DNA of 64,000 bases from positions 672,001 to 736,000 of the forward strand of contig CAVYIM010000004.1 in the NCBI GenBank assembly GCA_963768655.1, given 5' to 3'. A program made the position numbers and the translations under genes. The notes beneath the pieces are model-generated. The model was given only the letters and a program-made list of their open reading frames with translations. It did not search any database and was not told the DNA's origin. Shown here one piece after another: positions 1 to 64,000 of this stretch; the stretch's first letter is position 1, and the number at the start of each line of letters is the position of its first letter. The DNA is from an uncultured Chloroflexia bacterium (lineage in GTDB: Bacteria; Chloroflexota; Limnocylindria; Limnocylindrales; CSP1-4).

Positions 1-53
1 AGACGTTTACCAGGGCGCCCGCCGTCCCGTTCGATCCCGATGCCAGGCCGCCC

Positions 54-1190
54 GTGCCGGTTCGGGCCGCTTTCCCCGGCGAGGAGCAGCCGCAGGGTTT
101 GCGCCTGGCGGATCTCGGTCCGGCGGGCGAAACCGAGCCGAACATCCGGCCGGCCGTGCTGGGCGAGCCGTTCGACGATCCGGTCGCGCCCGGGAGTGTC
201 CGCTGCATCGCCTGCGCCCACCGCTGCGTCCTGCGACCGAGCCGGATCGGCATCTGCGGCGTCCGCCAGAACCGGGGCGGCTCGCTGTACACGCTGGTCT
301 ACGGCCAGGCAGTCGTCACTCAGGCGGAGCCGATCGAGAAGAAGCCGTTCTTCCATTTCCTGCCTGGTAGCTACGCCTACTCGGTCGCGACGCAGGGCTG
401 CAACTTCCACTGCGCCTACTGCCAGAACTGGCAGATCTCTCAGGCGCACCGGGAGGGGCGCGTGCCGGAGAGCCGGTACGTGGAACCGGAGACGGCAGTG
501 CAAGAAGCGGTCGCCGCGGGCGTTCGAAGCATCGCGTACACGTACGTCGAGCCGACGGTCTTCCTCGAGTACGCCCTGGACACCATGGTCCGGGCGCTGG
601 CGGCCGGCCTGCGGAACGTTTTCGTGACCAACGGCTACGAGAGCCCCGAAGCGCTCGATCTGCTGGTGCCGTACCTGGACGCGGCCAACGTCGACCTCAA
701 GGCGGCGACCGACGACTTCTATCGCCACGTCTGCGGCGCCCGGTGGGATCCCGTGCGCGACACCGTCGTGGCGATGCACGAGCGGGGCATCTGGTTGGAG
801 CTCACGACCTTGATCATTCCCGGCCTCAACGACGATCGCGGCGACATCCGCGCCATGGCCGAATGGATCGCCACGGCGGTGGATCCCGAGACGCCCTGGC
901 ACCTGACGCGTTTCCAGCCGGCGTACCGGCTCTCGGGGCTGGCGGAGACACCGGCGGCCACGCTCGTCGACGCGGCCGCGATCGCCCGGGAGGTCGGCCT
1001 GCGCCACGTCTACGTCGGCAACGCGCCCGAGGTCGAGTCCGCCACCACGACCTGCTCCGAATGCGGTGAGCGGCTGATCGGCCGCTCCGACTTCGCGGTC
1101 ACCGAATGGCATCTGGTCGATGGACGCTGCCCACGCTGCGGGCACTCACTGGCGGGCGTCGGGCTGGAGGAGGCGCCGGTCGTCGCCTGA
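54..1190 (+). CDS. amrS: AmmeMemoRadiSam system radical SAM enzyme
   Basis: N-terminal CIACAHRC...GICGVR, EPIEKKPFFHFLPGS, radical SAM motif GCNFHCAYCQNWQISQ, YTYVEP/VTNGY, C-terminal CxxC...CPxC. The frame is open to the window edge, so the start may lie upstream. Confidence 0.9.
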   Translation: MPVRAAFPGEEQPQGLRLADLGPAGETEPNIRPAVLGEPFDDPVAPGSVRCIACAHRCVLRPSRIGICGVRQNRGGSLYTLVYGQAVVTQAEPIEKKPFFHFLPGSYAYSVATQGCNFHCAYCQNWQISQAHREGRVPESRYVEPETAVQEAVAAGVRSIAYTYVEPTVFLEYALDTMVRALAAGLRNVFVTNGYESPEALDLLVPYLDAANVDLKAATDDFYRHVCGARWDPVRDTVVAMHERGIWLELTTLIIPGLNDDRGDIRAMAEWIATAVDPETPWHLTRFQPAYRLSGLAETPAATLVDAAAIAREVGLRHVYVGNAPEVESATTTCSECGERLIGRSDFAVTEWHLVDGRCPRCGHSLAGVGLEEAPVVA

Positions 1191-1240
1191 GAGGCGGGCT
1201 ATCCGCCGAGTGGCGCGACCAGCACTGCGGCCACCGCCGG

Positions 1241-1490
1241 CGAGCAATTCCGTCGGCCCACTACCGGTGGGCATATCTGACAGGGCGACTCGGGCGCATT
1301 TCAGTCACCTACGTCCGGTAGGCGTGTCGGCCGCAATGTCGGACACAGATGGCTCCGATTCGGGGGTCGCCCGGGCACAATCCGAAGCCGTCCTGAGCGT
1401 CAGCGACTCCGCGACCGGCCGGTCGACGGTGGCCCGGGATCCGCAGGTCGTGTCCGACACGCCTGGTAGTGGTAGATGGCGGAAACGCGC
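1241..1490. repeat. Degenerate inverted-repeat element in the amrS-hypA intergenic region
   Basis: TTCCG..CCACTACC..GGCATATCTGACA (~1248-1282) mirrors the reverse complement of TGTCCGACACGCCTGGTAGTGG..CGGAA (~1451-1484). AGGCGTGTCGG (1320-1330) and TGTCGGACAC (1337-1346) also pair with 1450-1464. Confidence 0.35.
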
Positions 1491-1731
1491 CGCCCCTGGT
1501 GCGTCTCGGCGCGGCCGGGTCCTCGGCGCGGTCGGGTCATCGGCTCGGTCCTGCGGCGTCCTTCGGCCCGCCTCTCGCCCCGGCCGGGTGGGGCGTAGTT
1601 GGGACCTTCGGCCGCATGTGCGGGCCTCTCGGCAGGCGGAAACCGGAGCGGTCGGGTGTGAGATAGACGCGGGCGGTTACGCTTTGCGCACGCCCCGGCA
1701 CATGGACCGGGTCCAGCGGAGGTTCGATCGG

Positions 1732-2070
1732 ATGCATGAGGCAGGTCTGGCACGAAACGTGGCAAAGACTCTCAAGAGCCGCAGCCTGACGCTGGCCCAG
1801 GTGCGTCTCAGCGTTCGGGGCGGCCACCGCGATCCCGCCGAGTTCGAAGCCGATCTGCGGGCCCACCTGGCCCAAGCGATGCCCGATCAGGCGAGGGCGG
1901 TGCCGGGCCTCGAGATCCGGCGGGCCCCGTTCGGCCATCTGTGCCCGGGCTGCGGCAACGAGTTCGACTCGCCGCAGATCGCCGCGTCGTGCCCGCGCTG
2001 CCATGCCGAGTCGCTGCCCGAGCTGACGGACGAGGAGATCGACATCGAACGGCTGGAGCGCTATCCGTGA
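1732..2070 (+). CDS. hypA: Hydrogenase maturation nickel metallochaperone HypA (divergent)
   Basis: Starts with MHE (Ni-binding motif), has two CxxC (CPGC, CPRC) and a GGAGG RBS, and overlaps the hypF start (GTGA). It is the C-terminal part of ORF 1120..2070. Confidence 0.8.
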   Translation: MHEAGLARNVAKTLKSRSLTLAQVRLSVRGGHRDPAEFEADLRAHLAQAMPDQARAVPGLEIRRAPFGHLCPGCGNEFDSPQIAASCPRCHAESLPELTDEEIDIERLERYP

Positions 2071-4463
2071 CCTCGGCGGGGCCGGGGGAACGCGTCGCCC
2101 GCAGCCTCGAGGTTCGAGGCGTGGTTCAGGGCGTCGGCTTCCGGCCGTTCGTGTGGCGGCTTGCCGCTGAGCTCGGCCTCGACGGCACGGTCATCAACCG
2201 CGCTGGCCAGGTCGAGATCGAGGTCGCCGGTTCGCCCGAGGCGGTCGAAGCATTCGCGGGTCGAATCCGGACCGACGCACCTCCGCGCGCCCGGGTGGAA
2301 GAGATCCTGGTTCGGCCGATCGAGCGGGCGCCGGCGCCCGGTTCCGGTTTCACGATCGCGGAGAGCGAGGCCGTCGCCTCGACGGAGCGTCTGTTCCCGC
2401 CCGACATCGCCACCTGCGACGACTGCCTGCGCGAGCTGTTCGACCCGAACGATCGGCGCTACCGCTACCCGTTCACCAACTGCACCAACTGCGGTCCACG
2501 GGCCACGATCATCGACGAGCTTCCGTACGACCGGGCGCGGACTTCGATGCGCGAGTTCCGGCTGTGCGCCGCCTGCGAGGCCGAGTACCGCGACCCGGCC
2601 GACCGCCGCTTCCACGCCGAGCCGGTCGCGTGCCCCGACTGCGGGCCGCAGCTCTCCTACCGGCGTCCCGACGACGCAGCCCCGGCGGCGCGCCGGGAAG
2701 CGGCATTGGCGGCCGCGCTGGCGGATCTCCGCGCCGGGCGGATCGTGGCGATAAAGGGCCTGGGCGGCTATCACCTCGCCTGCGACGCCACCGATCCCGC
2801 CGCGGTGGCCCGGCTGCGCGACCGCAAGCATCGCTGGGCCAAACCGTTCGCGGTGATGGTTCGGGACGTCGCGGCGGCGCGGGCTCAGGCCGAGATGTCG
2901 GCCGAAGAGGAGGCGCTTCTCGTCTCGCCCGCCCGGCCGATCGTGCTGGTGGAGCGGCGCCGCGACGCAGAGCCGCCGCTCGCCGATGGAGTGGTCACGG
3001 CGGAGCCCGAAAGGTCGGCAGCTCTGAACCGCCGTGTCGGCCTCTTCCTGCCGTACACGCCGCTGCACCACCTGCTGCTCGAGGGGTTGGGCCGACCGAT
3101 CGTGCTGACCAGCGGCAACCTTTCGGACGAGCCGCTGGCCACGGACGACGCCGAAGCGCTCGAGCGGCTGGCGGGCATCGCCGACTCGTTCCTGGCCCAC
3201 GACCGCGAGATCCGGGCCCGCTACGACGACTCTGTCACGCGGGTCGTGGACGGGCGCGAGAGCCTGATCCGGCGGGCCCGCGGCTACGCCCCGGAGCCAC
3301 TTGCGTTGCCGATCGCCGTGCCGGAACCGCAGTCAATCCTGGCGGTGGGCGCCGAGCTGAAACACACGTTCGCGCTGGCGCGCGGCGGTCGGGCGCACGT
3401 GGCCCCGCACACGGGCGACCTCGAGGATCTGCTTACGTATCGAGCCTTCGAGACGAACCTGGCGCACCTTAAGCGGCTGCTCGACCTCGAGCCGGCCTAC
3501 GTCGCCCACGATCTGCACCCCGCATACCTCTCGACCCAGTACGCCGCCCGAGCATTCCCGGAGAGCCGGCGCATCGGCGTCCAGCACCACCACGCTCACG
3601 TGGCGTCGGCCGCGGCCGAGGCGGGGCTGACGGGCCAGTTCATCGGCGTCGCGTTCGACGGGCTGGGAATGGGCGACGACGGGACGTTCTGGGGTGGCGA
3701 GGTGCTCGTCGCCACTCTCGCCACTTACCGGCGGGTGGCGCGGTTCGGGCACGCCCGCATGCCGGGTGGGGCGCTGGCGGTCAAGAAGCCGTACCGGATG
3801 GCCCTCGGCTACCTGCTGTCCGCCGAGGCGTTCGAAGCTGACGCGCTCGCCGGCGAGGCTTCTGTGGCCGACTGGATCGACCCCGAGCTCGCACGCGCCT
3901 TCCTCGAGCGCCTGGACCCGCGCGAGGTCGAGGTCGTTCGAGTTCAGCTGGCCCGCGGGCTCAACGCCCCGGTCGCATCTTCGGCCGGCCGCCTGTTCGA
4001 TGCCGCGGCGAGCCTGCTCGGGATTCGCGACGTGGCCGAATACGAAGCCCAGGCCGCCGTCGAGTTGGAGTTGCTGGCGGAGGAGGGGAGCGTCCGTCCG
4101 CTCCCGTACGAGATCGTTCGGCAGGGAGATCTCCTCGTCTACGACCCGCGGCCCACCCTGCGCGCTCTCCTCGAGGGCCGCGCCGGCGGTGCGACTCCGG
4201 AGCACCTCGCCGCTCGCTTCCAGGAGACCATCGCCGCCGTCACCCGCCAGCTGTGTGGCGACGTGCGTGCGGCCACCGGCCTCGCCACGGTCGCCCTCTC
4301 GGGCGGCGTCTTCCAGAATCAGTGGCTGGCTACGACCCTCGTCCGCCGCCTGGCCCGCGACGGCTTCGAGGTCCATACCAACGAACGCGTCCCGGCGAAC
4401 GACGGCGGGATCAGCTACGGTCAGGCGGCGGTCGCGGCCGCGCGTCTGGCCGGCGCGTCCTAG
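2067..4463 (+). CDS. hypF: Carbamoyltransferase HypF
   Basis: Acylphosphatase domain [12 protein letters not shown], zinc fingers (CDDC..CTNC, CAAC..CPDC), [29 protein letters not shown]. Confidence 0.97.
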
Positions 4464-4511
4464 CGGCCGCGAAGCAGCCTCGCGGCAGCCTCGTGGCAAG
4501 GAGATCATCGA

Positions 4512-4828
4512 ATGTGCCTCGGCATCCCCGGCAAGGTGGTGGAGATCAACGACGACGGTCCGCTTCGAATGGCCCGCGTCGATTTCGGTGGGGTGCGCAA
4601 GGAGGCCTGCCTCGCCTACGTGCCCGAGGTCCAGCTCGGCGACTACGTGATCGTCCACGTCGGCTTCGCCATCAGCCAGCTCGACGAGGAAGAGGCGCGC
4701 AAGACGCTCGAGATGCTGCGGGCCATCGACGCGGAGGGCGTGGCGCTGGAGCTCGGCTCGATGGGCGACGAGGCGGCGGCTTCGCAGCCGGCTGCGGCGG
4801 TGCCCCCACCCGCCGCGGGAGCCTCCTC

Positions 4829-4832
<4 letters not shown>
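4512..4832 (+). CDS. hypC: Hydrogenase maturation chaperone HypC
   Basis: MCLGIPG N-terminus, [12 protein letters not shown]. Confidence 0.97.
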
Positions 4833-5961
<1,129 letters not shown>

Positions 5962-5965
<4 letters not shown>

Positions 5966-7071
5966 GCGAGCGACGCGCCCCCGTTCCGGCGGCCGCCCCC
6001 GATGCGGTGGCATCGGCGGGGCCGGATCCAGCAAACCTCGTCTGCCCGGCGCCGATCCCCGAGCGGGCGCGCGTGCTGCTGGGCCACGGCTCCGGCGGCC
6101 AGCTCTCGGCGGCGCTGATGCGCGACGTCATCGGCCCGGCGCTGGCGGCGGCGGCACCCGGCGGTCCATTGAACGATGCCGCCGTGGTGGAGGTGGCCGG
6201 CCAGCGGCTCGCCTTCACGACCGACTCGTTCGTCGTCAGCCCGCTCGAGTTCCCCGGCGGCGACATCGGAGAGCTGGCGGTCAATGGCACAGTCAACGAC
6301 CTGGCGATGATGGGCGCCCAGCCACTGGCGCTGTCTCTGGCCTATGTCATCGAGGAAGGCCTGCCGATTGAAGACTTGCGGCGGGTCACCGAATCGGTGG
6401 CCAGGGCGGCCGGCCGAGCAGGCGTTCGGATCGTCACCGGCGATACCAAGGTGGTCGGTCGGGGAGCGGCAGACAGGCTCTTCGTCAACACCGCCGGCAT
6501 CGGGGTCGTGGCTCCGGGCGTGACTGTGGCGGCCGATCGAGCGGCCGCAGGAGACGCGGTCATCCTTTCCGGGCCGATCGGGCTCCATGGCATCGCCATC
6601 ATGAGCGTCCGCGAGGGCCTGGACTTCGAGGTCGAGATCGCCTCCGACACCCAGCCGCTGAACGGCCTGGTCGCCGCGATCGTCGCCGCATGCCCGGACG
6701 TGCACGTCCTTCGGGACCCGACACGCGGCGGCCTGGCGTCGGCCCTGAACGAGATCGCCGCCGCCTCCGGCCTCGGCATCGAGCTGCGCGAGGAAACGAT
6801 CCCCATCCCGGGTCCCGTGCACGCCGCGTGCGAGATGCTTGGCCTGGACCCGCTCCACGTCGCCAACGAGGGCAAGCTCGTGGCTCTCGTGCCCGCTTCC
6901 TCGGCCGGGGCTGTCCTGGCCGCCATGCGCGCCGTCCCCTCGGGAGCCGAGGCGGTGGAGATCGGCCGTGTGGTCGCGGACCATCCGTCGATGGTCACGC
7001 TGCGCACGATCGTCGGCTCGCAGCGCATCGTCGACATGCTCGTCGGAGAGCAGCTGCCGCGCATCTGCTAA
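5962..7071 (+). CDS. hypE: Carbamoyl dehydratase HypE
   Basis: HGSGG, TTDSFVV, GDTKVV, RDPTRGG, ANEGK, C-terminal LPRIC. Confidence 0.97.
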
Positions 7072-7222
7072 GCAACGCGTTGAAGATGGCACGCTCGCAT
7101 GGGCGAGCGTGCCATCACACGCGCCCTGACCTATCCAGATGTCGAGTCGCCCGACCCGGCCGGTGCCGGGCGAGTAAGCCCGAGGTAAGCCCCGTGCAAT
7201 CGGTGCGCTGCATCCTGGCTGC

Positions 7223-8095
7223 GTGGAACCGTTGCAGGCGGGCAGAGTCCTTCGAGCCGTTCGGCGCCGTCGCGGACTGACGCAGGTAGAGCTCGCCGCG
7301 CTGGCTTCGGTGGCTCAGCAGACCGTCTCGCTGCTCGAACGCGGCAAGGCCGACGACTCGACCTTGCGCACGATCAAGAAGGTCGCCGCCCCACTGGGGA
7401 TCACCGTCGGCGTGGTTCTCCGATGGAAAGGACCCGAGCTCGATCGGCTCTTGGACGCCCGACACGCCGGGCTCGTGAAGGCAGTCGTGTCCCGGCTCGG
7501 CGAGGGTTGGCAGGTTGTCGTCGAGTACACGTTCAATCGCTATGGCGACCGCGGATCGGTGGATGTCCTGGCCTGGCACGCAAGCGCACGAGCGCTCCTC
7601 CTGATCGAGGTCAAGTCGGAGCTGGATAGTGTCGAGGCCGTGCTGAGATCGATGAACACGAAGTCGAGGGTCGTGCCGGAGCTGCTGGCCAACGATCCAG
7701 GCTGGCACGCGAAATCGATCGCGTCGATTCTGGTGCTGCCGGACGAGTCCACGGCACGCCCCGCAGTCGATCGGATGAGCCCGGTCTTCGACGTTTCCTT
7801 CCCTGGGCGGACGGTAGCGATCCGCAGGTGGCTTCGGAAGCCCGCCGAACACCTGCGCGGTGTCTGGTTTCTGGCAGATACGCGTACCAGGCGTGTTGCA
7901 CGCAACCCGGGCAGCGCAGGACGGGTCTGTCACCCAGGTCGAATCGGGATCCACGCTCGCGAAGAAGCTGCCCCGTCGACACAAGGGCCGACGGTGACTC
8001 CTCATCGACCCAACCTGCAGCCAACACGCCTACCAGGCGTAGCTGACGGAAACGGCCGCGGTTCCGCGCCGGATACCACCGCCAGGCGTAGCTGA
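7223..8095 (+). CDS. XRE-type HTH protein fused to a PD-(D/E)XK-like nuclease domain
   Basis: N-terminal RRRRGLTQVELAALASVAQQTVSLLERG (HTH_3), then E..GSVDVLAW...LLIEVKS resembling PD-(D/E)XK active-site spacing, and a low-complexity C-terminal tail. Confidence 0.65.
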   Translation: MEPLQAGRVLRAVRRRRGLTQVELAALASVAQQTVSLLERGKADDSTLRTIKKVAAPLGITVGVVLRWKGPELDRLLDARHAGLVKAVVSRLGEGWQVVVEYTFNRYGDRGSVDVLAWHASARALLLIEVKSELDSVEAVLRSMNTKSRVVPELLANDPGWHAKSIASILVLPDESTARPAVDRMSPVFDVSFPGRTVAIRRWLRKPAEHLRGVWFLADTRTRRVARNPGSAGRVCHPGRIGIHAREEAAPSTQGPTVTPHRPNLQPTRLPGVADGNGRGSAPDTTARRS

Positions 8096-8115
8096 CGGAA
8101 ACGGCCGCCGTTCCG
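8033..8115. repeat. 34-bp direct repeat, 2 copies, period 49 bp
   Basis: CCAGGCGTAGCTGACGGAAACGGCCGC(G/C)GTTCCG at 8033-8066 and 8082-8115 with one mismatch. A partial third GACGGAACGG lies near 8156. Confidence 0.8.
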
Positions 8116-8222
8116 GGCCGCGGTTCCGGGCCTCATACCGCGACTGTCGGCAACGGACGGAACGGCTCCGGCCCAGCCGGCTTCCCGGGCCATTCGGCCC
8201 GCACCCAGGGGACTCCTGTCCC

Positions 8223-8240
8223 TATGCGCAACTGCGCATA
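8223..8240. promoter_or_regulatory. Perfect palindrome, putative ArsR operator
   Basis: TATGCGCA-AC-TGCGCATA, 18 bp upstream of the ArsR start. Confidence 0.7.
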
Positions 8241-8258
8241 TATCCAACACTGCACGGC

Positions 8259-8642
8259 ATGGACGAGGTCTACAAGCTCCAGGCGGAAGTCCTGAAGACG
8301 CTCTCGAATCCGCGGCGGCTGGAGATCATCCACCTCCTCGCCGACGGTCCTCGTGAGGTCTGCAGGCTCGCCGAGGAAATGGGCATCAGCCAGCCCAACG
8401 TCTCGCAGCATCTGGCGCTCATGCGCTCAGCCGGAGTCGTCGAGGCGGAGCGCGATGGGCGCGAGGTGCGGTATCGGCTGAGCGATCCCGAGATCATCTG
8501 CGCCTGCGAGACGATGCGCGGCGTCCTCGTGCGCCGGCTATCGCGCATCTCGGCGGTCGCCACGCGCACCCCTGCCGAAGTCGTGGCCGGGCGCGCTGCG
8601 GCCGCCGCCGCCCAGACCGCCGCCGACCGGCCATCCAGCTGA
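8259..8642 (+). CDS. ArsR/SmtB family transcriptional regulator
   Basis: LKTLSNPRRLEII, SQPNVSQHLALMRSAGVV, RDGREVRYRL, with Cys in EVC and IICAC. Confidence 0.93.
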   Translation: MDEVYKLQAEVLKTLSNPRRLEIIHLLADGPREVCRLAEEMGISQPNVSQHLALMRSAGVVEAERDGREVRYRLSDPEIICACETMRGVLVRRLSRISAVATRTPAEVVAGRAAAAAAQTAADRPSS

Positions 8643-8650
8643 GGACCCCA

Positions 8651-9064
8651 ATGGACGAAACCATCTCGATCGTGCTCTTCTCCGGCACCGACGACAAGCT
8701 CCAGGCCGCCGCCGTCCTCGCCGCCGGGGCCGCCGCCCTGGGCCGGCCGGTCAAGATCTTCCTCCAGTATTGGGCGCTCGACGCCTTCCGGGCCGATCGA
8801 ATCATGTCCGACCACGGCCTGGCGCCTGAAGCTGGGGAGGCCGGCCGGGCCGCCGTCGACGCCGCCGCGAAGGCCGGCCAGGCTCGCTGGACTGACACAC
8901 TGCGCGCGGCCAAGGAGATCGGCGAGGTCGATATCCAGGCCTGCTCGCTCTCCATGGACATTCTCAAGCTCGAGCAGTCGGATCTGGATCCGCTCGTGGA
9001 CGGCGTCGAGGGTGTGGCAGCTTTCTACATCAATGCCGGCGAGGGCCAGATCATTTTCATCTAG
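8651..9064 (+). CDS. DsrE/DsrF-like sulfurtransferase (DsrE2/DrsE_2-type, short)
   Basis: ISIVLFSGTDDK..GAAALG..VKIFLQYWAL, conserved ACSLSMD cysteine, ends in IIFI. Confidence 0.85.
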   Translation: MDETISIVLFSGTDDKLQAAAVLAAGAAALGRPVKIFLQYWALDAFRADRIMSDHGLAPEAGEAGRAAVDAAAKAGQARWTDTLRAAKEIGEVDIQACSLSMDILKLEQSDLDPLVDGVEGVAAFYINAGEGQIIFI

Positions 9065-9134
9065 GAAACGAGAATCCGGTACCGCGCGGTGGCGGTCCGG
9101 AGCGCGACCACTTGCTGCGAAAGGACAGGACCAG

Positions 9135-9371
9135 ATGAGCAGTCTCGATATCAAGCTCAAGGTCGACGCCAGCGGCCTCTCGTGCCCGCTGCCGATTCTC
9201 AGGGCGACCCAGGGCATCAAGACCGTTGCCTCCGGCGAGCTCATCGAGGTCGTGGCAACGGACCCGGGCTCGGTCAAGGACTTCGCTGCATGGTCGGCCT
9301 CGACCGGCAACGCGCTCGTCGAGCAGGACTCCGCCAACGGTAAGTTCCGCTTCGTCCTTCGCCGCAAGTAG
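9135..9371 (+). CDS. tusA: Sulfur carrier TusA/SirA family protein
   Basis: VDASGLSCPLP motif, ATDPGSVKDFAAW. Confidence 0.92.
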   Translation: MSSLDIKLKVDASGLSCPLPILRATQGIKTVASGELIEVVATDPGSVKDFAAWSASTGNALVEQDSANGKFRFVLRRK

Positions 9372-9427
9372 GCCCACCCTTCCGGGCGTGGGGGCAGCCC
9401 GGCCGTCAGGAACGAAAGGATGCGAAT

Positions 9428-9925
9428 ATGCCCGCAGAGGCAGCCAGCAAGACCAAGAAGGTCTGCATCATCGCCTACAGTGGCGAGCTAGAGCCGACCT
9501 GGGCCTCCATGATCATCGCCTCGACCGCGGCCGCCATGGACATGGAGGTCTCGATCTTCGTGACGTTCTGGGGATTCCACGCCCTCGTGAAGGACAGCAG
9601 GCGTCTACCCGGCCGGAACTGGATGCAGAAGATGCTATCCGTCATGCAGAGGCCGGGGATCAGCCACCGCAAGCTCAGCAAGATGAACTTCATGGGCATG
9701 GGCCCGTGGATGATGTTCCAGCTCGCCAAGCAGTACAACGTCTCCAAGCCCAAGGACCTTCTCGCGATGTGCCAGGAGCTCGGGGTCAAGATCTACCCGT
9801 GCCAGATGACCATGGACCTCTTCGGGCTCAAGAAGGAGGACCTGATCGACGGCCTCGAGGATCCGGTCGGCGCGGCGACGATGCTGCAGCTGTCGACCGA
9901 GGCCGACTCCACGCTGTTCATCTAG
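9428..9925 (+). CDS. DsrE2-type sulfurtransferase
   Basis: IIASTAAAMDMEVSIFVTFWG, LSKMNFMGMG, IYPCQMTMDLFG, ends in TLFI. Confidence 0.9.
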   Translation: MPAEAASKTKKVCIIAYSGELEPTWASMIIASTAAAMDMEVSIFVTFWGFHALVKDSRRLPGRNWMQKMLSVMQRPGISHRKLSKMNFMGMGPWMMFQLAKQYNVSKPKDLLAMCQELGVKIYPCQMTMDLFGLKKEDLIDGLEDPVGAATMLQLSTEADSTLFI

Positions 9926-10062
9926 CCAATTCTGCGGGGGCCATCGGCGAGAAGCCCCTGGGGTGTTGACCGCAACCTGACGGTCGCTGGGCCACGCGCC
10001 GCATGGCGCGCGCAACGCGACGCCCGGGGCGGAACGGACCGGCGAGCCCGTACACTGCCGCC

Positions 10063-10977
10063 ATGATCGACTTCACGCCCAACCCTGTTGCCCTGGGACT
10101 CGGCCCGCTCGAGATCCGCTGGTACGGCCTCGCGTACGTGGCCGCAATCGCCGCCGGGACCTGGCTCGCCTTCCGCCTTGCGCGCCAGCGCGGTGAGCGC
10201 ACCGACATGCTCATCGATGGCCTGATCATCGTCGCCGTTGCGGCCCTCGTCGGCGGACGGGCGTATCACGTCATCGATCAGTGGGCCTACTACCAGAACC
10301 ATCTTGCCCAGATTGTCCTGCCGCCGTACAGCGGCCTGGGCATCTACGGTGGACTGTTCACGGGCATGCTGGCGGTTACCTGGCTCGTCCGTCACTACCA
10401 CGTCTCGTTCTGGCGCTGGGCCGACATCCTGGCCCCGTGCATCTTGCTGGCCCAGGCAGTAGGTCGGTGGGGCAACTATATGAACCAGGAGCTGTACGGC
10501 CCGCCGACGAACCTGCCCTGGGGCATCGCCATCCAGTGCCAGTACCGCGTGGCCGAATACGCCTGTCCGGCCGGTTCCGATCCGACGGCGACGCTCGGAC
10601 AGCATTTCACGCCGCTCTTCCTCTACGAGTCGATGCTGAGCCTGCTCGGCGTCGGCGTGATGCTCTTGCTGTGGCGCCGCTTCACGGCGCGGCGCCGCCT
10701 GCTCATCGCCGGCGATGTCGGCCTGCTCTACTTCGTCTGGTATGGCGTCGAGCGCAGCATTCTCGAAACGCTCCGCAGCGGGTGGAACTGGACTTTCTTT
10801 GGTCTCGCGACGGCGCAGATCGTGGGCCTGAGCGCGGCCGCCGCGGCGATCGTCGCCATTCTCGTTCGGCACTGGTGGGTGCGGCGTCACCCCGAGGGAG
10901 CCGATGGCGCTCCGGCTGAGGCCGCGCCACAGCTGGCAACCGCAGGGCCGAGATCGGGGTCAATCGAGATCGCGTAA
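10063..10977 (+). CDS. lgt: Prolipoprotein diacylglyceryl transferase (copy 1)
   Basis: GPLEIRWYG, GGRAYHVI, GLGIYGG, QAVGRWGNYMNQELYG, FLYES. Leaderless start with TACACT 6 nt before the ATG. Confidence 0.9.
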   Translation: MIDFTPNPVALGLGPLEIRWYGLAYVAAIAAGTWLAFRLARQRGERTDMLIDGLIIVAVAALVGGRAYHVIDQWAYYQNHLAQIVLPPYSGLGIYGGLFTGMLAVTWLVRHYHVSFWRWADILAPCILLAQAVGRWGNYMNQELYGPPTNLPWGIAIQCQYRVAEYACPAGSDPTATLGQHFTPLFLYESMLSLLGVGVMLLLWRRFTARRRLLIAGDVGLLYFVWYGVERSILETLRSGWNWTFFGLATAQIVGLSAAAAAIVAILVRHWWVRRHPEGADGAPAEAAPQLATAGPRSGSIEIA

Positions 10978-10986
10978 CGTCGACCG

Positions 10987-11349
10987 CTAGCGGAGGACGA
11001 AGATGCTCGTCAGCAGGATGAGCAGCACGGTCAGAGTTATGGCCGTGTAGAGCCGGTCCCCCTCGAGCGCGAAGCCCAGCACCGATGCCGCGACTCGTGT
11101 TACCGGTGTCGCCAGCAGGACCAGAAGGCCCAGCTGGACGACGGCGGCGGGTTCCAGGGCGGCCAGCCGGTCCGGCAGGTTGGAGAAGTTCGTCGTGGCG
11201 GCTGTGGATGCGGGTGCCGTACCCAGGAGCGAGCCCTGCCAGCCGACCGCCAGCGCCGCCGCGAAGCCGGCCCCGATGAGAGCCGCGCTGACGACCACGC
11301 CGGCGATCAGCACTGCACTGATCACCATTCTGAAACGCTCCGGCGTCAC
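10987..11349 (-). CDS. DUF1634-like membrane protein
   Basis: Three hydrophobic segments, GLLVLLATPVTRV motif, coupled (GTGA) to the upstream TauE gene, a typical pairing. Confidence 0.8.
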   Translation of the reverse strand: MTPERFRMVISAVLIAGVVVSAALIGAGFAAALAVGWQGSLLGTAPASTAATTNFSNLPDRLAALEPAAVVQLGLLVLLATPVTRVAASVLGFALEGDRLYTAITLTVLLILLTSIFVLR

Positions 11350-12188
11350 AGCCCGAACCCCAGACCACGGCCGATCGTCTCGATCCCGACAACCACGAGC
11401 ACCGGAAGAAAGACGAGCCGAACAGTGCGGTTCGATATCCGATGGAGAATCCTGGCGCCGATCAGCGCCCCGGCCAGCACGCCGAGCGCCACGGGAGCCG
11501 CTACCTGCGGGTCGATGTAACCACGACCCAGGTAAATGCCTGCCGAGGCTGCCGCCGTCACACCGATCATGAAGTTGCTCGTTGCCGAGCTGACCTTCAT
11601 CGGCAGGCGCATTGCTCCATCCATGGCGAGAACCTTGAGCACTCCAGAGCCGATCCCGAGCAGTCCGGACACCAGGCCTGCTATCCACATCAGCACGAAC
11701 CCGAGCGGAACGCGCCGCGCCGCGTACGGAACGTCGCGGTTCAGCTTGCGGTCCGGATAGGAGGACTCGAGACGAAGACGAGATGCCAGCACCGACGGCA
11801 GATCGACGGGCGGCGTCTCTTCTCCCATGCGCGCAACCTGCATGCCCGCCGATGCGAGCAGGATGATCCCGAGCAGCAGGTAGAGCAACGCCGGCGCCAC
11901 CGCGGCCGCCAGGAGTGCGCCGCAGACCGCCCCTGTGGTCGTCGCCAGCTCGAGAAACATGCCAACCCGCATGTCGGTCATGCGATCCCGGACATAGGCG
12001 GCGGCGGCGCCGGAGCTCGTGGCGATGACGGACACGATGCTCGCTCCTGCGGCCAGGTGGATGTCCACGCCGAAGCCGAACGTCAGGGCCGGGATGACCA
12101 GGATGCCGCCACCGACCCCCGCCAGAGCGCCTATGAGCCCTGCGGCGACACTGATCGCGAATACCCCAAGATCCGCAGCCGGGCTCAT
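11346..12188 (-). CDS. TauE/SafE family (sulfite exporter-like) permease
   Basis: GALAGVGGGILVIP and SGLLGIGSG repeats, KVSSATSNFMIGVTAAASAG, about 8 TM segments. Confidence 0.9.
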   Translation of the reverse strand: MSPAADLGVFAISVAAGLIGALAGVGGGILVIPALTFGFGVDIHLAAGASIVSVIATSSGAAAAYVRDRMTDMRVGMFLELATTTGAVCGALLAAAVAPALLYLLLGIILLASAGMQVARMGEETPPVDLPSVLASRLRLESSYPDRKLNRDVPYAARRVPLGFVLMWIAGLVSGLLGIGSGVLKVLAMDGAMRLPMKVSSATSNFMIGVTAAASAGIYLGRGYIDPQVAAPVALGVLAGALIGARILHRISNRTVRLVFLPVLVVVGIETIGRGLGFGL

Positions 12189-12227
12189 CGGGACAGCACT
12201 GCCATGTTGTCGCCCCTAGATCTGCAA

Positions 12228-12257
12228 CTTGCGCAAGTACGCAACTGCTGGTATCTT
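12228..12257. promoter_or_regulatory. Second putative ArsR operator plus extended -10, between divergent tauE and rhodanese
   Basis: TGCGCAAGTACGCA (12230-12243) matches 12/14 of the core of the 8223 palindrome and is followed by TGGTATCTT. Confidence 0.55.
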
Positions 12258-12351
12258 AGCTGACGCTCGGCGAGTTCGCCTGGTGATCCGCGACCGGGGT
12301 CACCGGTTCGTGGCGCACCAGGAACCACTCCACGTTGCATTGGAGCTGCTC

Positions 12352-12687
12352 GTGCATCTCTTCGCTCGGAACCCGACCCCTGAGATCGGAGTCGACGAGC
12401 TCGAGGATCTTCTCCGGCACGGAAGCGTGCGCGTCCTGGGTGTGCGCGAGGACTGGGAATTCCGCCGCGGCCGAGTGCCCGGGGCGATCAGCGTTCCACT
12501 GGGCCGCCTGGCGTCACAAGGGGAGGAGCTGCCGCGCGACAAGCCCTGGGTGGTCATCTGCCAGAGCGGCAACCGCAGCCTGGCGGCAACGGAGCTCCTG
12601 CTGAGCCGGGGCTTCGATGGCGCTGTCTCCGCCCGCGGCGGCACGAATGCCTGGGCTCGGGGCAATCGGCCGTTGGAGAGGGGCTGA
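12352..12687 (+). CDS. Rhodanese-like domain protein (cytoplasmic)
   Basis: VRE.WEF..GRVPGA, active-site loop ICQSGNRS, GGTNAW. GTG start after GGAG was chosen (ORF track starts at 12229). Confidence 0.88.
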   Translation: MHLFARNPTPEIGVDELEDLLRHGSVRVLGVREDWEFRRGRVPGAISVPLGRLASQGEELPRDKPWVVICQSGNRSLAATELLLSRGFDGAVSARGGTNAWARGNRPLERG

Positions 12688-12688
12688 C

Positions 12689-13318
12689 GTGGTCACCGAT
12701 CAGCGCCGGCTGGAATGGGACGAGCGCCACCGGGCAGGCGACTTCGAAGGCGAGGGGCCGAACTCCACCCTCATGCTGGGCCTGATGGGGCTGCGCCCGG
12801 GCAGTGCCCTGGAGCTTGCGTGCGGCAGCGGCACCAACGCCGTCTGGCTGGCCCGGCAGGGCTGGCGCACCACTGCCGTCGATTGGTCGCCAGTCGGTCT
12901 CGCCAATGGCAGATCCAAAGCGGACGAAGCCGGTGTTCAGGTCGATTGGCTGGAGCGCGATCTGTTCGCCTGGTCGCCGCCGGCCCGTCAGTTCGACCTG
13001 GTCGCCATCGTCTACCTGCACCTGCCGCCCGACGAACGCGGCCCTGCCTACTCGCGGGCCGCCGCGGCCGTGGCTCCCGGAGGGCGAATGCTTGTCGTGG
13101 GTCACGATCGCTTGCACGGCGCCGAGGGTCAGGGCGGACCCGATCCAGAGCGCCTGTTCACGGCCGACGAGATTGCCGCGGAGCTTCAGGCAGCCGATCC
13201 GGAGCTCGTCGTGGAACGGGCGGAAGTCGTGCGCAGGGTACCGTGGCCGGGCCGAGGCCCCATCGATTCACTTCTCATCGTCCGCCGTCCCCCAACTCGT
13301 GCGGCCCAGGCAGGATAG
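12689..13318 (+). CDS. Class I SAM-dependent methyltransferase (TehB/TPMT-like)
   Basis: WDERH, ALELACGSGTNAVWLA, AVDWS, FDLV, APGG. Confidence 0.85.
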   Translation: MVTDQRRLEWDERHRAGDFEGEGPNSTLMLGLMGLRPGSALELACGSGTNAVWLARQGWRTTAVDWSPVGLANGRSKADEAGVQVDWLERDLFAWSPPARQFDLVAIVYLHLPPDERGPAYSRAAAAVAPGGRMLVVGHDRLHGAEGQGGPDPERLFTADEIAAELQAADPELVVERAEVVRRVPWPGRGPIDSLLIVRRPPTRAAQAG

Positions 13319-13319
13319 C

Positions 13320-13802
13320 GTGGGCTCGCAGCGGCTTCCCGACCTGGGCCGGCGTGGGGAGGGCTGGTTCCTGATGCAGCTCGTCCTCTTCGGCGCCATC
13401 GCCCTCGCCGGCACCGTTGGTCCGATCTGGAGCGGCTGGCCCAGGCTGGCCAGCGTCCTTGTCGGCGCGGTTCTGCTCGGCTGCGGCGGGGTCCTGTCCC
13501 TGCGCGGAGTCCTGGACCTGCGCGAGAACCTGACGCCTTTTCCCAGGCCGCTGCCAGGCGCCCGTCTCGTCGAGTCGGGGGCCTACCGGCTGGTCCGACA
13601 TCCGATCTACGGCGGCTTGGTGCTCGGCGCGGCGGGCTGGGGTCTGCTGACGGCCTCCGCCCTGGCCCTGCTCGGCACCCTGGTGCTGGTGGCCTTCTTC
13701 GATCTCAAGTCGCGCCGCGAGGAGATCTGGCTATCCGCCCAGTTCGAGGACTATGGCACGTACAGGAGCCGGACCCGGCGGCTGCTACCCTGGCTCTACT
13801 AG
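13320..13802 (+). CDS. Isoprenylcysteine carboxylmethyltransferase/PEMT family membrane methyltransferase
   Basis: LVESGAYRLVRHPIYGG, REEIWL..FEDYGTYRSRTRRLLP, 4 TM segments. Confidence 0.85.
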   Translation: MGSQRLPDLGRRGEGWFLMQLVLFGAIALAGTVGPIWSGWPRLASVLVGAVLLGCGGVLSLRGVLDLRENLTPFPRPLPGARLVESGAYRLVRHPIYGGLVLGAAGWGLLTASALALLGTLVLVAFFDLKSRREEIWLSAQFEDYGTYRSRTRRLLPWLY

Positions 13803-14407
13803 CGGTTCTTGTTGACCAGAGTCCGACCCGACGCCTGCCAGGCGTTCATCCCGCCCGTCAGGTTCCAGACATTGGTGTAGCCGAGGTTCAGGAGCGTCTG
13901 GGCGGCCTGGGCGCTCTGAACCCCGCTCCGGCAGTAGACCAGGATCTTGGCGTTCTTGTCGGCTGGCAACTCCGAAGCCCGTGCCGTCAGCTGGTCGTAG
14001 GGGATGTAGAGATCAGTGCCGTCGATCTCGCCGCTGTACGGCGTCTTCACGTTGATCAGCGTGAAATCCTTGTCCTGGAGCATCTGGGCCAGCTGGTCGG
14101 GAGTCACGTTGGTCCACGTGGAGACGCGCGTGGGACCCGCTGCTCCCAACTGGCTCGCGCTGGCGAGCACCGTCCCTGTGGCGGTCGAACTGCCACCCTG
14201 GTTGGCGATCGCGCCCATCACGAAGTCGGCGGCAATTACGACCACTGATATCAGAACGAGCGTGACGATGAGGAGGCCCATCTGGCCGCGTCCGCCCATC
14301 TGTGACGGGGGCGCCGGGCGCGGCGCTCGAGGGGCCTGGCTCGAGCTGTCAGGCTGCGGCGCGATTCGGCCTGCCTTCTCCGGATGCTGGCGACGCTTCG
14401 AAGTCAC
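13799..14407 (-). CDS. Membrane-anchored rhodanese-like domain protein
   Basis: Basic N-terminus, one TM (LLIVTLVLISVVVIAADFVMG), S/T/G linker, VYCRSGVQS active loop, GGMNAW. Confidence 0.85.
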   Translation of the reverse strand: MTSKRRQHPEKAGRIAPQPDSSSQAPRAPRPAPPSQMGGRGQMGLLIVTLVLISVVVIAADFVMGAIANQGGSSTATGTVLASASQLGAAGPTRVSTWTNVTPDQLAQMLQDKDFTLINVKTPYSGEIDGTDLYIPYDQLTARASELPADKNAKILVYCRSGVQSAQAAQTLLNLGYTNVWNLTGGMNAWQASGRTLVNKNR

Positions 14408-14440
14408 GATCCCATCTCCATCGGTCCTGAAGGATCGTAA

Positions 14441-15580
14441 CTACCCGCGCAAGCGGATCGCGATCAGAGCAACAGGCCGGTACAGGACGTGGGCGAACTT
14501 GCCGAACGGCACCAGAAGCACGAGGGCCATCGCGACGCCGACGTGAAGCAGGAACATCGGGTAGCCCCATGCCGGAGCCGAGGGCAGGTAGAGCCCGAGC
14601 TCCAGCAAGAACCCGGTCACACCCGCCACCCACAGCATTCCCAGGAACGTCCAGTCGGGCGTGGTCGAGTGCAGGCTGGATCGATCGCTCTTGCGCAACC
14701 GTCGGACGATCAGCACCGTTGTGCCATAAATGAGGGCTGCTCCTGCCAGAGTGCCAAGCAGGCGCACCGGGTACCAGATCGGCACCGGCGTCCCGGTCGC
14801 CTTCAGGCCCAGGAGCTCGAGTCCGTAGTCGGCCATCGTGGCGCCCAACAGGCCCAGGAAGCCCCACATGGTCGTGAAATGGATGAACCAGCGCTGCAGG
14901 TACCACGGCCGAGATTCGGTCGCGTCGGCACACTCCTGCCGGAAGCGCGTCTGCGCGAGCGATTCGGTGCCCACGGCGTAGACAACGGCGTCGGCCGCTC
15001 TGCGGACGCCGGGTCTGCCAATCGTCTTGCCCTGGCCGCGGCCGACGTGCCGGATCATCTCGAACAGGCCGGCAAGCGCCGCCACTCCCATGATCGCCAT
15101 GACGCCCACACCCAGGTTGTGGACGAAGTCAGACGGGACGAACTGGAAGAGGGTCAGCGTCGAGCCGTCTGTCGGGCCATGGACGGAATACATGAAGGCC
15201 GCGAGGAGGCCGACGAGGGCAACGATGAAGACGCCGGCGAACCAACGCGACGTAGCCAGGAGGTAGGCCAGGTGGGTTCGGTCGTAGCTGGCCACGGCAT
15301 AGCGGCGGGCCGCGTGCATGAACGAGGCCGGATCGGCCTGGGTCGGGCAGCTCTCGCTGCACTCGGCGCAGCCGTAACAGGCCCACAGCTCCGGGCTGGA
15401 CAGCAGCTGGTCGCGGAGACCGAGCTGAGCGTAGCGGGCCATGCGTCGCGGGAACGAGGCTCCATCCACGGAGAGCGGACAGATGGCCGTGCAGACGCCG
15501 CAGTTGAAGCACGCGGAGATGTCGGTGGCGCCGAAGCGACGCAGATCCGGATAGAGGTTGTGGTCGACTCGGGCGGTCAC
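14441..15580 (-). CDS. QmoC-like subunit: HdrC-type 2x[4Fe-4S] domain plus cytochrome b (NarI-like) membrane domain
   Basis: CFNCGVCTAICP and CYGCAECSESCP, about 6 TM segments, with His in FVHN, WFIHF, LLHV and GKFAHVLYRP. Confidence 0.85.
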   Translation of the reverse strand: MTARVDHNLYPDLRRFGATDISACFNCGVCTAICPLSVDGASFPRRMARYAQLGLRDQLLSSPELWACYGCAECSESCPTQADPASFMHAARRYAVASYDRTHLAYLLATSRWFAGVFIVALVGLLAAFMYSVHGPTDGSTLTLFQFVPSDFVHNLGVGVMAIMGVAALAGLFEMIRHVGRGQGKTIGRPGVRRAADAVVYAVGTESLAQTRFRQECADATESRPWYLQRWFIHFTTMWGFLGLLGATMADYGLELLGLKATGTPVPIWYPVRLLGTLAGAALIYGTTVLIVRRLRKSDRSSLHSTTPDWTFLGMLWVAGVTGFLLELGLYLPSAPAWGYPMFLLHVGVAMALVLLVPFGKFAHVLYRPVALIAIRLRG

Positions 15581-15828
15581 GGCCGGGCCTCCTTTTGCAC
15601 GGCGAAGTACCGGAAGTAGCCCTCGGGCGTGGCTTCCTTGACCTCGCGCACGTAGCCGTAGCGGCGCATGCCCATGACCCAGTACATGGCCTCGTTGGCC
15701 GGACGCCCGATCGCCTCCGCGATCTCGGGAACGGTGTGGGGCCCGTCGGCGAGGACCCCGAGGATGCGGTCCCGCATGAATGGCTCCTCTCGGACGATCT
15801 CTCGAACGTCCCTGTTGGCTGACGTCAT
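15577..15828 (-). CDS. Small winged-helix protein embedded in the Qmo/Hdr operon
   Basis: RDRILGVLADGPHTVPEIAEAIG...MRRYGYV, with 4-nt overlaps to both neighbours. Confidence 0.75.
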   Translation of the reverse strand: MTSANRDVREIVREEPFMRDRILGVLADGPHTVPEIAEAIGRPANEAMYWVMGMRRYGYVREVKEATPEGYFRYFAVQKEARP

Positions 15829-17591
15829 GCGATCGCCTCCTCGAGCAGGCCGTCGATCATGGCCGTGATCTGGGCGTCGGTGTAGCCGCGCAGGTCGATG
15901 GCGTTCTCCGGGCAGATAGGGACGCATCCACCGCAGCCCTTGCAGCCGGTCTGGCTGATCGCGGCGACCTCACGGCCGTTGAGCGACAGCTTCTCAATGG
16001 CGCCATAGGGGCAGGCGTTCTCGCACTTGCCGCACCAAGTGCATCTGTCCGGGTCCACCGTGGCCACTAGCGGGTCGAGCTCGGCGACTCCCTTCTTCAG
16101 CACCGAGGCGCTCTGGGTCACTGCGGCCAGACCCGAAGCCACGCTCTCCGCGGAGCTCTTGGGCCCCTGGCAGGCACCGGCGATCAGGACGCCGTCGACG
16201 ACGGTCTCGACCGGGCGCAGCTTGGGGTGGATCTCGTTGAAGAAGCCGTCGCTGCCGAGGGGCAGCTTGAGCAAGCCCACGAGGTCTTTGTTCTCGCGGG
16301 GGACCATGCCGGTGACCAGGACCACGAGGTCGACCGGAATCTCCAGTTCCTCATCGCCCGAGAGCAGGTCCCGGACGGTGACCGCCAGCCCGCCGGACCG
16401 GTCCGCGGTGACGACCGGTGGGGCGTCGTCGGGGTACTTGACGTAGACGGCGCCGTCCTTGCGGGCCTCGGTGTACAGGAGCTCGAGCGAGCCGTAGGTC
16501 CGGATGTCTCGATAGAGGTGGTACTGCCGCATCCCGGGGTCAAGCTCGGAGACTCGGATGGACGAGTGAGCCGTCGCCGCACAGCAGTACCGCGAGCAAT
16601 ACTCGTTGCCGTCTGGCTGGCGGCTGCCCACGCAGTAGATGTAGGCGACGCTGCGAACCGGCCTGTCGTGATAGCGCAGCTGTCCGTCGGCCCCGTCGAT
16701 CATCTCCTTGAACTCGGGCAGGGCCACGACACCGTCCATTCCGGCACCGAACTCACCATCGGCCGGCTGGTAAGAGTCGAAGCCGGTGGCGACGATGATC
16801 GAGCCGACCTCGATCGGGATCGTCTGTAGGGGATCGCCGTCGATTTGGACGCCGACCTGGTAGTTTCCGAAGCTGCCCGACTTGCTGACGACCTCGGCGC
16901 CGGTGAAGACCTTGATTGCTGGCCTCTTCCTGACCTCGGCGACGAGATGGTCGATCAGCTCGCGGCCGTTGCGCTCGTGCGGGTAGGTATTCCCGAAGCG
17001 TCCGACCCAGCCGCCCAGCTCACGCTCGCGCTCTACCAGGAAGACGCCCAGACCGACGTCGGCCAGGCCGATCGCGGCGCGGAGGCCGGAGATTCCACCA
17101 CCGATCACCAGGGCCTTCTGGGCCGTTTCGACCACGATCGGTTCCAGGGGTTCGCTCAGGCGGGTGCGGGCAATGACCCCGCGGACGAGGCCGATGGCCT
17201 TGCGGGTGGCCCCGGCAGGATCGTCGGTGTGAGTCCACGAGCATTGCTCGCGAATGTTGGCCTGGCTGTACTCGTAGGGGTTGAGCCCCGCGCGTTTGGC
17301 CACGCCACGGAAGGTCACGACGTGGAGCTTGGGCGAACAGGAGGCGACGACGAGGCCGTCGAGTCCCTGCTGCTCGATGTCCTGTTCCATCTCCTGCTGG
17401 CCCGCGTCAGAACAGGCGAACATCGTGTGCTTGGCGACGACGACGCCTGGCTCGTTCTTGACGGCGTCGACGACGGCCTGGACATCCACGTAGTCCGAGA
17501 TGTTGCCGCCGCAGTGGCAAACGTAGACACCGATTCGTCGCGCGGTCGGGCTCGGCGAAGCGAACGGGTGATCCTGCGAGAGCTCGCTCAT
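15825..17591 (-). CDS. HdrA/QmoB-like flavoprotein
   Basis: IGVYVCHCG..ACSD..SCSP..EQC N-terminal domain, GGGISG FAD motif, CVGSR..CSRYCC, HPKLRPV, C-terminal CTWCGKCENACP and CKGCGGCVPICP. No fused MvhD. Confidence 0.92.
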   Translation of the reverse strand: MSELSQDHPFASPSPTARRIGVYVCHCGGNISDYVDVQAVVDAVKNEPGVVVAKHTMFACSDAGQQEMEQDIEQQGLDGLVVASCSPKLHVVTFRGVAKRAGLNPYEYSQANIREQCSWTHTDDPAGATRKAIGLVRGVIARTRLSEPLEPIVVETAQKALVIGGGISGLRAAIGLADVGLGVFLVERERELGGWVGRFGNTYPHERNGRELIDHLVAEVRKRPAIKVFTGAEVVSKSGSFGNYQVGVQIDGDPLQTIPIEVGSIIVATGFDSYQPADGEFGAGMDGVVALPEFKEMIDGADGQLRYHDRPVRSVAYIYCVGSRQPDGNEYCSRYCCAATAHSSIRVSELDPGMRQYHLYRDIRTYGSLELLYTEARKDGAVYVKYPDDAPPVVTADRSGGLAVTVRDLLSGDEELEIPVDLVVLVTGMVPRENKDLVGLLKLPLGSDGFFNEIHPKLRPVETVVDGVLIAGACQGPKSSAESVASGLAAVTQSASVLKKGVAELDPLVATVDPDRCTWCGKCENACPYGAIEKLSLNGREVAAISQTGCKGCGGCVPICPENAIDLRGYTDAQITAMIDGLLEEAIA

Positions 17592-20305
17592 GCCGGCACC
17601 TTCTGGCTTTCGAGATGGGCCGCGACCTGGGCTACCGCAGCGCCGGCGTGGACGATCGAGTCGGCGATGTCCTTGGCACCGGACGCCGTGCCGGCGACGA
17701 ACACCCCAGGGATGCTCGTGCGTCCGGGGTCGATGTCGTCGTACGACTCGGCGACGTAGTGGTATTCGTCGAGGGCGAGGTCGTCGCCGATGAAGAGCCG
17801 CTCGACCTCACGGTTCGGCTGAACGCCGACCGCCAGCACGACCAGGTCGTACTCGGCCTCGACCAGCGCCCCGCCATGCTCGATGTCCTCGTAGCGCAGG
17901 ATCAGGTTGCCGTCTTCCTTCTCTGTGATCTTCGCTACCCGACCCTTGACGTACGTCGCGCCCATCGACTTGGCGCTCTCGTAGAACTCGTCGTAGCGCT
18001 TGCCCGGCGCCCGAATGTCCATGTAGTGGACCGTGACTTCGGCGAGCGGTAGAGCGCCCATGATCAGCTGGTTCTGCTTGATGGAGTACATGCAGCAGAA
18101 CCGTGAGCACAGAGGGTTTCCGACGGTCTCGTCGCGCGAGCCGGTGCACAGAACGTAGGCGATCCGTTCCGGGATCTTCCCGTCGCCGGGCCGCAGCACG
18201 GTGTTGTACGGCCTCGTGGGAGCGAGCAGGCGGTCCATCTGCATGCCGGTGATCACGTTCTTGAATCGGCCATAGCCGTATTCGGGCTTCAGATCCGCCG
18301 CGAACAGCTTGTAGCCGGTGGCGACGACCACGGCGCCGACGCGGACCTCCTCGACCTTCTCCCGCATCTCGAGGTGGATGGCGTCGGACGGGCAGGCCAC
18401 GACGCACGCCCGGCATTCCGAGCAGACGCCGCAGTCCAGGCAGTCGCCCGCGCTGGCCCGGGCCTCGGCTTCGCAAAGGGGCGCTTCGATCTCGGCGAAG
18501 TCGCGCGGCGAGCGGGCACCGGCGCCGGGGCCAGCCCGGAGCGGCCCGCTGTGGTTGTCGTAGTGCGCCTGGCGGGCGATGACTTTCGACTTGTCGACCA
18601 GCGGCAGCAGGTCGTCCATTTCGAACCCGTCGAGCGGCTCGCCGCGCAGCCAGCGGTCGATCATGTGGGCCGCCCGCCGGCCCTGCCCGACGGCGCGGGT
18701 GATGTCCGAGGCGCCGGTCGTAACGTCGCCAGCGGCGAAGATGTGAGGAACGGCCGTCTGGAGAGTATGCGGATCGGCGGCGACAGCGCCGTTCGGAGTG
18801 GCGGCCACCTGAGCGCCGAAGGCCGCGCCTTCGGGCGCCATTCCGATCGCCACCAGCACCGTGTCGCAAGGGATGACGAACTCGCTGCCCCTGACGGGCT
18901 CGGGGCGGCGACGGCCCGAGGCATCGGGCTTGCCCAGAGCCGTGCGCTGGCAGCGGAGACCGGTGACCTTGCCCGCGGCATCGCCGAGGACCTCTACCGG
19001 GGCGACCTGGAATGCGAAGCGGACACCATCCTGCTCGGCGTCGTCGACCTCGGCCCTGTGGGCGGGCATCTCCCCGCGGCCGCGACGGTAGGCGATCGTG
19101 GTCTCGGCGGCGCCGAGGCGGACGGCCGTTCGGGCCGCGTCCATGGCGACATTGCCGCCGCCAACGACCACGACACGCTTCCCGGTAAGATCGCCGCCGG
19201 AGCCGAGCTTCGTCGCCCGCAGGAACCGCAGGCCGCCGACGATGCCGTCGAGTGTCTCGCCCGGCACGTTGAGGGCCGTGGAGAGCGGGGTGCCGGTCGC
19301 GACCAGGACGGCGTCGAAGCCTTCTCGACGGAGGGCTTCGAGGTCGCCGACCGGCGAATTGGTGGCGATCTCAACGCCGACGGCGGTGACGTTGGAGATG
19401 TCCTGCTCGACGACCTCGGGCGGGAGACGGTATGCCGGGATGGCCAGGCGCAGGAAGCCGCCGGCAACGGGCGCGGCCTCGAAGATCTTGACACCGTAGC
19501 CCCGGCGAGCCAGCTGCCAGGCGGCGGTCAGTCCCGCCGGGCCGGAACCCACGACGGCGACGCGCTTGCCGTTGCTCGGCGGGACTTCCACGCCGGGTCC
19601 GTCCGTCGCTTCGTAATGCCTGTCGGCCGCGAAGCGCTTCAGGCGCCGGATCGGAAGAGTTCCCTCGAGCGAGCCGCGCGTACACTCGCCCTCGCACGGG
19701 GCGTAGCAGGCGCGACCGAGCGTGCCGACGAGCGGCGTCGCCTCGAGCACGAGCTGGAACGCCTTCTCATACTCGCCGCTGCGGATCAGCGACACGTAGC
19801 CGTGGGCCTTGATTCCGGCGGGACAGCTGAAGGTGCACGGTGAGGTTCCGGCGCGCTCGAGGACGGCTTTCTTGGGCACTGCCTGCGGGAACGTGATGTA
19901 GGCAGCCCGGCGGGCGACCAGGTCGGCGTTGAACTGGTCTGGCACCGCGACCGTGCAGGCGGTTTCGCACAGCTGGCAGCCGGTGCAGGCCGCCTCATCG
20001 ACAAAACGTGGCTTCTGACGGATGGTTGCCCTGAAGGTGCCGTCGCCATCGCGAGTGATGCCGTCCACCTCGGTATAGGTGAGGGCGGTCACGTTCGGGT
20101 GGTGGATCGAGGCCGCCATCTTCGGCGTGGAGATGCAGCTGGCGCAGTCCAGGGTGGGGAAGACCTTGCTGAGCAGGATCATCCGCCCGCCCACGCTGGC
20201 CTCCTTCTCCACCAGCAGGACCTTGTAGCCCATGTCGCCGAGCTTGAGGGCGGACTCCATGCCGGCAATGCCGCTGCCGACGACGAGGGCGTCGTAGTCG
20301 GTCAT
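17588..20305 (-). CDS. HdrA/QmoA-like flavoprotein with inserted ferredoxin and GltD-like NAD(P)H oxidoreductase module (HdrL-like)
   Basis: GSGIAG, FPTLDCASC, CTGCQLCETAC; then SPCTFSCP..GRACYAPCEGEC, GSGPAG, GGGNVAMD..YRR; then CLDCGVCSECRACVVACP and HdrA CTGSRD..CSRFCC. Start MTDY at 20305. Confidence 0.92.
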   Translation of the reverse strand: MTDYDALVVGSGIAGMESALKLGDMGYKVLLVEKEASVGGRMILLSKVFPTLDCASCISTPKMAASIHHPNVTALTYTEVDGITRDGDGTFRATIRQKPRFVDEAACTGCQLCETACTVAVPDQFNADLVARRAAYITFPQAVPKKAVLERAGTSPCTFSCPAGIKAHGYVSLIRSGEYEKAFQLVLEATPLVGTLGRACYAPCEGECTRGSLEGTLPIRRLKRFAADRHYEATDGPGVEVPPSNGKRVAVVGSGPAGLTAAWQLARRGYGVKIFEAAPVAGGFLRLAIPAYRLPPEVVEQDISNVTAVGVEIATNSPVGDLEALRREGFDAVLVATGTPLSTALNVPGETLDGIVGGLRFLRATKLGSGGDLTGKRVVVVGGGNVAMDAARTAVRLGAAETTIAYRRGRGEMPAHRAEVDDAEQDGVRFAFQVAPVEVLGDAAGKVTGLRCQRTALGKPDASGRRRPEPVRGSEFVIPCDTVLVAIGMAPEGAAFGAQVAATPNGAVAADPHTLQTAVPHIFAAGDVTTGASDITRAVGQGRRAAHMIDRWLRGEPLDGFEMDDLLPLVDKSKVIARQAHYDNHSGPLRAGPGAGARSPRDFAEIEAPLCEAEARASAGDCLDCGVCSECRACVVACPSDAIHLEMREKVEEVRVGAVVVATGYKLFAADLKPEYGYGRFKNVITGMQMDRLLAPTRPYNTVLRPGDGKIPERIAYVLCTGSRDETVGNPLCSRFCCMYSIKQNQLIMGALPLAEVTVHYMDIRAPGKRYDEFYESAKSMGATYVKGRVAKITEKEDGNLILRYEDIEHGGALVEAEYDLVVLAVGVQPNREVERLFIGDDLALDEYHYVAESYDDIDPGRTSIPGVFVAGTASGAKDIADSIVHAGAAVAQVAAHLESQKVPA

Positions 20306-20748
20306 GACTTCGCTCCGGCAGATCGGAGCGCAATCAAAGCTTCCGAGAACTGGTTCATGTGCCTGGCGAAGTTCTCGGCGCAGACCGAGCAGATGGCCGC
20401 CATCTTCAGCCGCTGCGGTGAGAGGCCCTCCGACTTCAGCAGCGTCTGTGCCTCGGCGACGATCCTCGACGCCCGCCTGGCGCAGTCGGGCAGGTAGGCG
20501 CACTCGTCCCCGTCCGAGGCGATGAAGACGCCCTCGAATCCCTGCTTGATGGCGTGAAGGATCCACGACGGACGGATGCCGCTGGTGCAGGGCACGCTGA
20601 TGACGCGTACCCCGGGCGAGTAGTGCAGGTGGGCGCTGCCGGCCAGGTCGATGCCCGGGTCGGAGATGTTGTTGGTGGAGAACACGAGAATCCGCGGTGC
20701 TGGCGCCGGGACCTTCTCGTCCACCGGGGCGGCGGCGAGCGCGGTCAT
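20302..20748 (-). CDS. MvhD/FlpD-like subunit with non-canonical cysteine pattern
   Basis: RILVF...GIDLAG...YSPGVRVISVPCTSG..ILHAIKQGFEGVFI...ECAY...QRL matches the MvhD fold. The N-terminal CCxWC is absent and a C-terminal CSVC is present. Confidence 0.8.
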   Translation of the reverse strand: MTALAAAPVDEKVPAPAPRILVFSTNNISDPGIDLAGSAHLHYSPGVRVISVPCTSGIRPSWILHAIKQGFEGVFIASDGDECAYLPDCARRASRIVAEAQTLLKSEGLSPQRLKMAAICSVCAENFARHMNQFSEALIALRSAGAKS

Positions 20749-20821
20749 CGATCCAATGCTCCTGCGTGGGTTTGAGAAGGCCGAGCCGAAGGGGCGGCCT
20801 GCCGATCGAGAGCCCGGTCGA

Positions 20822-21085
20822 CTACTTGCCGCGCCGAATGAAGACGCGGTCGTAGCCGTCAGCCTCGATGACACCGAGAAATTCGTGGCCTACCTTGTCT
20901 GCCCATGCGCCCATGTCCGTCTTGGTGACGGGGTCGCTAGACCAGACCTCGATGACGTCGCCCACGGCGACCTTGCCCATGCCCTTCTTGGCCTCGAGGA
21001 GCGGGCCCGGGCATGCGGAACCGCGGGCGTCGATGATCTCGGCGGCTGATATCGTTTCGAGCTCGGCTACGTTCAGGGCGCTCAT
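20822..21085 (-). CDS. tusA: Sulfur carrier TusA/SirA family protein (second)
   Basis: IDARGSACPGPLL, SSDPVTKTDMGAW. Confidence 0.9.
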   Translation of the reverse strand: MSALNVAELETISAAEIIDARGSACPGPLLEAKKGMGKVAVGDVIEVWSSDPVTKTDMGAWADKVGHEFLGVIEADGYDRVFIRRGK

Positions 21086-21108
21086 GGCTCTCTCCGTATG
21101 TGGGTGGA

Positions 21109-21474
21109 CTAGTAGGTCAGGGCGTTGGTGGCCGAGGTCAGCTCGGCGACGAACCGCGCGGCGGCCACGACCTCCGCGTTCTCGACCAGCTGAGTGGCCG
21201 TGTCGATCTGGCGCGACTTGACGCACGGTCCGCAGATGAGGATCTTGCCGCCCAGCTCGCGGTAGTCGTTCATGAGCTTGGCAAGCGGCGGGAACCCCTC
21301 GGCCGCGACCGAGTCGGCGCGTCCCTTGACCGCGATCTCTACACCATCTGCCTGGAGCCCGATGACCGCTTCGACATCCGAGACCAGGGCGGCGACTGCC
21401 ATCACGAAGGGGATCGTGACGTGCTCGGGATGATCCGGACCGTGCGTGACCATGAAGAGCAGCTTTTCGGACAT
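21109..21474 (-). CDS. DsrE family protein
   Basis: KLLFMVTHGPDHPE..PFVMAVAAL..LQADGV, ILICGPCVKSR (CxxC). Confidence 0.88.
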   Translation of the reverse strand: MSEKLLFMVTHGPDHPEHVTIPFVMAVAALVSDVEAVIGLQADGVEIAVKGRADSVAAEGFPPLAKLMNDYRELGGKILICGPCVKSRQIDTATQLVENAEVVAAARFVAELTSATNALTY

Positions 21475-21516
21475 CGGTTCTCATTGCCTCCAATGGGTGA
21501 CGATACGATCGGGTGG

Positions 21517-21891
21517 TCAGAGCGTGGGTTCGATTGCCTCGGGGGTCGCCTGCGTCGAGCTCTCGAATGAAGCGGCCAGATCGCCGAGCCGGGCGATCCG
21601 CCGGATGAGCACCTGCCGCATCAGCCCGCACGCGGCCACGATCTCGGGATCGGCGAGCCGGTATCGGACCTCGCGGCCGTCTCGCACGGCTTCAACGATG
21701 CCGACGCCACGAAGAGCTGCGAGGTGCTGGGAGATGGCTGGCTGCGGCATGCCGAAGTGTTCGGCGAGCTTGCGGACCTCGACCGGGCCCGCCTCGCCCA
21801 GATAGTGGACGAGCTCCAACCGCCGTGGGCTGGCCAGCGTCTTTAGGAGGGTGGCCTGCAGGGCGTATATGCCGTCGGCCGGTCGCAACAT
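21517..21891 (-). CDS. ArsR/SmtB family transcriptional regulator (paralog of 8259)
   Basis: LKTLASPRRLEL, QPAISQHLAALR, RDGREVRYRLADPEIVAAC. Confidence 0.92.
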   Translation of the reverse strand: MLRPADGIYALQATLLKTLASPRRLELVHYLGEAGPVEVRKLAEHFGMPQPAISQHLAALRGVGIVEAVRDGREVRYRLADPEIVAACGLMRQVLIRRIARLGDLAASFESSTQATPEAIEPTL

Positions 21892-22135
21892 CGTCAGTCC
21901 TCTCGCTTTCAGTTCGCAGACCGGAGCCTCGCTCGCCTTCGCCCGATCAGGACGGGCCCGGCATCACGATGATCTCCAGGCGAGCATGTATGCGTGATCC
22001 ATGAATAGATCTTGCGATTGCATATGACTACATGCCGAATGTCACGTCCCTGTCGTCCTTCGGCCCAAACTCGCCGGAACGCAAGCGAGCGGCTGGCTGC
22101 CGGGCGTTTCGAGGCGCCCGCCCTACAATCGCGCT

Positions 22136-23506
22136 ATGAACTTCTCTGATCGCACGGGTCGGACCGGCGCCTCCACGGGACGGGTCTTCCAGAGAGTCAT
22201 CGGGCGCGAGCTGCCGGTCGCGGTGCGGGCGGAAGACTGCACCATCTGGGACGCGCAAGGTCGGGCCTATCTGGACGCGGCGGGCGGCGCGATCGTCGTG
22301 AACGTGGGCCACGGGCGACAGTCGATCGTGGATGCGATGGAGCGACAGGCGCGGGCATTCACGTACGTCCACGGCACGACCTTCACGACCGAGCCGCTCG
22401 AAACGTACGCCCGAGCGGTGGGCCGCTACCTGCCCGTGGACGATCCGGCGATCTACCCGGTAAGCGGCGGCTCGGAGGCGATCGAGAGCTGCTTGAAGCT
22501 GGTTCGGGCCTATCACCTGGCCCGGCGCGAGCCCGACCGGACCGTCGTCATCGCCCGGTGGGGGAGCTACCACGGCAACTCGATGGGCGCGCTGGATCTC
22601 TCGGGTCGCGAGCCGCTGCGCCGCCCCTACGAACCGTGGCTGGGGCGCTTCCGCCACGTCAGCGCCGCGTATCCCTATCGCGCGGGAGAAACCGCCGCGC
22701 ATGCCCTGGGCGACACGGCCGCTCTCGTCGCCGAGCTGGAGTCGGCCATCGCAGAAGCGGGGCCCGGCAGGGTCGCGGCGTTCGTAGCCGAACCCATCGT
22801 CGGCGCCACGCTTGGCGCCGTGGCCCCGCCCGACGACTACTGGCCGGCGATCGCGGAGGTCTGCCGCCGCCACGGCGTGGTGCTCGTCGCCGACGAAGTG
22901 ATGACCGGCTTCGGGCGGACGGGGCGCTGGTTCGGGATGGATCACTGGGGCGTGCGGGCCGACGTGATGGCGGCGGCAAAGGGCGTGGCCGGCGGCTACT
23001 TCCCACTGGGCCTGGCCGTGGCGAGCGGCAACGTCTACGAGACGATCACGGCGGGCAGCGGCTTCGTCCACGGGTTCACGTACAGCCACTCCCCGGTGGG
23101 GGCGGCCGTGGCCCTCGAGGTGCTTCGGATCCTGGAAACGGAGAAGCTCGTCGAGGCCAGCGCCGCCAGGGGCGAGCGGCTGCTCGCGCTCGTCGGCGAG
23201 CGGCTCGGCGGCCATCCCAACGTCGGCGAGGTCCGCGGTCGCGGGTTGCTGGTGGGCGTGGAGCTCGTCGCCGACCGCGCCACGCGGCGCCCCTTCCCGC
23301 GGGCCGCGAAGCTGATCGAAAGCGTCATGGCCGGCGCCGCCGAGAAGGGCTTGCTGCTATACCACGGCACGGGCAACGCGGACGGCACGAACGGCGACAC
23401 CGTGCTGCTGGGGCCGCCGTTCGTCGTCACCGACAAGGAGCTGGAGACGATCGCCGACCGCCTCGGCGAGGCGGTCGAGCGAGCCGCCGCCGGCGTTTCG
23501 GCGTAG
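22136..23506 (+). CDS. Class III PLP-dependent aminotransferase
   Basis: YLDAAGG, SGGSEA, SYHG, AEPIVG, DEVMTGFGRTG, AKGVAGGY, HGFTY. Leaderless start with TACAAT 6 nt before the ATG. Confidence 0.93.
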   Translation: MNFSDRTGRTGASTGRVFQRVIGRELPVAVRAEDCTIWDAQGRAYLDAAGGAIVVNVGHGRQSIVDAMERQARAFTYVHGTTFTTEPLETYARAVGRYLPVDDPAIYPVSGGSEAIESCLKLVRAYHLARREPDRTVVIARWGSYHGNSMGALDLSGREPLRRPYEPWLGRFRHVSAAYPYRAGETAAHALGDTAALVAELESAIAEAGPGRVAAFVAEPIVGATLGAVAPPDDYWPAIAEVCRRHGVVLVADEVMTGFGRTGRWFGMDHWGVRADVMAAAKGVAGGYFPLGLAVASGNVYETITAGSGFVHGFTYSHSPVGAAVALEVLRILETEKLVEASAARGERLLALVGERLGGHPNVGEVRGRGLLVGVELVADRATRRPFPRAAKLIESVMAGAAEKGLLLYHGTGNADGTNGDTVLLGPPFVVTDKELETIADRLGEAVERAAAGVSA

Positions 23507-23548
23507 CCGCCGCACCCGCGTCGACCCGGCCGCCGCCGGCGTTTCGGT

Positions 23549-25963
23549 TCAGCCGGCCGCCGACTCGGGCGTCGGCCGTGCCAGCCGGCCGCTTCGACCG
23601 CCTTCGTCTCGGAGCCCAGGCTCCAGTCCCGATCCAGGCTCCCGCGTGTCGCATTCGTACTCGGTCGCTACGTGGCTGAAGCCGAGCCGGCTCGAGAGAG
23701 CTGACACCTGCGACGGCGCCCACCAGGCCCAGCGGCCGAGCAGCCGCATCGTCGCGGGCACCAGCAGGGCCCGGATGACCGTGGCGTCGATCAGGACGGC
23801 GATCGCCATCCCGACGCCGAGGCTCTTGATGATGATCAGGTCGCCGGTCCCGAAGGCGGCGAACACCGACACCATGATCAGCGCGGCGCCCGTGATCACC
23901 CGGCCGGTTCTGGCGAGCCCGTCCGCGACCGCTCGGGTGGTGTCGCCGTCACGTCGGTATGCCTCCTGGATACGCGACAGCAACAGGACCTCGTAGTCCA
24001 TCGACAGCCCGAATATGACGCTGAACATCAGGACCGGAACGATGGCCACGGTGAACCCGGGGGACGAGAAGCCGAGCGGGCCGGCGAGATTGCCGTCCTG
24101 GAATATCCAGACCAGCGCTCCGAAGCTTGCGGTCAGCGACAGCAGCGTCATCACGACCGCCTTGAGCGGCAGAACCACCGACCCGAACTGGAGCAGCAGC
24201 ATGACGGCCATGGCCGCCAGGATGAATACAACGGCGCCCGGCAGCTCCTGGTTCTGAGCCGTCAAGAAGTCGAGCGCGGCGGCGTCGGAGCCGCCCACCG
24301 CGACCTGCAGCCCGGGTCCCGTGTTCAGTCCACGGATCGTCTGCACGAGCGCCTGAGCGCCGGTGGAGCCCGCGAGCGGGCTGATGACCTGGAGATGAAC
24401 GGTCGATCCATGCACGTCCGCGGCGATCAGAGCATTCAGCGCGGCAGGACGCGAGCCCGCCGGGGACGAAAGAACGGCTGCGGCCGTCGAAGACGGCATC
24501 GGCCGGCCCGACGAGTCGGTCAGCGAAAAGGGACCGTCCACCTGGGTGACGCCCGCCAGGCCGCCCAGTCGCGCCGAGTAGTCGGTCAGCGAGGCGGCGT
24601 TCGAGGCTGTCAGCGGGTTGCCCGGTACCGTGACGAGAACATCGATCGGGCTGGTCTCGCCCGCCGGGAAGTCGGTTTCGATGGTGTCCCAGGCCTGGCG
24701 TGCCTGGTTGCTGACGGGTAGGACACTCGCGCCGGGCAGGCCCCCTCGTTCGCCCAGGAACGGCAGGCCGAAGGCGAGCAGCAGGGCCAGGATCGGCGCC
24801 AGAACGGCCACCGGCCGGCGCATCACCGCGGACGCGATTCGCTCCCACAGTCCGGCGCGGGCAGTCGAGCCCGCCGTCGAGCCGGCGGCAGCGGCGGCTG
24901 CGGCGGCACTCGAACGCCGGAGCGTCAGGACGGCGGGAACTCGGATTCGCAAGCGCTCGACGCGCGGTCCGAGCATGCCCAGCACGGCCGGCAGGAAGGT
25001 CAGCGCGTATACCACCGAGCAGATTGCGATCAACGCGCCGCCGATGCCCATCGAGCTGAGCGTCGGCGCTCGAAACAGCAGCAGGCCGGAGAGGCCGATG
25101 GCTACGGCAGTTCCTGAGAAGGCGACGGCCTTTCCGCTCGTCGCCACCGCCTTCTCGACGGCCTCCTGTACGGAGGCGCCGCAGGCCATCTCCTCCCGGA
25201 AGCGGCTGACCATGAAGAGCGAGTAGTCGATCGCCAGGGCCAGGCCCAGCATCGTCACCACGCTCGTGACGAAGATGCTCATGGTCAGTCGCTGGGCCAC
25301 GACCCAGACCAGGGCCAGCGTGGTCGGGATCGTCAGGCCGGCGACGAAGAGCGGCAGTCCGGCCGCAACGAGCGAGCCGAACACGAGCATCAGTATGAGG
25401 AGCGCGACCGGCAGCGATATCGTCTCGGCCTGGGCCAGGTCCTTCTCGGACTGGGCGGACATGGCCGCGCTCAGCGGCGCGGCACCGGTCAGGGCGACGT
25501 CAAAGCCCGGAGGTGTTGATATCTCGGCCTGGATGCTGTCCACGGCGGAGATGGCAGCGTCGGCGCTCATGTTCAGATTGACGAGTACCCAGCTGGCGTC
25601 GCCGGTCGTGCCGATGAAGCGCGGGTCGGCGGTCTGGGCGTAGCCGACGATCGAGGCCACGCGCGGGTCTGAGCCCAGGCGGGCGAGCGCCTGCGTGATC
25701 TCACCCTGGAAGGCCGGGCTCGCCGCATCGTTCCGGCCGGGCGCCTCGAATAGCACCACCATCGAGCTGCCGCCCTGTCCGAAGTCGCTGACCAGCCGCT
25801 GCGCGACCTGCTGTGATTCGGAGCTCGGGTCGTACCAGCCGCCGGTCGTCAGGACCGAAGAGACCCGAGAAGCGAAGGCGAGCGACAGCACAGCGACGGC
25901 GACCGCCAGTCCGGCGACAAGGCGTCGATGCCGATAGACGAAGCGCCCCCAACGAGGAAACAT
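23549..25963 (-). CDS. MMPL family (RND) transporter
   Basis: GLALAIDYSLFMVSRFREE and FGLSMDYEVLLLSRIQE, about 12 TM segments, RALLVPA. Confidence 0.93.
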   Translation of the reverse strand: MFPRWGRFVYRHRRLVAGLAVAVAVLSLAFASRVSSVLTTGGWYDPSSESQQVAQRLVSDFGQGGSSMVVLFEAPGRNDAASPAFQGEITQALARLGSDPRVASIVGYAQTADPRFIGTTGDASWVLVNLNMSADAAISAVDSIQAEISTPPGFDVALTGAAPLSAAMSAQSEKDLAQAETISLPVALLILMLVFGSLVAAGLPLFVAGLTIPTTLALVWVVAQRLTMSIFVTSVVTMLGLALAIDYSLFMVSRFREEMACGASVQEAVEKAVATSGKAVAFSGTAVAIGLSGLLLFRAPTLSSMGIGGALIAICSVVYALTFLPAVLGMLGPRVERLRIRVPAVLTLRRSSAAAAAAAAGSTAGSTARAGLWERIASAVMRRPVAVLAPILALLLAFGLPFLGERGGLPGASVLPVSNQARQAWDTIETDFPAGETSPIDVLVTVPGNPLTASNAASLTDYSARLGGLAGVTQVDGPFSLTDSSGRPMPSSTAAAVLSSPAGSRPAALNALIAADVHGSTVHLQVISPLAGSTGAQALVQTIRGLNTGPGLQVAVGGSDAAALDFLTAQNQELPGAVVFILAAMAVMLLLQFGSVVLPLKAVVMTLLSLTASFGALVWIFQDGNLAGPLGFSSPGFTVAIVPVLMFSVIFGLSMDYEVLLLSRIQEAYRRDGDTTRAVADGLARTGRVITGAALIMVSVFAAFGTGDLIIIKSLGVGMAIAVLIDATVIRALLVPATMRLLGRWAWWAPSQVSALSSRLGFSHVATEYECDTREPGSGLEPGLRDEGGRSGRLARPTPESAAG

Positions 25964-26072
25964 GACCGTCCCTTTCGTGAACTGAGGGCGCGCCGGAGAC
26001 TGATTCCCCAGCTGACCCTGTGCGCGATGGACGGTCGGCCGACCGGCGCCGGAGTCCCCTCCGACGTCAAGA

Positions 26073-26102
26073 AGAATAGGGATTCTCTATTCTCTTTGTC
26101 AA
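26073..26102. promoter_or_regulatory. TetR operator palindrome overlapping the MMPL promoter
   Basis: AGAATAGGGA-T-TCTCTATTCT (26073-26093, 9/10 arms). On the minus strand, TTGACA (26102-26097) is followed 18 bp later by TATTCT. Confidence 0.7.
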
Positions 26103-26186
26103 CTACCCGTCTCGCGGGACGGCTCCGTTTGAATTGCCCGGCGGTCGGGATATGATGGGGAACGGCGATTCCCTTTGTGGTGAGGC

Positions 26187-26843
26187 ATGCCTCGAGTCAC
26201 TGCGGAGCACGAACAAGCGGTCCGGGCCCGGATAGTCGATGCCGCGATCAACGTCTTCGGCGAGCTGGGTTACGAGCGGGCGAGCGTCCAGGATGTGGTC
26301 CGGGAGAGTGGCCTGTCCGTCGGCGCCGTCTACACCCACTTCCGGAGCAAGGAGGAGCTCTTCCTCGTTGCCTGCGCTTGCGAGGCGGAGACGGAAGCTT
26401 CGACGCTGAAACTGCGACTGGCCGAGCTCGGGTCGCTTCCGGATCGCCTGCGCGTGGCCGTCGACTGGGCCATCCAGTCGGTGGTCGTCGGCGGCACCCT
26501 CAAGAGCGCCCTCGCGCACGCCTGGCCCCTGGCCCAATCGTCGTCCGATCTGCGCGAGATCCTTCGCGCGCGCCGGGCCGCGCTGGTCGGCTTTGCCGCG
26601 TCCATCCTGGGGGAAGCCCGCGATCGTGGCGAACTGCCGGTCTGGATCGACGTGGACGCAGTGGCATCGGCCTGGGTCACGCTGGTGGATGGGTTTGCGG
26701 TGCGCGGGGCTGAAGATGGCGGGCTCTCGCCCGAGGAAGCGCGGCGGGAGGCGTATTCGTTGCTCGAGCTACTGCTCGCGGCGCCCGCAGCCATGCCGGC
26801 GGCTGTCGACAGGGTGCGCCGGGCCGCGTCTGAGCCTGCCTGA
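26187..26843 (+). CDS. TetR/AcrR family transcriptional regulator
   Basis: RIVDAAINVFGELGYERASVQDVVRESGLSVGAVYTHFRSKEELF. Divergent from MMPL, with TTGAAT-16-TATGAT upstream. Confidence 0.93.
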   Translation: MPRVTAEHEQAVRARIVDAAINVFGELGYERASVQDVVRESGLSVGAVYTHFRSKEELFLVACACEAETEASTLKLRLAELGSLPDRLRVAVDWAIQSVVVGGTLKSALAHAWPLAQSSSDLREILRARRAALVGFAASILGEARDRGELPVWIDVDAVASAWVTLVDGFAVRGAEDGGLSPEEARREAYSLLELLLAAPAAMPAAVDRVRRAASEPA

Positions 26844-26993
26844 TCCCGGCCTTCAGTCGATTCGACGCGCCCATTCGGAAAGTTCCGCAGTGCCTGCCGG
26901 CCACTAGGTCACCGTTCCTACGCCGTCCAGCGCAGCCGAGAATCGCCCATGTGAGTGATGTCAACGGGCAGTGTGAACCCGTAGGGTTCATCC

Positions 26994-28697
26994 ATGGTCG
27001 CAGCACATTCGGATTCGGGCGCGCCCGGGTCGTCGCGCCACGCCAGCCCGAGGCCGATGGCCCCCGCGCTTCGAGGCGCGCGGCTCGCCCTGGTGCTGGC
27101 CTGGCTTCCAGTTCTGGTCCTGGGGTTGCTGGCGACCGTCGATGCCTTCGGACTTGCCAGCGACTTCGCCGTCGCGGCCTGGACCTCGGGGCTATGGATG
27201 ATCGGCCTCACTCTCGTCGCCGGAATCCGTGACCTGCGGGCGGCCGAGGCCCGAACGGGCGCCGCGCTCGAGCGAGCCGTCGCGGCGGAGACCGCGCAGC
27301 GGGCCCGCGCCGACGAGCTGGCCGAGATCCTGCGAGCCAGCGAAGGGCTGGTGCTGACCGGCGAGGGCAAGCTCGACTTCATGGGCATCCTGGCAGCCAT
27401 CACGCCGGCGGGGTGCACGTCCTACCTGGCCCAGGTAGAAGGCGGGGTCGAGTCACTGGTTGTGGCCGCGCATGGACCGCTCGCTCCGTGGGTCATCGGC
27501 CTGCGAAAGCCGCTGGACGCCGGCAGCGACGACACCGACCGACGGACCAGCCCTCTGACCTCGTACAGCGCCGGCGGTCACGTTGTCGGTGTTGCGGCCG
27601 GCCTGATCGACCTGCCGGGGATGGAGACCGAGATCGAAGCCGCCCTCAGCGTCCGCCTGATCGACCACAGCGGCCGCTCGCTCGGGTGGCTGAACCTTCT
27701 CGACCCGATTGACGAGCGGATCCTCGATTCGACTTTCGTGAACCTCGCCCAGCTGGTGGCGAGCCAGATCGGCGTCGCCATGGAGAACCAGGCGCTCCTG
27801 GCCCGGGCCCAGCGCCAGGTAATCGAGGTCCAGCGGGTCCAGCAGCAGCTGGTCCGAGCCAGCAAGCTCGGAGCCATGGGTGAGCTGGCGGCTGCCGTGG
27901 CGCACGAGGTGAACAACCCGCTCACCGGCATCCTGGGCTTCTCCGAGTTGCTGCTGGCCGAGCTGCCGGCCGACGATCCCCGTCATCAGGAGGCATCGAC
28001 GATCCAGGCCGAGGCGGTCCGTGCCCGGGCCATCATTCGATCACTGCTGGAGTTCGCCAGGCCGCGTCCGCCGCAACGGATCCCGAGCGACATCAACGGC
28101 CTGATCCGGTCAACCCTGGATCTCATCCGCTTTGGCACCCAGGAGGCCGGCATCCGGATCGCGGAGGAGTACGGCGAGCTGCCGTGCCTTGAGATCGACC
28201 CGGACGCCCTCAAGCAGGTTCTGGTGAACCTGTTCAGCAACGCAATCCAGGCAATGCCCAGCGGCGGCGAGCTTCGCGTCTCGACGCTCACCGCGGACGA
28301 CCGGATCGGAATCGTCGTCGCGGATAGCGGGATCGGCATGGATCCTCAGACCAGGACCCACATCTTCACTCCGTTCTTCTCGACGCGGGCCGCAGCCGGC
28401 GGCGGCACCGGCCTCGGCCTGTCGGTTAGCCTGCAGATCATCGAGGGCCACGGCGGATCGATCGAAGTCGAGAGCGAACCCACCAAGGGTTCCGTCTTCA
28501 CCGTGTGGCTGCCGCTCTCGTGGTCCGCGTTCGATGGCGCCGTCATCGTGCCGGGCATGGAGCGGCTGGGCTCGGACCGCCCCGTCTCAGACCACGCGGG
28601 CACTCCGACCGGCGAGAATGCGCGCGACACCAGTCCAGTCTCCTGTGGCGACGCAGCCGGTGTCGGATCCGGCAGGCGAGCGGTGGTGGCGGCATGA
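26994..28697 (+). CDS. Sensor histidine kinase (2 TM, GAF-like, HisKA, HATPase)
   Basis: AHEVNNPL H-box, NLFSNA, DSGIGM, FTPFFST, GTGLGLS. Confidence 0.92.
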   Translation: MVAAHSDSGAPGSSRHASPRPMAPALRGARLALVLAWLPVLVLGLLATVDAFGLASDFAVAAWTSGLWMIGLTLVAGIRDLRAAEARTGAALERAVAAETAQRARADELAEILRASEGLVLTGEGKLDFMGILAAITPAGCTSYLAQVEGGVESLVVAAHGPLAPWVIGLRKPLDAGSDDTDRRTSPLTSYSAGGHVVGVAAGLIDLPGMETEIEAALSVRLIDHSGRSLGWLNLLDPIDERILDSTFVNLAQLVASQIGVAMENQALLARAQRQVIEVQRVQQQLVRASKLGAMGELAAAVAHEVNNPLTGILGFSELLLAELPADDPRHQEASTIQAEAVRARAIIRSLLEFARPRPPQRIPSDINGLIRSTLDLIRFGTQEAGIRIAEEYGELPCLEIDPDALKQVLVNLFSNAIQAMPSGGELRVSTLTADDRIGIVVADSGIGMDPQTRTHIFTPFFSTRAAAGGGTGLGLSVSLQIIEGHGGSIEVESEPTKGSVFTVWLPLSWSAFDGAVIVPGMERLGSDRPVSDHAGTPTGENARDTSPVSCGDAAGVGSGRRAVVAA

Positions 28698-29962
28698 CCT
28701 GGGATCTGCGACCGCCCCACACGGGCAACCCACGCCCTCGCGTCCTGTGTGTCGACGACGAACCGGTCATATTGCAGATCCTGCGCCGGCTGCTCGAGGT
28801 GCAGGGCTTCGAGCCGGTCACGTGCGGCGATCCGGTGGCCGCCATCGCGCTGTTCGACGACAGCTCGTTCGACGTCGTCATCACGGACATTCACATGCCC
28901 GGTATGGATGGCCTGGCCCTGATGAAGGCTTTGCGGGAACGCCAGCCCGAACTGCCGGTCATGGTCGTGACCGGCCACGGAACGGTGGACACGGCGATCC
29001 AGGCGCTCCGCGAAGGGGCCAGCGGAATGCTGGTCAAACCTTTCACCGGCGAGGAACTGCTCGGCGAAGTGCGGCGTGCCCTCTCGGCCTCGCAGATGCG
29101 CTACGAGGCATTGCAGTACCGCTACCTCAGTCCGGTCCTGGACTCGATCGCGCTGACCCTGTCGACCGCGATCGAAGCCCGAAACCTGGAGACGGGCGAG
29201 CATTGCCGGCAGCTGGGCGTGCTTTCCGAGCGAATGGCAGCGGTTCTGGGCCGGGACGAGCGGCAACGTATGACCATCCGCATCGGCGGGTATCTCCACG
29301 ACATCGGCAAGATCGGCATCGCCGATGCGATCCTGCTCAAACCGGGCCGCCTCACCGACGAGGAAATGGCCGAGATGCGGCGCCACTCCGAGATCGGGGC
29401 GGCGATACTCGAGGTCCACGAAGCGATGGCCGACATTGCCCAGATCGTGCGCCATCACCACGAGCGCTGGGACGGCATGGGCTACCCGGACGGGCTCGCC
29501 GGGACCGCCATCCCGCTGGGCGGCCGGATCATCGCCGTCGCCGACGCCTTCAGCGCCATGACAAGCGATCGCATCTATCGACCGAAGATGTCGATGGATC
29601 GGGCCTGGGCCGAGCTGCGAGCCCACTGCGGCACACAGTTCGATCCCGAGATCGTCGCCGCCTTCGGGCAGGTCGTCGACGAGGCGGGTCGCATCAGGAC
29701 CCTCGACGACTCGATCGAGCAGAGCCTTCAGCCGGACGTTCACGTGCCGATGTCGACGTCGAGTGACTGGCAGTCCAGGCTGGCGATGCTGCCCGTCCTC
29801 GAGCCCGTGGTCGTGACCGTCAAGGCGCGTGTCGAGGCCCTGACCGAGGCCTGCCCGGTGGCGCCGGTCGGCGAGGAGTGCGCGGTCATCGCCTCCGGCG
29901 AAGGCTGCGAGATGATCGCTCCCGTCGAGGGGGCGCAGTCGGGTCAACCGCAGGTCGCCTGA
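28694..29962 (+). CDS. Response regulator with HD-GYP phosphodiesterase domain
   Basis: REC (VDDE..TDIHMPGMDG..KPF), LHDIGK, HHERWDGMGYPDGL. Confidence 0.93.
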   Translation: MTWDLRPPHTGNPRPRVLCVDDEPVILQILRRLLEVQGFEPVTCGDPVAAIALFDDSSFDVVITDIHMPGMDGLALMKALRERQPELPVMVVTGHGTVDTAIQALREGASGMLVKPFTGEELLGEVRRALSASQMRYEALQYRYLSPVLDSIALTLSTAIEARNLETGEHCRQLGVLSERMAAVLGRDERQRMTIRIGGYLHDIGKIGIADAILLKPGRLTDEEMAEMRRHSEIGAAILEVHEAMADIAQIVRHHHERWDGMGYPDGLAGTAIPLGGRIIAVADAFSAMTSDRIYRPKMSMDRAWAELRAHCGTQFDPEIVAAFGQVVDEAGRIRTLDDSIEQSLQPDVHVPMSTSSDWQSRLAMLPVLEPVVVTVKARVEALTEACPVAPVGEECAVIASGEGCEMIAPVEGAQSGQPQVA

Positions 29963-29998
29963 CCCGAACCAGGACCGGGTACAGCTGCGCCCGGCGCG

Positions 29999-30535
29999 CT
30001 ACCGCCGGTTCCGGCTGACGATCCAGATCCCGAGCAGCACCAGCAGCGCCGGTCCGAGCAGACGGCCGGCGTCGATGTTCGTGTAGCTCGTGGCGACGTC
30101 GCTCCCGCCCCACAGGCACAGCAGAGCGCCGAGGACGACCGGCCAGCCCCAGCTCCGGCCAGCGTGGGCCCTGATCGGCACGATGGCCAGGACGCCGACC
30201 CCGAGGAATAGCGCCCCCCAGCCGTCGCCGTGGATGACTCCGGCGGTAGACAGAAGATCCGAGAGCGCGAGCGCAGTCACCAGGATGCCGACATAGAGCG
30301 CTGCGTCGTTGTGATCGCGCAGCCAGACGAGCAGCAGGACGATGCCGAGTGCCAGGAACAGCGCGGAGGCCCCGATTTCGGCGCCCTTGAACAGCTGGCC
30401 GGCGGCGAGCAGCACCCCAAAGACGATCAGGAAGACGCCGAAGAGCGGGATTCGGCTCCGCCGGCCCGGCGTGTCGGTTTCGAAGCCCCAGCTATTGATG
30501 CGAACCGCCTTGGGCGGCTGATACCTGTCGCTCAT
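29999..30535 (-). CDS. Multi-pass membrane protein (LiaF/LiaI-like TM region)
   Basis: About 6 hydrophobic segments, ending PALLVLLGIWIV. Leaderless TACTCT start. Confidence 0.65.
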   Translation of the reverse strand: MSDRYQPPKAVRINSWGFETDTPGRRSRIPLFGVFLIVFGVLLAAGQLFKGAEIGASALFLALGIVLLLVWLRDHNDAALYVGILVTALALSDLLSTAGVIHGDGWGALFLGVGVLAIVPIRAHAGRSWGWPVVLGALLCLWGGSDVATSYTNIDAGRLLGPALLVLLGIWIVSRNRR

Positions 30536-30610
30536 GACGCGAGAGTAGCAGCCGGAGCAACCTCCTGCGGGCCGCCGGCGAAGGGCCCGCGCCCGCAGGC
30601 CCGCGCCGGC

Positions 30611-31051
30611 CTACTCCAGGGCGGCGTCCAGGCTGACGGCGACGTTCCCGACCAGGGCCCGAGAGATCGGGCAGCCGTCCTTGGCCCCTTCGGCGATCGG
30701 GCGGAACCGATCGTTGTTCATGCCGGTGACTCGACCGCGCACGGTCAGCTTGCTAGACACGACGGTCCACTTGCCGTCGACGCGGTCGAAGGCGACCTCC
30801 GCCGTTACCTCCAGGCGGTCCGCCGGCGAACCGGCCTTCGCCAGATCGCTCGACAAGGCCATCGAATAGCAGCTCGCGTGGGCGGCGGCCATGAGCTCCT
30901 CGGGGCTCGTATGTCCGTCGGCGCGCTCGGTCCGCGAGGCCCACGTGACCGGCAGCGAGGTAAAGGCCTGGCTGGTGATGGCGCTGACGTGGCCGTAGCC
31001 CGTTGCGAGATCGCCGTCCCATTTCACAGTCGCGCGACGAATAGCCGCCAT
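30611..31051 (-). CDS. osmC: OsmC family peroxiredoxin
   Basis: TSPEELMAAAHASCYSMALS and CPISRAL. Confidence 0.92.
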   Translation of the reverse strand: MAAIRRATVKWDGDLATGYGHVSAITSQAFTSLPVTWASRTERADGHTSPEELMAAAHASCYSMALSSDLAKAGSPADRLEVTAEVAFDRVDGKWTVVSSKLTVRGRVTGMNNDRFRPIAEGAKDGCPISRALVGNVAVSLDAALE

Positions 31052-31147
31052 GGCGGACTCCTCATGTTGTCTGGACGAACGAATACTCTCACGCGCCGAA
31101 CCGGCAGGGCGCATACCACCCGATCGGACCGGGCGGCGGGACGGCAG

Positions 31148-32476
31148 CTACGAAACGGCAGCTCGGCGGGATACGGCTCTGGCGGCGGTCGCGGAGCGAG
31201 TCGTTCCGGATCGGCGGACGGGAACCTCGGCCGAGACTGCCCTGAACAACGCCCGCTGGGCGGTGCCCGGTGGCGGCACCAGCGAGTCCGCGTTGCCGAA
31301 CTGGAGGTAGGCGCGCAGAGCATCGGCGAAGGCGGCTACGAAGCCGGGCTCGGCGAGTGGATCGAACCCCGCCTCCCAGCCCAGGCTCAGGATCCGCACG
31401 GCCTTGTCCGCCCTGTCGATGCGCGGCTCGATCCGCCCAACGAGCCGATCGCCAAAGAGAATCGGCAGGACGTAGTAGCCCCAGCGGCGCTTCGCCGCCG
31501 GCGTGTAGACCTCCCAGCGGTACTCGAAGCCGTAGAGTGGCTCGAGAGCATCGCGGTCCCACATGATCGGGTCGAGCGGGGCCAGGAAACTGGCGCCGGC
31601 GGGGCCGTCTCCGGGGCGGGAGATGGCCCCCGTCGCCTCGGCCGCGATCTCCCGTTCCGCTTGCGCGATCAGCGGCATCTCGTCCGCCACCGCGAAGCGC
31701 TGGCCTTTGAGGCCCTCCACCGTGACGGGCGCGATCTCGCCGCGATCCACGAGCTCGGCTCGGAGCTCCGTCCGTAACGCGGCCGGTCCGATGCCGAGCC
31801 ACAGCTCGCCGCCGGACGTGCCGAGCAGGCCATGGGCGCGGAAGCGGGACAGGAGCTTGTGACGCCTCTGCTCGCGTTCCGGGACGCGTATGGCCAGGAG
31901 GTCGGAGGGGAAGAGACGTTCGACCAGGTCGTAGTAGCGGCGGTTGCCGTCGCGTCGCGCCAGCCCCAGGCGGCCGGAGACGGACAGCGCCTCGAGTACC
32001 GCTCGGACGGCCGACGTGGGTCCCCACCACCAGGCTATCGCCTCGGTGCGCTCGAAGTCGGCCGAGCTCTTGGGCCCCTCGGCCGCGATCGCCGCCAGCA
32101 GCTTGTCGGCCAGCTCGGCTTGTTCGGCCAGCAGACCGCTCGACCAGCCGGCGCCGAGCGTCGTCCATGAGATCCGGTAGTAGGGCAGCTCCCGCGTGGG
32201 CAGCAGGTTGAGCGACTTGTTGTAGGTCTCGAAGAGCAGGCGCCGGCCGTATAGCAGCTCGTCGGTCAATTCGCGCCGGTAGCCGCCGATCCGAGCCGCC
32301 AGGACCAGGTCGTGGTTCCGCCCGGCTACCTCCAGCGGGTCGAACTGGAGCGAGCCGAGGCGATCCACTACGGCCATGACGCTCTCGGGCGTGGCCGGCA
32401 GCGCCCGCGGCGGAGCGAGGAGATGGCGAATCGCGAGGAAGCGGCGTGCCACGGGGAGACTGATGTGGGTGGTCAT
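31148..32476 (-). CDS. YcaQ/AlkZ (HTH_42) family DNA crosslink repair glycosylase
   Basis: LQFDP (QxD) motif, LAPLDPIMWDR, YRWEVYTPAAKRRWGYYVLPIL. Confidence 0.9.
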   Translation of the reverse strand: MTTHISLPVARRFLAIRHLLAPPRALPATPESVMAVVDRLGSLQFDPLEVAGRNHDLVLAARIGGYRRELTDELLYGRRLLFETYNKSLNLLPTRELPYYRISWTTLGAGWSSGLLAEQAELADKLLAAIAAEGPKSSADFERTEAIAWWWGPTSAVRAVLEALSVSGRLGLARRDGNRRYYDLVERLFPSDLLAIRVPEREQRRHKLLSRFRAHGLLGTSGGELWLGIGPAALRTELRAELVDRGEIAPVTVEGLKGQRFAVADEMPLIAQAEREIAAEATGAISRPGDGPAGASFLAPLDPIMWDRDALEPLYGFEYRWEVYTPAAKRRWGYYVLPILFGDRLVGRIEPRIDRADKAVRILSLGWEAGFDPLAEPGFVAAFADALRAYLQFGNADSLVPPPGTAQRALFRAVSAEVPVRRSGTTRSATAARAVSRRAAVS

Positions 32477-32525
32477 GGTGGGATTGTGCGCGACCCCGAT
32501 GCCGACGGCTGGCGGGAATCGCCGC

Positions 32526-34637
32526 TCAGCCGCCGGCCCGGCTGGCCCTCAGCAACACTACCGACCGCGGGCCCACGCTGATCGCGGCGCCGGCCGGGCC
32601 GGCGGTCCCAGCGGCGCTCCCGAATAGCCCGCTGAATGCGTCCAGCTCGTATTCCCAGGCTCGCGGCGACCCCACGTCGGGCAACGTGAAGGTCAGCGGC
32701 TCCGACCAGCCGTTGACCAGCAAGAGCAGATCGTCGTCGAGCATGGGCCGGCCGCGCTCGTCGCGGTCCGCGTCGCGGACGCCGTCGAGGTACGCCACGA
32801 CGCTGCGCGTCCAGCCCGCCTGCCAGTCGGAGTCGGTCATGGTGGATCCAGCCGGAGTGAACCACTGGATGTCGCCCGCCATCGCCCCGGTCACGAACCG
32901 CCGGCGCCTCAGCACGTGGTGACGCCGCCTCAGCCCGACGAGCCGGCTGGTGAAGGCCAGCAGGTCCGCGTCGGCCGCCTGCCAGTCGTACCAGGAGATC
33001 TCGTTGTCCTGGCAGTAGGCATTGTTGTTGCCCCGCTGGGTGCGGCCCATCTCGTCGCCGCCGAGAAGCATCGGCACGCCCAGGCTCAGCAGCAGAGTGG
33101 CCAGGATCGCCCGCGACTGGCGCGCGCGTAGCTCCGTCACGCCGGCGTCGTCGGTCGGACCTTCGACTCCGCAGTTCCAGGAGCGGTTGTCGTCCGTGCC
33201 GTCGTTGTTCGATTCGCCGTTCGCCTCGTTGTGCTTGCGGCCGTAGCTGACCAGGTCGGCGAGTGTGAAGCCGTCGTGGCAGGTCACGTAGTTGATGGAG
33301 GCGTTGGGCCGCCGGTGCGAAGGCCCATAGAGATCCGACGAGCCGGTCAGCCGCGTCGCCAGATCCGGCAGAGTCCCCGGCAGGCCGCGCCAGAAATCAC
33401 GAGCGCTGTCGCGATACTTGCCGTTCCACTCGCTCCACATGTCCGGGAAGCGACCAAGGTCGTAGCTGTCCGGCTGGCCGATGTCCCACGGTTCGGCGAT
33501 CAGCTTCACGCGCGAGATCACGGGATCCTGCGACACGAGGTCGAAGAAGGCCGAGACGCTGTCGAACGCGCCGTGCTCGCGCGCCAGTGCGACCGCGAGG
33601 TCGAACCGGAAACCGTCGACGTGCATCTCGCTCACCCAGTACCGCAGCGAATCGATCACGAGCCGCAGGCAGACCGGGGAGTCGACGTTGAGGCTGTTGC
33701 CCGTGCCCGTCGTGTCGAAGTAGTAGCGCGGCTGGTCGGCGGTCAGGCGGTAGTAGGTCGGGTTGTCGAAGCCGCGGAACGAGAGCGTCGGGCCGAGGTG
33801 ATTGCCCTCCGCGGTGTGGTTGAAGACGACGTCGAGGACGACTTCGATGCCGGCGGCATGGAGGGCTCTGACCATTGCCTTGAACTCGGCCACCTGCCCG
33901 CCCGGCCGCCCGGCCCGGACCTCGGCCGAGTAGCCGGCGTGCGGGGCGAAGAAGCCGAGCGTGCTGTAACCCCAGTAGTTCTCAAGCCCCTTGGATCGCA
34001 GGAAGCCGTCATCGACGTGGTGGTGGACCGGCAGCAGCTCGACGGCGGTCACTCCCAGCGACCGCAGGTGGTCGAGGGCGGCCGGCGTGCCCAGGCCGGC
34101 GTACGTCCCGCGCAGAGCCTCGGGCACGCCGGGATGCCGGTAGGTGAACCCCTTGACGTGGGTTTCGTAGATGATCGTGTCGGAGTAGGGGATCGCCGGC
34201 GGTCGATCGCCGTCCCAGTCGAAACCATCCCCGAGGACCAGGCCGCGCGGCACGCACGGTGCCGAGTCGAGGTCACTGTAGCCGTCGGGGTTGCCCGGCG
34301 GGTAGCCCATGACTTCGTCGCCCCACGTGACGTTGCCGTCTATCGCCCGCGCATACGGATCGAGGAGCAGCTTGTTGGCATTGCAGCGGAGACCGCGGGC
34401 GGGTGCGTATGGCCCCACGACACGGTAGCCATAGCGCCGTCCCGCACCCACGCCGGGCACGAAGCCGTGCCAGACCCCGCCGTCTTCCTCCTGGAGCTGC
34501 AGCTGCTCCTCGTGCCCGGCCTCATCGAACAGGCACAGGACCACGCTGTCGGCGAGGTCCGAGGCAACGGCGAAGTTGGTGCCCGCCTCCGAAGGCGTCG
34601 CGCCCAACGGAAATGGCTTCCCCGGCCACAACTCCAT
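32526..34637 (-). CDS. glgX: Glycogen debranching enzyme
   Basis: [54 protein letters not shown]. Confidence 0.96.
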
Positions 34638-34766
34638 CTCGAGATGACCCCCGCTGGCTGACATCGGACGGCCGTGAGGCGCCAGACTGACACACTGCGC
34701 GGCGGCGGTCCAGACAGGGCACGTCCCTGGCGAGGCTTCCGCGGCGGAGCATTTCCGCGGCCCGGC

Positions 34767-37388
34767 TCAAACGGCCGCCGGTGTCCTCTCTTCCTCGGCT
34801 TCGATCGGGATCGAGTCGACCAGGCCGGTCGTGATCGAAGCCGGTTCGGCGCCTTCATCTTTCCCTGCCTCGTCGGCCGGCGCGGCCAGCGTGGCGGCGG
34901 GGCCCATGACCGCGTCAACGGCCGCGAGCAGGGTCTCGGGCGAGAATGGCTTCGCCAGGAGCGGATCTTCGTGACGGTCGCTGTCGACGATCTCCTGCGC
35001 GTACCCGGACGCGAGCAGCACGCGCAAATCGGGTTTCGAGTTGCGCAGCCGGCGCGCCAGCTCCGGGCCCCGCATGCCGGGCATCACCACGTCCGTCAGC
35101 AGCAGATCGAACGGCTCCGGGCCGGTTTCGGCGGCGATGATCGCCTCGCCGGGATCGGCGGCGGCGGTGACGTCGAAGCCCGCCCGAACCAGGACACGCT
35201 GGGCAATCTCACGCAGCACCGGCTCGTCCTCGACCAGGAGAATGCGACCCGTTCGACGACCGACCGGGCGCGGCGCCTCCTCGCTGATCGCCGCCTCGCG
35301 CTCCGCGCTGGGAAAGAAGAGCTTGAAGGTGGTTCCCAGTCCCGGCGTCGAGTCGACCAGGACCGAGCCCTCGGACTGCTTGATGATGCCGTAGGTCGTG
35401 GCCAGGCCGAGGCCGGTTCCGCGCCCCTGGCCCTTGGTCGTGAAGAACGGCTCGAAGATGTGGTCGCGCGTCTGGGCGTCCATGCCCAGACCCGTGTCGG
35501 TGACCGAGATCACGGCATATTCGCCCGGACCGATCTCTCGCGGTCGCGAGCGATTCCCGGACGTGTACCGCTGGTGGCCGGTGCCGATGACGAGCTGTCC
35601 GCCCGACGGCATCGCATCGCGGCTGTTGAGGGCCAGGTTGAGGAGGACCTGCTCGAGCTGGGTCCGGTCCGCTCGGAGACAGCCGGCCGCCGGGTCGGGG
35701 GCGATCTTGAGCACGATCTGCTCGCCGATCAGGCGCCGCAGCATCGACTCGAGCCCGCCGATGACTTCGTTCACGTCCAGGACCTGAGGCTGGAGGATCT
35801 GGCGTCGGCTGAAGGCCAGGAGCTGCTGGGTCAAGCCCGCCGCGCGCTCGGCCGCGTCCCGGATTCCAACCACATACTCGCTGACGTCGGTCCCGGGCGG
35901 CTCGTCAAGTGAGAGGTCGGCATAGCCGATCACGGCCGTCAGGATGTTGTTGAAGTCGTGGGCGATGCCGCCCGCCAGGCGGCCGATCGATTCGAGCTTG
36001 CGAGCCTCGAAGAGCTGGGCCTCCAGCAGCTCGACCTCGCTCGTGTCCTCCATGAGCGAGATGGCGCCACGAACCTTGCCGAGGTCGTCCCGGATCGGGG
36101 CGAAGTGGGCGCGGACCCTGATGACCTGGCCGTCCTTCGTCTGACACGGTAGCTCCTGCACCGCCATCGATTTGCCGGCCAGGACTCGCGGTACCAGCAT
36201 CCGGTTGGCGTCCTCGGCCGTGAGGATGGGCAGCCGCCGGCCCTGGGTCTCGTCGGCGCTGAAGCCGAAGAGCAGTTCCGCGGCGCGACTCCAGAACAGG
36301 ACGCGACGCTGGCGGTCGACGACGACGATCGGCAGAGGTGATGAGTCGAGGATCGCCCGCAGGGTTTCGGATGTCTCACGCAGCGCCGCCTCGAGCGTGA
36401 GGCGCCCCTGCATCGCGGCCGTCTGCTCCCCGATCAGGTCCGCCATCGTCGCGATCACCAGGGCCACGATCGCGACGCTGCCCAGGCTGATGGCCGGAAA
36501 GTCGATCTTGCCTTCGATGCCCTGGAGCGCCAGGACCGCCGGCGCGACGAGCGCCGCCGCCATCAGGGCGGCCAGCCGGCGCGGCGTAATGCGCTGCTGC
36601 TTGTTCTCGCTCGGGGCCGAGGAGATGGCGATCGACGGATGGAGAGCTGCCGCGGCCCACAGCGCGTACTGGGCGAAGTAGGCCGTCTCCGCCAGCGGGA
36701 CCTTGAGCCAGCCCGGACCGGAACCCGAGAATCCGTCGGCAATCAGGAGGGCCACGACGCTGCCGGCGAAGAGGCGCATCGCCGGCGTCCCCGCCTCGGA
36801 ATCGAGGACCAGGCACGCGACCACGCCGACGAGCGCGGTGTCGGCGACCAGATAGACGACCGAGATGGCCTGGCCCAGAGGGCTGTAGTTACCCGATGAG
36901 AGCAGAGGATCGGCGAAGGCCACCCAGACCACGAGCACCAGACCGACCGTCAGGATCCCGCCGTCGAGCAGCACCCCGAATCCAGGGCCCGGGTTTCGGC
37001 GCAGGACCAGCCTGGCGAAGCCGAGCGTGATGATCGGGTACCCGATCAGGTAGAAGAGATCGGCGACGCCCGGATATGACGCGGCGCCAGACGCATGGTA
37101 GACGGACTGGCCGGCCAGATCGCCGATCGCGAAGAACAACTGCCCGGCGGCGAGCAGCAACCACGGACCTCGGGGTTCGGGCTCGTGGAGATAGATGCCC
37201 ACCGCAACGGCCAGGACCGAGCCCGCCGAGAGGATCAGGCCGAACGGAGTCTGCAGGGCTGGGGCGACGGTCGCGGAAACGACGAACAGCGCCACAGCGG
37301 CCGAGAGATAGGCTGCCCACAGCCAGTCTCCGACGGACGAGGGCACTTGGAGCCGTCTGATCACCCGGAAAGGATCGCGCCGGCGCAC
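34767..37388 (-). CDS. Membrane-bound hybrid histidine kinase (multi-TM, PAS, HisKA, HATPase, REC)
   Basis: GGIAHDFNNIL, NLALNSRDAMP, FEPFFTTK, GTGLGLA, C-terminal receiver LLTDVVMPGM. Confidence 0.92.
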   Translation of the reverse strand: MRRRDPFRVIRRLQVPSSVGDWLWAAYLSAAVALFVVSATVAPALQTPFGLILSAGSVLAVAVGIYLHEPEPRGPWLLLAAGQLFFAIGDLAGQSVYHASGAASYPGVADLFYLIGYPIITLGFARLVLRRNPGPGFGVLLDGGILTVGLVLVVWVAFADPLLSSGNYSPLGQAISVVYLVADTALVGVVACLVLDSEAGTPAMRLFAGSVVALLIADGFSGSGPGWLKVPLAETAYFAQYALWAAAALHPSIAISSAPSENKQQRITPRRLAALMAAALVAPAVLALQGIEGKIDFPAISLGSVAIVALVIATMADLIGEQTAAMQGRLTLEAALRETSETLRAILDSSPLPIVVVDRQRRVLFWSRAAELLFGFSADETQGRRLPILTAEDANRMLVPRVLAGKSMAVQELPCQTKDGQVIRVRAHFAPIRDDLGKVRGAISLMEDTSEVELLEAQLFEARKLESIGRLAGGIAHDFNNILTAVIGYADLSLDEPPGTDVSEYVVGIRDAAERAAGLTQQLLAFSRRQILQPQVLDVNEVIGGLESMLRRLIGEQIVLKIAPDPAAGCLRADRTQLEQVLLNLALNSRDAMPSGGQLVIGTGHQRYTSGNRSRPREIGPGEYAVISVTDTGLGMDAQTRDHIFEPFFTTKGQGRGTGLGLATTYGIIKQSEGSVLVDSTPGLGTTFKLFFPSAEREAAISEEAPRPVGRRTGRILLVEDEPVLREIAQRVLVRAGFDVTAAADPGEAIIAAETGPEPFDLLLTDVVMPGMRGPELARRLRNSKPDLRVLLASGYAQEIVDSDRHEDPLLAKPFSPETLLAAVDAVMGPAATLAAPADEAGKDEGAEPASITTGLVDSIPIEAEEERTPAAV

Positions 37389-37525
37389 CAGCTCACGAAT
37401 AACCTATTTGTCCTACGTTGTTTGCAGGGTTCGCGGCGCACCGATCATAACCGGTCAAGACCTCACCGCAGCGGGCGCTGCCGGGCGCCGCCCGCGCGGT
37501 CCGCCCGCGCGACTTTCCGGCGGCG

Positions 37526-38166
37526 CTAATACCAGCCGTGCGCCTGCCAGAAGTCCCACGCGGCGCAGGCCGAGCCGTAGCGGTCGTCGACGTACCAGAT
37601 GCCCCATTTCACCTGTGTGATCGGGCTGGTGCGCCAGTTCGACCCAAACGTGGCCATCTTCGATCCAGGGAAGGCCTGCGGGATCCCGTAAGCTGACGTC
37701 ACCGTGCCGGCGCGCGGGTTCCACTGGGATTCGCGCGTGAAGATGGCATTGATGCAGCTGTACTGCCGCGCCCCGATGCGAGCCCTGACGTACGCCCGAG
37801 CCCCAGCGACCGTGTTCGCGTAGGTCACCGGCTTCGGCTCCGCCTTGGGCTGGGGTTCGCCGGCGTGGCGGTCGGGGTCGCCGTCGCGCTCGTCGTCACC
37901 GAAGAGGTGATCGGCATCATGATCGCCGAGGTGATCGGCGTCGCTGTCGCCGAAGGAGTGGCGGTGGCGGGCGCGGCCGTCCATGTGGGCAACTGGTCCC
38001 GCCAGCTGGCCTGGTCGCGCGCGCCGATCGCCAGGAGAGAGCCACTCGCAGACGGCGGACCATCCGGCGAGTCCGAGAACGCGGGCAGGACTGAGACGAC
38101 GGACCCGACGAAGACGACGGCCGTCACCAGTGCCGCAATGCCTGCCGCTCTCGGGGTAGGTTTCAA
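37526..38166 (-). pseudogene. Secreted lytic transglycosylase-like protein split by a single-base frameshift (probably a sequencing indel)
   Basis: AAGGAGG then TTG start; signal/TM segment and Thr/Pro linker in one frame; catalytic domain (FTRESQWNP..AYGIPQA..QVKWGIWYVDDRYGS..GWY) in another. One extra base near the C4 run at ~37852-37855 joins them. Confidence 0.75.
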
Positions 38167-38481
38167 GAGCCTCCTTGGGGTCCGAGTCCCGCGCCGGTGG
38201 AGACAGTGACGGTCACCGGCAGCGTGACGAGTGTGGTGGCGGACTTCGGTGTCGAGATGGCGGCGGCAGTCGGACCGCCGGCGGCCGGCAGGATAGCACG
38301 GTTCTATCGGCGAAACGATCCCGCCAGATGGGCTATGCGGGCAGACCCTCATGGGGCTCCTGCGCCGCCTGCCTTCCGCGAAATGGCGCGCCACCTCCGG
38401 CACATCGAGCCGCGGGGATGCGTCCGCTTCCGGTCAATTGTGCCGGCACAGGTCCGAAGCGGACGGGCAAGGGGGTAGCAG

Positions 38482-39837
38482 ATGAGCCGGGTTGTCGGAA
38501 TCGATCGCCAAGGGATCTCTCACTGGCGGTGGCACGCCTTCGCCCCAGGGCTCGTGGGCGCCCTCGCCATCTTCGCCGCCGCCGGCTGCGTGGGTCGTGC
38601 AGCGACCCCCACCCCGAACGCCGGCGCCATTTCATCGGCGACGGCATGGGCCATCGCGCCGGCCACCGCCTCGGTGGCGCCCACCTCGCCGCCAACGGCT
38701 ACGCCCACGCTTCAGCTGACCGCGGCGCCGACGTCTGCGCCTACGGCCGCGCCGACCGTGGCCCCATCCAAGACGCCGACCGGAACGCCCATGCCGACCG
38801 CGGTTGCCACGTCGGCCCCGTCGAAACTCCCCTTATCGGGCGCGTTCGTCCAGACCGGCTCGATGGTCTGCGGCGGCGGCGGCGAGGCGCCGACCCAGCT
38901 GGCGGACGGCCGGGTCCTCTTCACGGGCGGGTTCGGTTGCCAGCTGAAGACCAAATATCCGGTCATGCCTGTGACCACTGCCTCGGCCCAGCTGTACGAC
39001 CCCGCCGACGGCAAGTTCACGTCAACGGGATCGATGGCGAGGCCGCGCACCGGCCACACTGCTACCTTGCTTCAAGATGGACAGGTACTCGTCGCCGGTG
39101 GCGGCTTCGATGAGTACGATCCGTTCGACACCGCCGAGCTCTACGACCCCGCCACCGGCAAGTTCCGAGCGACCGGCTCCATGACCACGGTTCGCGAGGG
39201 GCACACGGCCACGCTCCTTCAGGACGGCCGTGTCCTCATCACTGGCGGATGGAAGATGGTCTGGACGCCGTCGGAAGGGCTTGAGACGCCGCTCGCCTCG
39301 GCTGAGCTGTACGACCCCCAGACCGGCAAGTTCACCGCCACGGGCTCCATGACCACGGCTCGAGAGGGGCAGACGGCCACCTTGCTTCAGGATGGCCGGG
39401 TTCTGATCGCGGGAGGGGATGCCTCGGGCGATGGCCCGACGACATCGGAGCTGTACGACCCCGCGACGGGGCTCTTCACGCCGACGCGCTCGATGCCGGC
39501 GCTCACGTACATACAGACGGCGACGCTTCTGAACGATGGCCGGGTCCTCGTGGCGGGCGGAACCGAGGCAGAGATCTTTGATCCCACGACCCAGGCCTAT
39601 GCCTCTGTCGCGTGGGTTCCGGACGCGTGCACGACTCACAGCGTGGCCCTGACAGGCACCGGCAGCGTCCTGGTGCTCGACAAATGCGGCGGGGACGCAC
39701 ACCTGTTCGACCCGACCACCGGCAAGGTGAGTCCGGCAGCCGCCAAAGTGCCCGACGAAGTGGGTCCCGGCACGGCCACACCCCTGAGCGATGGTCGCAT
39801 CCTGACCTGCGACGGCCCTGCCTGGCCCTATCTGTAG
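38482..39837 (+). CDS. Kelch/galactose-oxidase-type beta-propeller protein, probable lipoprotein
   Basis: AAAGC lipobox-like site, T/P/A linker, repeated (R.GHT)ATLLQDGRVLIAGG...AELYDPATGKF units. Confidence 0.88.
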   Translation: MSRVVGIDRQGISHWRWHAFAPGLVGALAIFAAAGCVGRAATPTPNAGAISSATAWAIAPATASVAPTSPPTATPTLQLTAAPTSAPTAAPTVAPSKTPTGTPMPTAVATSAPSKLPLSGAFVQTGSMVCGGGGEAPTQLADGRVLFTGGFGCQLKTKYPVMPVTTASAQLYDPADGKFTSTGSMARPRTGHTATLLQDGQVLVAGGGFDEYDPFDTAELYDPATGKFRATGSMTTVREGHTATLLQDGRVLITGGWKMVWTPSEGLETPLASAELYDPQTGKFTATGSMTTAREGQTATLLQDGRVLIAGGDASGDGPTTSELYDPATGLFTPTRSMPALTYIQTATLLNDGRVLVAGGTEAEIFDPTTQAYASVAWVPDACTTHSVALTGTGSVLVLDKCGGDAHLFDPTTGKVSPAAAKVPDEVGPGTATPLSDGRILTCDGPAWPYL

Positions 39838-39970
39838 CAGCGGCCGCCTCGTCCAGAGCCGCCGGGATCGCGTCGTGCGCCGGACCTCGAAGAGGGGCGT
39901 CCGCATCTGGTCACATGGCCTTGCGCCGCGCAAGATGAGCTCGGGCCGCTTCAGCCCCCCGCGTCCGCGT

Positions 39971-40012
39971 TTGACGGTTCGGCGGCTAATCCCGATAATA
40001 GGGGTCGGAATT
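39971..40012 (+). promoter_or_regulatory. sigma70-type promoter overlapped by an Rrf2/IscR-like 9-7-9 operator
   Basis: TTGACG-17-GATAAT, with AATCCCGAT-N7-GTCGGAATT (39988-40012) upstream of sufB. Confidence 0.6.
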
Positions 40013-40079
40013 CAGCACGAACTGCGGTCGAGATTCGGCGCCTCCCGCCGCCCGAACCCACGGCCGCCCAAGGAGCGCG

Positions 40080-41480
40080 ATGGCGACCAGCCGAGAGATC
40101 GTCTCCAGCGAGTACAAGTACGGCTTCCACGACGAGGTCGACTATCTCGAGGAGACCAAAGCCGGCCTGACCCGAGAGACGGTCGAGGCGATCAGCCGCT
40201 TCAAGGGCGAGCCGCAATGGATGCTCGACTTCCGCCTGCGCGCCTACGAGCACTTCCTGTCGAGGCCGATGCCGCAGTGGGGCGGCGATCTCAATCAGAT
40301 CGACCTGAGCAAGATCGTCTACTACCGCAAGCCCTCTCAGGGTGAGGAGAAGTCCTGGGACGACGTCCCGGACAAGATCAAGAAGACGTTCGAGCGCCTC
40401 GGCATCCCGGAGGCGGAGCGGAAGTTCCTGGCCGGCGTCGGCGCGCAATACGACTCCGAGGTCGTCTACCACAGCGTCCGTGAGGAGCTCTCGAAGATCG
40501 GCGTCGTCTTCATGGGCACCGATCAGGGCCTCAAGGAGTACCCGGATCTCTTCAAGAAGTACTTCGCCACGGTCGTGCCGCCCGAGGACAACAAGTTCGC
40601 GGCCCTGAACAGCGCGGTCTGGTCCGGCGGGTCGTTCGTGTACGTGCCCAAGGGCGTCGAGGTCCCGCTGCCGCTGCAGGCCTACTTCCGCATCAACGCC
40701 GAGAACACGGGCCAGTTCGAGCGGACGCTGATCATCGTCGACGAGGGCGCCAAGGTTCACTACATAGAGGGTTGCACTGCCCCCATCTACACCACGGACG
40801 CGCTCCATGCGGCTGTCGTCGAGGTCATCGCGCTACCGCACTCCAAGGTCCGATACACCACCATCCAGAACTGGTCGAACGACGTCTACAACCTCGTGAC
40901 CAAACGAGCCCACGCCCACGCCCACGCCACGGTCGAATGGATAGACGCGAATACTGGCTCGAAACTAACTATGAAGTATCCCAGTATTTATTTACGCGGC
41001 GAGGGCGCCACCGCCGAGGTCATTTCGGTCGCCGTGGCCGGCCGCGGTCAGCACCAGGACACCGGCGCCAAGGCGATCCACCTGGCCCCCAACACACGCA
41101 GCCGAATCATCAGCAAGTCGATCTCCAAGGACGGCGGCCGGACGACTTATCGCGGCAATCTCAAGGTGGTGCCGGGCGCCACGGGTGTCGTGGCGAGCGT
41201 CCGCTGCGACGCGCTGCTGCTCGACGAGGGCAGCCGCTCCGACACGTACCCTTACATCGACATCCAGGAAGACGACACGACGATGACCCACGAGGCCACC
41301 GTCGGCAAGATCAGCCAGGACCAGGTCTTCTACCTGATGAGCCGCGGCCTGACCGAGAACGAGGCCACGAACCTGGTGGTCCAGGGTTTCCTGGAGGTCT
41401 TCACCAAAGAGCTGCCGATGGAGTACGCCATCGAGTTCAACCGCCTGGTCAAGCTCGAAATGGAGGGTTCGCTCGGATGA
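40080..41480 (+). CDS. sufB: Fe-S cluster assembly protein SufB
   Basis: [61 protein letters not shown]. Confidence 0.97.
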
Positions 41481-42982
41481 CCGCCACAGAGGGGGCCGAG
41501 GTGGCCGAGGTGGCCGTCGCGACGCAGCCCGTCGCAGGCCAGCCTGCCGCTCGACCGACGCCGCCGATCCGCCAGGCGCCGACGGACCTGACCCTGAGCT
41601 TCGTCGACGAGGCGACCGTTCGGGCGGTGGCCGCCGCCGCGGCCGATCCGGCGTGGCTGCTCGCGGATCGCCTGGCCGGGTTGCGTGGATTCGAGGCGCT
41701 CCCGATCGAGTCGAATCAGCTGTACACGACGTACGTGGATCTGCGCAACGCCCATCTCTCGGCCGTGCGGCCGTATCCGGCCGGTGCCACTGCCGGGGCC
41801 GCGGCAGTTGGCGGGGCCGGGGCCGGCGCAGCGGGCGCAGCGCAGCTTCCCGAGGGAGCGGCCGCGTACGCCGAATTCGCCGAGGATCGCCCGACGGCGC
41901 TCGTGCTCGCGCCGGAGACGCGGGATGCGGGCGTCGTTCTCGAGACGCTGGCATCGCTGGCGGCGCGCGACCCGGACCTGTTGCGCGGCCTCCTCGAGGG
42001 CGGCTGCACGCTTCCCGAGAACGACAAACTCGGGCAGATGACGCGGGCCCTCTGGACCCACGGCCTGCACCTGCACGTCCCGGACGGCGTTCGCCTGGAG
42101 CGGCCGATCGTGCTGCGCTGGGCGATGGGCGCGCCGAACCGCGCCTTGCTCTCGCGGACGATCATCTCGATCGGTGACGACGCGGAGGCGTCCATCGTCG
42201 AGGAGCAGGTGGCCGCGACTCCGGCTTCGGCCGCTGCCGAGCCCCAGTCGTTCTTCGCCGGCACGACCGAGGTCAAGCTGGGCGCTGGCTCGACCCTTTC
42301 GTTCGCCGGCCTCCAGGACTTCGGAGCCAACCAGATCGCCTTCCAGCATCGTTCGGCGGTCGTCGGCCGCGGGTCGAGCCTTCGCTGGGCGCTGGCTCAG
42401 CTCGGCTGCCGGGTCATTCGGAGCCGCATCGACAACACCCTGGAGGGCGACGGCTGCTCCGTCGAGCAGGCGGAGATCGTCTTCGGATCGACCGACCAGC
42501 TCTTCGACCTGACCTCCTACACCCGCCACCTCGGCCGCGACACGACTGGCAATCTGCTTTCCAAAGGTGCGCTGTCCGACCGCTCCCGCGCCTACTTCAA
42601 GGGCTTGATCACGATCGACAGGCCGGCGCACGGCACCGACAGCTTCCTCGGCGAGTTCGCGATGCTCCTCTCGAAGCAGGCTCGCTCCGTCGCCATTCCC
42701 AGCCTGGAGATCGACCAGCCGGATTGCCGCCGCGTGGCCCACGCGAGCTCCGTCGGCCCGGTCGACGATACGCAGCTCTTCTACCTTGAGAGCCGCGGCC
42801 TCGATCCGGACGAAGCTCGCAAGTTCATCGTCCTCGGCTACCTGGAGCCGGTCGTCGCCCGAGTCTCATTGGCGGCCGCGCAGGATCGCCTCCGCGACCT
42901 GCTGGAGGCCAAATGGGCGGCCCGGACGGGCGCGACGACGCATCCGGACATCGGGCCGGCAGCCGCCGCAGCCGTGGCCTGA
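41477..42982 (+). CDS. sufD: Fe-S cluster assembly protein SufD
   Basis: SufBD beta-helix, [24 protein letters not shown]. Coupled to sufB (ATGA). Confidence 0.9.
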
Positions 42983-42989
42983 AGTCGCC

Positions 42990-43340
42990 GTGACCGCCGC
43001 CTCAGCCCTCCGCAGGGTCGACCTCTGCGCCCTCGACGAGGTCCCGCCGGGCACGATGAGGCTGTGCGAGGTCGGGGACGATCTGGTCCTGGTGGTCAAT
43101 CTGAACGGTGAGCTGCACGCGACCCAGGGCATCTGCAGTCATCAGTACTTCGAGCTGGACAAGGGCTTCCTGACCGGCGACTCGATCACGTGCGCCCTGC
43201 ATCTGTCGCGCTTCTCTCTTGCGGACGGCGAGTCACTCGATCCGCCGGCCGAGCTGCCGTTGGCCGTCTACGCGGTTGTCGTCGAGGGCGGGCGCGTGCT
43301 GATCGAGGTTCCTCCGGGGCCGCTCGAGGTGAACCGGTAG
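42990..43340 (+). CDS. Rieske-type ferredoxin
   Basis: CSH...CALH..FSLADG..PPA motif. Confidence 0.88.
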   Translation: MTAASALRRVDLCALDEVPPGTMRLCEVGDDLVLVVNLNGELHATQGICSHQYFELDKGFLTGDSITCALHLSRFSLADGESLDPPAELPLAVYAVVVEGGRVLIEVPPGPLEVNR

Positions 43341-43342
43341 GG

Positions 43343-44836
43343 CTACTCGAGCCCCTGGCCGACGAGGAGCTCAAGGTTGCCTGTCGGGTCGACGAAGGCT
43401 ACGACCACGTGCTTCCCGTCTCCGACGACGGCGAGGACCTGGGACTCTGGGAGCGACGAAAGCCCGGGGAGAGGCTTCCAGATGCGTCCATTGGCGGACG
43501 TCCACACTCCAAGCGGCCCATTCACAGGGGTGTAGGCCGGCTGAGTCTCTGTGCCCGCCATCGCAAACCCCCCGGCGATTGGAACGGGGTCGCCACCCCA
43601 CCCGGGAGTCTTGACGCTGCCGGTCATGGTCCAGCGGGTCATGTCGGTGCTGGTCCAGATAGTCGTGTCTTCCAGCGCGGCGATCGGCTGCCCTTCGCCG
43701 GTTCCGGTGTAGATCCCTCCGAACGAGCGGAAGCTGCCGTCCGGCGCCTTGACGATCGGCCCCATGTAGTACACCGACATCCCCGACAACGCCGGTGCAT
43801 GGTATGTCTCCGTCCATCGCGTGCCATCCGCCGAGTACCAGACCTGGGCCGGCATGGACTGAGCGAGGACGTACCCGGTGGCGTTGCTCGAGAGCGCCGG
43901 TTGATTCACATCGGACGAGATGCCCGACACCGCGACCGCATGCCAGGCAGTTCCATCGGCAGACGCCCAGATCGCAGTTCCGCCGGTGGGGCCCGACCCG
44001 CTGGCCAGAAAGCCGCCGGGTCCTACCGCGACGTGGTCCGCGGACGAGCCGTCCGCCGTGGACAGCTCCGTGGTTTGCCATGAATGCCCGAAGGACATCG
44101 TCCAGGCCACCGCCGAATCGAGGCCACCGCTCTCGCCCTGAACCGTGCCAACGGCGACGATGGCCCCAGCCGGCGACTGCGTTATGTCGTTCACGGTGGC
44201 GCCGCCGGCCGGCAGCTCAGCCAGTCGGCCCCACGAGATGCCGTCGGCCGACACGAAGACTGGGACGCCTCCGGAGTCCGCGGTCCCCAACGCTACGAAC
44301 CCGCCCGATGGGAGCACGAAGAGCGGTTGCTCGTACCCGAACTGCGCCATAGTCGGTGGCGGCAGGGCGCCACTGACCAGGTTCCAGCTCGAACCCGGCA
44401 ACTGCGTGACCGTTTCCGAGGGCGTTGCGCCAATCGTCGGCGAGGGCGTTGCGCCAGTGGTGGGCGAGGGCGAGATGGCGAGCGAGGGAGAGGTCGAGGC
44501 AACGCAGGCCGCCGACGCGCCGCCCGCCACCGGGCACATCGACGCAGAGGGCGAGGGCGGCGCCGTGCCGTGGTCCGGCCCCGGTGCCGCGGCTCGGCCG
44601 TTGGCGTAGAGGTAAGCGCTGGTCGCGACGAGCACCATGGCTACGACGGCCGCCGCGGCGCGGGCGACCAGAGTGAATTGGCGTTGCATGGCGTTGTGCC
44701 ACGGTCCCGGATGCTCGGGCGGACGGGACGTGACGTCTTCGAGGGTGTCCCTGAGCGACGCGGGCGCCCGGTCCGGTGCCGAGTCCGCCAGCCAGTCGCG
44801 AATGACCTGTTCGGCATCCGGACGCTTGCTGCTCAT
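43343..44836 (-). CDS. Putative anti-sigma factor: single TM with extracellular repeat (beta-propeller-like) domain
   Basis: Coupled to the ECF sigma; short cytoplasmic N-terminus (PDRAPASLRD), TM, P/S/T linker, repeated WxSADGxxW (BNR-like) motifs. Confidence 0.65.
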   Translation of the reverse strand: MSSKRPDAEQVIRDWLADSAPDRAPASLRDTLEDVTSRPPEHPGPWHNAMQRQFTLVARAAAAVVAMVLVATSAYLYANGRAAAPGPDHGTAPPSPSASMCPVAGGASAACVASTSPSLAISPSPTTGATPSPTIGATPSETVTQLPGSSWNLVSGALPPPTMAQFGYEQPLFVLPSGGFVALGTADSGGVPVFVSADGISWGRLAELPAGGATVNDITQSPAGAIVAVGTVQGESGGLDSAVAWTMSFGHSWQTTELSTADGSSADHVAVGPGGFLASGSGPTGGTAIWASADGTAWHAVAVSGISSDVNQPALSSNATGYVLAQSMPAQVWYSADGTRWTETYHAPALSGMSVYYMGPIVKAPDGSFRSFGGIYTGTGEGQPIAALEDTTIWTSTDMTRWTMTGSVKTPGWGGDPVPIAGGFAMAGTETQPAYTPVNGPLGVWTSANGRIWKPLPGLSSLPESQVLAVVGDGKHVVVAFVDPTGNLELLVGQGLE

Positions 44837-45486
44837 GGGCGAGCCTCCTCGGACGACTCGATGGCTGCGCGCAGCGACTTGAGCGCGTAGTGGAGACGGG
44901 ACTTGACCGTGCCGGCGGGTATGCCCAGCCTCTCGGCTATCTCCCCGACCGGCAGGTCACGCCAGAACCTCAGCACGACGATGATCCGCTGCTCGGGCGT
45001 CAGGGCGGCGAAGGCGGGCTCCAGGGCCAGCCGGGCGACCGTCGGCGCGTGGGAGTCTCGGGCGGCCGCATCGTACGCATCGTCGAGCGCGACGACGCGG
45101 ATCGTCCTGACGTGGCGCATGCGATTGCGACAGACGTTGACGAGGATCCGATCGAACCAGGCGTCGAACCGATTCTCGTCGCGCAGCGTTCCCCAGCTCG
45201 ACCAGGCTCGAGCGATCGCCTCCTGAGTCGCGTCTTCGGCTTCGTCGCGGTCGCGCAGGATCAGTGTGGCGAGCCGGTAGCTCGCCAGGAGCCGAGATTC
45301 GTCAATGGCGGCGAAAGCCGCAAGGCGCCGGCGACGCCAGGCATCGGACGGGTTGGCCGCGATGCCCCCGGCGCTACTCCCGGAGCTGGTCCGGGCTTCG
45401 CCTGGCCCGTCCTGGACCGGTGGCGTCGCGGGGCGCCCCGGTAGCCCTCGAAGTCCCCTCAACAGTGGCAACTCCGCCTCCCACAT
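44833..45486 (-). CDS. ECF RNA polymerase sigma-70 factor
   Basis: EAEDATQEA, FDAWFDRILVN, LTPEQRIIVVLR, GIPAGTVKSRLHYA. Start uncertain. Confidence 0.9.
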   Translation of the reverse strand: MWEAELPLLRGLRGLPGRPATPPVQDGPGEARTSSGSSAGGIAANPSDAWRRRRLAAFAAIDESRLLASYRLATLILRDRDEAEDATQEAIARAWSSWGTLRDENRFDAWFDRILVNVCRNRMRHVRTIRVVALDDAYDAAARDSHAPTVARLALEPAFAALTPEQRIIVVLRFWRDLPVGEIAERLGIPAGTVKSRLHYALKSLRAAIESSEEARP

Positions 45487-45585
45487 CCCTGCTGCCTCCG
45501 TGTCCCGCTTCCGCGGCGTCTGCAGCTATGACACGCGGGGTCCCCGAAACGTTCAGGACCGATGTGGCGGCTTCCCCGTGCCGCC

Positions 45586-46578
45586 TCAGCGCTCGAGCAG
45601 CACACCGAGGCCGAGTTCTTCGGCTCGCTTCAGGATCGCCGACGCGAAGACGACGTCCGCGAGCCCAACGCCCAGGTGCGACACGAGGACCCGGCCGGCG
45701 GGCCGGGCCATGCCCTCGCGCAACGCCTCTCCCAGCGTCGTCGCCGGGTCCGGATAGCCGTCGAAGCCGCCGCCGGCGCGAGTCGCCAGGAACTGGTCGC
45801 GCTCGTCGACGACGAAGAGTGCCTCGCGGGCGAGCGCGGCCGGGGCCTGCATGTCGTAGTCGACGGCGACGAATAGCGTTTCGGGGCCGAGCCAGCGCCG
45901 ATCCAGCGCCTGGTGATCCGGACCGAACGAGACGACCGAGACGACCACGTCCGCGCCTTCGACGGCCTGCCGCACGCCTGGAGCGACCCGGACTTCGCCG
46001 ATGCCCCCGATAGGCCGCGCCTCCTCGACCAATGCCTCCGCCCGCGTCCGGTCGACATCCGTGACTCGGATCGAGGCGCCCGGCAGCAACCGGCCGATCA
46101 CCGGCAGGTGGCTGCGTGCCTGAGTCCCGGCGCCAAGAACGGCGACGGCGGCGGCCTGCCCGCGCGGATCCGGCGCGAAGAGCTTGATGGCCGCTCCGCT
46201 GACGGCCGCCGTTCGCTGGGCCGTGATCGCGCCGGCGTCTAGGATCGCCAGGGGCAGCCCGTTTCGAGGGTCGTTCAAGATCACCTGGGCGTGGTAGGTC
46301 GGAAGCCCGATCGCCGGGTTCTCCGGGAAGCCAACGATCCATTTGACGCCGATCAGATCCCCGCCGCCGTCGTCTGCCGAGCCGCGCAGCAGGGCCGGCA
46401 TGGCGTGGGCGAGCGAGCCCGGCTGGCGTGGATGAACCCCGATCTTGGCGGGCAGTTCGGCGCCCTGCCCCAATGCCCGGAGAGTGATCTCGGCCAGCTG
46501 GAGCCGCTCCGCCAGGGGTGGCATGGCCGCCGCGACGTCGGCGGCGGACAAATACCGAAGGAGCGGCGAGACTGTCAC
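45586..46578 (-). CDS. Ornithine cyclodeaminase/mu-crystallin family protein
   Basis: HAMPA, GVKW, ITAQRTAAVS, LGAGTQA, GVGLADV. Leaderless TAGACT start. Confidence 0.88.
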   Translation of the reverse strand: MTVSPLLRYLSAADVAAAMPPLAERLQLAEITLRALGQGAELPAKIGVHPRQPGSLAHAMPALLRGSADDGGGDLIGVKWIVGFPENPAIGLPTYHAQVILNDPRNGLPLAILDAGAITAQRTAAVSGAAIKLFAPDPRGQAAAVAVLGAGTQARSHLPVIGRLLPGASIRVTDVDRTRAEALVEEARPIGGIGEVRVAPGVRQAVEGADVVVSVVSFGPDHQALDRRWLGPETLFVAVDYDMQAPAALAREALFVVDERDQFLATRAGGGFDGYPDPATTLGEALREGMARPAGRVLVSHLGVGLADVVFASAILKRAEELGLGVLLER

Positions 46579-46725
46579 GACCGCAGTCTACCGGCTAGGA
46601 TGGGCAGGCCACCGCATTCAAGGCCTCTGCCGCGGTCGTGCCGGCCGGGGCGATTGTCGAGGCCGGCGATTCCGGGTCCGGTCCGACCCCGAGCCGGCGG
46701 CTCCGGCGCCAGGAAAAGGAGACCG

Positions 46726-47106
46726 ATGAGGGCGCTGCAGAGCCTGGGCTCGGCGATTGTCGTTGGGAGCGTGTTCTCCTTCTTCCTCGTCGGGCTGCTG
46801 GGCGCCACCTGGCCGTTCGCCATCTTCTCGAGTCTCGTGCTCGGGATCGGGATCATCGCCGTCGTCGCGACGCGGGCCAGCGAAACCGAAGGCGCGGCAG
46901 ATGTCGCCTGGCAGGAGGCAGCTCCGGACCTCCCCCCCGGTTCCGATCGACGAGCCATGGAGGCGGCCCAGGCCACCATGCCGGGCCCCGAGAAGACCCG
47001 GCGAAGCGGCGATCGAGCCGCGGGCACGCCCGGAGCTGGCGCGAGCGGCGCGGGTGCGGGCGAAGCGGGCAAGGGCGGGCCGGCGAAGCAGGCGGCCAGC
47101 CGATGA
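46726..47106 (+). CDS. Hypothetical 2-TM membrane protein
   Basis: AAGGAG RBS, two hydrophobic helices, coupled to the cupin gene. Confidence 0.65.
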   Translation: MRALQSLGSAIVVGSVFSFFLVGLLGATWPFAIFSSLVLGIGIIAVVATRASETEGAADVAWQEAAPDLPPGSDRRAMEAAQATMPGPEKTRRSGDRAAGTPGAGASGAGAGEAGKGGPAKQAASR

Positions 47107-47429
47107 GTTCGATCGATCGAACCAATCTGGAAGCCAGAATGCGCGCCCAGGGATTGGAGCCGGCCGCCTGGTCGAACCTCGCGGGTGAGCGGTTCGAGGC
47201 GCACGCCCACGACTACGACAAGATCGTGGTCGTCGTAGAGGGTACCATCACGTTCGGCATGCCCGGCTACGGCGTGGGTTTCGTGCTCGGGCCGGGCGAG
47301 CGGCTCGATCTGCCGGCCGCCGTGCGCCACGACGCGGTCGTCGGGCCCAAGGGCGTGACCTGCCTCGAGGCGCATGTACCGGCCGGCAAGCTCGGTGCCG
47401 GGGCGAAGGGACGCGGCTACCGCTGGTAG
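47103..47429 (+). CDS. Cupin domain protein
   Basis: WSN..G..AHAHDYDK..VEGTITF..LGPGERLDLPAAVRHDAVVG. Confidence 0.85.
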   Translation: MSSIDRTNLEARMRAQGLEPAAWSNLAGERFEAHAHDYDKIVVVVEGTITFGMPGYGVGFVLGPGERLDLPAAVRHDAVVGPKGVTCLEAHVPAGKLGAGAKGRGYRW

Positions 47430-47655
47430 ATCGCCGCCAGCGAAGGTTCGTCCGGCAGTTCCGACTGCTGCCGGCGCCGGTCCGCAGGCCGCCTTCGCTG
47501 TCGATTTCTCAGGGATAGGCTAGGCTGCTATCGCATCGCGGCCCAGGCGGGTTCGCCCGTGGGGCGAATTACGCCGCTCTGGCGTCCTATCGCCTCGTCG
47601 GGTCCGTGGGCAGGTCAGGGAGCGACAGGCCACCGCGCCTGAGGGAACGACGAAC

Positions 47656-48168
47656 ATGGGCTCACTGGAAAGGATCGACGAGACAGACGCGCGGATCCTG
47701 GAACTGCTGCAGCGGGACGGGCGCGAGTCATACGCCGAAGTCGGGCAGGCCGTCGGCATGAGCGGGCCTTCGGCTCATGAGCGCGTCAAGAAGCTGGAGG
47801 CCCGGGGCGTCATACGCGGCTACTCGGCCCAGGTCGATCCCACGCTTCTCGGCTACGGCGTGCTCGCCTTCATCTTCATCAAGCAGGTCCCCGGCACCAT
47901 CTCTACGGATCTCACGGGCGATTTCGGCGAGATCGACGAGATCGAGGAATGCCACCACATCGCCGGCGAGGCGGACTATCTGCTGAAGGTGCGATCCACC
48001 GACACTCGCCACCTCGAGCGGGTCCTGCACGAAATCCAGGCCATGCCCCACGTCTTCACGACCGAGACCCAGGTCGTCTTCTCCAGCGCGTTCGAGCGCC
48101 GACCGCTCCGCCTGGGACGCGAGGTGGATCCGCAGGCGGCTGGCAACTTCGGCAACTCGGGCTCATGA
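47656..48168 (+). CDS. Lrp/AsnC family transcriptional regulator
   Basis: DETDARILELLQRDGRESYAEVG..ERVKKLEARGVIRGY, ECHHIAGEADYLLKV. Confidence 0.94.
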   Translation: MGSLERIDETDARILELLQRDGRESYAEVGQAVGMSGPSAHERVKKLEARGVIRGYSAQVDPTLLGYGVLAFIFIKQVPGTISTDLTGDFGEIDEIEECHHIAGEADYLLKVRSTDTRHLERVLHEIQAMPHVFTTETQVVFSSAFERRPLRLGREVDPQAAGNFGNSGS

Positions 48169-48950
48169 GCGAGGCGGGGCGCCCGGCCGAGGTGGGGCGC
48201 CCGGCCGAGGCGGTGGATCCCTCCCAGGTCTACACCCCGCACCCGAGTCGAAGCGGCAATCCCGTGCCCGAGCCGCGCGTGGCGTCGATGTTCGATTCGA
48301 TCGCGCCGGTCTACGACCGCATGAACACCATCATGACCGCCGGCCGCGATGGAGGCTGGCGCCGCGCCGCCGTCCGAGCCGCGCGCGTCGCCGCTGGCGG
48401 CTCAGCCCTGGACGTGGCCTGCGGCACCGGCAAGCTGACCGCGGCCCTGGCCGCGGCCGTCGGCCCGACCGGCCGTGTCGTCGGAGTCGACCTGTCGACG
48501 GCGATGCTCGAGGAGGCGCGGCGCGCATTCGGTGGGCTTGGCCAGGTCGAGTTCGTCGCCGGCAACGCGCTCGCCCTGCCGTTCGAGGCGAACGTCTTCG
48601 ACGCCGCCACTATCGGCTTCGGGCTGCGAAACCTGGCCAGCTTCGAGGACGGCTTCCGCGAGATGGCGAGGGTCGTGCGGCCGGGCGGCCGGGTAGTCTG
48701 CCTGGAACTCACGACGCCGCGCCCGAAGATCGCGGGGCGCCTCTACTCGGCCGTGTTCGGGAGGATGGCCCCGTCCGTCGGCAGAGTCTTCGGACGGCGG
48801 GACGCCTACGCCTATCTGCCCCACTCGCTGGACGGATTCCCGAGCGCCGAGGAGCTGGCGGAGACGATGCGCCAGGTTGGACTGACCAACGTCACTGTGC
48901 GGCGGCTGGCCCTCGGGGCGGTGGCGCTGCACTCGGGCGACGTTCGCTAG
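48165..48950 (+). CDS. menG: Demethylmenaquinone/ubiquinone methyltransferase (UbiE/MenG)
   Basis: MFDSIAPVYDRMN, LDVACGTG, GFGLRNL, RVVRPGG, AYAYLPHS. Confidence 0.88.
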   Translation: MSEAGRPAEVGRPAEAVDPSQVYTPHPSRSGNPVPEPRVASMFDSIAPVYDRMNTIMTAGRDGGWRRAAVRAARVAAGGSALDVACGTGKLTAALAAAVGPTGRVVGVDLSTAMLEEARRAFGGLGQVEFVAGNALALPFEANVFDAATIGFGLRNLASFEDGFREMARVVRPGGRVVCLELTTPRPKIAGRLYSAVFGRMAPSVGRVFGRRDAYAYLPHSLDGFPSAEELAETMRQVGLTNVTVRRLALGAVALHSGDVR

Positions 48951-49036
48951 ACGCGTCCTGCCGGCGCGGCCCGCCGCCGGATTCCGCCCCGACCCTCCGT
49001 GGCGGTGGCCCTGGACGGCGGCTCGACGTGGTCGCT

Positions 49037-49369
49037 CTAGGAGGCGTCCTTGGGTGCCGTCTCCTGCGCCAGCCGCGCTCGCTCCGCTTCGAGGCGGGCG
49101 GCCTCGGCGGCGGCCAGGCTCTCGTTGATCTTGCCGTCGACATAGGCGCCGTGAAGCTGGAGCAGCCTGGTGATCGTGTCCTCGTCGATGGGGTGGCCGC
49201 TGTCCGCCATCTGCTTCGCCAGCAGGGAAGCTTCGGCCGCATCGACCGGCCCACCCGGAGTCTCGAGCGACTCGAAGGGGTGTTCGGCGAGCAGGAACCA
49301 CACCACCAGGCCGCCGGCAACCAACCCGACGATGCCAAAGAAGAAGTAGAACGGCATGTCGAGGCTCAT
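49037..49369 (-). CDS. Hypothetical single-TM protein
   Basis: N-terminal TM (FFFGIVGLVAGGLVVWFLL), host-like codon usage, fills the gap between menG and lgt. Confidence 0.6.
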   Translation of the reverse strand: MSLDMPFYFFFGIVGLVAGGLVVWFLLAEHPFESLETPGGPVDAAEASLLAKQMADSGHPIDEDTITRLLQLHGAYVDGKINESLAAAEAARLEAERARLAQETAPKDAS

Positions 49370-49604
49370 CGGGCTTCCATTCCCCAGCTATCGGTTCGTA
49401 GGGCGACCGGCAATCGCCGGGTCGTACAGTTGCGATAGAGTCGCCTTGTCGGCGCCTGCCGGCGACATCTGCTCCAGGCCAGTATACGAATGGCGCGGAC
49501 GCGGGGCCTCGGCCCGTCTCGCCGGACGCGAATCCACCGCTCCCCGCCGGACCGAATCCGCCGCTCCCCGCCGGGCCGGCCGATCCGGGTAAACTGACGC
49601 GACC

Positions 49605-50513
49605 ATGATCGACTTCACGCCCAACCCGGTCGCGCTTTCCATCGGCTCGCTCGAGATCCGCTGGTACGGCATCGCGTACGTGGTTGCCATCGTCGCCGGC
49701 GCGTGGCTCGCGATGCGCGAAGCGCGCCGCCGCGGCGAGCGGACCGACATGATCGTGGACGCGCTGATCGTGATCGCCGTCGCCGCGCTGATCGGCGGCC
49801 GCGCCTATCACGTCATCGACCAGTGGTCCACCGGACCTGACTACAAGGACCACCTGCTCCAGATCATCCTGCCGCCATACAGCGGGCTGGGCATCTACGG
49901 CGGGCTCTTCACCGGGCTGCTGGCGACCATCTGGCTGGCCCGCCACTACAAGGTCAGCTTCTGGCGCTGGGGCGACATCATGGCGCCGTGCATCCTGCTG
50001 GCGCAGGTCATCGGTCGCTGGGGCAACTTTGCCAACCAGGAGCTGTACGGCCCGCCGACTACGCTGCCGTGGGGCATCGCCATCCAGTGTCAGTACCGGG
50101 TGGCCCAGTACGCCTGCCCGGCCGGCTCCGATCCGAACGCCACGCTTGGCCAGCACTTCATTCCGCTCTTCTTCTACGAGTCGATGCTAAGTCTGATTGG
50201 CGTGTTCGTGATGCTCTGGCTGTGGCGGCACTTCACGGCGCGCGGCCGGCTCCTGATCGCCGGCGACGTGGGCCTGCTCTATTTCGTCTGGTACGGCGTG
50301 GAGCGGAGCCTGCTCGAACTGCTGCGGAGCGGCTGGGACTGGACGATCTTCGGCATCCCGACGGCGCAGATCGTGGGGCTGGGGGGCGCCGCCGCGGCCT
50401 TCGTCGCGATCTTGATCCGGCACTGGTACGTTCGCCGGCATCCCCTGGCGGCGACTGGAGACCAGGCGCCGCCGCCCCGGCAGGCGGAGTCTGAGCTGAC
50501 GCCCGCTTCCTGA
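49605..50513 (+). CDS. lgt: Prolipoprotein diacylglyceryl transferase (copy 2)
   Basis: EIRWYG, GGRAYHVI, GRWGNFANQELYG, FFYES. Collinear close paralog of 10063..10977. Confidence 0.92.
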   Translation: MIDFTPNPVALSIGSLEIRWYGIAYVVAIVAGAWLAMREARRRGERTDMIVDALIVIAVAALIGGRAYHVIDQWSTGPDYKDHLLQIILPPYSGLGIYGGLFTGLLATIWLARHYKVSFWRWGDIMAPCILLAQVIGRWGNFANQELYGPPTTLPWGIAIQCQYRVAQYACPAGSDPNATLGQHFIPLFFYESMLSLIGVFVMLWLWRHFTARGRLLIAGDVGLLYFVWYGVERSLLELLRSGWDWTIFGIPTAQIVGLGGAAAAFVAILIRHWYVRRHPLAATGDQAPPPRQAESELTPAS

Positions 50514-50525
50514 CCGGTTCCCGGA

Positions 50526-50771
50526 TCACGCTTCGCGGTAGCCGTCTCTACCAGCGTTTGCCCGGCCGTCCTCGAATCGGACCTCTATCTCGATCTGGCG
50601 CGGCCGCAGGATCTCGCACTCCATTCGAAGCGGGCAGGCCCCGACGAACCACACGCCGCCGCGGCGCGCGGGCCATCGCCAGCTCCCGAGATGCTCCACA
50701 GCCGCGCTCGTCCAGGCCGCCCGGCCGCGCCGGAATTCCCGCCCACGGCCGGTAGACTGAATCCATCGCAT
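50526..50771 (-). CDS. Small hypothetical protein
   Basis: Strong GGAGGAGG RBS before the ATG and a TAGCCT -10-like hexamer upstream. No recognisable domain. Confidence 0.4.
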   Translation of the reverse strand: MRWIQSTGRGREFRRGRAAWTSAAVEHLGSWRWPARRGGVWFVGACPLRMECEILRPRQIEIEVRFEDGRANAGRDGYREA

Positions 50772-50801
50772 CGAACCTCCTCCGACTCCAGGCTAAAGGA
50801 G

Positions 50802-50856
50802 GCCGATCGCCGGCCGCTTATCTGCCGATCGCCGGCCGCTTATCTACGGCTTATCT
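50802..50856. repeat. 22-bp tandem repeat with GCTTATCT at 11-bp-multiple spacing
   Basis: GCCGATCGCCGGCCGCTTATCT x2 (50802-50845) plus a third GCTTATCT at 50849-50856. Confidence 0.75.
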
Positions 50857-51100
50857 AAACCCCGGCCCACGAGCCTCGCCTGCTGGCGCGGGCGGATCGA
50901 AGGCCGGGCACGGGTGTCGCCCGGCGAGCCAGTGATCGCCCGATGCCGGACGCCCTACCCGAAAGCAGCCCGACGGGGGAGCCTGCGCGAAGCGCCGCCG
51001 GCTTCGGTACAATTCGGCCCGTTCCCAAAATCGTCGCAAGTCGAGACAGAAACCGAGACTGCGCTCTAGCGGCGCTCCCAGAGTGAGACGAGGAGAGACC

Positions 51101-52930
51101 GTGGCTACCACCGGCGCAAGAGTCGAAGGGCGACCGCAGAACCTGCCCGAGGATCATCCAGTCGTTCGCTGGGTGGGCGAGGTCGCGGCCCTGACGACGC
51201 CGGACGCCGTCCACTGGTGCGACGGCTCTGATTCGGAGAACGAACGCCTCTGCCGGGAGCTCGTCGAGGCCGGGACATTCATCCGGCTCAACGAGAAGCT
51301 CCGCCCCAACAGTTTCCTGGCCCGCTCCGATCCGTCCGACGTGGCGCGCGTCGAGGACAGGACGTTCATCTGCTCCGAAAAGGAAGAGGATGCCGGGCCC
51401 ACCAACAACTGGCGCGATCCCCGGGACATGCGGGCGACGCTGACGGGCCTGTTCAAGGGTTCGATGCGCGGCCGGACGATGTACGTGATTCCGTTCTCGA
51501 TGGGCCCGGTCGGCTCTCCGATCGGCCGGCTCGGCATCGAGATCACCGACTCCCCGTACGTGGTCGTGAACATGCGGATCATGACCCGTATGGGCACGGC
51601 GGCCCTGCATGAGATCGTGCGGACCGGCGATTTCGTGCCCGCCATCCACTCCGTCGGCAAGCCGCTCGCCCCCGGCGAGAAGGACGTTGCCTGGCCGTGC
51701 GACCCGGACACGAAGTACATCGTCCACTACCCCGAAACCCGCGAGATCTGGTCGTACGGCTCTGGCTACGGCGGCAATGCTCTGCTCGGCAAGAAGTGCC
51801 TTGCCCTGCGGATCGCCTCTGTCATCGCCCGCGACGAGGGCTGGCTGGCCGAGCACATGCTGATCATCAAAGTGACGGCTCCCGACGGCCGCGTAAAGCA
51901 CATGGCCGGCGCCTTTCCATCGGCCTGCGGCAAGACCAACCTGGCCATGCTCGAGCCGACGATCCCGGGCTGGAAGGTCGAGACGATCGGCGACGACATA
52001 TGCTGGATGAAGTTCGGCCCCGATGGGCACCTATACGCCATCAATCCCGAGGCCGGCTTCTTCGGTGTGGCGCCCGGGACCGGCATGGCGACGAATGCCA
52101 ACGCCATCCGCACCCTCTACGCCAACTGCATCTACACGAACTGCGCGCTGACGGACGACGGCGACGTGTGGTGGGAAGGCTTGACCCCGGAGCCGCCCGC
52201 CCACCTCATCGACTGGACCGGCCACGATTGGGCGCCAGGCTCCGACAAGCCGGCCGCTCACGCCAACGCGCGCTTCACAGCCCCCGCCGCCCAGGACCCG
52301 GCGATCGCGCCGAACTGGGAGGATCCGGCCGGCGTCCCGATCGACGCCATCATGTTCGGCGGCCGCCGCGCCTCCAGCGTCCCGCTCGTCCGCGAGGGGT
52401 TCGACTGGGAGCACGGCGTCTTCCTGGGATCGATCATGAGTTCGGAGATGACGGCCGCGGCCTTCGGAACCATCGGCAAGCTCCGCTTCGACCCGTTCGC
52501 CATGCTGCCGTTCTGCGGCTACAACATGGCGGACTACTGGGCCCACTGGCTCGAAATCGGTCGCAAGGCGGGCGCCCGGCTGCCGCGGATCTACCTGGTC
52601 AACTGGTTCCGCAAGAACGCCGAGGGCAAGTTCATGTGGCCCGGCTTCGGCGAGAACAGCCGCGTCATCGAGTGGATCTTCGGGCGCTGTTCGGGCGAGG
52701 ACGACGCCGTCGAGACGCCGATCGGACTGCTGCCCGCACCCGGCGCGCTCGACACTCGGGGCCTGAAGATCGCGCCAGCGGACCTCGAGGCGCTGCTCTC
52801 GGTCGACCCGGCGACGTGGATCCAGGAGGCCGCGGCGATCGAGGAGCACTACGCCAAGTTCGGCTCGAAGCTGCCGGCTGGGCTGGCGGCGCGGTTGGAG
52901 CAGATGAAGAAGGCCATCGCCGCCGCCTGA
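51101..52930 (+). CDS. pckG: Phosphoenolpyruvate carboxykinase (GTP)
   Basis: [70 protein letters not shown]. Confidence 0.97.
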
Positions 52931-53028
52931 CGGCAGACTAACGCCGCTTCCCCGGGCCGCCGCGTCAGCGGTGGTCGCGCCGGCCGACGCGTCGTCTCGC
53001 GGGGTGTAGCGCCTACCGCATCAGGTAG

Positions 53029-54066
<1,038 letters not shown>

Positions 54067-54155
54067 CCGCGAGCGACCTTGGCTGCCTCCAGCCGGCGGC
54101 GGCGCCCGAACTGAGGCGGCGGCCGAATTCACCGGAGGCCGTCCGGCAGACACAA

Positions 54156-54190
54156 GGAAGCCCCGGCGGTCCCGTCCGGCCGGGGCTTCC
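54156..54190. terminator. GC-rich hairpin downstream of mdh
   Basis: GGAAGCCCCGGC...GCCGGGGCTTCC 12-bp perfect stem with no U-tract. A second stem lies at ~54210-54248. Confidence 0.5.
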
Positions 54191-54520
54191 TGGGCAGTAC
54201 GCAATTAGGGCGCCGGTTCCGGACCCCCCGGAACCCCGGAACCGGCGCGTTCGCCCGTCCGATCCCCCTCGGAACGGCTCGCGCCGCGCATCGGGCGATA
54301 CTCCCCCCGGATGCACATCGACGGTCCCGGGATCTGATCCTGAAGCCGACGACACGTATATCAAGCCATGGCGGGTCGTTGATGCGGAGCGGCTGGACGA
54401 CAGGCGCGGTGTCGGCTGGGCGACACAGGAGCCCGGTGCCGCGAGCTGTCGGTCGATGCTTCCCGAGGACGGGGGCTCGCCGCACAACCCGGAAATCCAG
54501 GGCCCGGTACACTGCGGGCC

Positions 54521-55519
54521 GTGTCGGATGTGATCCGCTTCCAATTCGATCCAACAATCGCCCCATTCGGTCTGACCGTCCGGGTGGAGACTCTGGCGCT
54601 CGCCGGCGTCGTCTTCATCGTCCTGGTCCTCGCGGCGCTGGGCGCCGGCCGGATGCGCTCCCGGTTCGAGGCCAACCCGGACGGCGTTCCCAGGGACGCG
54701 GCCCGCCTCCGCCGCGACGACCTGATTCTCATTGCCTTCGGAGTCGTGCCCGGCGCGGTGGTCGGGGGCCGGCTCGACTATGGGCTGATCCACTTCGACT
54801 ACTTCAGCCTCGACCCGGGCCGCCTCACCGACCCGGGGCAGGGCGGCCTGGCATTGTCGCTGGCGGTGGTTTTCGGCACCGTCACTGCGATTGCCGTGGC
54901 CCTCCTTCTGGGGGCGCCGATCAGTCGCTGGCTGCACGTGGCCAGTGGGCCCCTCCTCGTGGGGCTGGGTCTGGGCAAGCTGGCGATGATCCTTGGCGCG
55001 GATGGCCAGGGCCAGTTCTCGGACGCCTGGTGGGCGACCGCCTATCTGCGACCCGGGCCGTGGCAGAGCATCAGCGCGAGCAGCCCGGCGCTGCCGTCGC
55101 AGGCCGTCGAGGGCGGCCTCGTTCTGCTGGCCCTGTTGGCGATGCTGATTGTCCCGTTCGCGTTGAGGTTCCGTCTGCGGCGCTGGCACTTTGTCGTTCG
55201 GCCGGGCATGGCCCCGCGGCGCGCGTGGTGGATGCTGACCGGCTACCGCCGCTTCCTGACCGCGCTGTGCCTGTGGTCGGTGGCGCGATTCGCGGCCGCG
55301 TTCACATGGCGCGACGCCGAGGTCGCCGGTCCGTTCCGGGCGGAGCAGCTCGTCCTCATGTGCGTCTTCGGGTCCTGCGTGCTCGTCTTCCTCGCCGGCG
55401 GCCTGTGGGACTGGCGACGAGCGCGCTCCTCGAGGACGGCCGCCAGGCTGGCGGCGGCAGCGCAGGGCGGGGCTGATCTACCCCAGCCCAGGAGCATCGT
55501 GGAGGCGGCTCCGCGGTAG
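54521..55519 (+). CDS. Divergent Lgt-family membrane protein
   Basis: FDPTIAPFGLTVR, GAVVGGRLDY, GGLAL, PSQAVEG echo the Lgt topology, but the GRxGNFxN signature is replaced by GKLAMIL. Confidence 0.6.
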   Translation: MSDVIRFQFDPTIAPFGLTVRVETLALAGVVFIVLVLAALGAGRMRSRFEANPDGVPRDAARLRRDDLILIAFGVVPGAVVGGRLDYGLIHFDYFSLDPGRLTDPGQGGLALSLAVVFGTVTAIAVALLLGAPISRWLHVASGPLLVGLGLGKLAMILGADGQGQFSDAWWATAYLRPGPWQSISASSPALPSQAVEGGLVLLALLAMLIVPFALRFRLRRWHFVVRPGMAPRRAWWMLTGYRRFLTALCLWSVARFAAAFTWRDAEVAGPFRAEQLVLMCVFGSCVLVFLAGGLWDWRRARSSRTAARLAAAAQGGADLPQPRSIVEAAPR

Positions 55520-55596
55520 CTCGCTGGTTCCGTGGCCGGTCCGTTGTCGCTCCTGCCCGGTCTGGCGATACCGGAGTATCCTCGGACCATCGACCG

Positions 55597-56874
55597 ATGG
55601 AGACTCGGATGTCGCCGCCAACCCCCCGCCCGGAAAGGAACAGGACCCTGGCCTCCGGGCCGGGCGGCACGTCAAGTCGCGTGGGGCCGGGCGGCAAGGG
55701 GCCGGGTTCCGGCGGCGACGATCGGAGGCGGCAGGCCGCGCCTCAATCCCACGGTGCACATGCCAGCGCCGGCCGGCCCGCGACCAAGCGTCCCGAGTCG
55801 ACCAGGCCCGCGCCAGTCCTGGTGCGCCAGGTTCGGGGCGGCGTAGTCGAGAGCCGCCATCGAGGCTCGATCGTCCAGGTGGACGTCGACGGCACCGTCC
55901 AGCGAGCGCTTGGCGACCCGGACCTCCTAGTCAATCTGAGGTCGGCTGTGAAGCCGTTTGGCCTGGTCGCGCTCGTGGAGGCCCGCGGCATCGAGGCTTT
56001 CGACCTCTCGAGTGCCGAGCTGGCGATCATGGCCGGATCCCATTCGGGCGAGGATCTCCACGTCCGGACTCTGCAGGCAATCTTCCGACGATCGGGCATC
56101 TCGCAGCAGGCGCTCGGCTGCGGCTCGGTGGGGGCGCCGCTCGATGCCCTGACGGCGGCCCGCCTGGCGCGCGACGGTGAGAAGGCGGGCCAGATCCGGC
56201 ACATGTGCTCGGGCCAGCACACGTCGTTGTTGCTCCTGTGCAGGATCAACGATTGGCCCCTGGAGGAGTACTGGCGCCCCGACCATCCGGTTCAGCGCCT
56301 GTACTCGGCGACGATCGCGCGAGCCTTCAGCACCAGCTCGGCGCTGCTGGTGACCTCGACCGACGCCTGCGGCGTTCCCACGTATGCCTTCCCGCTGGCG
56401 GAGGTGGCGCGCGCGTTCGCCATGCTGGCGGATCCGAGCGGGGTCCGGCCGACCGATTCGCGCTTCAGCCTGGTCGAGCCCCTGACTCGCGTTCGCGACG
56501 CAATGCTCGCCAATCCCGAGATGGTGGCCGGCAGCCGCGACCGGCTCGACACTTCGGTCATGAAAGCCCTGCCGGCCCGGCTGGTCGCCAAGGGCGGCGC
56601 CGAGGGGTTGCGTGGCTTCGCCATCCTGCCCGAGGCCGGCAACGGCCGGCCGAGACCGTCGGGTGTGGCAATCAAGATCGAGGACGGCGGAGGGTTCGAC
56701 CGGGCCGCCGGCGCGGCTTCGGTGGAGACGCTCCGCCAGATCGGCGTTCTGGACTCCGCGGCCCTGCGCGCCCTCGCCCGCTACCATCGACCGCTGGCGC
56801 TCGATCCACGCGGCGAGCCGGTCGGGGAAGCGGTCGCGGAGTTCGAGCTGGCGCCCATGGGCGAGTTGCTGTAG
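55597..56874 (+). CDS. L-asparaginase II (Rhizobium AnsA-type) family protein
   Basis: VRGGVVESRHRG, RSAVKP, SHSGE, HMCSGQH, DACGVP, AKGGAEG, IKIEDG. Start uncertain because of a disordered N-terminus. Confidence 0.85.
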   Translation: METRMSPPTPRPERNRTLASGPGGTSSRVGPGGKGPGSGGDDRRRQAAPQSHGAHASAGRPATKRPESTRPAPVLVRQVRGGVVESRHRGSIVQVDVDGTVQRALGDPDLLVNLRSAVKPFGLVALVEARGIEAFDLSSAELAIMAGSHSGEDLHVRTLQAIFRRSGISQQALGCGSVGAPLDALTAARLARDGEKAGQIRHMCSGQHTSLLLLCRINDWPLEEYWRPDHPVQRLYSATIARAFSTSSALLVTSTDACGVPTYAFPLAEVARAFAMLADPSGVRPTDSRFSLVEPLTRVRDAMLANPEMVAGSRDRLDTSVMKALPARLVAKGGAEGLRGFAILPEAGNGRPRPSGVAIKIEDGGGFDRAAGAASVETLRQIGVLDSAALRALARYHRPLALDPRGEPVGEAVAEFELAPMGELL

Positions 56875-56941
56875 ACGCAAGCTCGGCCGCCAGGCGGCGC
56901 TGGCGCCCTGAGTCCCGGCGCCGCTCCCGTACACTAGTGGT

Positions 56942-58451
56942 ATGGCAGAGGTCCGCGTTCGCATCGCGCCCAGCCCCACGGGGCCGCTGCACCTTGGGAC
57001 CGCCCGGACGGCACTCTTCAACTACCTGTTCGCGCGCCATCTCGGCGGAACGTTCATCTTCCGCCTGGAGGACACGGATCAGGCCCGCTCGACGGAGGCC
57101 TACGAGCTCGACATCCTGGAGGGCCTCCACTGGCTGGGGATTCGATGGGACGAGGGGCCGGGCATCGGTGACGAGCCGGAGCGCGGCTCGTACGGCCCGT
57201 ATCGCCAGATGCAGCGCCTGGAGCGCTACACGGAAGCCGCCACGCGGTTGCTGGCCGAGGACAAGGCCTACTACTGCTACTGCACCCCGGACGAGCTCGA
57301 CGCCGAGCGCAAGCTCCAGGAGGCCGCCCGTGAGACGCTGCGGTACAGCGGGCGCTGCGCCCAGCTGACTCAGGCGGAGCGGGCCGCCTTCGAGGTCGAG
57401 GGGCGCTCGCCGGTCGTGCGCTTCCGCATCCCGCCCAACCGGACGATAGCCTTCGACGACATCGTGCGCGGGCACGTGGAGATAGACACGAACGCCCTGG
57501 GCGGTGACCTGGTGATCGTGCGCTCCGATGGCAGCCCGCTCTACCACTTCACTGTGGCGGTGGACGACGCGGCGATGGCGATCAGCCACGTCATCCGCGG
57601 CGAGGACCACCTCTCGAACACGCCCAAGCACATCCTGCTCTTCGAGGCGATGGGCGCGGTCGTGCCCCAGTTTGCCCACCTGCCGCTCATCCTCAACCCC
57701 GACCGAACCAAGATGAGCAAACGCAAGAGCCAGACGGCCGTGGCGGACTATCGGGCCCAGGGGTTCATCCCGGAGGCCTTCGTCAACTACCTGGCGCTCC
57801 TGGGCTGGTCGACCGGCACCGAGGAGGAGGTCCTCTCGCTGGCCGAGCTGGTCGAGCGATTCGAGCTTTCGGCCGTCAACAGGGCCGCTGCCGTCTTCGA
57901 CCGCGAACCGGCTCGAATGGCTGAACGGCCAGTGGATCCGGCGGCTCTCGGCGGAGGATCTGATCGATCGGCTGCGGCCGTTCATGGAGGCCGAACTGGC
58001 GGCCGGCCGCATCGACTGGCTGCCGTCGGACGAGGAGATGAGGGCCTTGCTGCCGGTCCTGCAAGAGCGCCTGCCGACGCTTTCCGCCGTCGGTGACATC
58101 GTCGGCTTCCTGTTCGTCAAGAACCTGGAACCGGACCCGGCGCTGATCGTTCCGAAGCGCTGGGACGCGGCGACGACCGCGGCCGCCCTCGCGGCGGCTA
58201 GCCAGACGATCGCCGACGTCGGCCAGGTCAGCTGGGAGGCCGACGAGATCGAGCCGCCACTGCGACGCCTCGTGGAGGAGCGCGGCTGGAAGGCCGGTGA
58301 CCTGTTCATGTCGATTCGGGTCGCGATCACCGGCCGAACTGCTACGCCGCCGCTCTTCGATACCATGGTGGCGCTCGGCTACGAGCGGACCCTTACCCGG
58401 CTGGACCGGGCGATCGAGCGGCTCGTGGCTCAGGCGGCCCCGACGCCTTAG
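56942..58451 (+). CDS. gltX: Glutamate--tRNA ligase, with apparent +1 frameshift at ~57908
   Basis: APSPTGPLHLG (HIGH) and KMSKR. Removing one C at 57908 restores FDRERLEWLNGQWIR and joins the anticodon domain (IRVAITGRTATPPLF). Confidence 0.93.
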
Positions 58452-58470
58452 GGACGTCACAGGAGAGAAG

Positions 58471-59169
58471 ATGGCGCGCACCATCCTGGTCGTCGATGAC
58501 GAGAAGACCCTGCGCGAGACGCTGGCCGAGAGTCTCGAGACGGAAGGCTTCGCCGTCGTTCAGGCGGCCGACGGCCGGGAGGCCGTCGAGGCGTTCCGGC
58601 GCCACCGCCCGGACCTGATCCTGCTCGACCTCATGCTGCCCGAGCTGAGCGGCACCGAGGTGTGCAGGATCATCCGGGCCGAATCGGGCGTGCCGATCCT
58701 GATGCTGACGGCCAAGAGCGCCGAGGTGGACAAGGTCGTCGGGCTGGAGCTGGGGGCGGACGACTACGTCACCAAGCCCTTCAGCTTCCGCGAGCTGCTG
58801 GCTCGCATTCGCGCCTTGCTGCGCCGGTCGGAGACGCAGGCGCAGGCACCCGAGTCGGAGACGATCGAGCTGGGAGCCGTCCGCGTCGACCTCGCGGGGC
58901 GGCGGCTGCTTCGAGGAAGTGAGGTCCTCCCGGTCAAGCCCAAGGCCTTCGAGCTGCTGCTCTTCCTCGTTCACAATGCCGGCCACGTCTTCACCCGCGA
59001 CCAGCTGCTGGAGCGGGTCTGGGGCTACGACTACGCCGGCGAGACGCGCACGGTGGACGTCCACGTCCACTGGCTGCGGGCCCAGATCGAGGCCGACCCG
59101 GCCAACCCGATCTACCTCGAGACCGTGCGCGGCGTGGGCTACGTGCTGAGGCGGCCGGAGGCCGGCTGA
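58471..59169 (+). CDS. OmpR/PhoB family response regulator (PhoP/RegX3-like), no cognate kinase adjacent
   Basis: LDLMLPELSG, GLELGADDYVTKPF, VWGYDYAGETRTVDVHV, ETVRGVGY. Confidence 0.93.
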   Translation: MARTILVVDDEKTLRETLAESLETEGFAVVQAADGREAVEAFRRHRPDLILLDLMLPELSGTEVCRIIRAESGVPILMLTAKSAEVDKVVGLELGADDYVTKPFSFRELLARIRALLRRSETQAQAPESETIELGAVRVDLAGRRLLRGSEVLPVKPKAFELLLFLVHNAGHVFTRDQLLERVWGYDYAGETRTVDVHVHWLRAQIEADPANPIYLETVRGVGYVLRRPEAG

Positions 59170-59180
59170 AGCGGAGAGGG

Positions 59181-59239
59181 TGCCCGCGCCCCGGCCGCGG
59201 GCCGGGCGGCCGCGGCGCCGGGCGGTCGGGGCGCGGGTA
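59181..59239. terminator. GC-rich hairpin between the convergent regulator and pit
   Basis: CCCGCGCCCCGGCCGC pairs with GCGGTCGGGGCGCGGG. Confidence 0.4.
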
Positions 59240-59264
59240 GTTCGTCGCCGGCTGCCGCGGCGCG

Positions 59265-60398
59265 CTACACGCCGAACAGGTGGAGGATCGCGGCGATCGG
59301 GCCAGACAGGACCTGCAGCACGAAGAACGCGCCCGCTGCGATGAGGGCGGCGCAAGGAATCGTCAGGATCCAGGCCGTGACGATGCTTCGCGCCACTCCC
59401 CAGTGAACCGCGTTGGGCCGGTCGCTCGAGCCGACGCCCATGATCGCCGTCGAGATGACGTGTGTGGTCGAGACGGGCATTCCAAAGTGGCCCGCGCCGA
59501 GGATGATCGTGGCCGCCGTCGTCTCCGCGGCGAAGCCATGTACCGGATCCAGCCTCACGACCTTCTGACCCATCGTCTTCATGATCCGCCAGCCGCCGGC
59601 GGCTGTGCCAAAAGACATGGCCGTGGCTGCCATCAGGATCACCCAAACGGGCACCGTCTTGTCGTGAATGGCGCCAGCGCTGTAGAGGGCCAGCGTCAGG
59701 ATTCCCATGGTCTTTTGGGCGTCGTTGGAGCCGTGGCTCAGGGCCATGTAGGTCGCGGACAGGATCTGGATGCGGCGGAAGCGATCGCTGATTCGGCGAG
59801 GGCTGACCCCCTGGGGTTCGGTCGGGTCGGGCTGTCCGGGTGTGCCACCGGCGCGGCGACGGTGGAAGTAGAGCCTGATGTGGTTCGGCCCGGCGCGGAC
59901 GATCCAGTTCAGCAGCAGAACCATGAAGCCGAACCCGATGATCAGGCCAAGGATCGGCGAGGTGACCAGCGGAAACAGCACCTTGCCGGCGAAGCTGCCC
60001 CACTGCACTGCGTTCGGGCCTGCGGAGGCCCAGGCGGCGCCGATCAAGCCGCCGACCAGAGCATGGCTGCTGGAGCTGGGGATGGCCAGAGCCCACGTGA
60101 TCAGGTTCCACACGATCGCTCCGAGCAACGCCGCGGCCAGGACTTCGGCGCCGTTGCCCAGGACCATGTTGTCCTGGACGATCCCGCTGCCGATCGTTGT
60201 CGCCACCGCGGTGCCGAACACCAGGGCGCCGACGAAGTTAGCCGAGGCGGACAAGAAGATCGCGTACTCGGGCTTGAGGGCCCGCGTCGCCACCGAAGTC
60301 GCGATCGCGTTGGCGGTGTCGTGGAAGCCGTTGATGTAGTCGAACGAGACGCCCAGCGCGAAAATCGCGATCAACCCAAGGATCTGACTCTCGGTCAA
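59265..60398 (-). CDS. pit: Inorganic phosphate transporter (PiT family)
   Basis: NGFHDTANAIAT, PSSSSHAL, HGSNDAQK, PVSTTH. Confidence 0.95.
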   Translation of the reverse strand: MTESQILGLIAIFALGVSFDYINGFHDTANAIATSVATRALKPEYAIFLSASANFVGALVFGTAVATTIGSGIVQDNMVLGNGAEVLAAALLGAIVWNLITWALAIPSSSSHALVGGLIGAAWASAGPNAVQWGSFAGKVLFPLVTSPILGLIIGFGFMVLLLNWIVRAGPNHIRLYFHRRRAGGTPGQPDPTEPQGVSPRRISDRFRRIQILSATYMALSHGSNDAQKTMGILTLALYSAGAIHDKTVPVWVILMAATAMSFGTAAGGWRIMKTMGQKVVRLDPVHGFAAETTAATIILGAGHFGMPVSTTHVISTAIMGVGSSDRPNAVHWGVARSIVTAWILTIPCAALIAAGAFFVLQVLSGPIAAILHLFGV

Positions 60399-60609
60399 AC
60401 CTGCTCGCTCTCACGGTGACAACGCGACCGCGACGGGGGTCGCGCAATCGAAGAGGCTATCAGGTCGAGAGCGCCCCTGCTCCGCCTCTCCCGCCACTTG
60501 CCTCGGACGCGAGTCCCGCGGTTCTCACAGCGCGGCTGTCCGCGACGGCGACCGAAGGGGAGTGCGGTCGGGACCCGGCGGACCTCAGCCGACTGCCCAT
60601 GCCGCAGAC

Positions 60610-60642
60610 GTTGACCGCCTGTTAACACCGGCCTAACGAGGG
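60610..60642 (+). promoter_or_regulatory. PHO-box-like 11-bp direct repeats
   Basis: GTTGACCGCCT GTTAACACCGG CCTAACGAGGG, between divergent pit and the ABC operon. Confidence 0.55.
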
Positions 60643-60767
60643 GCAGAGAGTCTATCGCTGGTTGGCTGCCGTCCCACGGTCCACCACCGCCCCAGGGCTT
60701 GTCAGCGAGCGTGGCCGCCGGAAGACGATCCGGTGCGTCCGCTCGAAGGAATTGAAGGAGGATACCC

Positions 60768-62042
60768 GTGGCGTACGATCCACTGCTCGAACGCATCGAC
60801 CACCTCAGCGGCGCGTTCAACGCCGGTCAGATCGACCGCCGGCAGTTCCTGAAGGGGCTTGTTGGCCTGGGGCTTAGCCTGTCGGCCATCAGCGTGGTCA
60901 TAGCCGCCTGCAGCAGCGCGGCCACTCCGTCGCCGGCCACGTCCGTCCCCGCCACTACCGTTCCTGCCACTCCCGTCCCGGCAACCGCTGCGGCCACCGC
61001 ATCCCTGGCGGCGATGTCGCCGACGGCGATGGCGACGGCCGACCTGACGGCCCTCATCGCGGCCGCCAAAGGTGAAGGCAGCATCTACCAGACCGGCATT
61101 CCGCCAGAGTGGGTCAACTATCAGGCGATCTTCAACCTCTGGCAGCAGGACTACGGGATCCCGATCAACGGCACGTCCACTGAAGGCGAATACAGCTCGG
61201 GCCAGGAGCTCGACTCGATCAAGAACACCGGCAAGCCGGACGTCGGCGACGTCGGAATCGCCTTCGCCGTGCAGGCCAAGACGCAGGGCCTGTCGGCCCC
61301 CTACAAGAACTCCTTCTGGGCGGACATCCCCGACACCGCCAAGGACGCCGACGGCTACTGGTGCTGCAACTACTGGGGCGCCCAGGCCTTCGCCGTCAAC
61401 ACGGACGCGGTCACGATCCCGATCAAGGACTGGAACGACCTTCTCGATCCGTCGCTGAAGAACGCGGTCGGAATCGACGGCGACCCCACCAAGGCGAACG
61501 ACGCTTTCTTCGCCGTGTGGTCGGCGGCCATCGCCAACGGTGGCGGAGTCGACAACATCCAACCCGGCATCGACTTCTTCAACAAGCTGCAGCAGTCGGG
61601 CAACCTGACCGCCGCCCGGGCGAGCGACGCCAACATCCTCAGCGGCGAAGTGAAGGTCGCCATCAAGTGGGACTACCTTGGCCTGGCCGTTCGCGACAAG
61701 GCTGCCGGTGCCCCGAACATAACCGTGACGATCCCCTCGAGCGGATCGCTTGCCAGCCCCTATGCGGACATCATCGCCGCGAAGGCGCCCCATCCGAATG
61801 CGGCCAAGCTCTGGCAGGAGCTCGTCTACAGCGACGCCGCGCAGCTCCTCTTCCTCGCCGGCTACGCGCATCCCATTCGATACGACGTCCTGAACACGGC
61901 CGGAAAGATCCCGGCTGACCTGGCGGCCAAGCTCCCGTCCGCCGACCTCTACAAGAAGGTCACGCTCGTGACCGACATCGACAAGATCACGGCCGCCCAG
62001 ACCGCCCTCGGGACCGGCTGGACGATCGTCATCAACCAGTAG
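60768..62042 (+). CDS. ABC transporter substrate-binding lipoprotein (AfuA/PotD/PhnS-like), Tat-type signal
   Basis: DRRQFLKG twin-arginine motif, IAAC lipobox, DWNDLLDP, APHPNAAKLW, GAAGGAGG RBS. Confidence 0.88.
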   Translation: MAYDPLLERIDHLSGAFNAGQIDRRQFLKGLVGLGLSLSAISVVIAACSSAATPSPATSVPATTVPATPVPATAAATASLAAMSPTAMATADLTALIAAAKGEGSIYQTGIPPEWVNYQAIFNLWQQDYGIPINGTSTEGEYSSGQELDSIKNTGKPDVGDVGIAFAVQAKTQGLSAPYKNSFWADIPDTAKDADGYWCCNYWGAQAFAVNTDAVTIPIKDWNDLLDPSLKNAVGIDGDPTKANDAFFAVWSAAIANGGGVDNIQPGIDFFNKLQQSGNLTAARASDANILSGEVKVAIKWDYLGLAVRDKAAGAPNITVTIPSSGSLASPYADIIAAKAPHPNAAKLWQELVYSDAAQLLFLAGYAHPIRYDVLNTAGKIPADLAAKLPSADLYKKVTLVTDIDKITAAQTALGTGWTIVINQ

Positions 62043-62069
62043 CGACCGAACCAGTCTCGGAGCACCGGC

Positions 62070-62966
62070 GTGCTTTCGACAACTCCTGCGAGCTTCGTCC
62101 GCACGCCCGCCACGGCCAAGATCCGCGGCGGGCGTGCGGCTCTCGCCCTGTTACCGTTCGCCGCCCTGGTCTTGCTCTTCCTCGTGCTGCCGACGCTGTC
62201 GCTGATCTGGGGCAGCCTCCATAACAGCAGGACGGGCGGTTTCACCCTGGGGAATTACTCGTACCTCGGGCATCCGCTCGATCTGGTCCCGTTCGCCAAC
62301 TCGCTCGAACTCTCGCTGGCCGCGACGGTGCTGGGCGGCATGATCGGTCTGCTCATCGCCCAGGCGATCGTGTCGTCGCGCCGGCCCATCGTCCAGGAGA
62401 TCGCAACTACCTTCAGCAGCGTGGCCGCCAACTTCGCCGGCGTGCCCCTGGCCTTCGCCTTCATAGCGACGCTCGGCGCCAACGGGCTGCTGACGAAGGA
62501 GCTGCTCAACGCCGGCGTGGATATCTACGGCGGCGGATTCAAGCTCTATTCGGTCCTCGGCCTCACGGTCGTATACGCGTACTGGGAAATACCCCTGATG
62601 GTGCTCGTAATGCTGCCGCCGCTTCAGGCGATGAAGCCGGCCTGGCGCGAGGCGGCGGAGATCCTTGGCGCCACCAGATGGCAGTACCTGCGGTCAGTCG
62701 CCATCCCGATCCTCATGACGCCGTTCATCTCCTCGCTACTGCTCCTCTACGCCAATGCGTTTGGAGCGTATGCCACGGCGTACGGGTTGACGACCGGGTT
62801 CGTGCCGCTCGTCCCCCTTCAGATCTCGAACCTGGTCAATGGCGACGTCAACTTCGATCCAGGCCTGGCGGACGCGCTGGCGATCGGACTGGCCGTGATC
62901 ATGGCCGTCTGCATTGGGGGCCGGGCCGTCCTGGAGCGGCGGTCGGCCCGGTGGCTGGCGCGGTGA
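62070..62966 (+). CDS. ABC transporter permease
   Basis: NFAGVPLAFAF, EAA motif WREAAEILGA. Confidence 0.9.
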   Translation: MLSTTPASFVRTPATAKIRGGRAALALLPFAALVLLFLVLPTLSLIWGSLHNSRTGGFTLGNYSYLGHPLDLVPFANSLELSLAATVLGGMIGLLIAQAIVSSRRPIVQEIATTFSSVAANFAGVPLAFAFIATLGANGLLTKELLNAGVDIYGGGFKLYSVLGLTVVYAYWEIPLMVLVMLPPLQAMKPAWREAAEILGATRWQYLRSVAIPILMTPFISSLLLLYANAFGAYATAYGLTTGFVPLVPLQISNLVNGDVNFDPGLADALAIGLAVIMAVCIGGRAVLERRSARWLAR

Positions 62967-62976
62967 GGAGGATGGC

Positions 62977-63870
62977 ATGAGCAGCCCATCGATCACCGGC
63001 GAAGCGACCGAAGAGGCGATCGCCATCCTCCCCGGAGCCCGCGCCAGGGAGAAAGCTGCGCGGCGAACGGGACGCGCTCGCCGGACCCCGGTCTGGGCGA
63101 TAGTCGTGCTGGCGGTGGCGATCGTCTATTTCCTGCTGCCGCTGTACGCGACGGCCGTGTTCGGGTTCTCGACCGGAAAGCACTTCACCCTGCAGCCTCT
63201 TTGGGACGGGCTGGGCGACGACGGCTTTCATTCGGCGCTGATCCTGAGCCTGACCTACTCGATCGTGACGACCGTGCTTGCCCTCGTTGTGGTCGCCCCG
63301 ACGGCCTATCTGGTGGAGCTCCGCTTCCCACGCCTGCGCGCCACGGTCGAGTTCCTGACGATCCTCCCGTTCGTGATCCCGCCCATCATCCTGGCCGTTG
63401 GGCTCGAGACGGTCTACGGCATCAACTCGCCCGTAAACCTGATCAGCTCGTCCTGGGCGCCCGTCCTGCTCACCGGTGGCTATTTCGTTCTGACCCTGCC
63501 GTTCGTGTTCCGCGCCATCGACAACGCGCTGCGCGCCGTGGACGTTCGGATGCTGAGCGAGGCCGCGGCCAGCCTGGGCGCCAGCCCGACGCGCGCGTTC
63601 CTGCAGGTGATCGTGCCCTCCATTTCGCTGGGGTTGGTTTCGGGGGCGCTCCTCGCGTTCACCACTGCCATGGGAGAGTTCACGCTGGCTGCCCTGCTCG
63701 GCTATGCCACGTTCCCCGTCTACCTCTTGAACCTGAATGGCTACCTGCCGCGAATGGGTGAGGCGCTCGTTCTGGTTAGCTTCCTCATCACCTGGGCGGG
63801 CGTGATCGCGCTGGCCGTCGTGGCCCGCAGGACACCCGGCACGCAGGTCATCCGCGGCGGCCCAATGTAA
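62977..63870 (+). CDS. ABC transporter permease
   Basis: LPFVIPPII, EAAASLGAS, MGEFT. Confidence 0.9.
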   Translation: MSSPSITGEATEEAIAILPGARAREKAARRTGRARRTPVWAIVVLAVAIVYFLLPLYATAVFGFSTGKHFTLQPLWDGLGDDGFHSALILSLTYSIVTTVLALVVVAPTAYLVELRFPRLRATVEFLTILPFVIPPIILAVGLETVYGINSPVNLISSSWAPVLLTGGYFVLTLPFVFRAIDNALRAVDVRMLSEAAASLGASPTRAFLQVIVPSISLGLVSGALLAFTTAMGEFTLAALLGYATFPVYLLNLNGYLPRMGEALVLVSFLITWAGVIALAVVARRTPGTQVIRGGPM

Positions 63871-63894
63871 GCAGCTGTAAGGGCAGGATCGGCC

Positions 63895-64000
63895 ATGTCT
63901 CGTCTCGAACTGATCAACGTCAGCAAACGCTTCGGCGCCCAGGTTGCCGTGTCTGACTTCAACCTGACCGTCGAAGACGGTGAGCTCGTCTCGTTCCTCG
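63895..64000 (+). CDS. ABC transporter ATP-binding protein (N-terminus, truncated by window)
   Basis: MSRLELINVSKRFGAQVAVSDFNLTVEDGELVSFL, leading toward the Walker A motif. Confidence 0.8.
   Translation, partial: MSRLELINVSKRFGAQVAVSDFNLTVEDGELVSFL

Follow-up and report, generated by a model that had tools for sequence, protein, structure and literature searches.

A candidate NAD(P)H/menaquinone complex, possibly acting on TusA-bound persulfide, in an ArsR-controlled sulfur-handling island of a Chloroflexota bacterium

QmoABC complexes are defined by their genetic and functional link to AprAB and Sat, and in sHdr systems TauE and sHdrR have accompanying roles. HdrL, whose gene adjoins mvhD and in which HdrA contains a GltD-type NAD(P)H module, is already published (PMC2702500, available part), and an HdrA-like 'type II Qmo' was described by Neukirchen et al. 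2023 (PMC10504309, available part). The YTD cluster comprises yedE-tusA-dsrE and hypothetical genes, with the YedE/YeeE transporter gene adjoining tusA and dsrE (PMC9676032, available part). The locus analysed here had been predicted from its sequence to be a system not already characterised; a literature search found HdrL and 'type II Qmo' in print, but no description of this operon. The window, i.e. the whole stretch of DNA that was analysed, comprises 64,000 nt of an uncultured Chloroflexia bacterium (assembly GCA_963768655.1, contig CAVYIM010000004.1, positions 672,001 to 736,000).

Layout and gene content of the island

According to Pfam and NCBIfam profiles, a pair of convergent ArsR-led operons spans positions 8223-22010 of the window as a sulfur-handling island of ~13.8 kb, in which lgt, tauE/DUF1634, two rhodanese and two methyltransferase genes are enclosed. 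The left operon (+) consists of arsR1, a DrsE_2 protein gene, tusA1 and the gene of a DsrE2-like DrsE_2 protein, and the right operon (−) has the order arsR-dsrE-tusA-mvhD*-hdrL-hdrA-wHTH-qmoC-rhodanese. Gene calls and profiles bore out the two convergent operons with an ArsR paralog at the head of each, every gene named in the original prediction was found, and the start at 8223 coincides with the first base of the perfect palindrome before arsR1. The features are:

8223..8240, no strand: putative ArsR1 operator, 18-bp perfect palindrome TATGCGCA-AC-TGCGCATA, 19 bp before the arsR1 ATG
8259..8642, +: arsR1, ArsR/SmtB-family regulator, 127 aa; Cys35, Cys80, Cys82; HTH_5 1.1e-16; HTH_metalloreg 92 bits
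8651..9064, +: DsrE-like protein, DrsE_2 family, 137 aa; PF13686 4.7e-16
9135..9371, +: tusA1, 78 aa; CPLP cysteine motif; PF01206 match at this place
9428..9925, +: DsrE2-like protein, DrsE_2 family, 165 aa; PF13686 7e-46
10003..10977, +: lgt paralog; LGT 9.9e-58
10987..11334, −: DUF1634 membrane protein (TauE partner); PF07843 4e-22; predicted membrane helices
11346..12188, −: TauE/SafE-family anion exporter (sulfite exporter family); PF01925 2.8e-50; many predicted membrane helices
12229..12687, +: soluble single-domain rhodanese; active-site CQSGNRS; Rhodanese 2.3e-15; no membrane helix predicted
12617..13318, +: SAM-dependent methyltransferase, weakly TehB/TPMT-like; Methyltransf_25 2.2e-16, TehB 1.8e-4, TPMT 3.4e-4
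13359..13802, +: ICMT/PEMT-family membrane methyltransferase, 147 aa; PEMT 1e-9, ICMT 5.6e-6; predicted membrane helices
13799..14407, −: rhodanese with one N-terminal membrane helix; active-site CRSGVQS; Rhodanese 1.3e-14; hydrophobic segment at residues 38-70; last gene of the right operon
14441..15580, −: QmoC-like subunit, HdrC-type 2x[4Fe-4S] domain and NarI/HdrE-like membrane domain; 5-6 membrane segments predicted
15577..15828, −: small winged-helix protein (wHTH), 83 aa; no cysteine; TrmB 1.4e-4, HTH_20 2.5e-4
15825..17591, −: HdrA-type flavoprotein, 588 aa; matches to positions 1-230 of the HdrA2 model and 322-653 of the HdrA model
17588..20305, −: HdrL, HdrA flavoprotein with an inserted GltD/NfnB-type NAD(P)H-FAD-2x[4Fe-4S] module, 905 aa
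20302..20748, −: MvhD-like subunit (mvhD*), 148 aa; FlpD 6.8e-29; start confirmed by homologs of 147-148 aa
20822..21085, −: tusA2, 87 aa; DARGxACPGP motif; TusA 2.7e-18
21109..21474, −: dsrE, 121 aa; CGPC motif; DsrE 1.1e-13; solved relative 3mc3, 4e-4
21517..21891, −: arsR2, ArsR/SmtB-family regulator, 124 aa; single Cys, in helix 5; HTH_5 2.7e-13
21986..22010, −: conserved box upstream of arsR2, ATCTATTCAT-N5-CACGCATACAT; inverted repeat, imperfect and different from the ArsR1 site

The DsrE-like protein following ArsR1 has 83-91% identical copies at the same place in congeners. TusA1 matched the NCBIfam TusA model PRK00299 at 1.1e-11 and 44 bits, the cut-off of 78 not being reached, and the DsrE2 model gave 90.6 bits on the protein at 9428..9925, under its cut-off of 210. 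The original label dsrE2 for this protein holds as a DrsE_2/DsrE2-like family match, but has to be corrected in that the hydrophobic-segment prediction gave no membrane helix. A second lgt copy, 74% identical to that of the island, lies near 49563-50528 of the window; among congener loci lgt occurs in L096 only, so that it does not belong to the island in most congeners. The PF07843 match falls in the C-terminal part of ORF 10987-11688. Due to the fact that congeners align only from residue 25-50 on, the true start of the soluble rhodanese is probably downstream of 12229. The methyltransferase at 12617..13318 is retained in the congeners' island and was found in L007 and L011 too, while the protein at 13359..13802 matched the isoprenylcysteine methyltransferase model at 1.3e-11, under the cut-off.

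The TusA-family genes of the genome are confined to the island. Since the island order is kept at a different genomic site in the congener G474, and the island blocks recur, on separate contigs, in G475, the gene positions indicate that the island is mobile as a block among congeners. In G473 the left carrier module is present without the complex at a hypE/aminotransferase site, with a divergent QmoC elsewhere in the genome; the carriers therefore lead an existence independent of the complex. Hyp genes adjoin the island of the window.

The five-gene core and its genomic setting

The genes mvhD*, hdrL, hdrA, wHTH and qmoC are each joined by a 4-nt overlap, and many representatives (about 1480-1530 aa) carry HdrL and HdrA as one fused protein. 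On these grounds, the right operon is taken to encode a five-subunit, translationally coupled complex of MvhD*, HdrL, a second complementary HdrA, wHTH and QmoC. In HdrL, the NAD(P)-binding/GltD models cover residues 140-650 and the HdrA2 model residues 621-899, with invariant cysteine sets; an hdrA/gltD fusion had been predicted, and both modules are present, but GltD is inserted within HdrA rather than attached end-to-end. The length is 905 aa and not that of the 992-aa ORF, an identical 905-aa protein being on record. The 588-aa HdrA has the N-terminal and C-terminal ferredoxin domains, while the inserted ferredoxin domain is absent. The wHTH gene, translationally coupled between hdrA and qmoC, was found in 10 of 11 related loci with downstream DNA; its product has the invariant residues P34, E35, M52, Y57, Y71 and Y74, and its relatives are generic wHTH proteins only.

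The qmoC model matched residues 9-373 of the 379 residues of the QmoC-like subunit (5.3e-57; 193.9 bits, NCBIfam cut-off 300). The 8 cluster cysteines are kept in all aligned sequences covering them, His134 and His154 in 8/9 sequences and His234, His346 and His364 in 9/9, and the membrane domain is probably di-haem. The cofactor modules foreseen for the complex were recovered: the GltD insert for NAD(P)H, the QmoC-like subunit, with its Fe-S cysteines and 5 conserved histidines, for quinone, and the HdrA-type flavins.

This architecture resembles QmoABC and QmoAB-HdrCB, which are known from sulfate reducers and certain sulfur oxidisers, in its two HdrA-type flavoproteins (both HdrL and HdrA match HdrA models), in a QmoC-like subunit that joins an HdrC-like 2x[4Fe-4S] domain to a histidine-conserving membrane domain, and in the natural swap of QmoC for HdrC and a CCG protein. 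It differs from QmoABC in that MvhD, with its rewired cysteines, is encoded separately, an NAD(P)H module is built into one flavoprotein, the wHTH subunit and TusA/DsrE are fixed operon parts, the QmoC score stays below the cut-off, and neither AprAB nor Sat was found in the genome of the window. That genome is 88.6% complete, which bounds all genome-wide absences. A link to AprAB and Sat as in QmoABC was rejected within this completeness, the best genome-wide AprA match having 29 bits against a cut-off of 642 and ATP sulfurylase PF01747 giving no match. Moreover, DsrA, SoxB, DsrC and sulfite reductase were not found in the genome, so that the missing aprA, dsrA, sat and soxB, noted originally for the window, proved to be missing across the genome at this completeness; in the class of the window any sulfite reductase domain occurs in only 1 of 101 genomes. 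The YTD cluster was excluded by zero PF04143 (YedE/YeeE) matches in the genome.

No CCG (HdrB) domain was found within the window, and three CCG proteins are encoded elsewhere in the genome. Its HdrB belongs to a self-contained hdrCBA-mvhDGA operon 500 kb from the island, which has its own HdrA, HdrC and MvhD, and an HdrABC heterodisulfide reductase was rejected for the island on this account. The check for a genomic HdrB, by which the original prediction could have failed, thus did return one, but in a separate operon; among 26 congeners carrying this QmoC, 10 yielded no canonical HdrB, and for this reason HdrB is no obligate partner of the complex. The same data bear on the reading as a Qmo-like feeder for a separately encoded enzyme, possibly the genome's own Mvh-HdrABC. 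QmoABC, the closest characterised relative, serves AprAB in this way (PMC10504309, available part), and both the hdrCBA-mvhDGA operon and the hyp genes beside the island would suit such a role; with AprA, DsrA and Sat not found, HdrB not found in those 10 congeners and the hdrCBA-mvhDGA operon already equipped with the corresponding subunits, a feeder is highly improbable.

Conservation of the core operon and possible function

Related HdrL loci of the window's clade are referred to as group A, and the sister HdrL group (65 loci) as group B. Group A HdrL is monophyletic in the tree (14 tips, support 1.0). Upstream DNA is present for 14 group-A loci, which represent about ten phyla; tusA directly precedes mvhD* in all of them, an exception in detail being L014 with arsR between the two, and a DsrE-type gene is present in 9 of the 14. 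The 65 group-B loci yielded no tusA and no wHTH gene. The tusA/dsrE linkage, whose conservation had been named as a check, is consequently well preserved for tusA and partly for dsrE, which is optional in relatives and missing from the L092 and L093 operons. TusA2 has the invariant residues D19, A20, R21, C25, P26, G27 and P28, and its best solved relative is Thermoplasma Ta1170/Ta1414 (8e-17). The core operon occurs in Chloroflexota, Actinomycetota, Acidobacteriota, Bacteroidota, Ignavibacteriales, Zixibacteria, Aminicenantes and one Thermoplasmata archaeon. Of 31 genomes sampled from the genus to which the window belongs, 26 were found to have a QmoC of this family. In L015, the deepest branch of the clade, HdrL stands alone without partner genes within 10 kb downstream.

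Published HdrL and the fused subunit of the window are alike in being an HdrA with a GltD-type module and an adjoining mvhD, which in the window lies directly upstream; for published HdrL, too, the function is unproven. In contrast, classical (group B) loci show 35-46% identity, the order hdrL-hdrA-mvhD and a canonical MvhD; they were found without tusA or wHTH, most lack a full-length QmoC, and the window's clade is a separate branch. Within group A, hdrC and a CCG (HdrB-like) gene replace qmoC in 6 loci while TusA stays, which indicates that either QmoC or HdrC+CCG can form this end of the complex in the clade; the CCG proteins of these relatives are divergent, with one CCG domain each. The earlier interpretation therefore stood in its gene content, absent markers, tusA link and cofactor modules, but the locus is a member of a widespread clade instead of an isolated oddity fitting no known kind, and 'no hdrB', though true of the window, is a variant rather than the rule, because of the 6 loci with HdrC and CCG.

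The cysteines of MvhD* are rewired: the usual N-terminal CxxC is gone and an invariant CSVC (CS[VI]C) is gained, the latter in 14/14 group-A loci, 6/6 congeners and the window, against 0/55 canonical MvhD hits of group B. In L094, a divergent subtype without the GltD insert, CS[VI]C is the sole surviving MvhD* cysteine motif; without the NAD(P)H module this subtype still needs a cytoplasmic substrate besides quinone. The five invariant MvhD* cysteines could bind an Fe-S cluster via different ligands.

The best explanation, at a probability of about 0.48, is an NAD(P)H/menaquinone complex that would act on TusA-bound persulfide within a sulfur-handling island. Electrons would move between NAD(P)H and menaquinone via the two HdrA-type flavins, at which bifurcation or confurcation may take place, ferredoxin then being the partner of low potential. 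The third substrate would be sulfane sulfur as TusA persulfide, loaded by rhodanese and DsrE, and the CSVC dithiol of MvhD* would be the site of its handling (TusA-SSH + 2e- <-> TusA-SH + H2S), thereby filling the role of HdrB in classical Hdr, with a slight lean to reductive sulfide release. The right operon, in which TusA and DsrE precede and the membrane rhodanese follows, stands under an ArsR repressor of its own. The left operon, which encodes ArsR1, TusA1 and the pair of DrsE_2 proteins, makes up a separable carrier/export module together with TauE/DUF1634, the two methyltransferases and the soluble rhodanese, and this module has its own operator. In favour of the explanation are the overlaps and fusions of the core genes, the tusA linkage, the CS[VI]C motif and its survival in L094, the constancy of TusA while QmoC and HdrC+CCG alternate, the cysteine-bearing regulators with separate conserved operators, the block-wise conservation of the island in G474 and G475 and the confinement of TusA-family genes to it. 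Against this explanation, persulfide reduction by NAD(P)H could do without quinone and bifurcation, so that the need for three partners is unexplained; furthermore, tauE points to sulfite, and two-electron persulfide chemistry makes none. The possible Fe-S ligation by the MvhD* cysteines, the carrier module of G473 that lacks the complex and the solitary HdrL of L015 also speak against it.

A flavin-based bifurcating sulfide/persulfide oxidoreductase, which would divide or merge electron flow between menaquinone and NAD(P)+/ferredoxin with TusA persulfide as substrate and a CxxC dithiol of the rewired MvhD in place of the HdrB site, is a rather unlikely form of the enzyme. The potentials are about -270 mV for S0/HS-, -74 mV for menaquinone and -450 mV for ferredoxin; as S0/HS- lies midway between the latter two, this form would be an energy-conserving alternative to SQR, or a confurcating sulfur reductase in fermenters.

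All cofactor modules needed for a pure NAD(P)H/ferredoxin/menaquinone oxidoreductase, bifurcating or confurcating like Nfn or EtfABCX and analogous to these but membrane-bound, are likewise present (GltD insert, two HdrA flavins, QmoC), and TusA, DsrE and the rhodaneses might then be co-regulated or serve another need. While the operon has no HdrB, sirohaem or molybdenum catalytic subunit and the left carrier module stands alone at one site, the tusA linkage throughout group A and its absence from the sister group are poorly explained by chance or loose co-regulation, the MvhD rewiring co-varies with TusA, and the operon is under cysteine-bearing ArsR regulators, which makes this reading rather improbable.

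Sulfane sulfur bound to TusA/DsrE might also be oxidized to sulfite in an sHdr-like manner, with electrons passed to quinone and NAD(P)+ and sulfite exported by TauE. The accessory set of TusA, DsrE proteins, rhodaneses, TauE-type exporter and ArsR-type regulators matches the company of sHdr, and sHdr-LbpA is alike in having this sulfur-carrier entourage beside an Hdr-like redox core (PMC11094781, available part); the CCG/HdrB-like subunit of six relatives agrees with it. However, the core here is HdrL/HdrA/MvhD*/QmoC and not sHdrAB1B2C1C2, and membership in sHdr-LbpA was rejected, the CCG subunits sHdrB1/B2 being absent from operon and window, as from the operons of the QmoC variant altogether. 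With no lipoate-binding protein gene seen in the island, single-domain, divergent CCG proteins in the relatives and no evident catalytic site for a four-electron oxygen-adding step, this oxidation is decidedly unlikely.

If the complex indeed processes carrier-bound sulfane sulfur, it would represent a new active-site solution in the Hdr/Qmo enzyme family and a hidden sulfur-quinone-NAD(P)H link in soil, freshwater and sediment, where the host lineages are abundant. These lineages are not counted as sulfur cyclers and lack the Apr, Dsr and Sox markers by which sulfur metabolism is scored, and with its core in many phyla the operon may constitute a pathway for sulfur and electrons that has so far been missed. 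Starting points for experiments are offered by both operator sequences, by the CSVC motif and by two kinds of natural variant, which differ in the QmoC or HdrCB end and in the presence or absence of the GltD insert.

ArsR regulators and putative operators

Each ArsR has its own conserved putative operator, as judged from sequence comparison. The ArsR1 palindrome is present as a single copy in the window, and at least 2 matches were obtained in 0 of 100 shuffles. Both half-sites are kept before arsR1 in 6/6 congeners with the left operon, across which the palindrome varies solely at the 2 central bases. The box before arsR2 also precedes arsR2 in L091, L092 (with perfect 8-bp arms), L093 and L094.

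ArsR1 and ArsR2 are 59% identical. The best solved relative of ArsR1 is Rv0081, and SqrR/BigR rank behind it. Likeness to SqrR/BigR lies in the ArsR fold, the helix-5 cysteine and the control of sulfur-handling genes; in contrast, ArsR1 has His25 at the aligned position of the N-terminal sensing cysteine known from BigR, and ArsR2 has one cysteine only. A persulfide sensor of the SqrR/BigR type was rejected, as the cysteine pair of helix 2 and helix 5 is absent despite the helix-5 cysteine, and the BigR model gave 59.8 bits on ArsR1, under the cut-off of 155. The helix-5 'AC' cysteine of ArsR2 is common to ArsRs adjoining related operons, and four related ArsRs pair a helix-1 cysteine with the helix-5 cysteine.

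Gene calls and subunit architecture of the island

An ArsR-led cluster of TusA/DsrE and Hdr/Qmo-like genes had been read from the window (G000:C4:672001-736000, G+C about 69%), and this observation was confirmed: each listed gene was recovered by Pfam and NCBIfam scans. The assembly comprises 3.37 Mb in 9 contigs and is 88.6% complete, and the best named relatives of the window proteins (88% identity) are those of 'Candidatus Limnocylindrales bacterium'.

Features of the island and its surroundings (window positions)
1941-7071: hypF, hypC and a hypE-like gene, directly adjoining the island
8223-8240: 18-bp perfect palindrome, 19 bp upstream of arsR1, the first gene of the left operon (+ strand)
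10003-10977: lgt copy of the island
12229-13802: soluble rhodanese, TehB/TPMT-like SAM methyltransferase and ICMT-family membrane methyltransferase
15828: start of the wHTH gene, right operon (- strand)
20748: start of mvhD, right operon (- strand)
21986-22010: conserved box before arsR2, the first gene of the right operon (- strand)
22136-26843: class-III aminotransferase, MMPL transporter and TetR regulator on the right flank; no link to the island was seen
about 49563-50528: second lgt paralog, 74% identical to the island copy, which is missing from most congeners' islands

Several gene starts of the right operon were refined. The hdrL product has 905 aa instead of the 992 aa of the open reading frame (an identical 905-aa protein is already on record), the mvhD start was set at its listed position because homologs have 147-148 aa, and the wHTH gene starts downstream of an out-of-frame Arg/Pro/His-rich stretch. 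With these starts, 4-nt overlaps are found at mvhD/hdrL, hdrL/hdrA, hdrA/wHTH and wHTH/qmoC; the five products of this block are probably made in a fixed ratio. The wHTH protein has the appearance of a subunit, not of a free regulator. Its assignment as DsrD-like or another known small subunit was rejected, the sequence matches being to generic wHTH only.

HdrL is an HdrA that carries a whole GltD/NfnB-type module as an insert: residues 140-650 match NAD(P)-binding and GltD models, and the HdrA2 model matches on both sides of the insert. Since HdrL is devoid of the N-terminal and C-terminal ferredoxin domains of HdrA, and the 588-aa HdrA has both and is missing the inserted ferredoxin domain, the two proteins complement each other. 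Moreover, many cluster representatives carry both as one polypeptide of about 1480-1530 aa, which argues for one unit. The qmoC model covers QmoC from end to end (193.9 bits versus a cut-off of 300), and the protein has 5-6 hydrophobic segments. Among nine aligned full-length relatives, eight cluster cysteines as well as His234, His346 and His364 (9/9) are kept, and His134 and His154 in 8/9. One N-terminal membrane helix is present in the terminal rhodanese and none in the other rhodanese.

Distribution of the TusA-linked operon and the cysteines of MvhD

An alignment of 14 HdrL proteins (A1) served to scan one genome for each species. At least 599 stretches matched; among the matches listed, 562 were confirmed relatives, and 80 loci were kept and searched with the window proteins by tblastn. 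Two groups were distinguished among these listed matches. Identity to HdrL is 50-75% at the 15 loci of group A, recorded as Chloroflexia, Actinomycetota, Gaiellales, Thermoleophilia, Ignavibacteriales, Aminicenantes, Bacteroidales, Zixibacteria, Deferrimicrobium, Acidobacteriota and one Thermoplasmata archaeon, and 35-46% at the 65 loci of group B, which come from Desulfobacterota, Anaerolineae, Dehalococcoidia, Bacillota and others. The linkage to tusA is conserved: among the matches listed, tusA lies just upstream of mvhD in all 14 group-A loci with upstream DNA (with an arsR between the two in L014), at least one DsrE-type gene is present in 9 of these 14, an ArsR adjoins the operon in 9/14, and hdrA plus the wHTH gene occur in 10 of the 11 with DNA downstream of hdrL. 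The exception among these 11 is the deepest group-A branch (L015, an Actinomycetes MAG, with only 142 bp upstream), which shows HdrL alone, without hdrA, wHTH or qmoC within 10 kb downstream. Group B has the gene order hdrL-hdrA-mvhD, and tblastn detected no tusA and no wHTH gene in its 65 listed loci.

In a FastTree phylogeny of 63 full-length HdrL sequences, from which the partial L016 and L023 and matches with an internal stop were left out, group A forms one clade of 14 tips with support 1.0. HdrL was found at 60% identity or more in 18 of 401 sampled genomes of the phylum (a denominator including four unpublished genomes, none among the 18), and QmoC of the window's family in 26 of 31 sampled genomes of the genus. 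One source names an HdrL of 75% identity from Thermaerobacter sp. The TusA-linked operon is widespread and not unique to the window.

The operon ends were compared by clustering of neighbouring ORFs and by Pfam. Among the matches listed, the end is QmoC in the window and in L007, L008, L010 and L017, and a HdrC-like ferredoxin of about 100 aa plus a protein of 322-404 aa in L009, L011, L012, L018, L071 and L084; the latter protein carries a CCG domain at E 1e-9 to 1e-13 and distantly resembles TfrB, LdhH and DsrK. In the HdrL tree, loci with either form are intermixed. QmoABC versus QmoAB-HdrCB is a known alternative (PMC10504309, PMC6397845), and the group-A operons mirror this alternation. 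As both ends occur in group A, the missing HdrB is a variant feature. The parts, their coupling and their conservation are established, and the interpretation first given for the cluster is partly supported; the mechanism is inferred. The constant core is TusA, MvhD with the altered cysteines described below, the two HdrAs and the wHTH protein. The genomes of L012 and L018 (G461 and G466), both with the HdrCB-form operon, each contain two adjacent NIR_SIR-domain ORFs in a DsrAB-like arrangement.

For MvhD, the window and 13 group-A loci were aligned with 43 group-B sequences.

Cysteines of MvhD in the two groups (190-aa ORF numbering)
Feature; group B; group A
Canonical N-terminal CxxC, first Cys; 43/43; 0/14
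Canonical N-terminal CxxC, second Cys; 36/43; 0/14
Cys of 'GC' motif; 32/43; 0/14
Two shared cysteines; kept; 14/14
Cys131, Cys162 and Cys165, including motif ICSVCAE; 0/43; 14/14

A regular-expression count found CS[VI]C in 14/14 group-A loci and 6/6 congeners versus 0/55 group-B MvhD matches. TusA, the wHTH protein and this type of MvhD vary together. A divergent operon subtype at the same genomic site in a congener (L094, G478:C37:40000-58100) has an HdrA without the GltD insert. The MvhD-like protein of this subtype, at 36% identity, has lost most other cysteines, with AICSVC kept. Because it is kept in group A, in the congeners and in this subtype, CS[VI]C is the feature that the TusA-linked operons have in common. 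It may serve either as a cluster ligand or as a dithiol.

Proposed electron path and sulfur genes elsewhere in the genome

In the proposed mechanism, NAD(P)H would enter at the GltD insert of HdrL, quinone would be contacted at QmoC, and the HdrA flavins would connect the two sites. The path would also have to involve a third partner, at any rate in the subtype that has no GltD insert. TusA, the constant neighbour, is the best candidate, at a probability of about one half: a rhodanese or DsrE would load it, and the CSVC of MvhD would be the site where it is handled. The only two TusA genes of the genome are those of the island, and no fusion of TusA to any subunit was seen among 150 representatives. 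In a Gaiellales MAG (L009:8828-9559), ArsR and TusA share one open frame with no intervening stop; this single case reflects either fusion of a regulator to a carrier or faulty assembly.

The definition of HdrL comes from PMC2702500, and PMC12142623 mentions it; the sole Hdr mention of a Chloroflexi survey is hydrogenase-linked HdrABC. Full-text searches turned up no description of a tusA-mvhD-hdrL-hdrA-wHTH-qmoC operon; subscription reviews or supplements may contain one, and related gene contexts may appear in Supplementary Figs 11-13 of PMC10504309 and in Fig. S3 of PMC2702500. The literature on Thermoplasma Ta1170/Ta1414 yielded nothing useful. The operon is a TusA-linked one of the Qmo/Hdr kind and experimentally untouched.

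A lack of aprAB, sat and dsrAB had been noted for the window; in the 88.6% complete genome, AprA (best match 29 bits), DsrA and ATP sulfurylase (Sat, PF01747) were not found at the thresholds used. Likewise, DsrC/TusE, SoxB, YeeE/YedE and the NIR_SIR domain were not found in this genome at the thresholds used. Across the class, NIR_SIR was found in only one genome out of 101; the lineage seems to have no means of reducing sulfite and may be dependent on reduced sulfur. Carriage of the operon without sulfite reductase was rejected as an argument: 15 carriers from other lineages comprise 6 with and 9 without NIR_SIR, which gives no clear link, and no contrast is possible within the class because the class as a whole is without it.

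HdrB, noted as lacking from the window, is encoded elsewhere in the genome. CCG proteins occur at three places, one of them being this HdrB: 500 kb from the island on the same contig (L087, G000:C4:162400-170200) lies a complete hdrC-hdrB-hdrA-mvhD-mvhG-mvhA-protease-hypA operon for an Mvh-type [NiFe] hydrogenase with HdrABC. With a canonical MvhD plus an HdrA and an HdrC of its own, this operon is self-sufficient. HdrB was found in 16 of the 26 QmoC-carrying congeners and not found in 10, and of the 31 sampled congeners 2 have HdrB only and 3 neither, counts that denote 'not found' and not 'absent' because the genomes are incomplete.

Regulators and placement of the block among congeners

ArsR1 and ArsR2 share 59% identity; among its solved relatives, ArsR1 matches Rv0081 best and BigR and SqrR next. 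Sensing of the BigR/SqrR type was rejected, as the cysteine pair is not reproduced in the alignment: His25 stands where BigR has its N-terminal sensing cysteine, and by that criterion neither regulator is such a sensor. A helix-5 'AC' cysteine is common to the ArsRs beside group-A operons (both window ArsRs, L007, L009, L012, L018 and L023); an additional helix-1 cysteine in L009, L012, L018 and L023 is missing from the window ArsRs. The palindrome before arsR1 is the sole copy in the window, and its half-sites are identical in 6/6 congeners with the left operon, where only two central bases vary. The different box before arsR2 contains a perfect 8-bp inverted repeat in the congener locus L092. 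A shared operator is ruled out by the difference between the two sites, and the two operons are therefore probably separately controlled.

In the window, the block sits between the hypE-like gene and the class-III aminotransferase gene.

Placement of the block in congener genomes
G441, G471, G477, G478: same site as in the window
G474: flanking genes about 540-650 bp apart; block elsewhere on one contig, in the same order
G475: flanking genes about 540-650 bp apart; block elsewhere, on contigs C23 and C124
G473: left half only at the site (arsR1 to the ICMT-like methyltransferase gene)

Deletion of the island in G474 and G475 is ruled out, as both have the block on other contigs. The 121-aa dsrE of the right operon is missing in G471 and G477, and among the compared congeners only the window and G475 have lgt in the island. 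In G477 (L093, G477:C17), the matches to HdrL, HdrA and QmoC are each split in two, perhaps through frameshifts or errors of assembly. A third arsR, missing in the window, lies upstream of the soluble rhodanese gene in G471, G473, G474, G475 and G478. The rhodanese and the two methyltransferases also co-occur in L090-L095, in relatives behind this third arsR. MddA, a member of the ICMT family, methylates methanethiol, and by analogy the trio might methylate sulfide or thiols.

Follow-up and report, generated by a model that had tools for sequence, protein, structure and literature searches.

In the window, by which we mean the whole 64,000-nucleotide stretch of DNA from an uncultured Chloroflexia bacterium that was analysed, we found a stand-alone MvhD-fold protein that falls into a clade of its own within the MvhD/FlpD family. 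We refer to this protein as MvhD*, a label used here for an MvhD/FlpD-family relative with a changed set of cysteines. The mvhD* gene has a fixed place in the operon tusA-mvhD*-hdrA'-hdrA2-wHTH-qmoC, which is common to three clades; in the window, hdrA' encodes HdrL, which carries an NAD(P)H module. We propose, with a probability of about one half, that MvhD* acts as an MvhD-type connector in a flavoprotein:quinone complex resembling Qmo and Hdr, and that its CxxC motif serves as a thiol/persulfide working site. The features of the operon are collected in Table 1.

Table 1. The mvhD* operon of the window and the cysteine codons of mvhD*, in the direction of transcription.
Feature	Coordinates	Strand	Basis
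ArsR-family regulator, operon head	21517..21891	-	Pfam HTH_5, E 2.7e-13
dsrE-like sulfurtransferase gene, facultative member	21109..21474	-	Pfam PF02635, E 1.1e-13
tusA, 87 aa, active-site motif CPGP	20822..21085	-	Pfam PF01206, E 1.5e-19
mvhD*, 148 aa, MvhD/FlpD fold	20302..20748	-	translation, Pfam, AF2 and Foldseek
C54 codon (VPC, retained; = C42 of 5odc_D)	20587..20589	-	alignment and invariance
C83-C89 codons (CAYLPDC; C83 = C72 of 5odc_D, C89 new)	20482..20502	-	alignment and invariance
C120-S-V-C123 codons (CxxC, strand 4/helix 4)	20380..20391	-	invariance and DSSP of model
hdrL-like gene, next after mvhD*	17588..20305	-	Pfam and PDB matches; start ATG overlaps TGA stop of mvhD* (shared ATGA)
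hdrA2	15825..17591	-	PDB 5odc_A, E 1.8e-117
small winged-helix protein, conserved operon member	15577..15828	-	weak Pfam HTH matches
qmoC-like gene	14441..15580	-	Pfam Fer4_8/Fer4_9 and Nitrate_red_gam; PDB HdrC chains, E 8e-14
rhodanese, N-terminal hydrophobic segment, operon tail	13799..14407	-	Pfam PF00581, E 1.3e-14

The mvhD* gene starts with an ATG at 20748, and an AGGAG lies about 10 nt 5' of this codon. The profile PF02662 (FlpD/MvhD) matched residues 20-140 of MvhD* over profile positions 1-121 of 123, with a score of 101.9 bits (cut-off 22.3) and an E-value of 3.2e-29. The AF2 model of MvhD* has a pLDDT of 90.7, and its best Foldseek matches are 5odc_D, 8rvu_F and 7bkb_F, with an rmsd of 1.4-1.6 Å over 125-126 columns; 5odc_D aligned with MvhD* at an E-value of 1.4e-12 and was superposed by Foldseek with an rmsd of 1.4 Å over 126 columns. 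A search of the ESM Atlas yielded automatic MvhD names only. When 48,161 PDB representatives were searched with VIA-align, the matches were generic flavodoxin-like folds only (lumazine synthase, Z 10), and no sulfurtransferase was among the 50 matches listed. A reading of mvhD* as a split-off N-terminal domain of HdrA was rejected, because HdrA2 already has an N-terminal domain of its own, and the protein matches both the MvhD profile and MvhD structures. A search for fused forms returned 31 matches, among which only the receiver-domain fusions look real; fusions of TusA to MvhD* or of MvhD* to HdrL were rejected, as most of the long forms are read-throughs known from one sequence each, in which the linker is garbled (P0274, P0275 and P0298 show this).

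Translation places the cysteines of MvhD* at positions 54, 83, 89, 120 and 123. The initial annotation had described a rewired cysteine set, in which FCCxWC is replaced by FSTNNIS and GCHxGDCHY by ASDGDECAY, VPC is retained, and new cysteines appear in PDC and ICSVC. The residue-by-residue alignment with 5odc_D agrees with this description throughout: FCCNWC aligns with FSTNNI(S), VMC with VPC, GGCHLGDCHY with AS-DGDECAY, and EWISASE with AICSVCA, while the PDC cysteine lies six residues downstream of the DEC cysteine. The canonical set is partly lost, as had also been stated, in that MvhD* is without all three FCCNWC-loop cysteines and without the first cysteine of GGCxxGDC. The canonical [2Fe-2S] ligands are probably C13, C42, C67 and C72 of 5odc_D, judging from conservation and from the accessible part of PMC13580544. 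Two of these putative ligands are kept in MvhD* (C42 as C54, C72 as C83), whereas C13 is replaced by Thr and C67 is deleted; the additional conserved Cys16 of canonical MvhD is Ile. By this assignment, MvhD* has lost two of the four putative [2Fe-2S] ligands, plus Cys16. The same genome also holds a canonical MvhD paralogue in an hdrCBA-mvhDGA cluster elsewhere, with FTCNWC, LMC and SGCHPGEC and no CxxC at the end of strand 4. The cysteine divergence is therefore specific to the mvhD* copy.

In the MvhD* model, the new cysteines follow the C-terminal ends of strand 3 and strand 4 and thus share a sheet edge with the canonical site; C89 is at the start of helix 3. DSSP of the model shows a strand at residues 114-118, then C120 and C123, then a helix at residues 124-146. 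The junction between a strand and a helix start is the usual place of redox-active CxxC motifs, and the CxxC of MvhD* is modelled at such a junction, as in that class.

Conservation was scored in three sets: the closest relatives (79 loci plus the window), a CxxC-only sister clade (79), and a more distant set that includes Archaea (80); one locus (L059 = L215) is common to the closest and the distant five-Cys sets, which together amount to 79 + 79 loci plus the window. C54, C83, C89, C120 and C123 were all present in 80/80 sequences of the closest set and in 80/80 of the distant set, which covers Bacteria and Archaea. The deviants were two single-cluster metagenome sequences (>85% identity), P0046 with C123S and P0057 with C89R. 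In the sister clade, CxxC alone was invariant (79/79), with an equivalent of C54 in 44/79 and of C83 in 33/79 sequences. Since the CxxC is kept in 239/239 scored sequences from three clades, the objection foreseen in the initial annotation, that CSVC might not be conserved, falls away. C120xxC123 is the sole cysteine feature common to all three MvhD* clades, and for this reason we take it as the working site. The AIC(S/T)VC motif, T25 and H40 are completely invariant along with it in three clades and two domains of life. Because the sister clade retains the CxxC alone, the role of this motif needs no intramolecular four-Cys cluster. The MvhD* clade spans Thermoproteota to Chloroflexota, and its archaeal loci include Vulcanisaeta and Caldivirga. 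For the closest pattern alone, species-representative genomes yielded at least 587 stretches, many of them from soil, peat and freshwater.

With TusA scored as a neighbour when encoded no more than 700 nt upstream on the same strand, tusA was directly upstream of mvhD* at 230/234 testable loci (76/76, 78/78 and 76/80 in the three sets). A first HdrA was found near mvhD* at 77/77, 72/72 and 74/74 loci, and the operon included HdrA2 at 66/66, 60/60 and 55/55 loci, QmoC at 66/66, 58/60 and 54/55, and the small winged-helix gene at 66/66, 47/60 and 51/55. As a control in genomes of the same phylum, TusA was encoded within 1.5 kb of canonical MvhD at 0/28 loci and of MvhD* at 2/2 loci. Thus, where adjacency to both TusA and DsrE had been claimed for the window, the TusA part holds across loci, but DsrE is not a fixed member (41/61 loci in the closest set, 12/50 and 20/50 in the others). 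In favour of the initial annotation, mvhD* does not go together with a hydrogenase or formate dehydrogenase, with MvhG at 0/80 and MvhA at 1/80 related loci, and the Pfam matches of the operon genes in the window include no hydrogenase, formate dehydrogenase or Elp partner. Among the operon genes there is no further one that would obviously encode a catalytic subunit for sulfur. An HdrB-like gene was near mvhD* at 0/80, 0/50 and 1/50 loci in the three sets, and the CCG-domain genes of the genome are situated outside the operon.

HdrL has an HdrA core with an FPTLDCASC cysteine pair, and this core is interrupted by an NAD(P)H/FAD/Fe-S insertion of the NfnB/GltD type; in the PDB, residues 155-630 of HdrL match NfnA/GltD and residues 623-899 match HdrA. 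The FPTLDCASC motif was found at 79/79 loci of the closest set. The cysteine pair of the first HdrA is kept at 79/79, 72/75 and 76/76 loci in the three sets, and at 51/75 loci of the CxxC-only clade the first HdrA has a third cysteine (DCCSC). HdrA2 has N-terminal and C-terminal Fe-S domains and, as read from its sequence, no such cysteine pair. The QmoC-like protein combines an HdrC-like 2x[4Fe-4S] domain with a NarI-type membrane domain.

The accessible part of PMC12350162 describes MvhD as the last station before the bifurcating FAD', with onward transfer "by an unknown mechanism", and the accessible part of PMC13580544 likewise states that the passage of electrons from MvhD to the flavin is unknown. 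Our placement of MvhD* would follow from its kinship with subunits of the Mvh-, Fdh- and Elp-Hdr complexes, with the docking geometry carried over from methanogens. In such a complex, MvhD* would be turned towards the FAD and cysteine pair of HdrL, just as MvhD is towards FAD' of its partner HdrA', and TusA would take the place of hydrogenase or formate dehydrogenase in giving or taking reducing equivalents. The CxxC may swap dithiol/disulfide or persulfide with the TusA-bound sulfane sulfur and with the HdrL cysteine pair, much as thioredoxin reductase and thioredoxin do. Where all five cysteines are present, C54, C83 and C89 may hold a neighbouring Fe-S or metal centre, or may otherwise support the CxxC site. 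At the other end, the HdrC-like wire would lead into the membrane/quinone domain of QmoC, so that this domain, and not MvhD*, would occupy the HdrB position. The direction could be the oxidation of sulfane sulfur or sulfide, feeding quinone and NAD(P)+, or the reduction of carrier persulfide. Because the proposed contact between TusA and MvhD* is drawn from gene adjacency, DsrE, HdrL or another site could also be the partner of TusA.

A more far-reaching reading, which we regard as speculative and unlikely, is that TusA and MvhD* form a two-electron, sulfur-based input/output module of a flavin-based bifurcating enzyme. A cysteine relay would run from TusA through the MvhD* CxxC and the HdrA cysteine pair to the FAD, which would then split the electron pair between menaquinone (through QmoC) and NAD(P)+/ferredoxin. 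Such a module would oxidise sulfide or the sulfane sulfur bound to the carrier, and the cysteine relay would replace the [2Fe-2S] hop of methanogens.

The five invariant cysteines, two of them retained at canonical ligand positions, have the look of a metal or cluster site, and this counts against a simple dithiol relay, which needs two. A possible, if doubtful, explanation is a re-ligated Fe-S cluster, held by C54, C83 and two new cysteines or by C83, C89, C120 and C123; MvhD* would then be a single-electron wire to or from HdrL, and TusA would deliver its sulfur elsewhere. The strict invariance of all five cysteines in Bacteria and Archaea, the unchanged fold (rmsd 1.4 Å to 5odc_D) and the position of the new cysteines on the canonical sheet edge in the model are consistent with it. 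However, the sister clade has the same operon and the same TusA neighbour with only the CxxC invariant, so a four-Cys cluster is unneeded for the shared function, and the operon offers no other subunit that would obviously handle the sulfur. Alternatively, and with rather low probability, the MvhD* CxxC and the DCxxC of the first HdrA may together bind a cluster or metal beside the FAD. An unidentified density is held by the HdrA cysteine pair of the methanogen complex and contacted by Asp71 and His68 of MvhD, according to the accessible part of PMC13580544; the equivalents of these two residues in MvhD* are E82 and D79, beside C83. Such an inter-subunit site would be a fixed version of the ligand density on HdrA Cys202/Cys205 of methanogen complexes. 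The conserved cysteine pair of the first HdrA argues for this site, as does the fact that DCCSC occurs in just that clade in which MvhD* is no longer bound to C54, C83 and C89; the third cysteine of DCCSC suits a metal site between the subunits no less than it suits a thiol relay. On the other hand, the co-variation with DCCSC counts as one event because it comes from a single clade split, and the obligatory TusA is left without explanation.

The initial annotation had cast MvhD* as a terminal catalytic site in place of HdrB, which would reduce a TusA or DsrE disulfide or persulfide with electrons from HdrA. The absence of HdrB from the operon, the conserved CxxC and the adjacent TusA would agree with this, but "replacing HdrB" is probably the wrong analogy, and we consider the proposal improbable. 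Judged by textbook potentials, NAD(P)H together with menaquinol would be ill suited to reducing a persulfide, and DsrE is facultative. By homology, MvhD would sit on the donor arm of HdrA, where electrons enter, and not at the HdrC end (PMC12350162, accessible part). In addition, the HdrC-like domain is here fused to a membrane quinone-type domain that ends the wire, and the HdrB position is therefore more likely that of QmoC than that of MvhD*. It is very improbable that MvhD* is a degenerate structural subunit, which scaffolds the HdrL/HdrA2 dimer and whose cysteines bind a structural metal such as zinc. The loss of canonical ligands and the variability of the other cysteine positions in the sister clade would suit such a role, but the CxxC with AIC(S/T)VC, T25 and H40 would hardly remain invariant in three clades and two domains of life, and the strict linkage to TusA also speaks against it.

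In the portions of papers reached by our literature search, we found none on a tusA-mvhD-hdrA-qmoC operon or on the cysteine variant of MvhD*. The MvhD* clade has rebuilt, with new cysteines, the site just before the bifurcating flavin of heterodisulfide reductases, and the sulfur carrier TusA stands in for its hydrogenase partner. If sulfur or thiols are handled by the CxxC, as in our preferred reading, the operon would tie sulfane sulfur to NAD(P)H and the quinone pool in a way so far unrecognised, and would do so in uncultured bacteria that are very common; it would also help in working out how the flavin of Hdr enzymes is loaded. If there is only a re-ligated cluster, MvhD* would connect electron carriers in the ordinary way, and only its ligand set would be unusual. 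If the bifurcating sulfur module is true, it would be a new way of energy conservation from sulfur and a natural example of a bifurcating HdrA flavin that is loaded with two electrons at once.

Compared with MvhD of the methanogen complexes MvhAGD-HdrABC, FdhAB-MvhD-HdrABC and ElpABC-HdrABC (PDB 5odc, 7bkb and 8rvu), MvhD* has the same Pfam family and fold, its gene adjoins genes for HdrA-type flavoproteins, and two cluster cysteine positions are kept. Unlike methanogen MvhD, it is without two putative ligands and Cys16 and has three new invariant cysteines, including the CxxC. Its operon has TusA and no hydrogenase, formate dehydrogenase or Elp partner; unlike the methanogen Hdr complexes, it lacks HdrB and has the HdrC-like domain fused to a membrane domain. 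The operon resembles QmoABC in that a QmoC-type subunit (HdrC-like Fe-S plus membrane domain) accompanies two HdrA-like flavoproteins, and an MvhD-type module is associated with QmoABC, including type II, as well. In contrast to QmoABC, MvhD* is encoded separately and has a cysteine set of its own, TusA is obligatory, and the first HdrA has an NAD(P)H module. "Type II" Qmo is described in PMC10504309 as closer to HdrA and as occurring in organisms without Dsr or Apr; the accessible text of that paper does not mention MvhD and mentions TusA twice, on other matters. In the present genome (an 88.6% complete assembly), the best match to aprA had 29 bits against a cut-off of 642 and no dsrA was found; a Pfam search of the genome for AprB gave no match, with its controls silent as well.

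The sHdr pathway is a sulfur-oxidising Hdr-like system with TusA/DsrE3 carriers and ArsR-type regulators, and the mvhD* operon likewise has sulfur-carrier genes alongside Hdr-type flavoproteins and an ArsR-type regulator. sHdr cannot do without lipoate-binding proteins and CCG subunits of the HdrB type and, to our knowledge, has neither MvhD nor QmoC, whereas an HdrB-type CCG subunit is absent from the mvhD* loci (0/80). In the thioredoxin reductase/thioredoxin and ferredoxin:thioredoxin reductase (FTR) systems, the cysteine pair of a flavoprotein passes reducing equivalents to a CxxC partner, in FTR beside an Fe-S cluster. MvhD* has no sequence or fold kinship with these proteins, and the redox activity of its CxxC is putative; they nevertheless provide a working analogy, in which the CxxC of MvhD* would likewise act from a strand-to-helix junction.

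By profile and fold, the product of mvhD* (MvhD*, P0001) is a member of the MvhD family. The Pfam FlpD/MvhD profile PF02662 matched P0001 with 101.9 bits (cut-off 22.3), and among solved MvhD chains its sequence matched 5odc_D with an E value of 1.4e-12. The AlphaFold2 model of MvhD* (mean pLDDT 90.7, 57-row alignment) was aligned by Foldseek to 5odc_D, 8rvu_F and 7bkb_F with an rmsd of 1.4-1.6 Å over 125-126 columns. MvhD* departs from canonical MvhD in its ligand set and in its donor partner, both of which are defining features at the functional level.

The initial annotation had described a rewiring of the cysteine motifs, and each of its motif strings was reproduced when MvhD* was aligned with 5odc_D. 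The segment F-C12-C13-N-W-C16 of 5odc_D corresponds to F-S-T-N-N-I in MvhD* (T25 taking the position of C13), V-M-C42 to V-P-C54, G-G-C67-H68-L-G-D71-C72 to A-S-(gap)-D79-G-D-E82-C83, N78 to C89, and I-S108-A-S-E111 to I-C120-S-V-C123. Because C12 is not conserved (Thr in the canonical paralogue of the same genome, Ile in 7bkb_F), we infer that the canonical cluster ligands are C13, C42, C67 and C72; on that ligand set, MvhD* would have kept two of four ligands, lost Cys16 and gained three cysteines. In the available text of PMC13580544, MvhD His68 and Asp71 touch an unidentified ligand on the HdrA Cys pair. By DSSP of the MvhD* model, C83 belongs to the loop that follows strand 3, C89 stands where helix 3 begins, and C120 and C123 lie between strand 4 (residues 114-118) and helix 4 (residues 124-146).

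The genome assembly (G000, 88.6% complete) contains a further FlpD match (167 bits). It is located on the same contig, at a distance of about 526 kb, and is part of an hdrC-hdrB-hdrA-mvhD-mvhG-mvhA cluster. This paralogue carries the canonical FTCNWC, LMC and SGCHPGEC motifs, and its sequence has no CxxC after strand 4.

Features of the mvhD* region and the canonical paralogue cluster (window positions unless stated)
Feature	Position	Strand	Remarks
HypD and HypE-like (AIR synthase-related) hydrogenase maturation gene	4253-7071	+	
Second sulfur-carrier set: ArsR, DsrE2-like (DrsE_2), TusA, second DrsE_2	8259-9925	+	
DUF1634 and TauE/SafE exporter genes, then rhodanese and SAM methyltransferase	10987-13318	-, then +	
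Rhodanese	13799-14407	-	
QmoC-like	14441-15580	-	HdrC-like 2x[4Fe-4S] and NarI-type membrane domain
Winged-helix protein	15577-15828	-	
HdrA2	15825-17591	-	N- and C-terminal Fe-S domains, without Cys pair
HdrL-like (first HdrA)	17588-20305	-	HdrA core with FPTLDCASC, split by NfnB/GltD-type insertion
mvhD*	20302-20748	-	148-codon open frame, ATG at 20748
TusA	20822-21085	-	CPGP motif
DsrE-like	21109-21474	-	
ArsR regulator	21517-21891	-	
Canonical hdrC-hdrB-hdrA-mvhD-mvhG-mvhA cluster	L008 (G000:C4:158000-177000), about 5321-12170	-	Normal MvhD

An AGGAG lies about 10 nt upstream of the mvhD* ATG. The mvhD* TGA stop and the hdrL ATG overlap as ATGA (20302-20305, read from the sequence), and a like overlap of hdrA2 with the winged-helix gene at 15825-15828 follows from the ORF coordinates; these overlaps suggest translational coupling. 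Both TusA and both DsrE-family genes found in the G000 assembly are inside the window. Beside the operon's copies lie the second sulfur-carrier set, TauE/DUF1634, two rhodaneses and a methyltransferase; with the genes at 10987-13318 flanked on either side by a sulfur-carrier set, this part of the window resembles an island of sulfur-handling genes. In the same 88.6% complete assembly, no dsrA was found and no aprA above the cut-off (best 29 bits).

A word-index search with MvhD* returned 4710 proteins at E <= 0.001, the best 120 of which were 85-94% identical to it, one being named Candidatus Limnocylindrales. An exhaustive search of 50% representatives gave 825 matches, 20 of them at E <= 1e-30; beyond the close relatives, identity fell to that of canonical MvhDs, about 30-35%. 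Three scans of species-representative genomes then yielded three sets of 80 loci each. Set 1 comprises the best 80 of the loci nearest to MvhD* (at least 598 pattern matches, at least 587 confirmed). Set 2 was seeded with distant representatives having only the CxxC (168 matched, 109 confirmed) and set 3 with distant five-Cys representatives (239 matched, 149 confirmed); sets 1 and 3 share one locus (L059 = L215). Set 1 is chiefly Chloroflexota, with Actinomycetota, Thermoleophilia, Gemmatimonadales and one Peptococcaceae; set 2 covers Anaerolineae, Acidobacteriota, Verrucomicrobiota, Gemmatimonadota and Thermodesulfobacteriota; set 3 covers many bacterial phyla and archaea including Thermoproteota (Vulcanisaeta, Caldivirga, Acidilobaceae), Nitrososphaerota, Thermoplasmata, Bathyarchaeota and Archaeoglobales.

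For cysteine scoring, one locus per set was left out, its tblastn match not spanning the protein. All five cysteines were present in 80/80 sequences of set 1 and 80/80 of set 3 (each 79 loci plus the window). In set 2 (79 loci), equivalents of C54, C83 and C67 occurred in 44/79, 33/79 and 16/79, and no column matching C89 reached the 10% listing threshold. The C-terminal CxxC, on whose conservation the initial annotation had let its reading depend, was kept throughout (80/80, 79/79 and 80/80 in sets 1, 2 and 3). When 41 rows from sets 1 and 2 were aligned, T25, H40, A118, I119, C120, V122 and C123 were among the invariant positions. Departures from the five-Cys pattern, each at one Cys, were seen in two single metagenome clusters.

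A quick IQ-TREE phylogeny of 84 subsampled rows (the window, one locus in eight from set 1, one in four from set 3, one in five from set 2, 27 labelled canonical sequences and 10 others) set the canonical MvhDs apart from a CxxC-bearing clade (SH-aLRT 86 and 91), within which the five-Cys sequences (92) and the CxxC-only sequences (98) form separate clades. P0184, with the canonical cysteines and a CxxC, was basal, and P0244, labelled canonical without a Cys check, fell inside the CxxC-only clade. In three proteins of 275-277 residues (P0283, P0284 and P0286; cluster sizes 4, 10 and 1, two of the three with several members), a five-Cys MvhD* is naturally fused to a response-regulator receiver domain, a hint that the module may also serve in signalling. 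Among other genomes of the phylum, several canonical FlpD matches have a single in-frame TGA and may be selenocysteine-containing MvhD/VhuD-type proteins.

Synteny was determined by tblastn of the window proteins against the loci and scored only where the flank was long enough. TusA was found within 700 nt upstream on the same strand in 76/76, 78/78 and 76/80 loci of sets 1, 2 and 3. The set 3 exceptions were L171, in which TusA was not found, L206, with TusA at -1078, and the Nitrososphaerota loci L176 and L183, with TusA 6.2 kb downstream. L176 and L183 have a variant operon with HdrC/HdrB-like genes in place of QmoC, followed in L176 by MvhG/MvhA-like hydrogenase genes. The control consisted of canonical MvhD loci (28, drawn from 120 additional genomes of the phylum) and the G000 paralogue: none (0/28) had TusA within 1.5 kb, while both MvhD*-type loci in that sample did (2/2). 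Of the link with TusA/DsrE initially proposed, the gene neighbourhood supports the TusA part; DsrE appears facultative, being found at any place in the locus in 41/61, 12/50 and 20/50. The first HdrA (77/77, 72/72, 74/74), HdrA2 (66/66, 60/60, 55/55), the winged-helix protein (66/66, 47/60, 51/55) and QmoC (66/66, 58/60, 54/55) accompany MvhD* in sets 1, 2 and 3, and HdrB-like genes were found in 0/80, 0/50 and 1/50. The first HdrA is short, without the NAD(P)H insertion, in set 2 and most archaeal set 3 loci. Some genomes hold two copies of the module (L072 and L229 on the same contig; L057 and L085 in the same MAG).

TusA has CPGP in 78/78 loci of set 1 and 76/78 of set 2. The first HdrA has FPTLDCASC in 79/79 set 1 loci and a DCxxC pair without a third Cys in 76/76 set 3 loci; in set 2 the pair is present in 72/75, with a third Cys (DCCSC) in 51/75. 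DCCSC accompanies the CxxC-only MvhD* clade (set 2, L091-L170) and DCASC the five-Cys clades; this correlated change is tied to a single split between clades and amounts to one event.

In methanogens, according to the available text of PMC12350162, MvhD is 'the electron-transferring connector' that joins the donor module to Hdr; electrons travel by way of the N-terminal clusters of HdrA to the [2Fe-2S] cluster of MvhD, and from this cluster, 'by an unknown mechanism', to FAD' in the partner HdrA'. In the window, HdrA2 has the arm domains and lacks the Cys pair, and HdrL has the Cys pair and FAD without the N-terminal domain. Because of this split, the sequences fit an HdrL/HdrA2 heterodimer in which one flavin would be served by MvhD*. 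TusA, not a hydrogenase, would be the obligatory extra partner. Since the CxxC is the sole feature kept in every clade, we take it as the probable working site of MvhD*, which would exchange with TusA-bound sulfur and/or the HdrA Cys pair. C54, C83 and C89 may form a neighbouring Fe-S centre, may re-ligate a cluster together with the CxxC, or may merely give support. The HdrC-like wire would terminate in the QmoC membrane domain, so that a quinone site would fill the HdrB position. The initial proposal, either an altered cluster ligation or a thiol/persulfide CxxC in exchange with TusA/DsrE, is partly supported, as to the conserved CxxC and the gene link to TusA; the substitution for the missing HdrB would more probably fall to the QmoC quinone site than to MvhD*. 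By textbook midpoint potentials, the value for the sulfide/sulfane couple is close to the average of the menaquinone and ferredoxin values and lower than the average for menaquinone and NAD(P)+; hence sulfur-driven bifurcation appears feasible, the reverse reaction less so.

Our literature search found no description of the window operon or of the MvhD* Cys variant. The operon is Qmo-like and is probably the 'type II Qmo' of PMC10504309, which the available text places in organisms lacking both Dsr and Apr and describes as of unknown function; MvhD is absent from that text, and its two mentions of TusA are unrelated. New here are the mapping of the MvhD* cysteines onto the canonical ligands, their comparison over three clades with the CxxC as the common core, the control for TusA specificity, and the comparison of the HdrA Cys pair.
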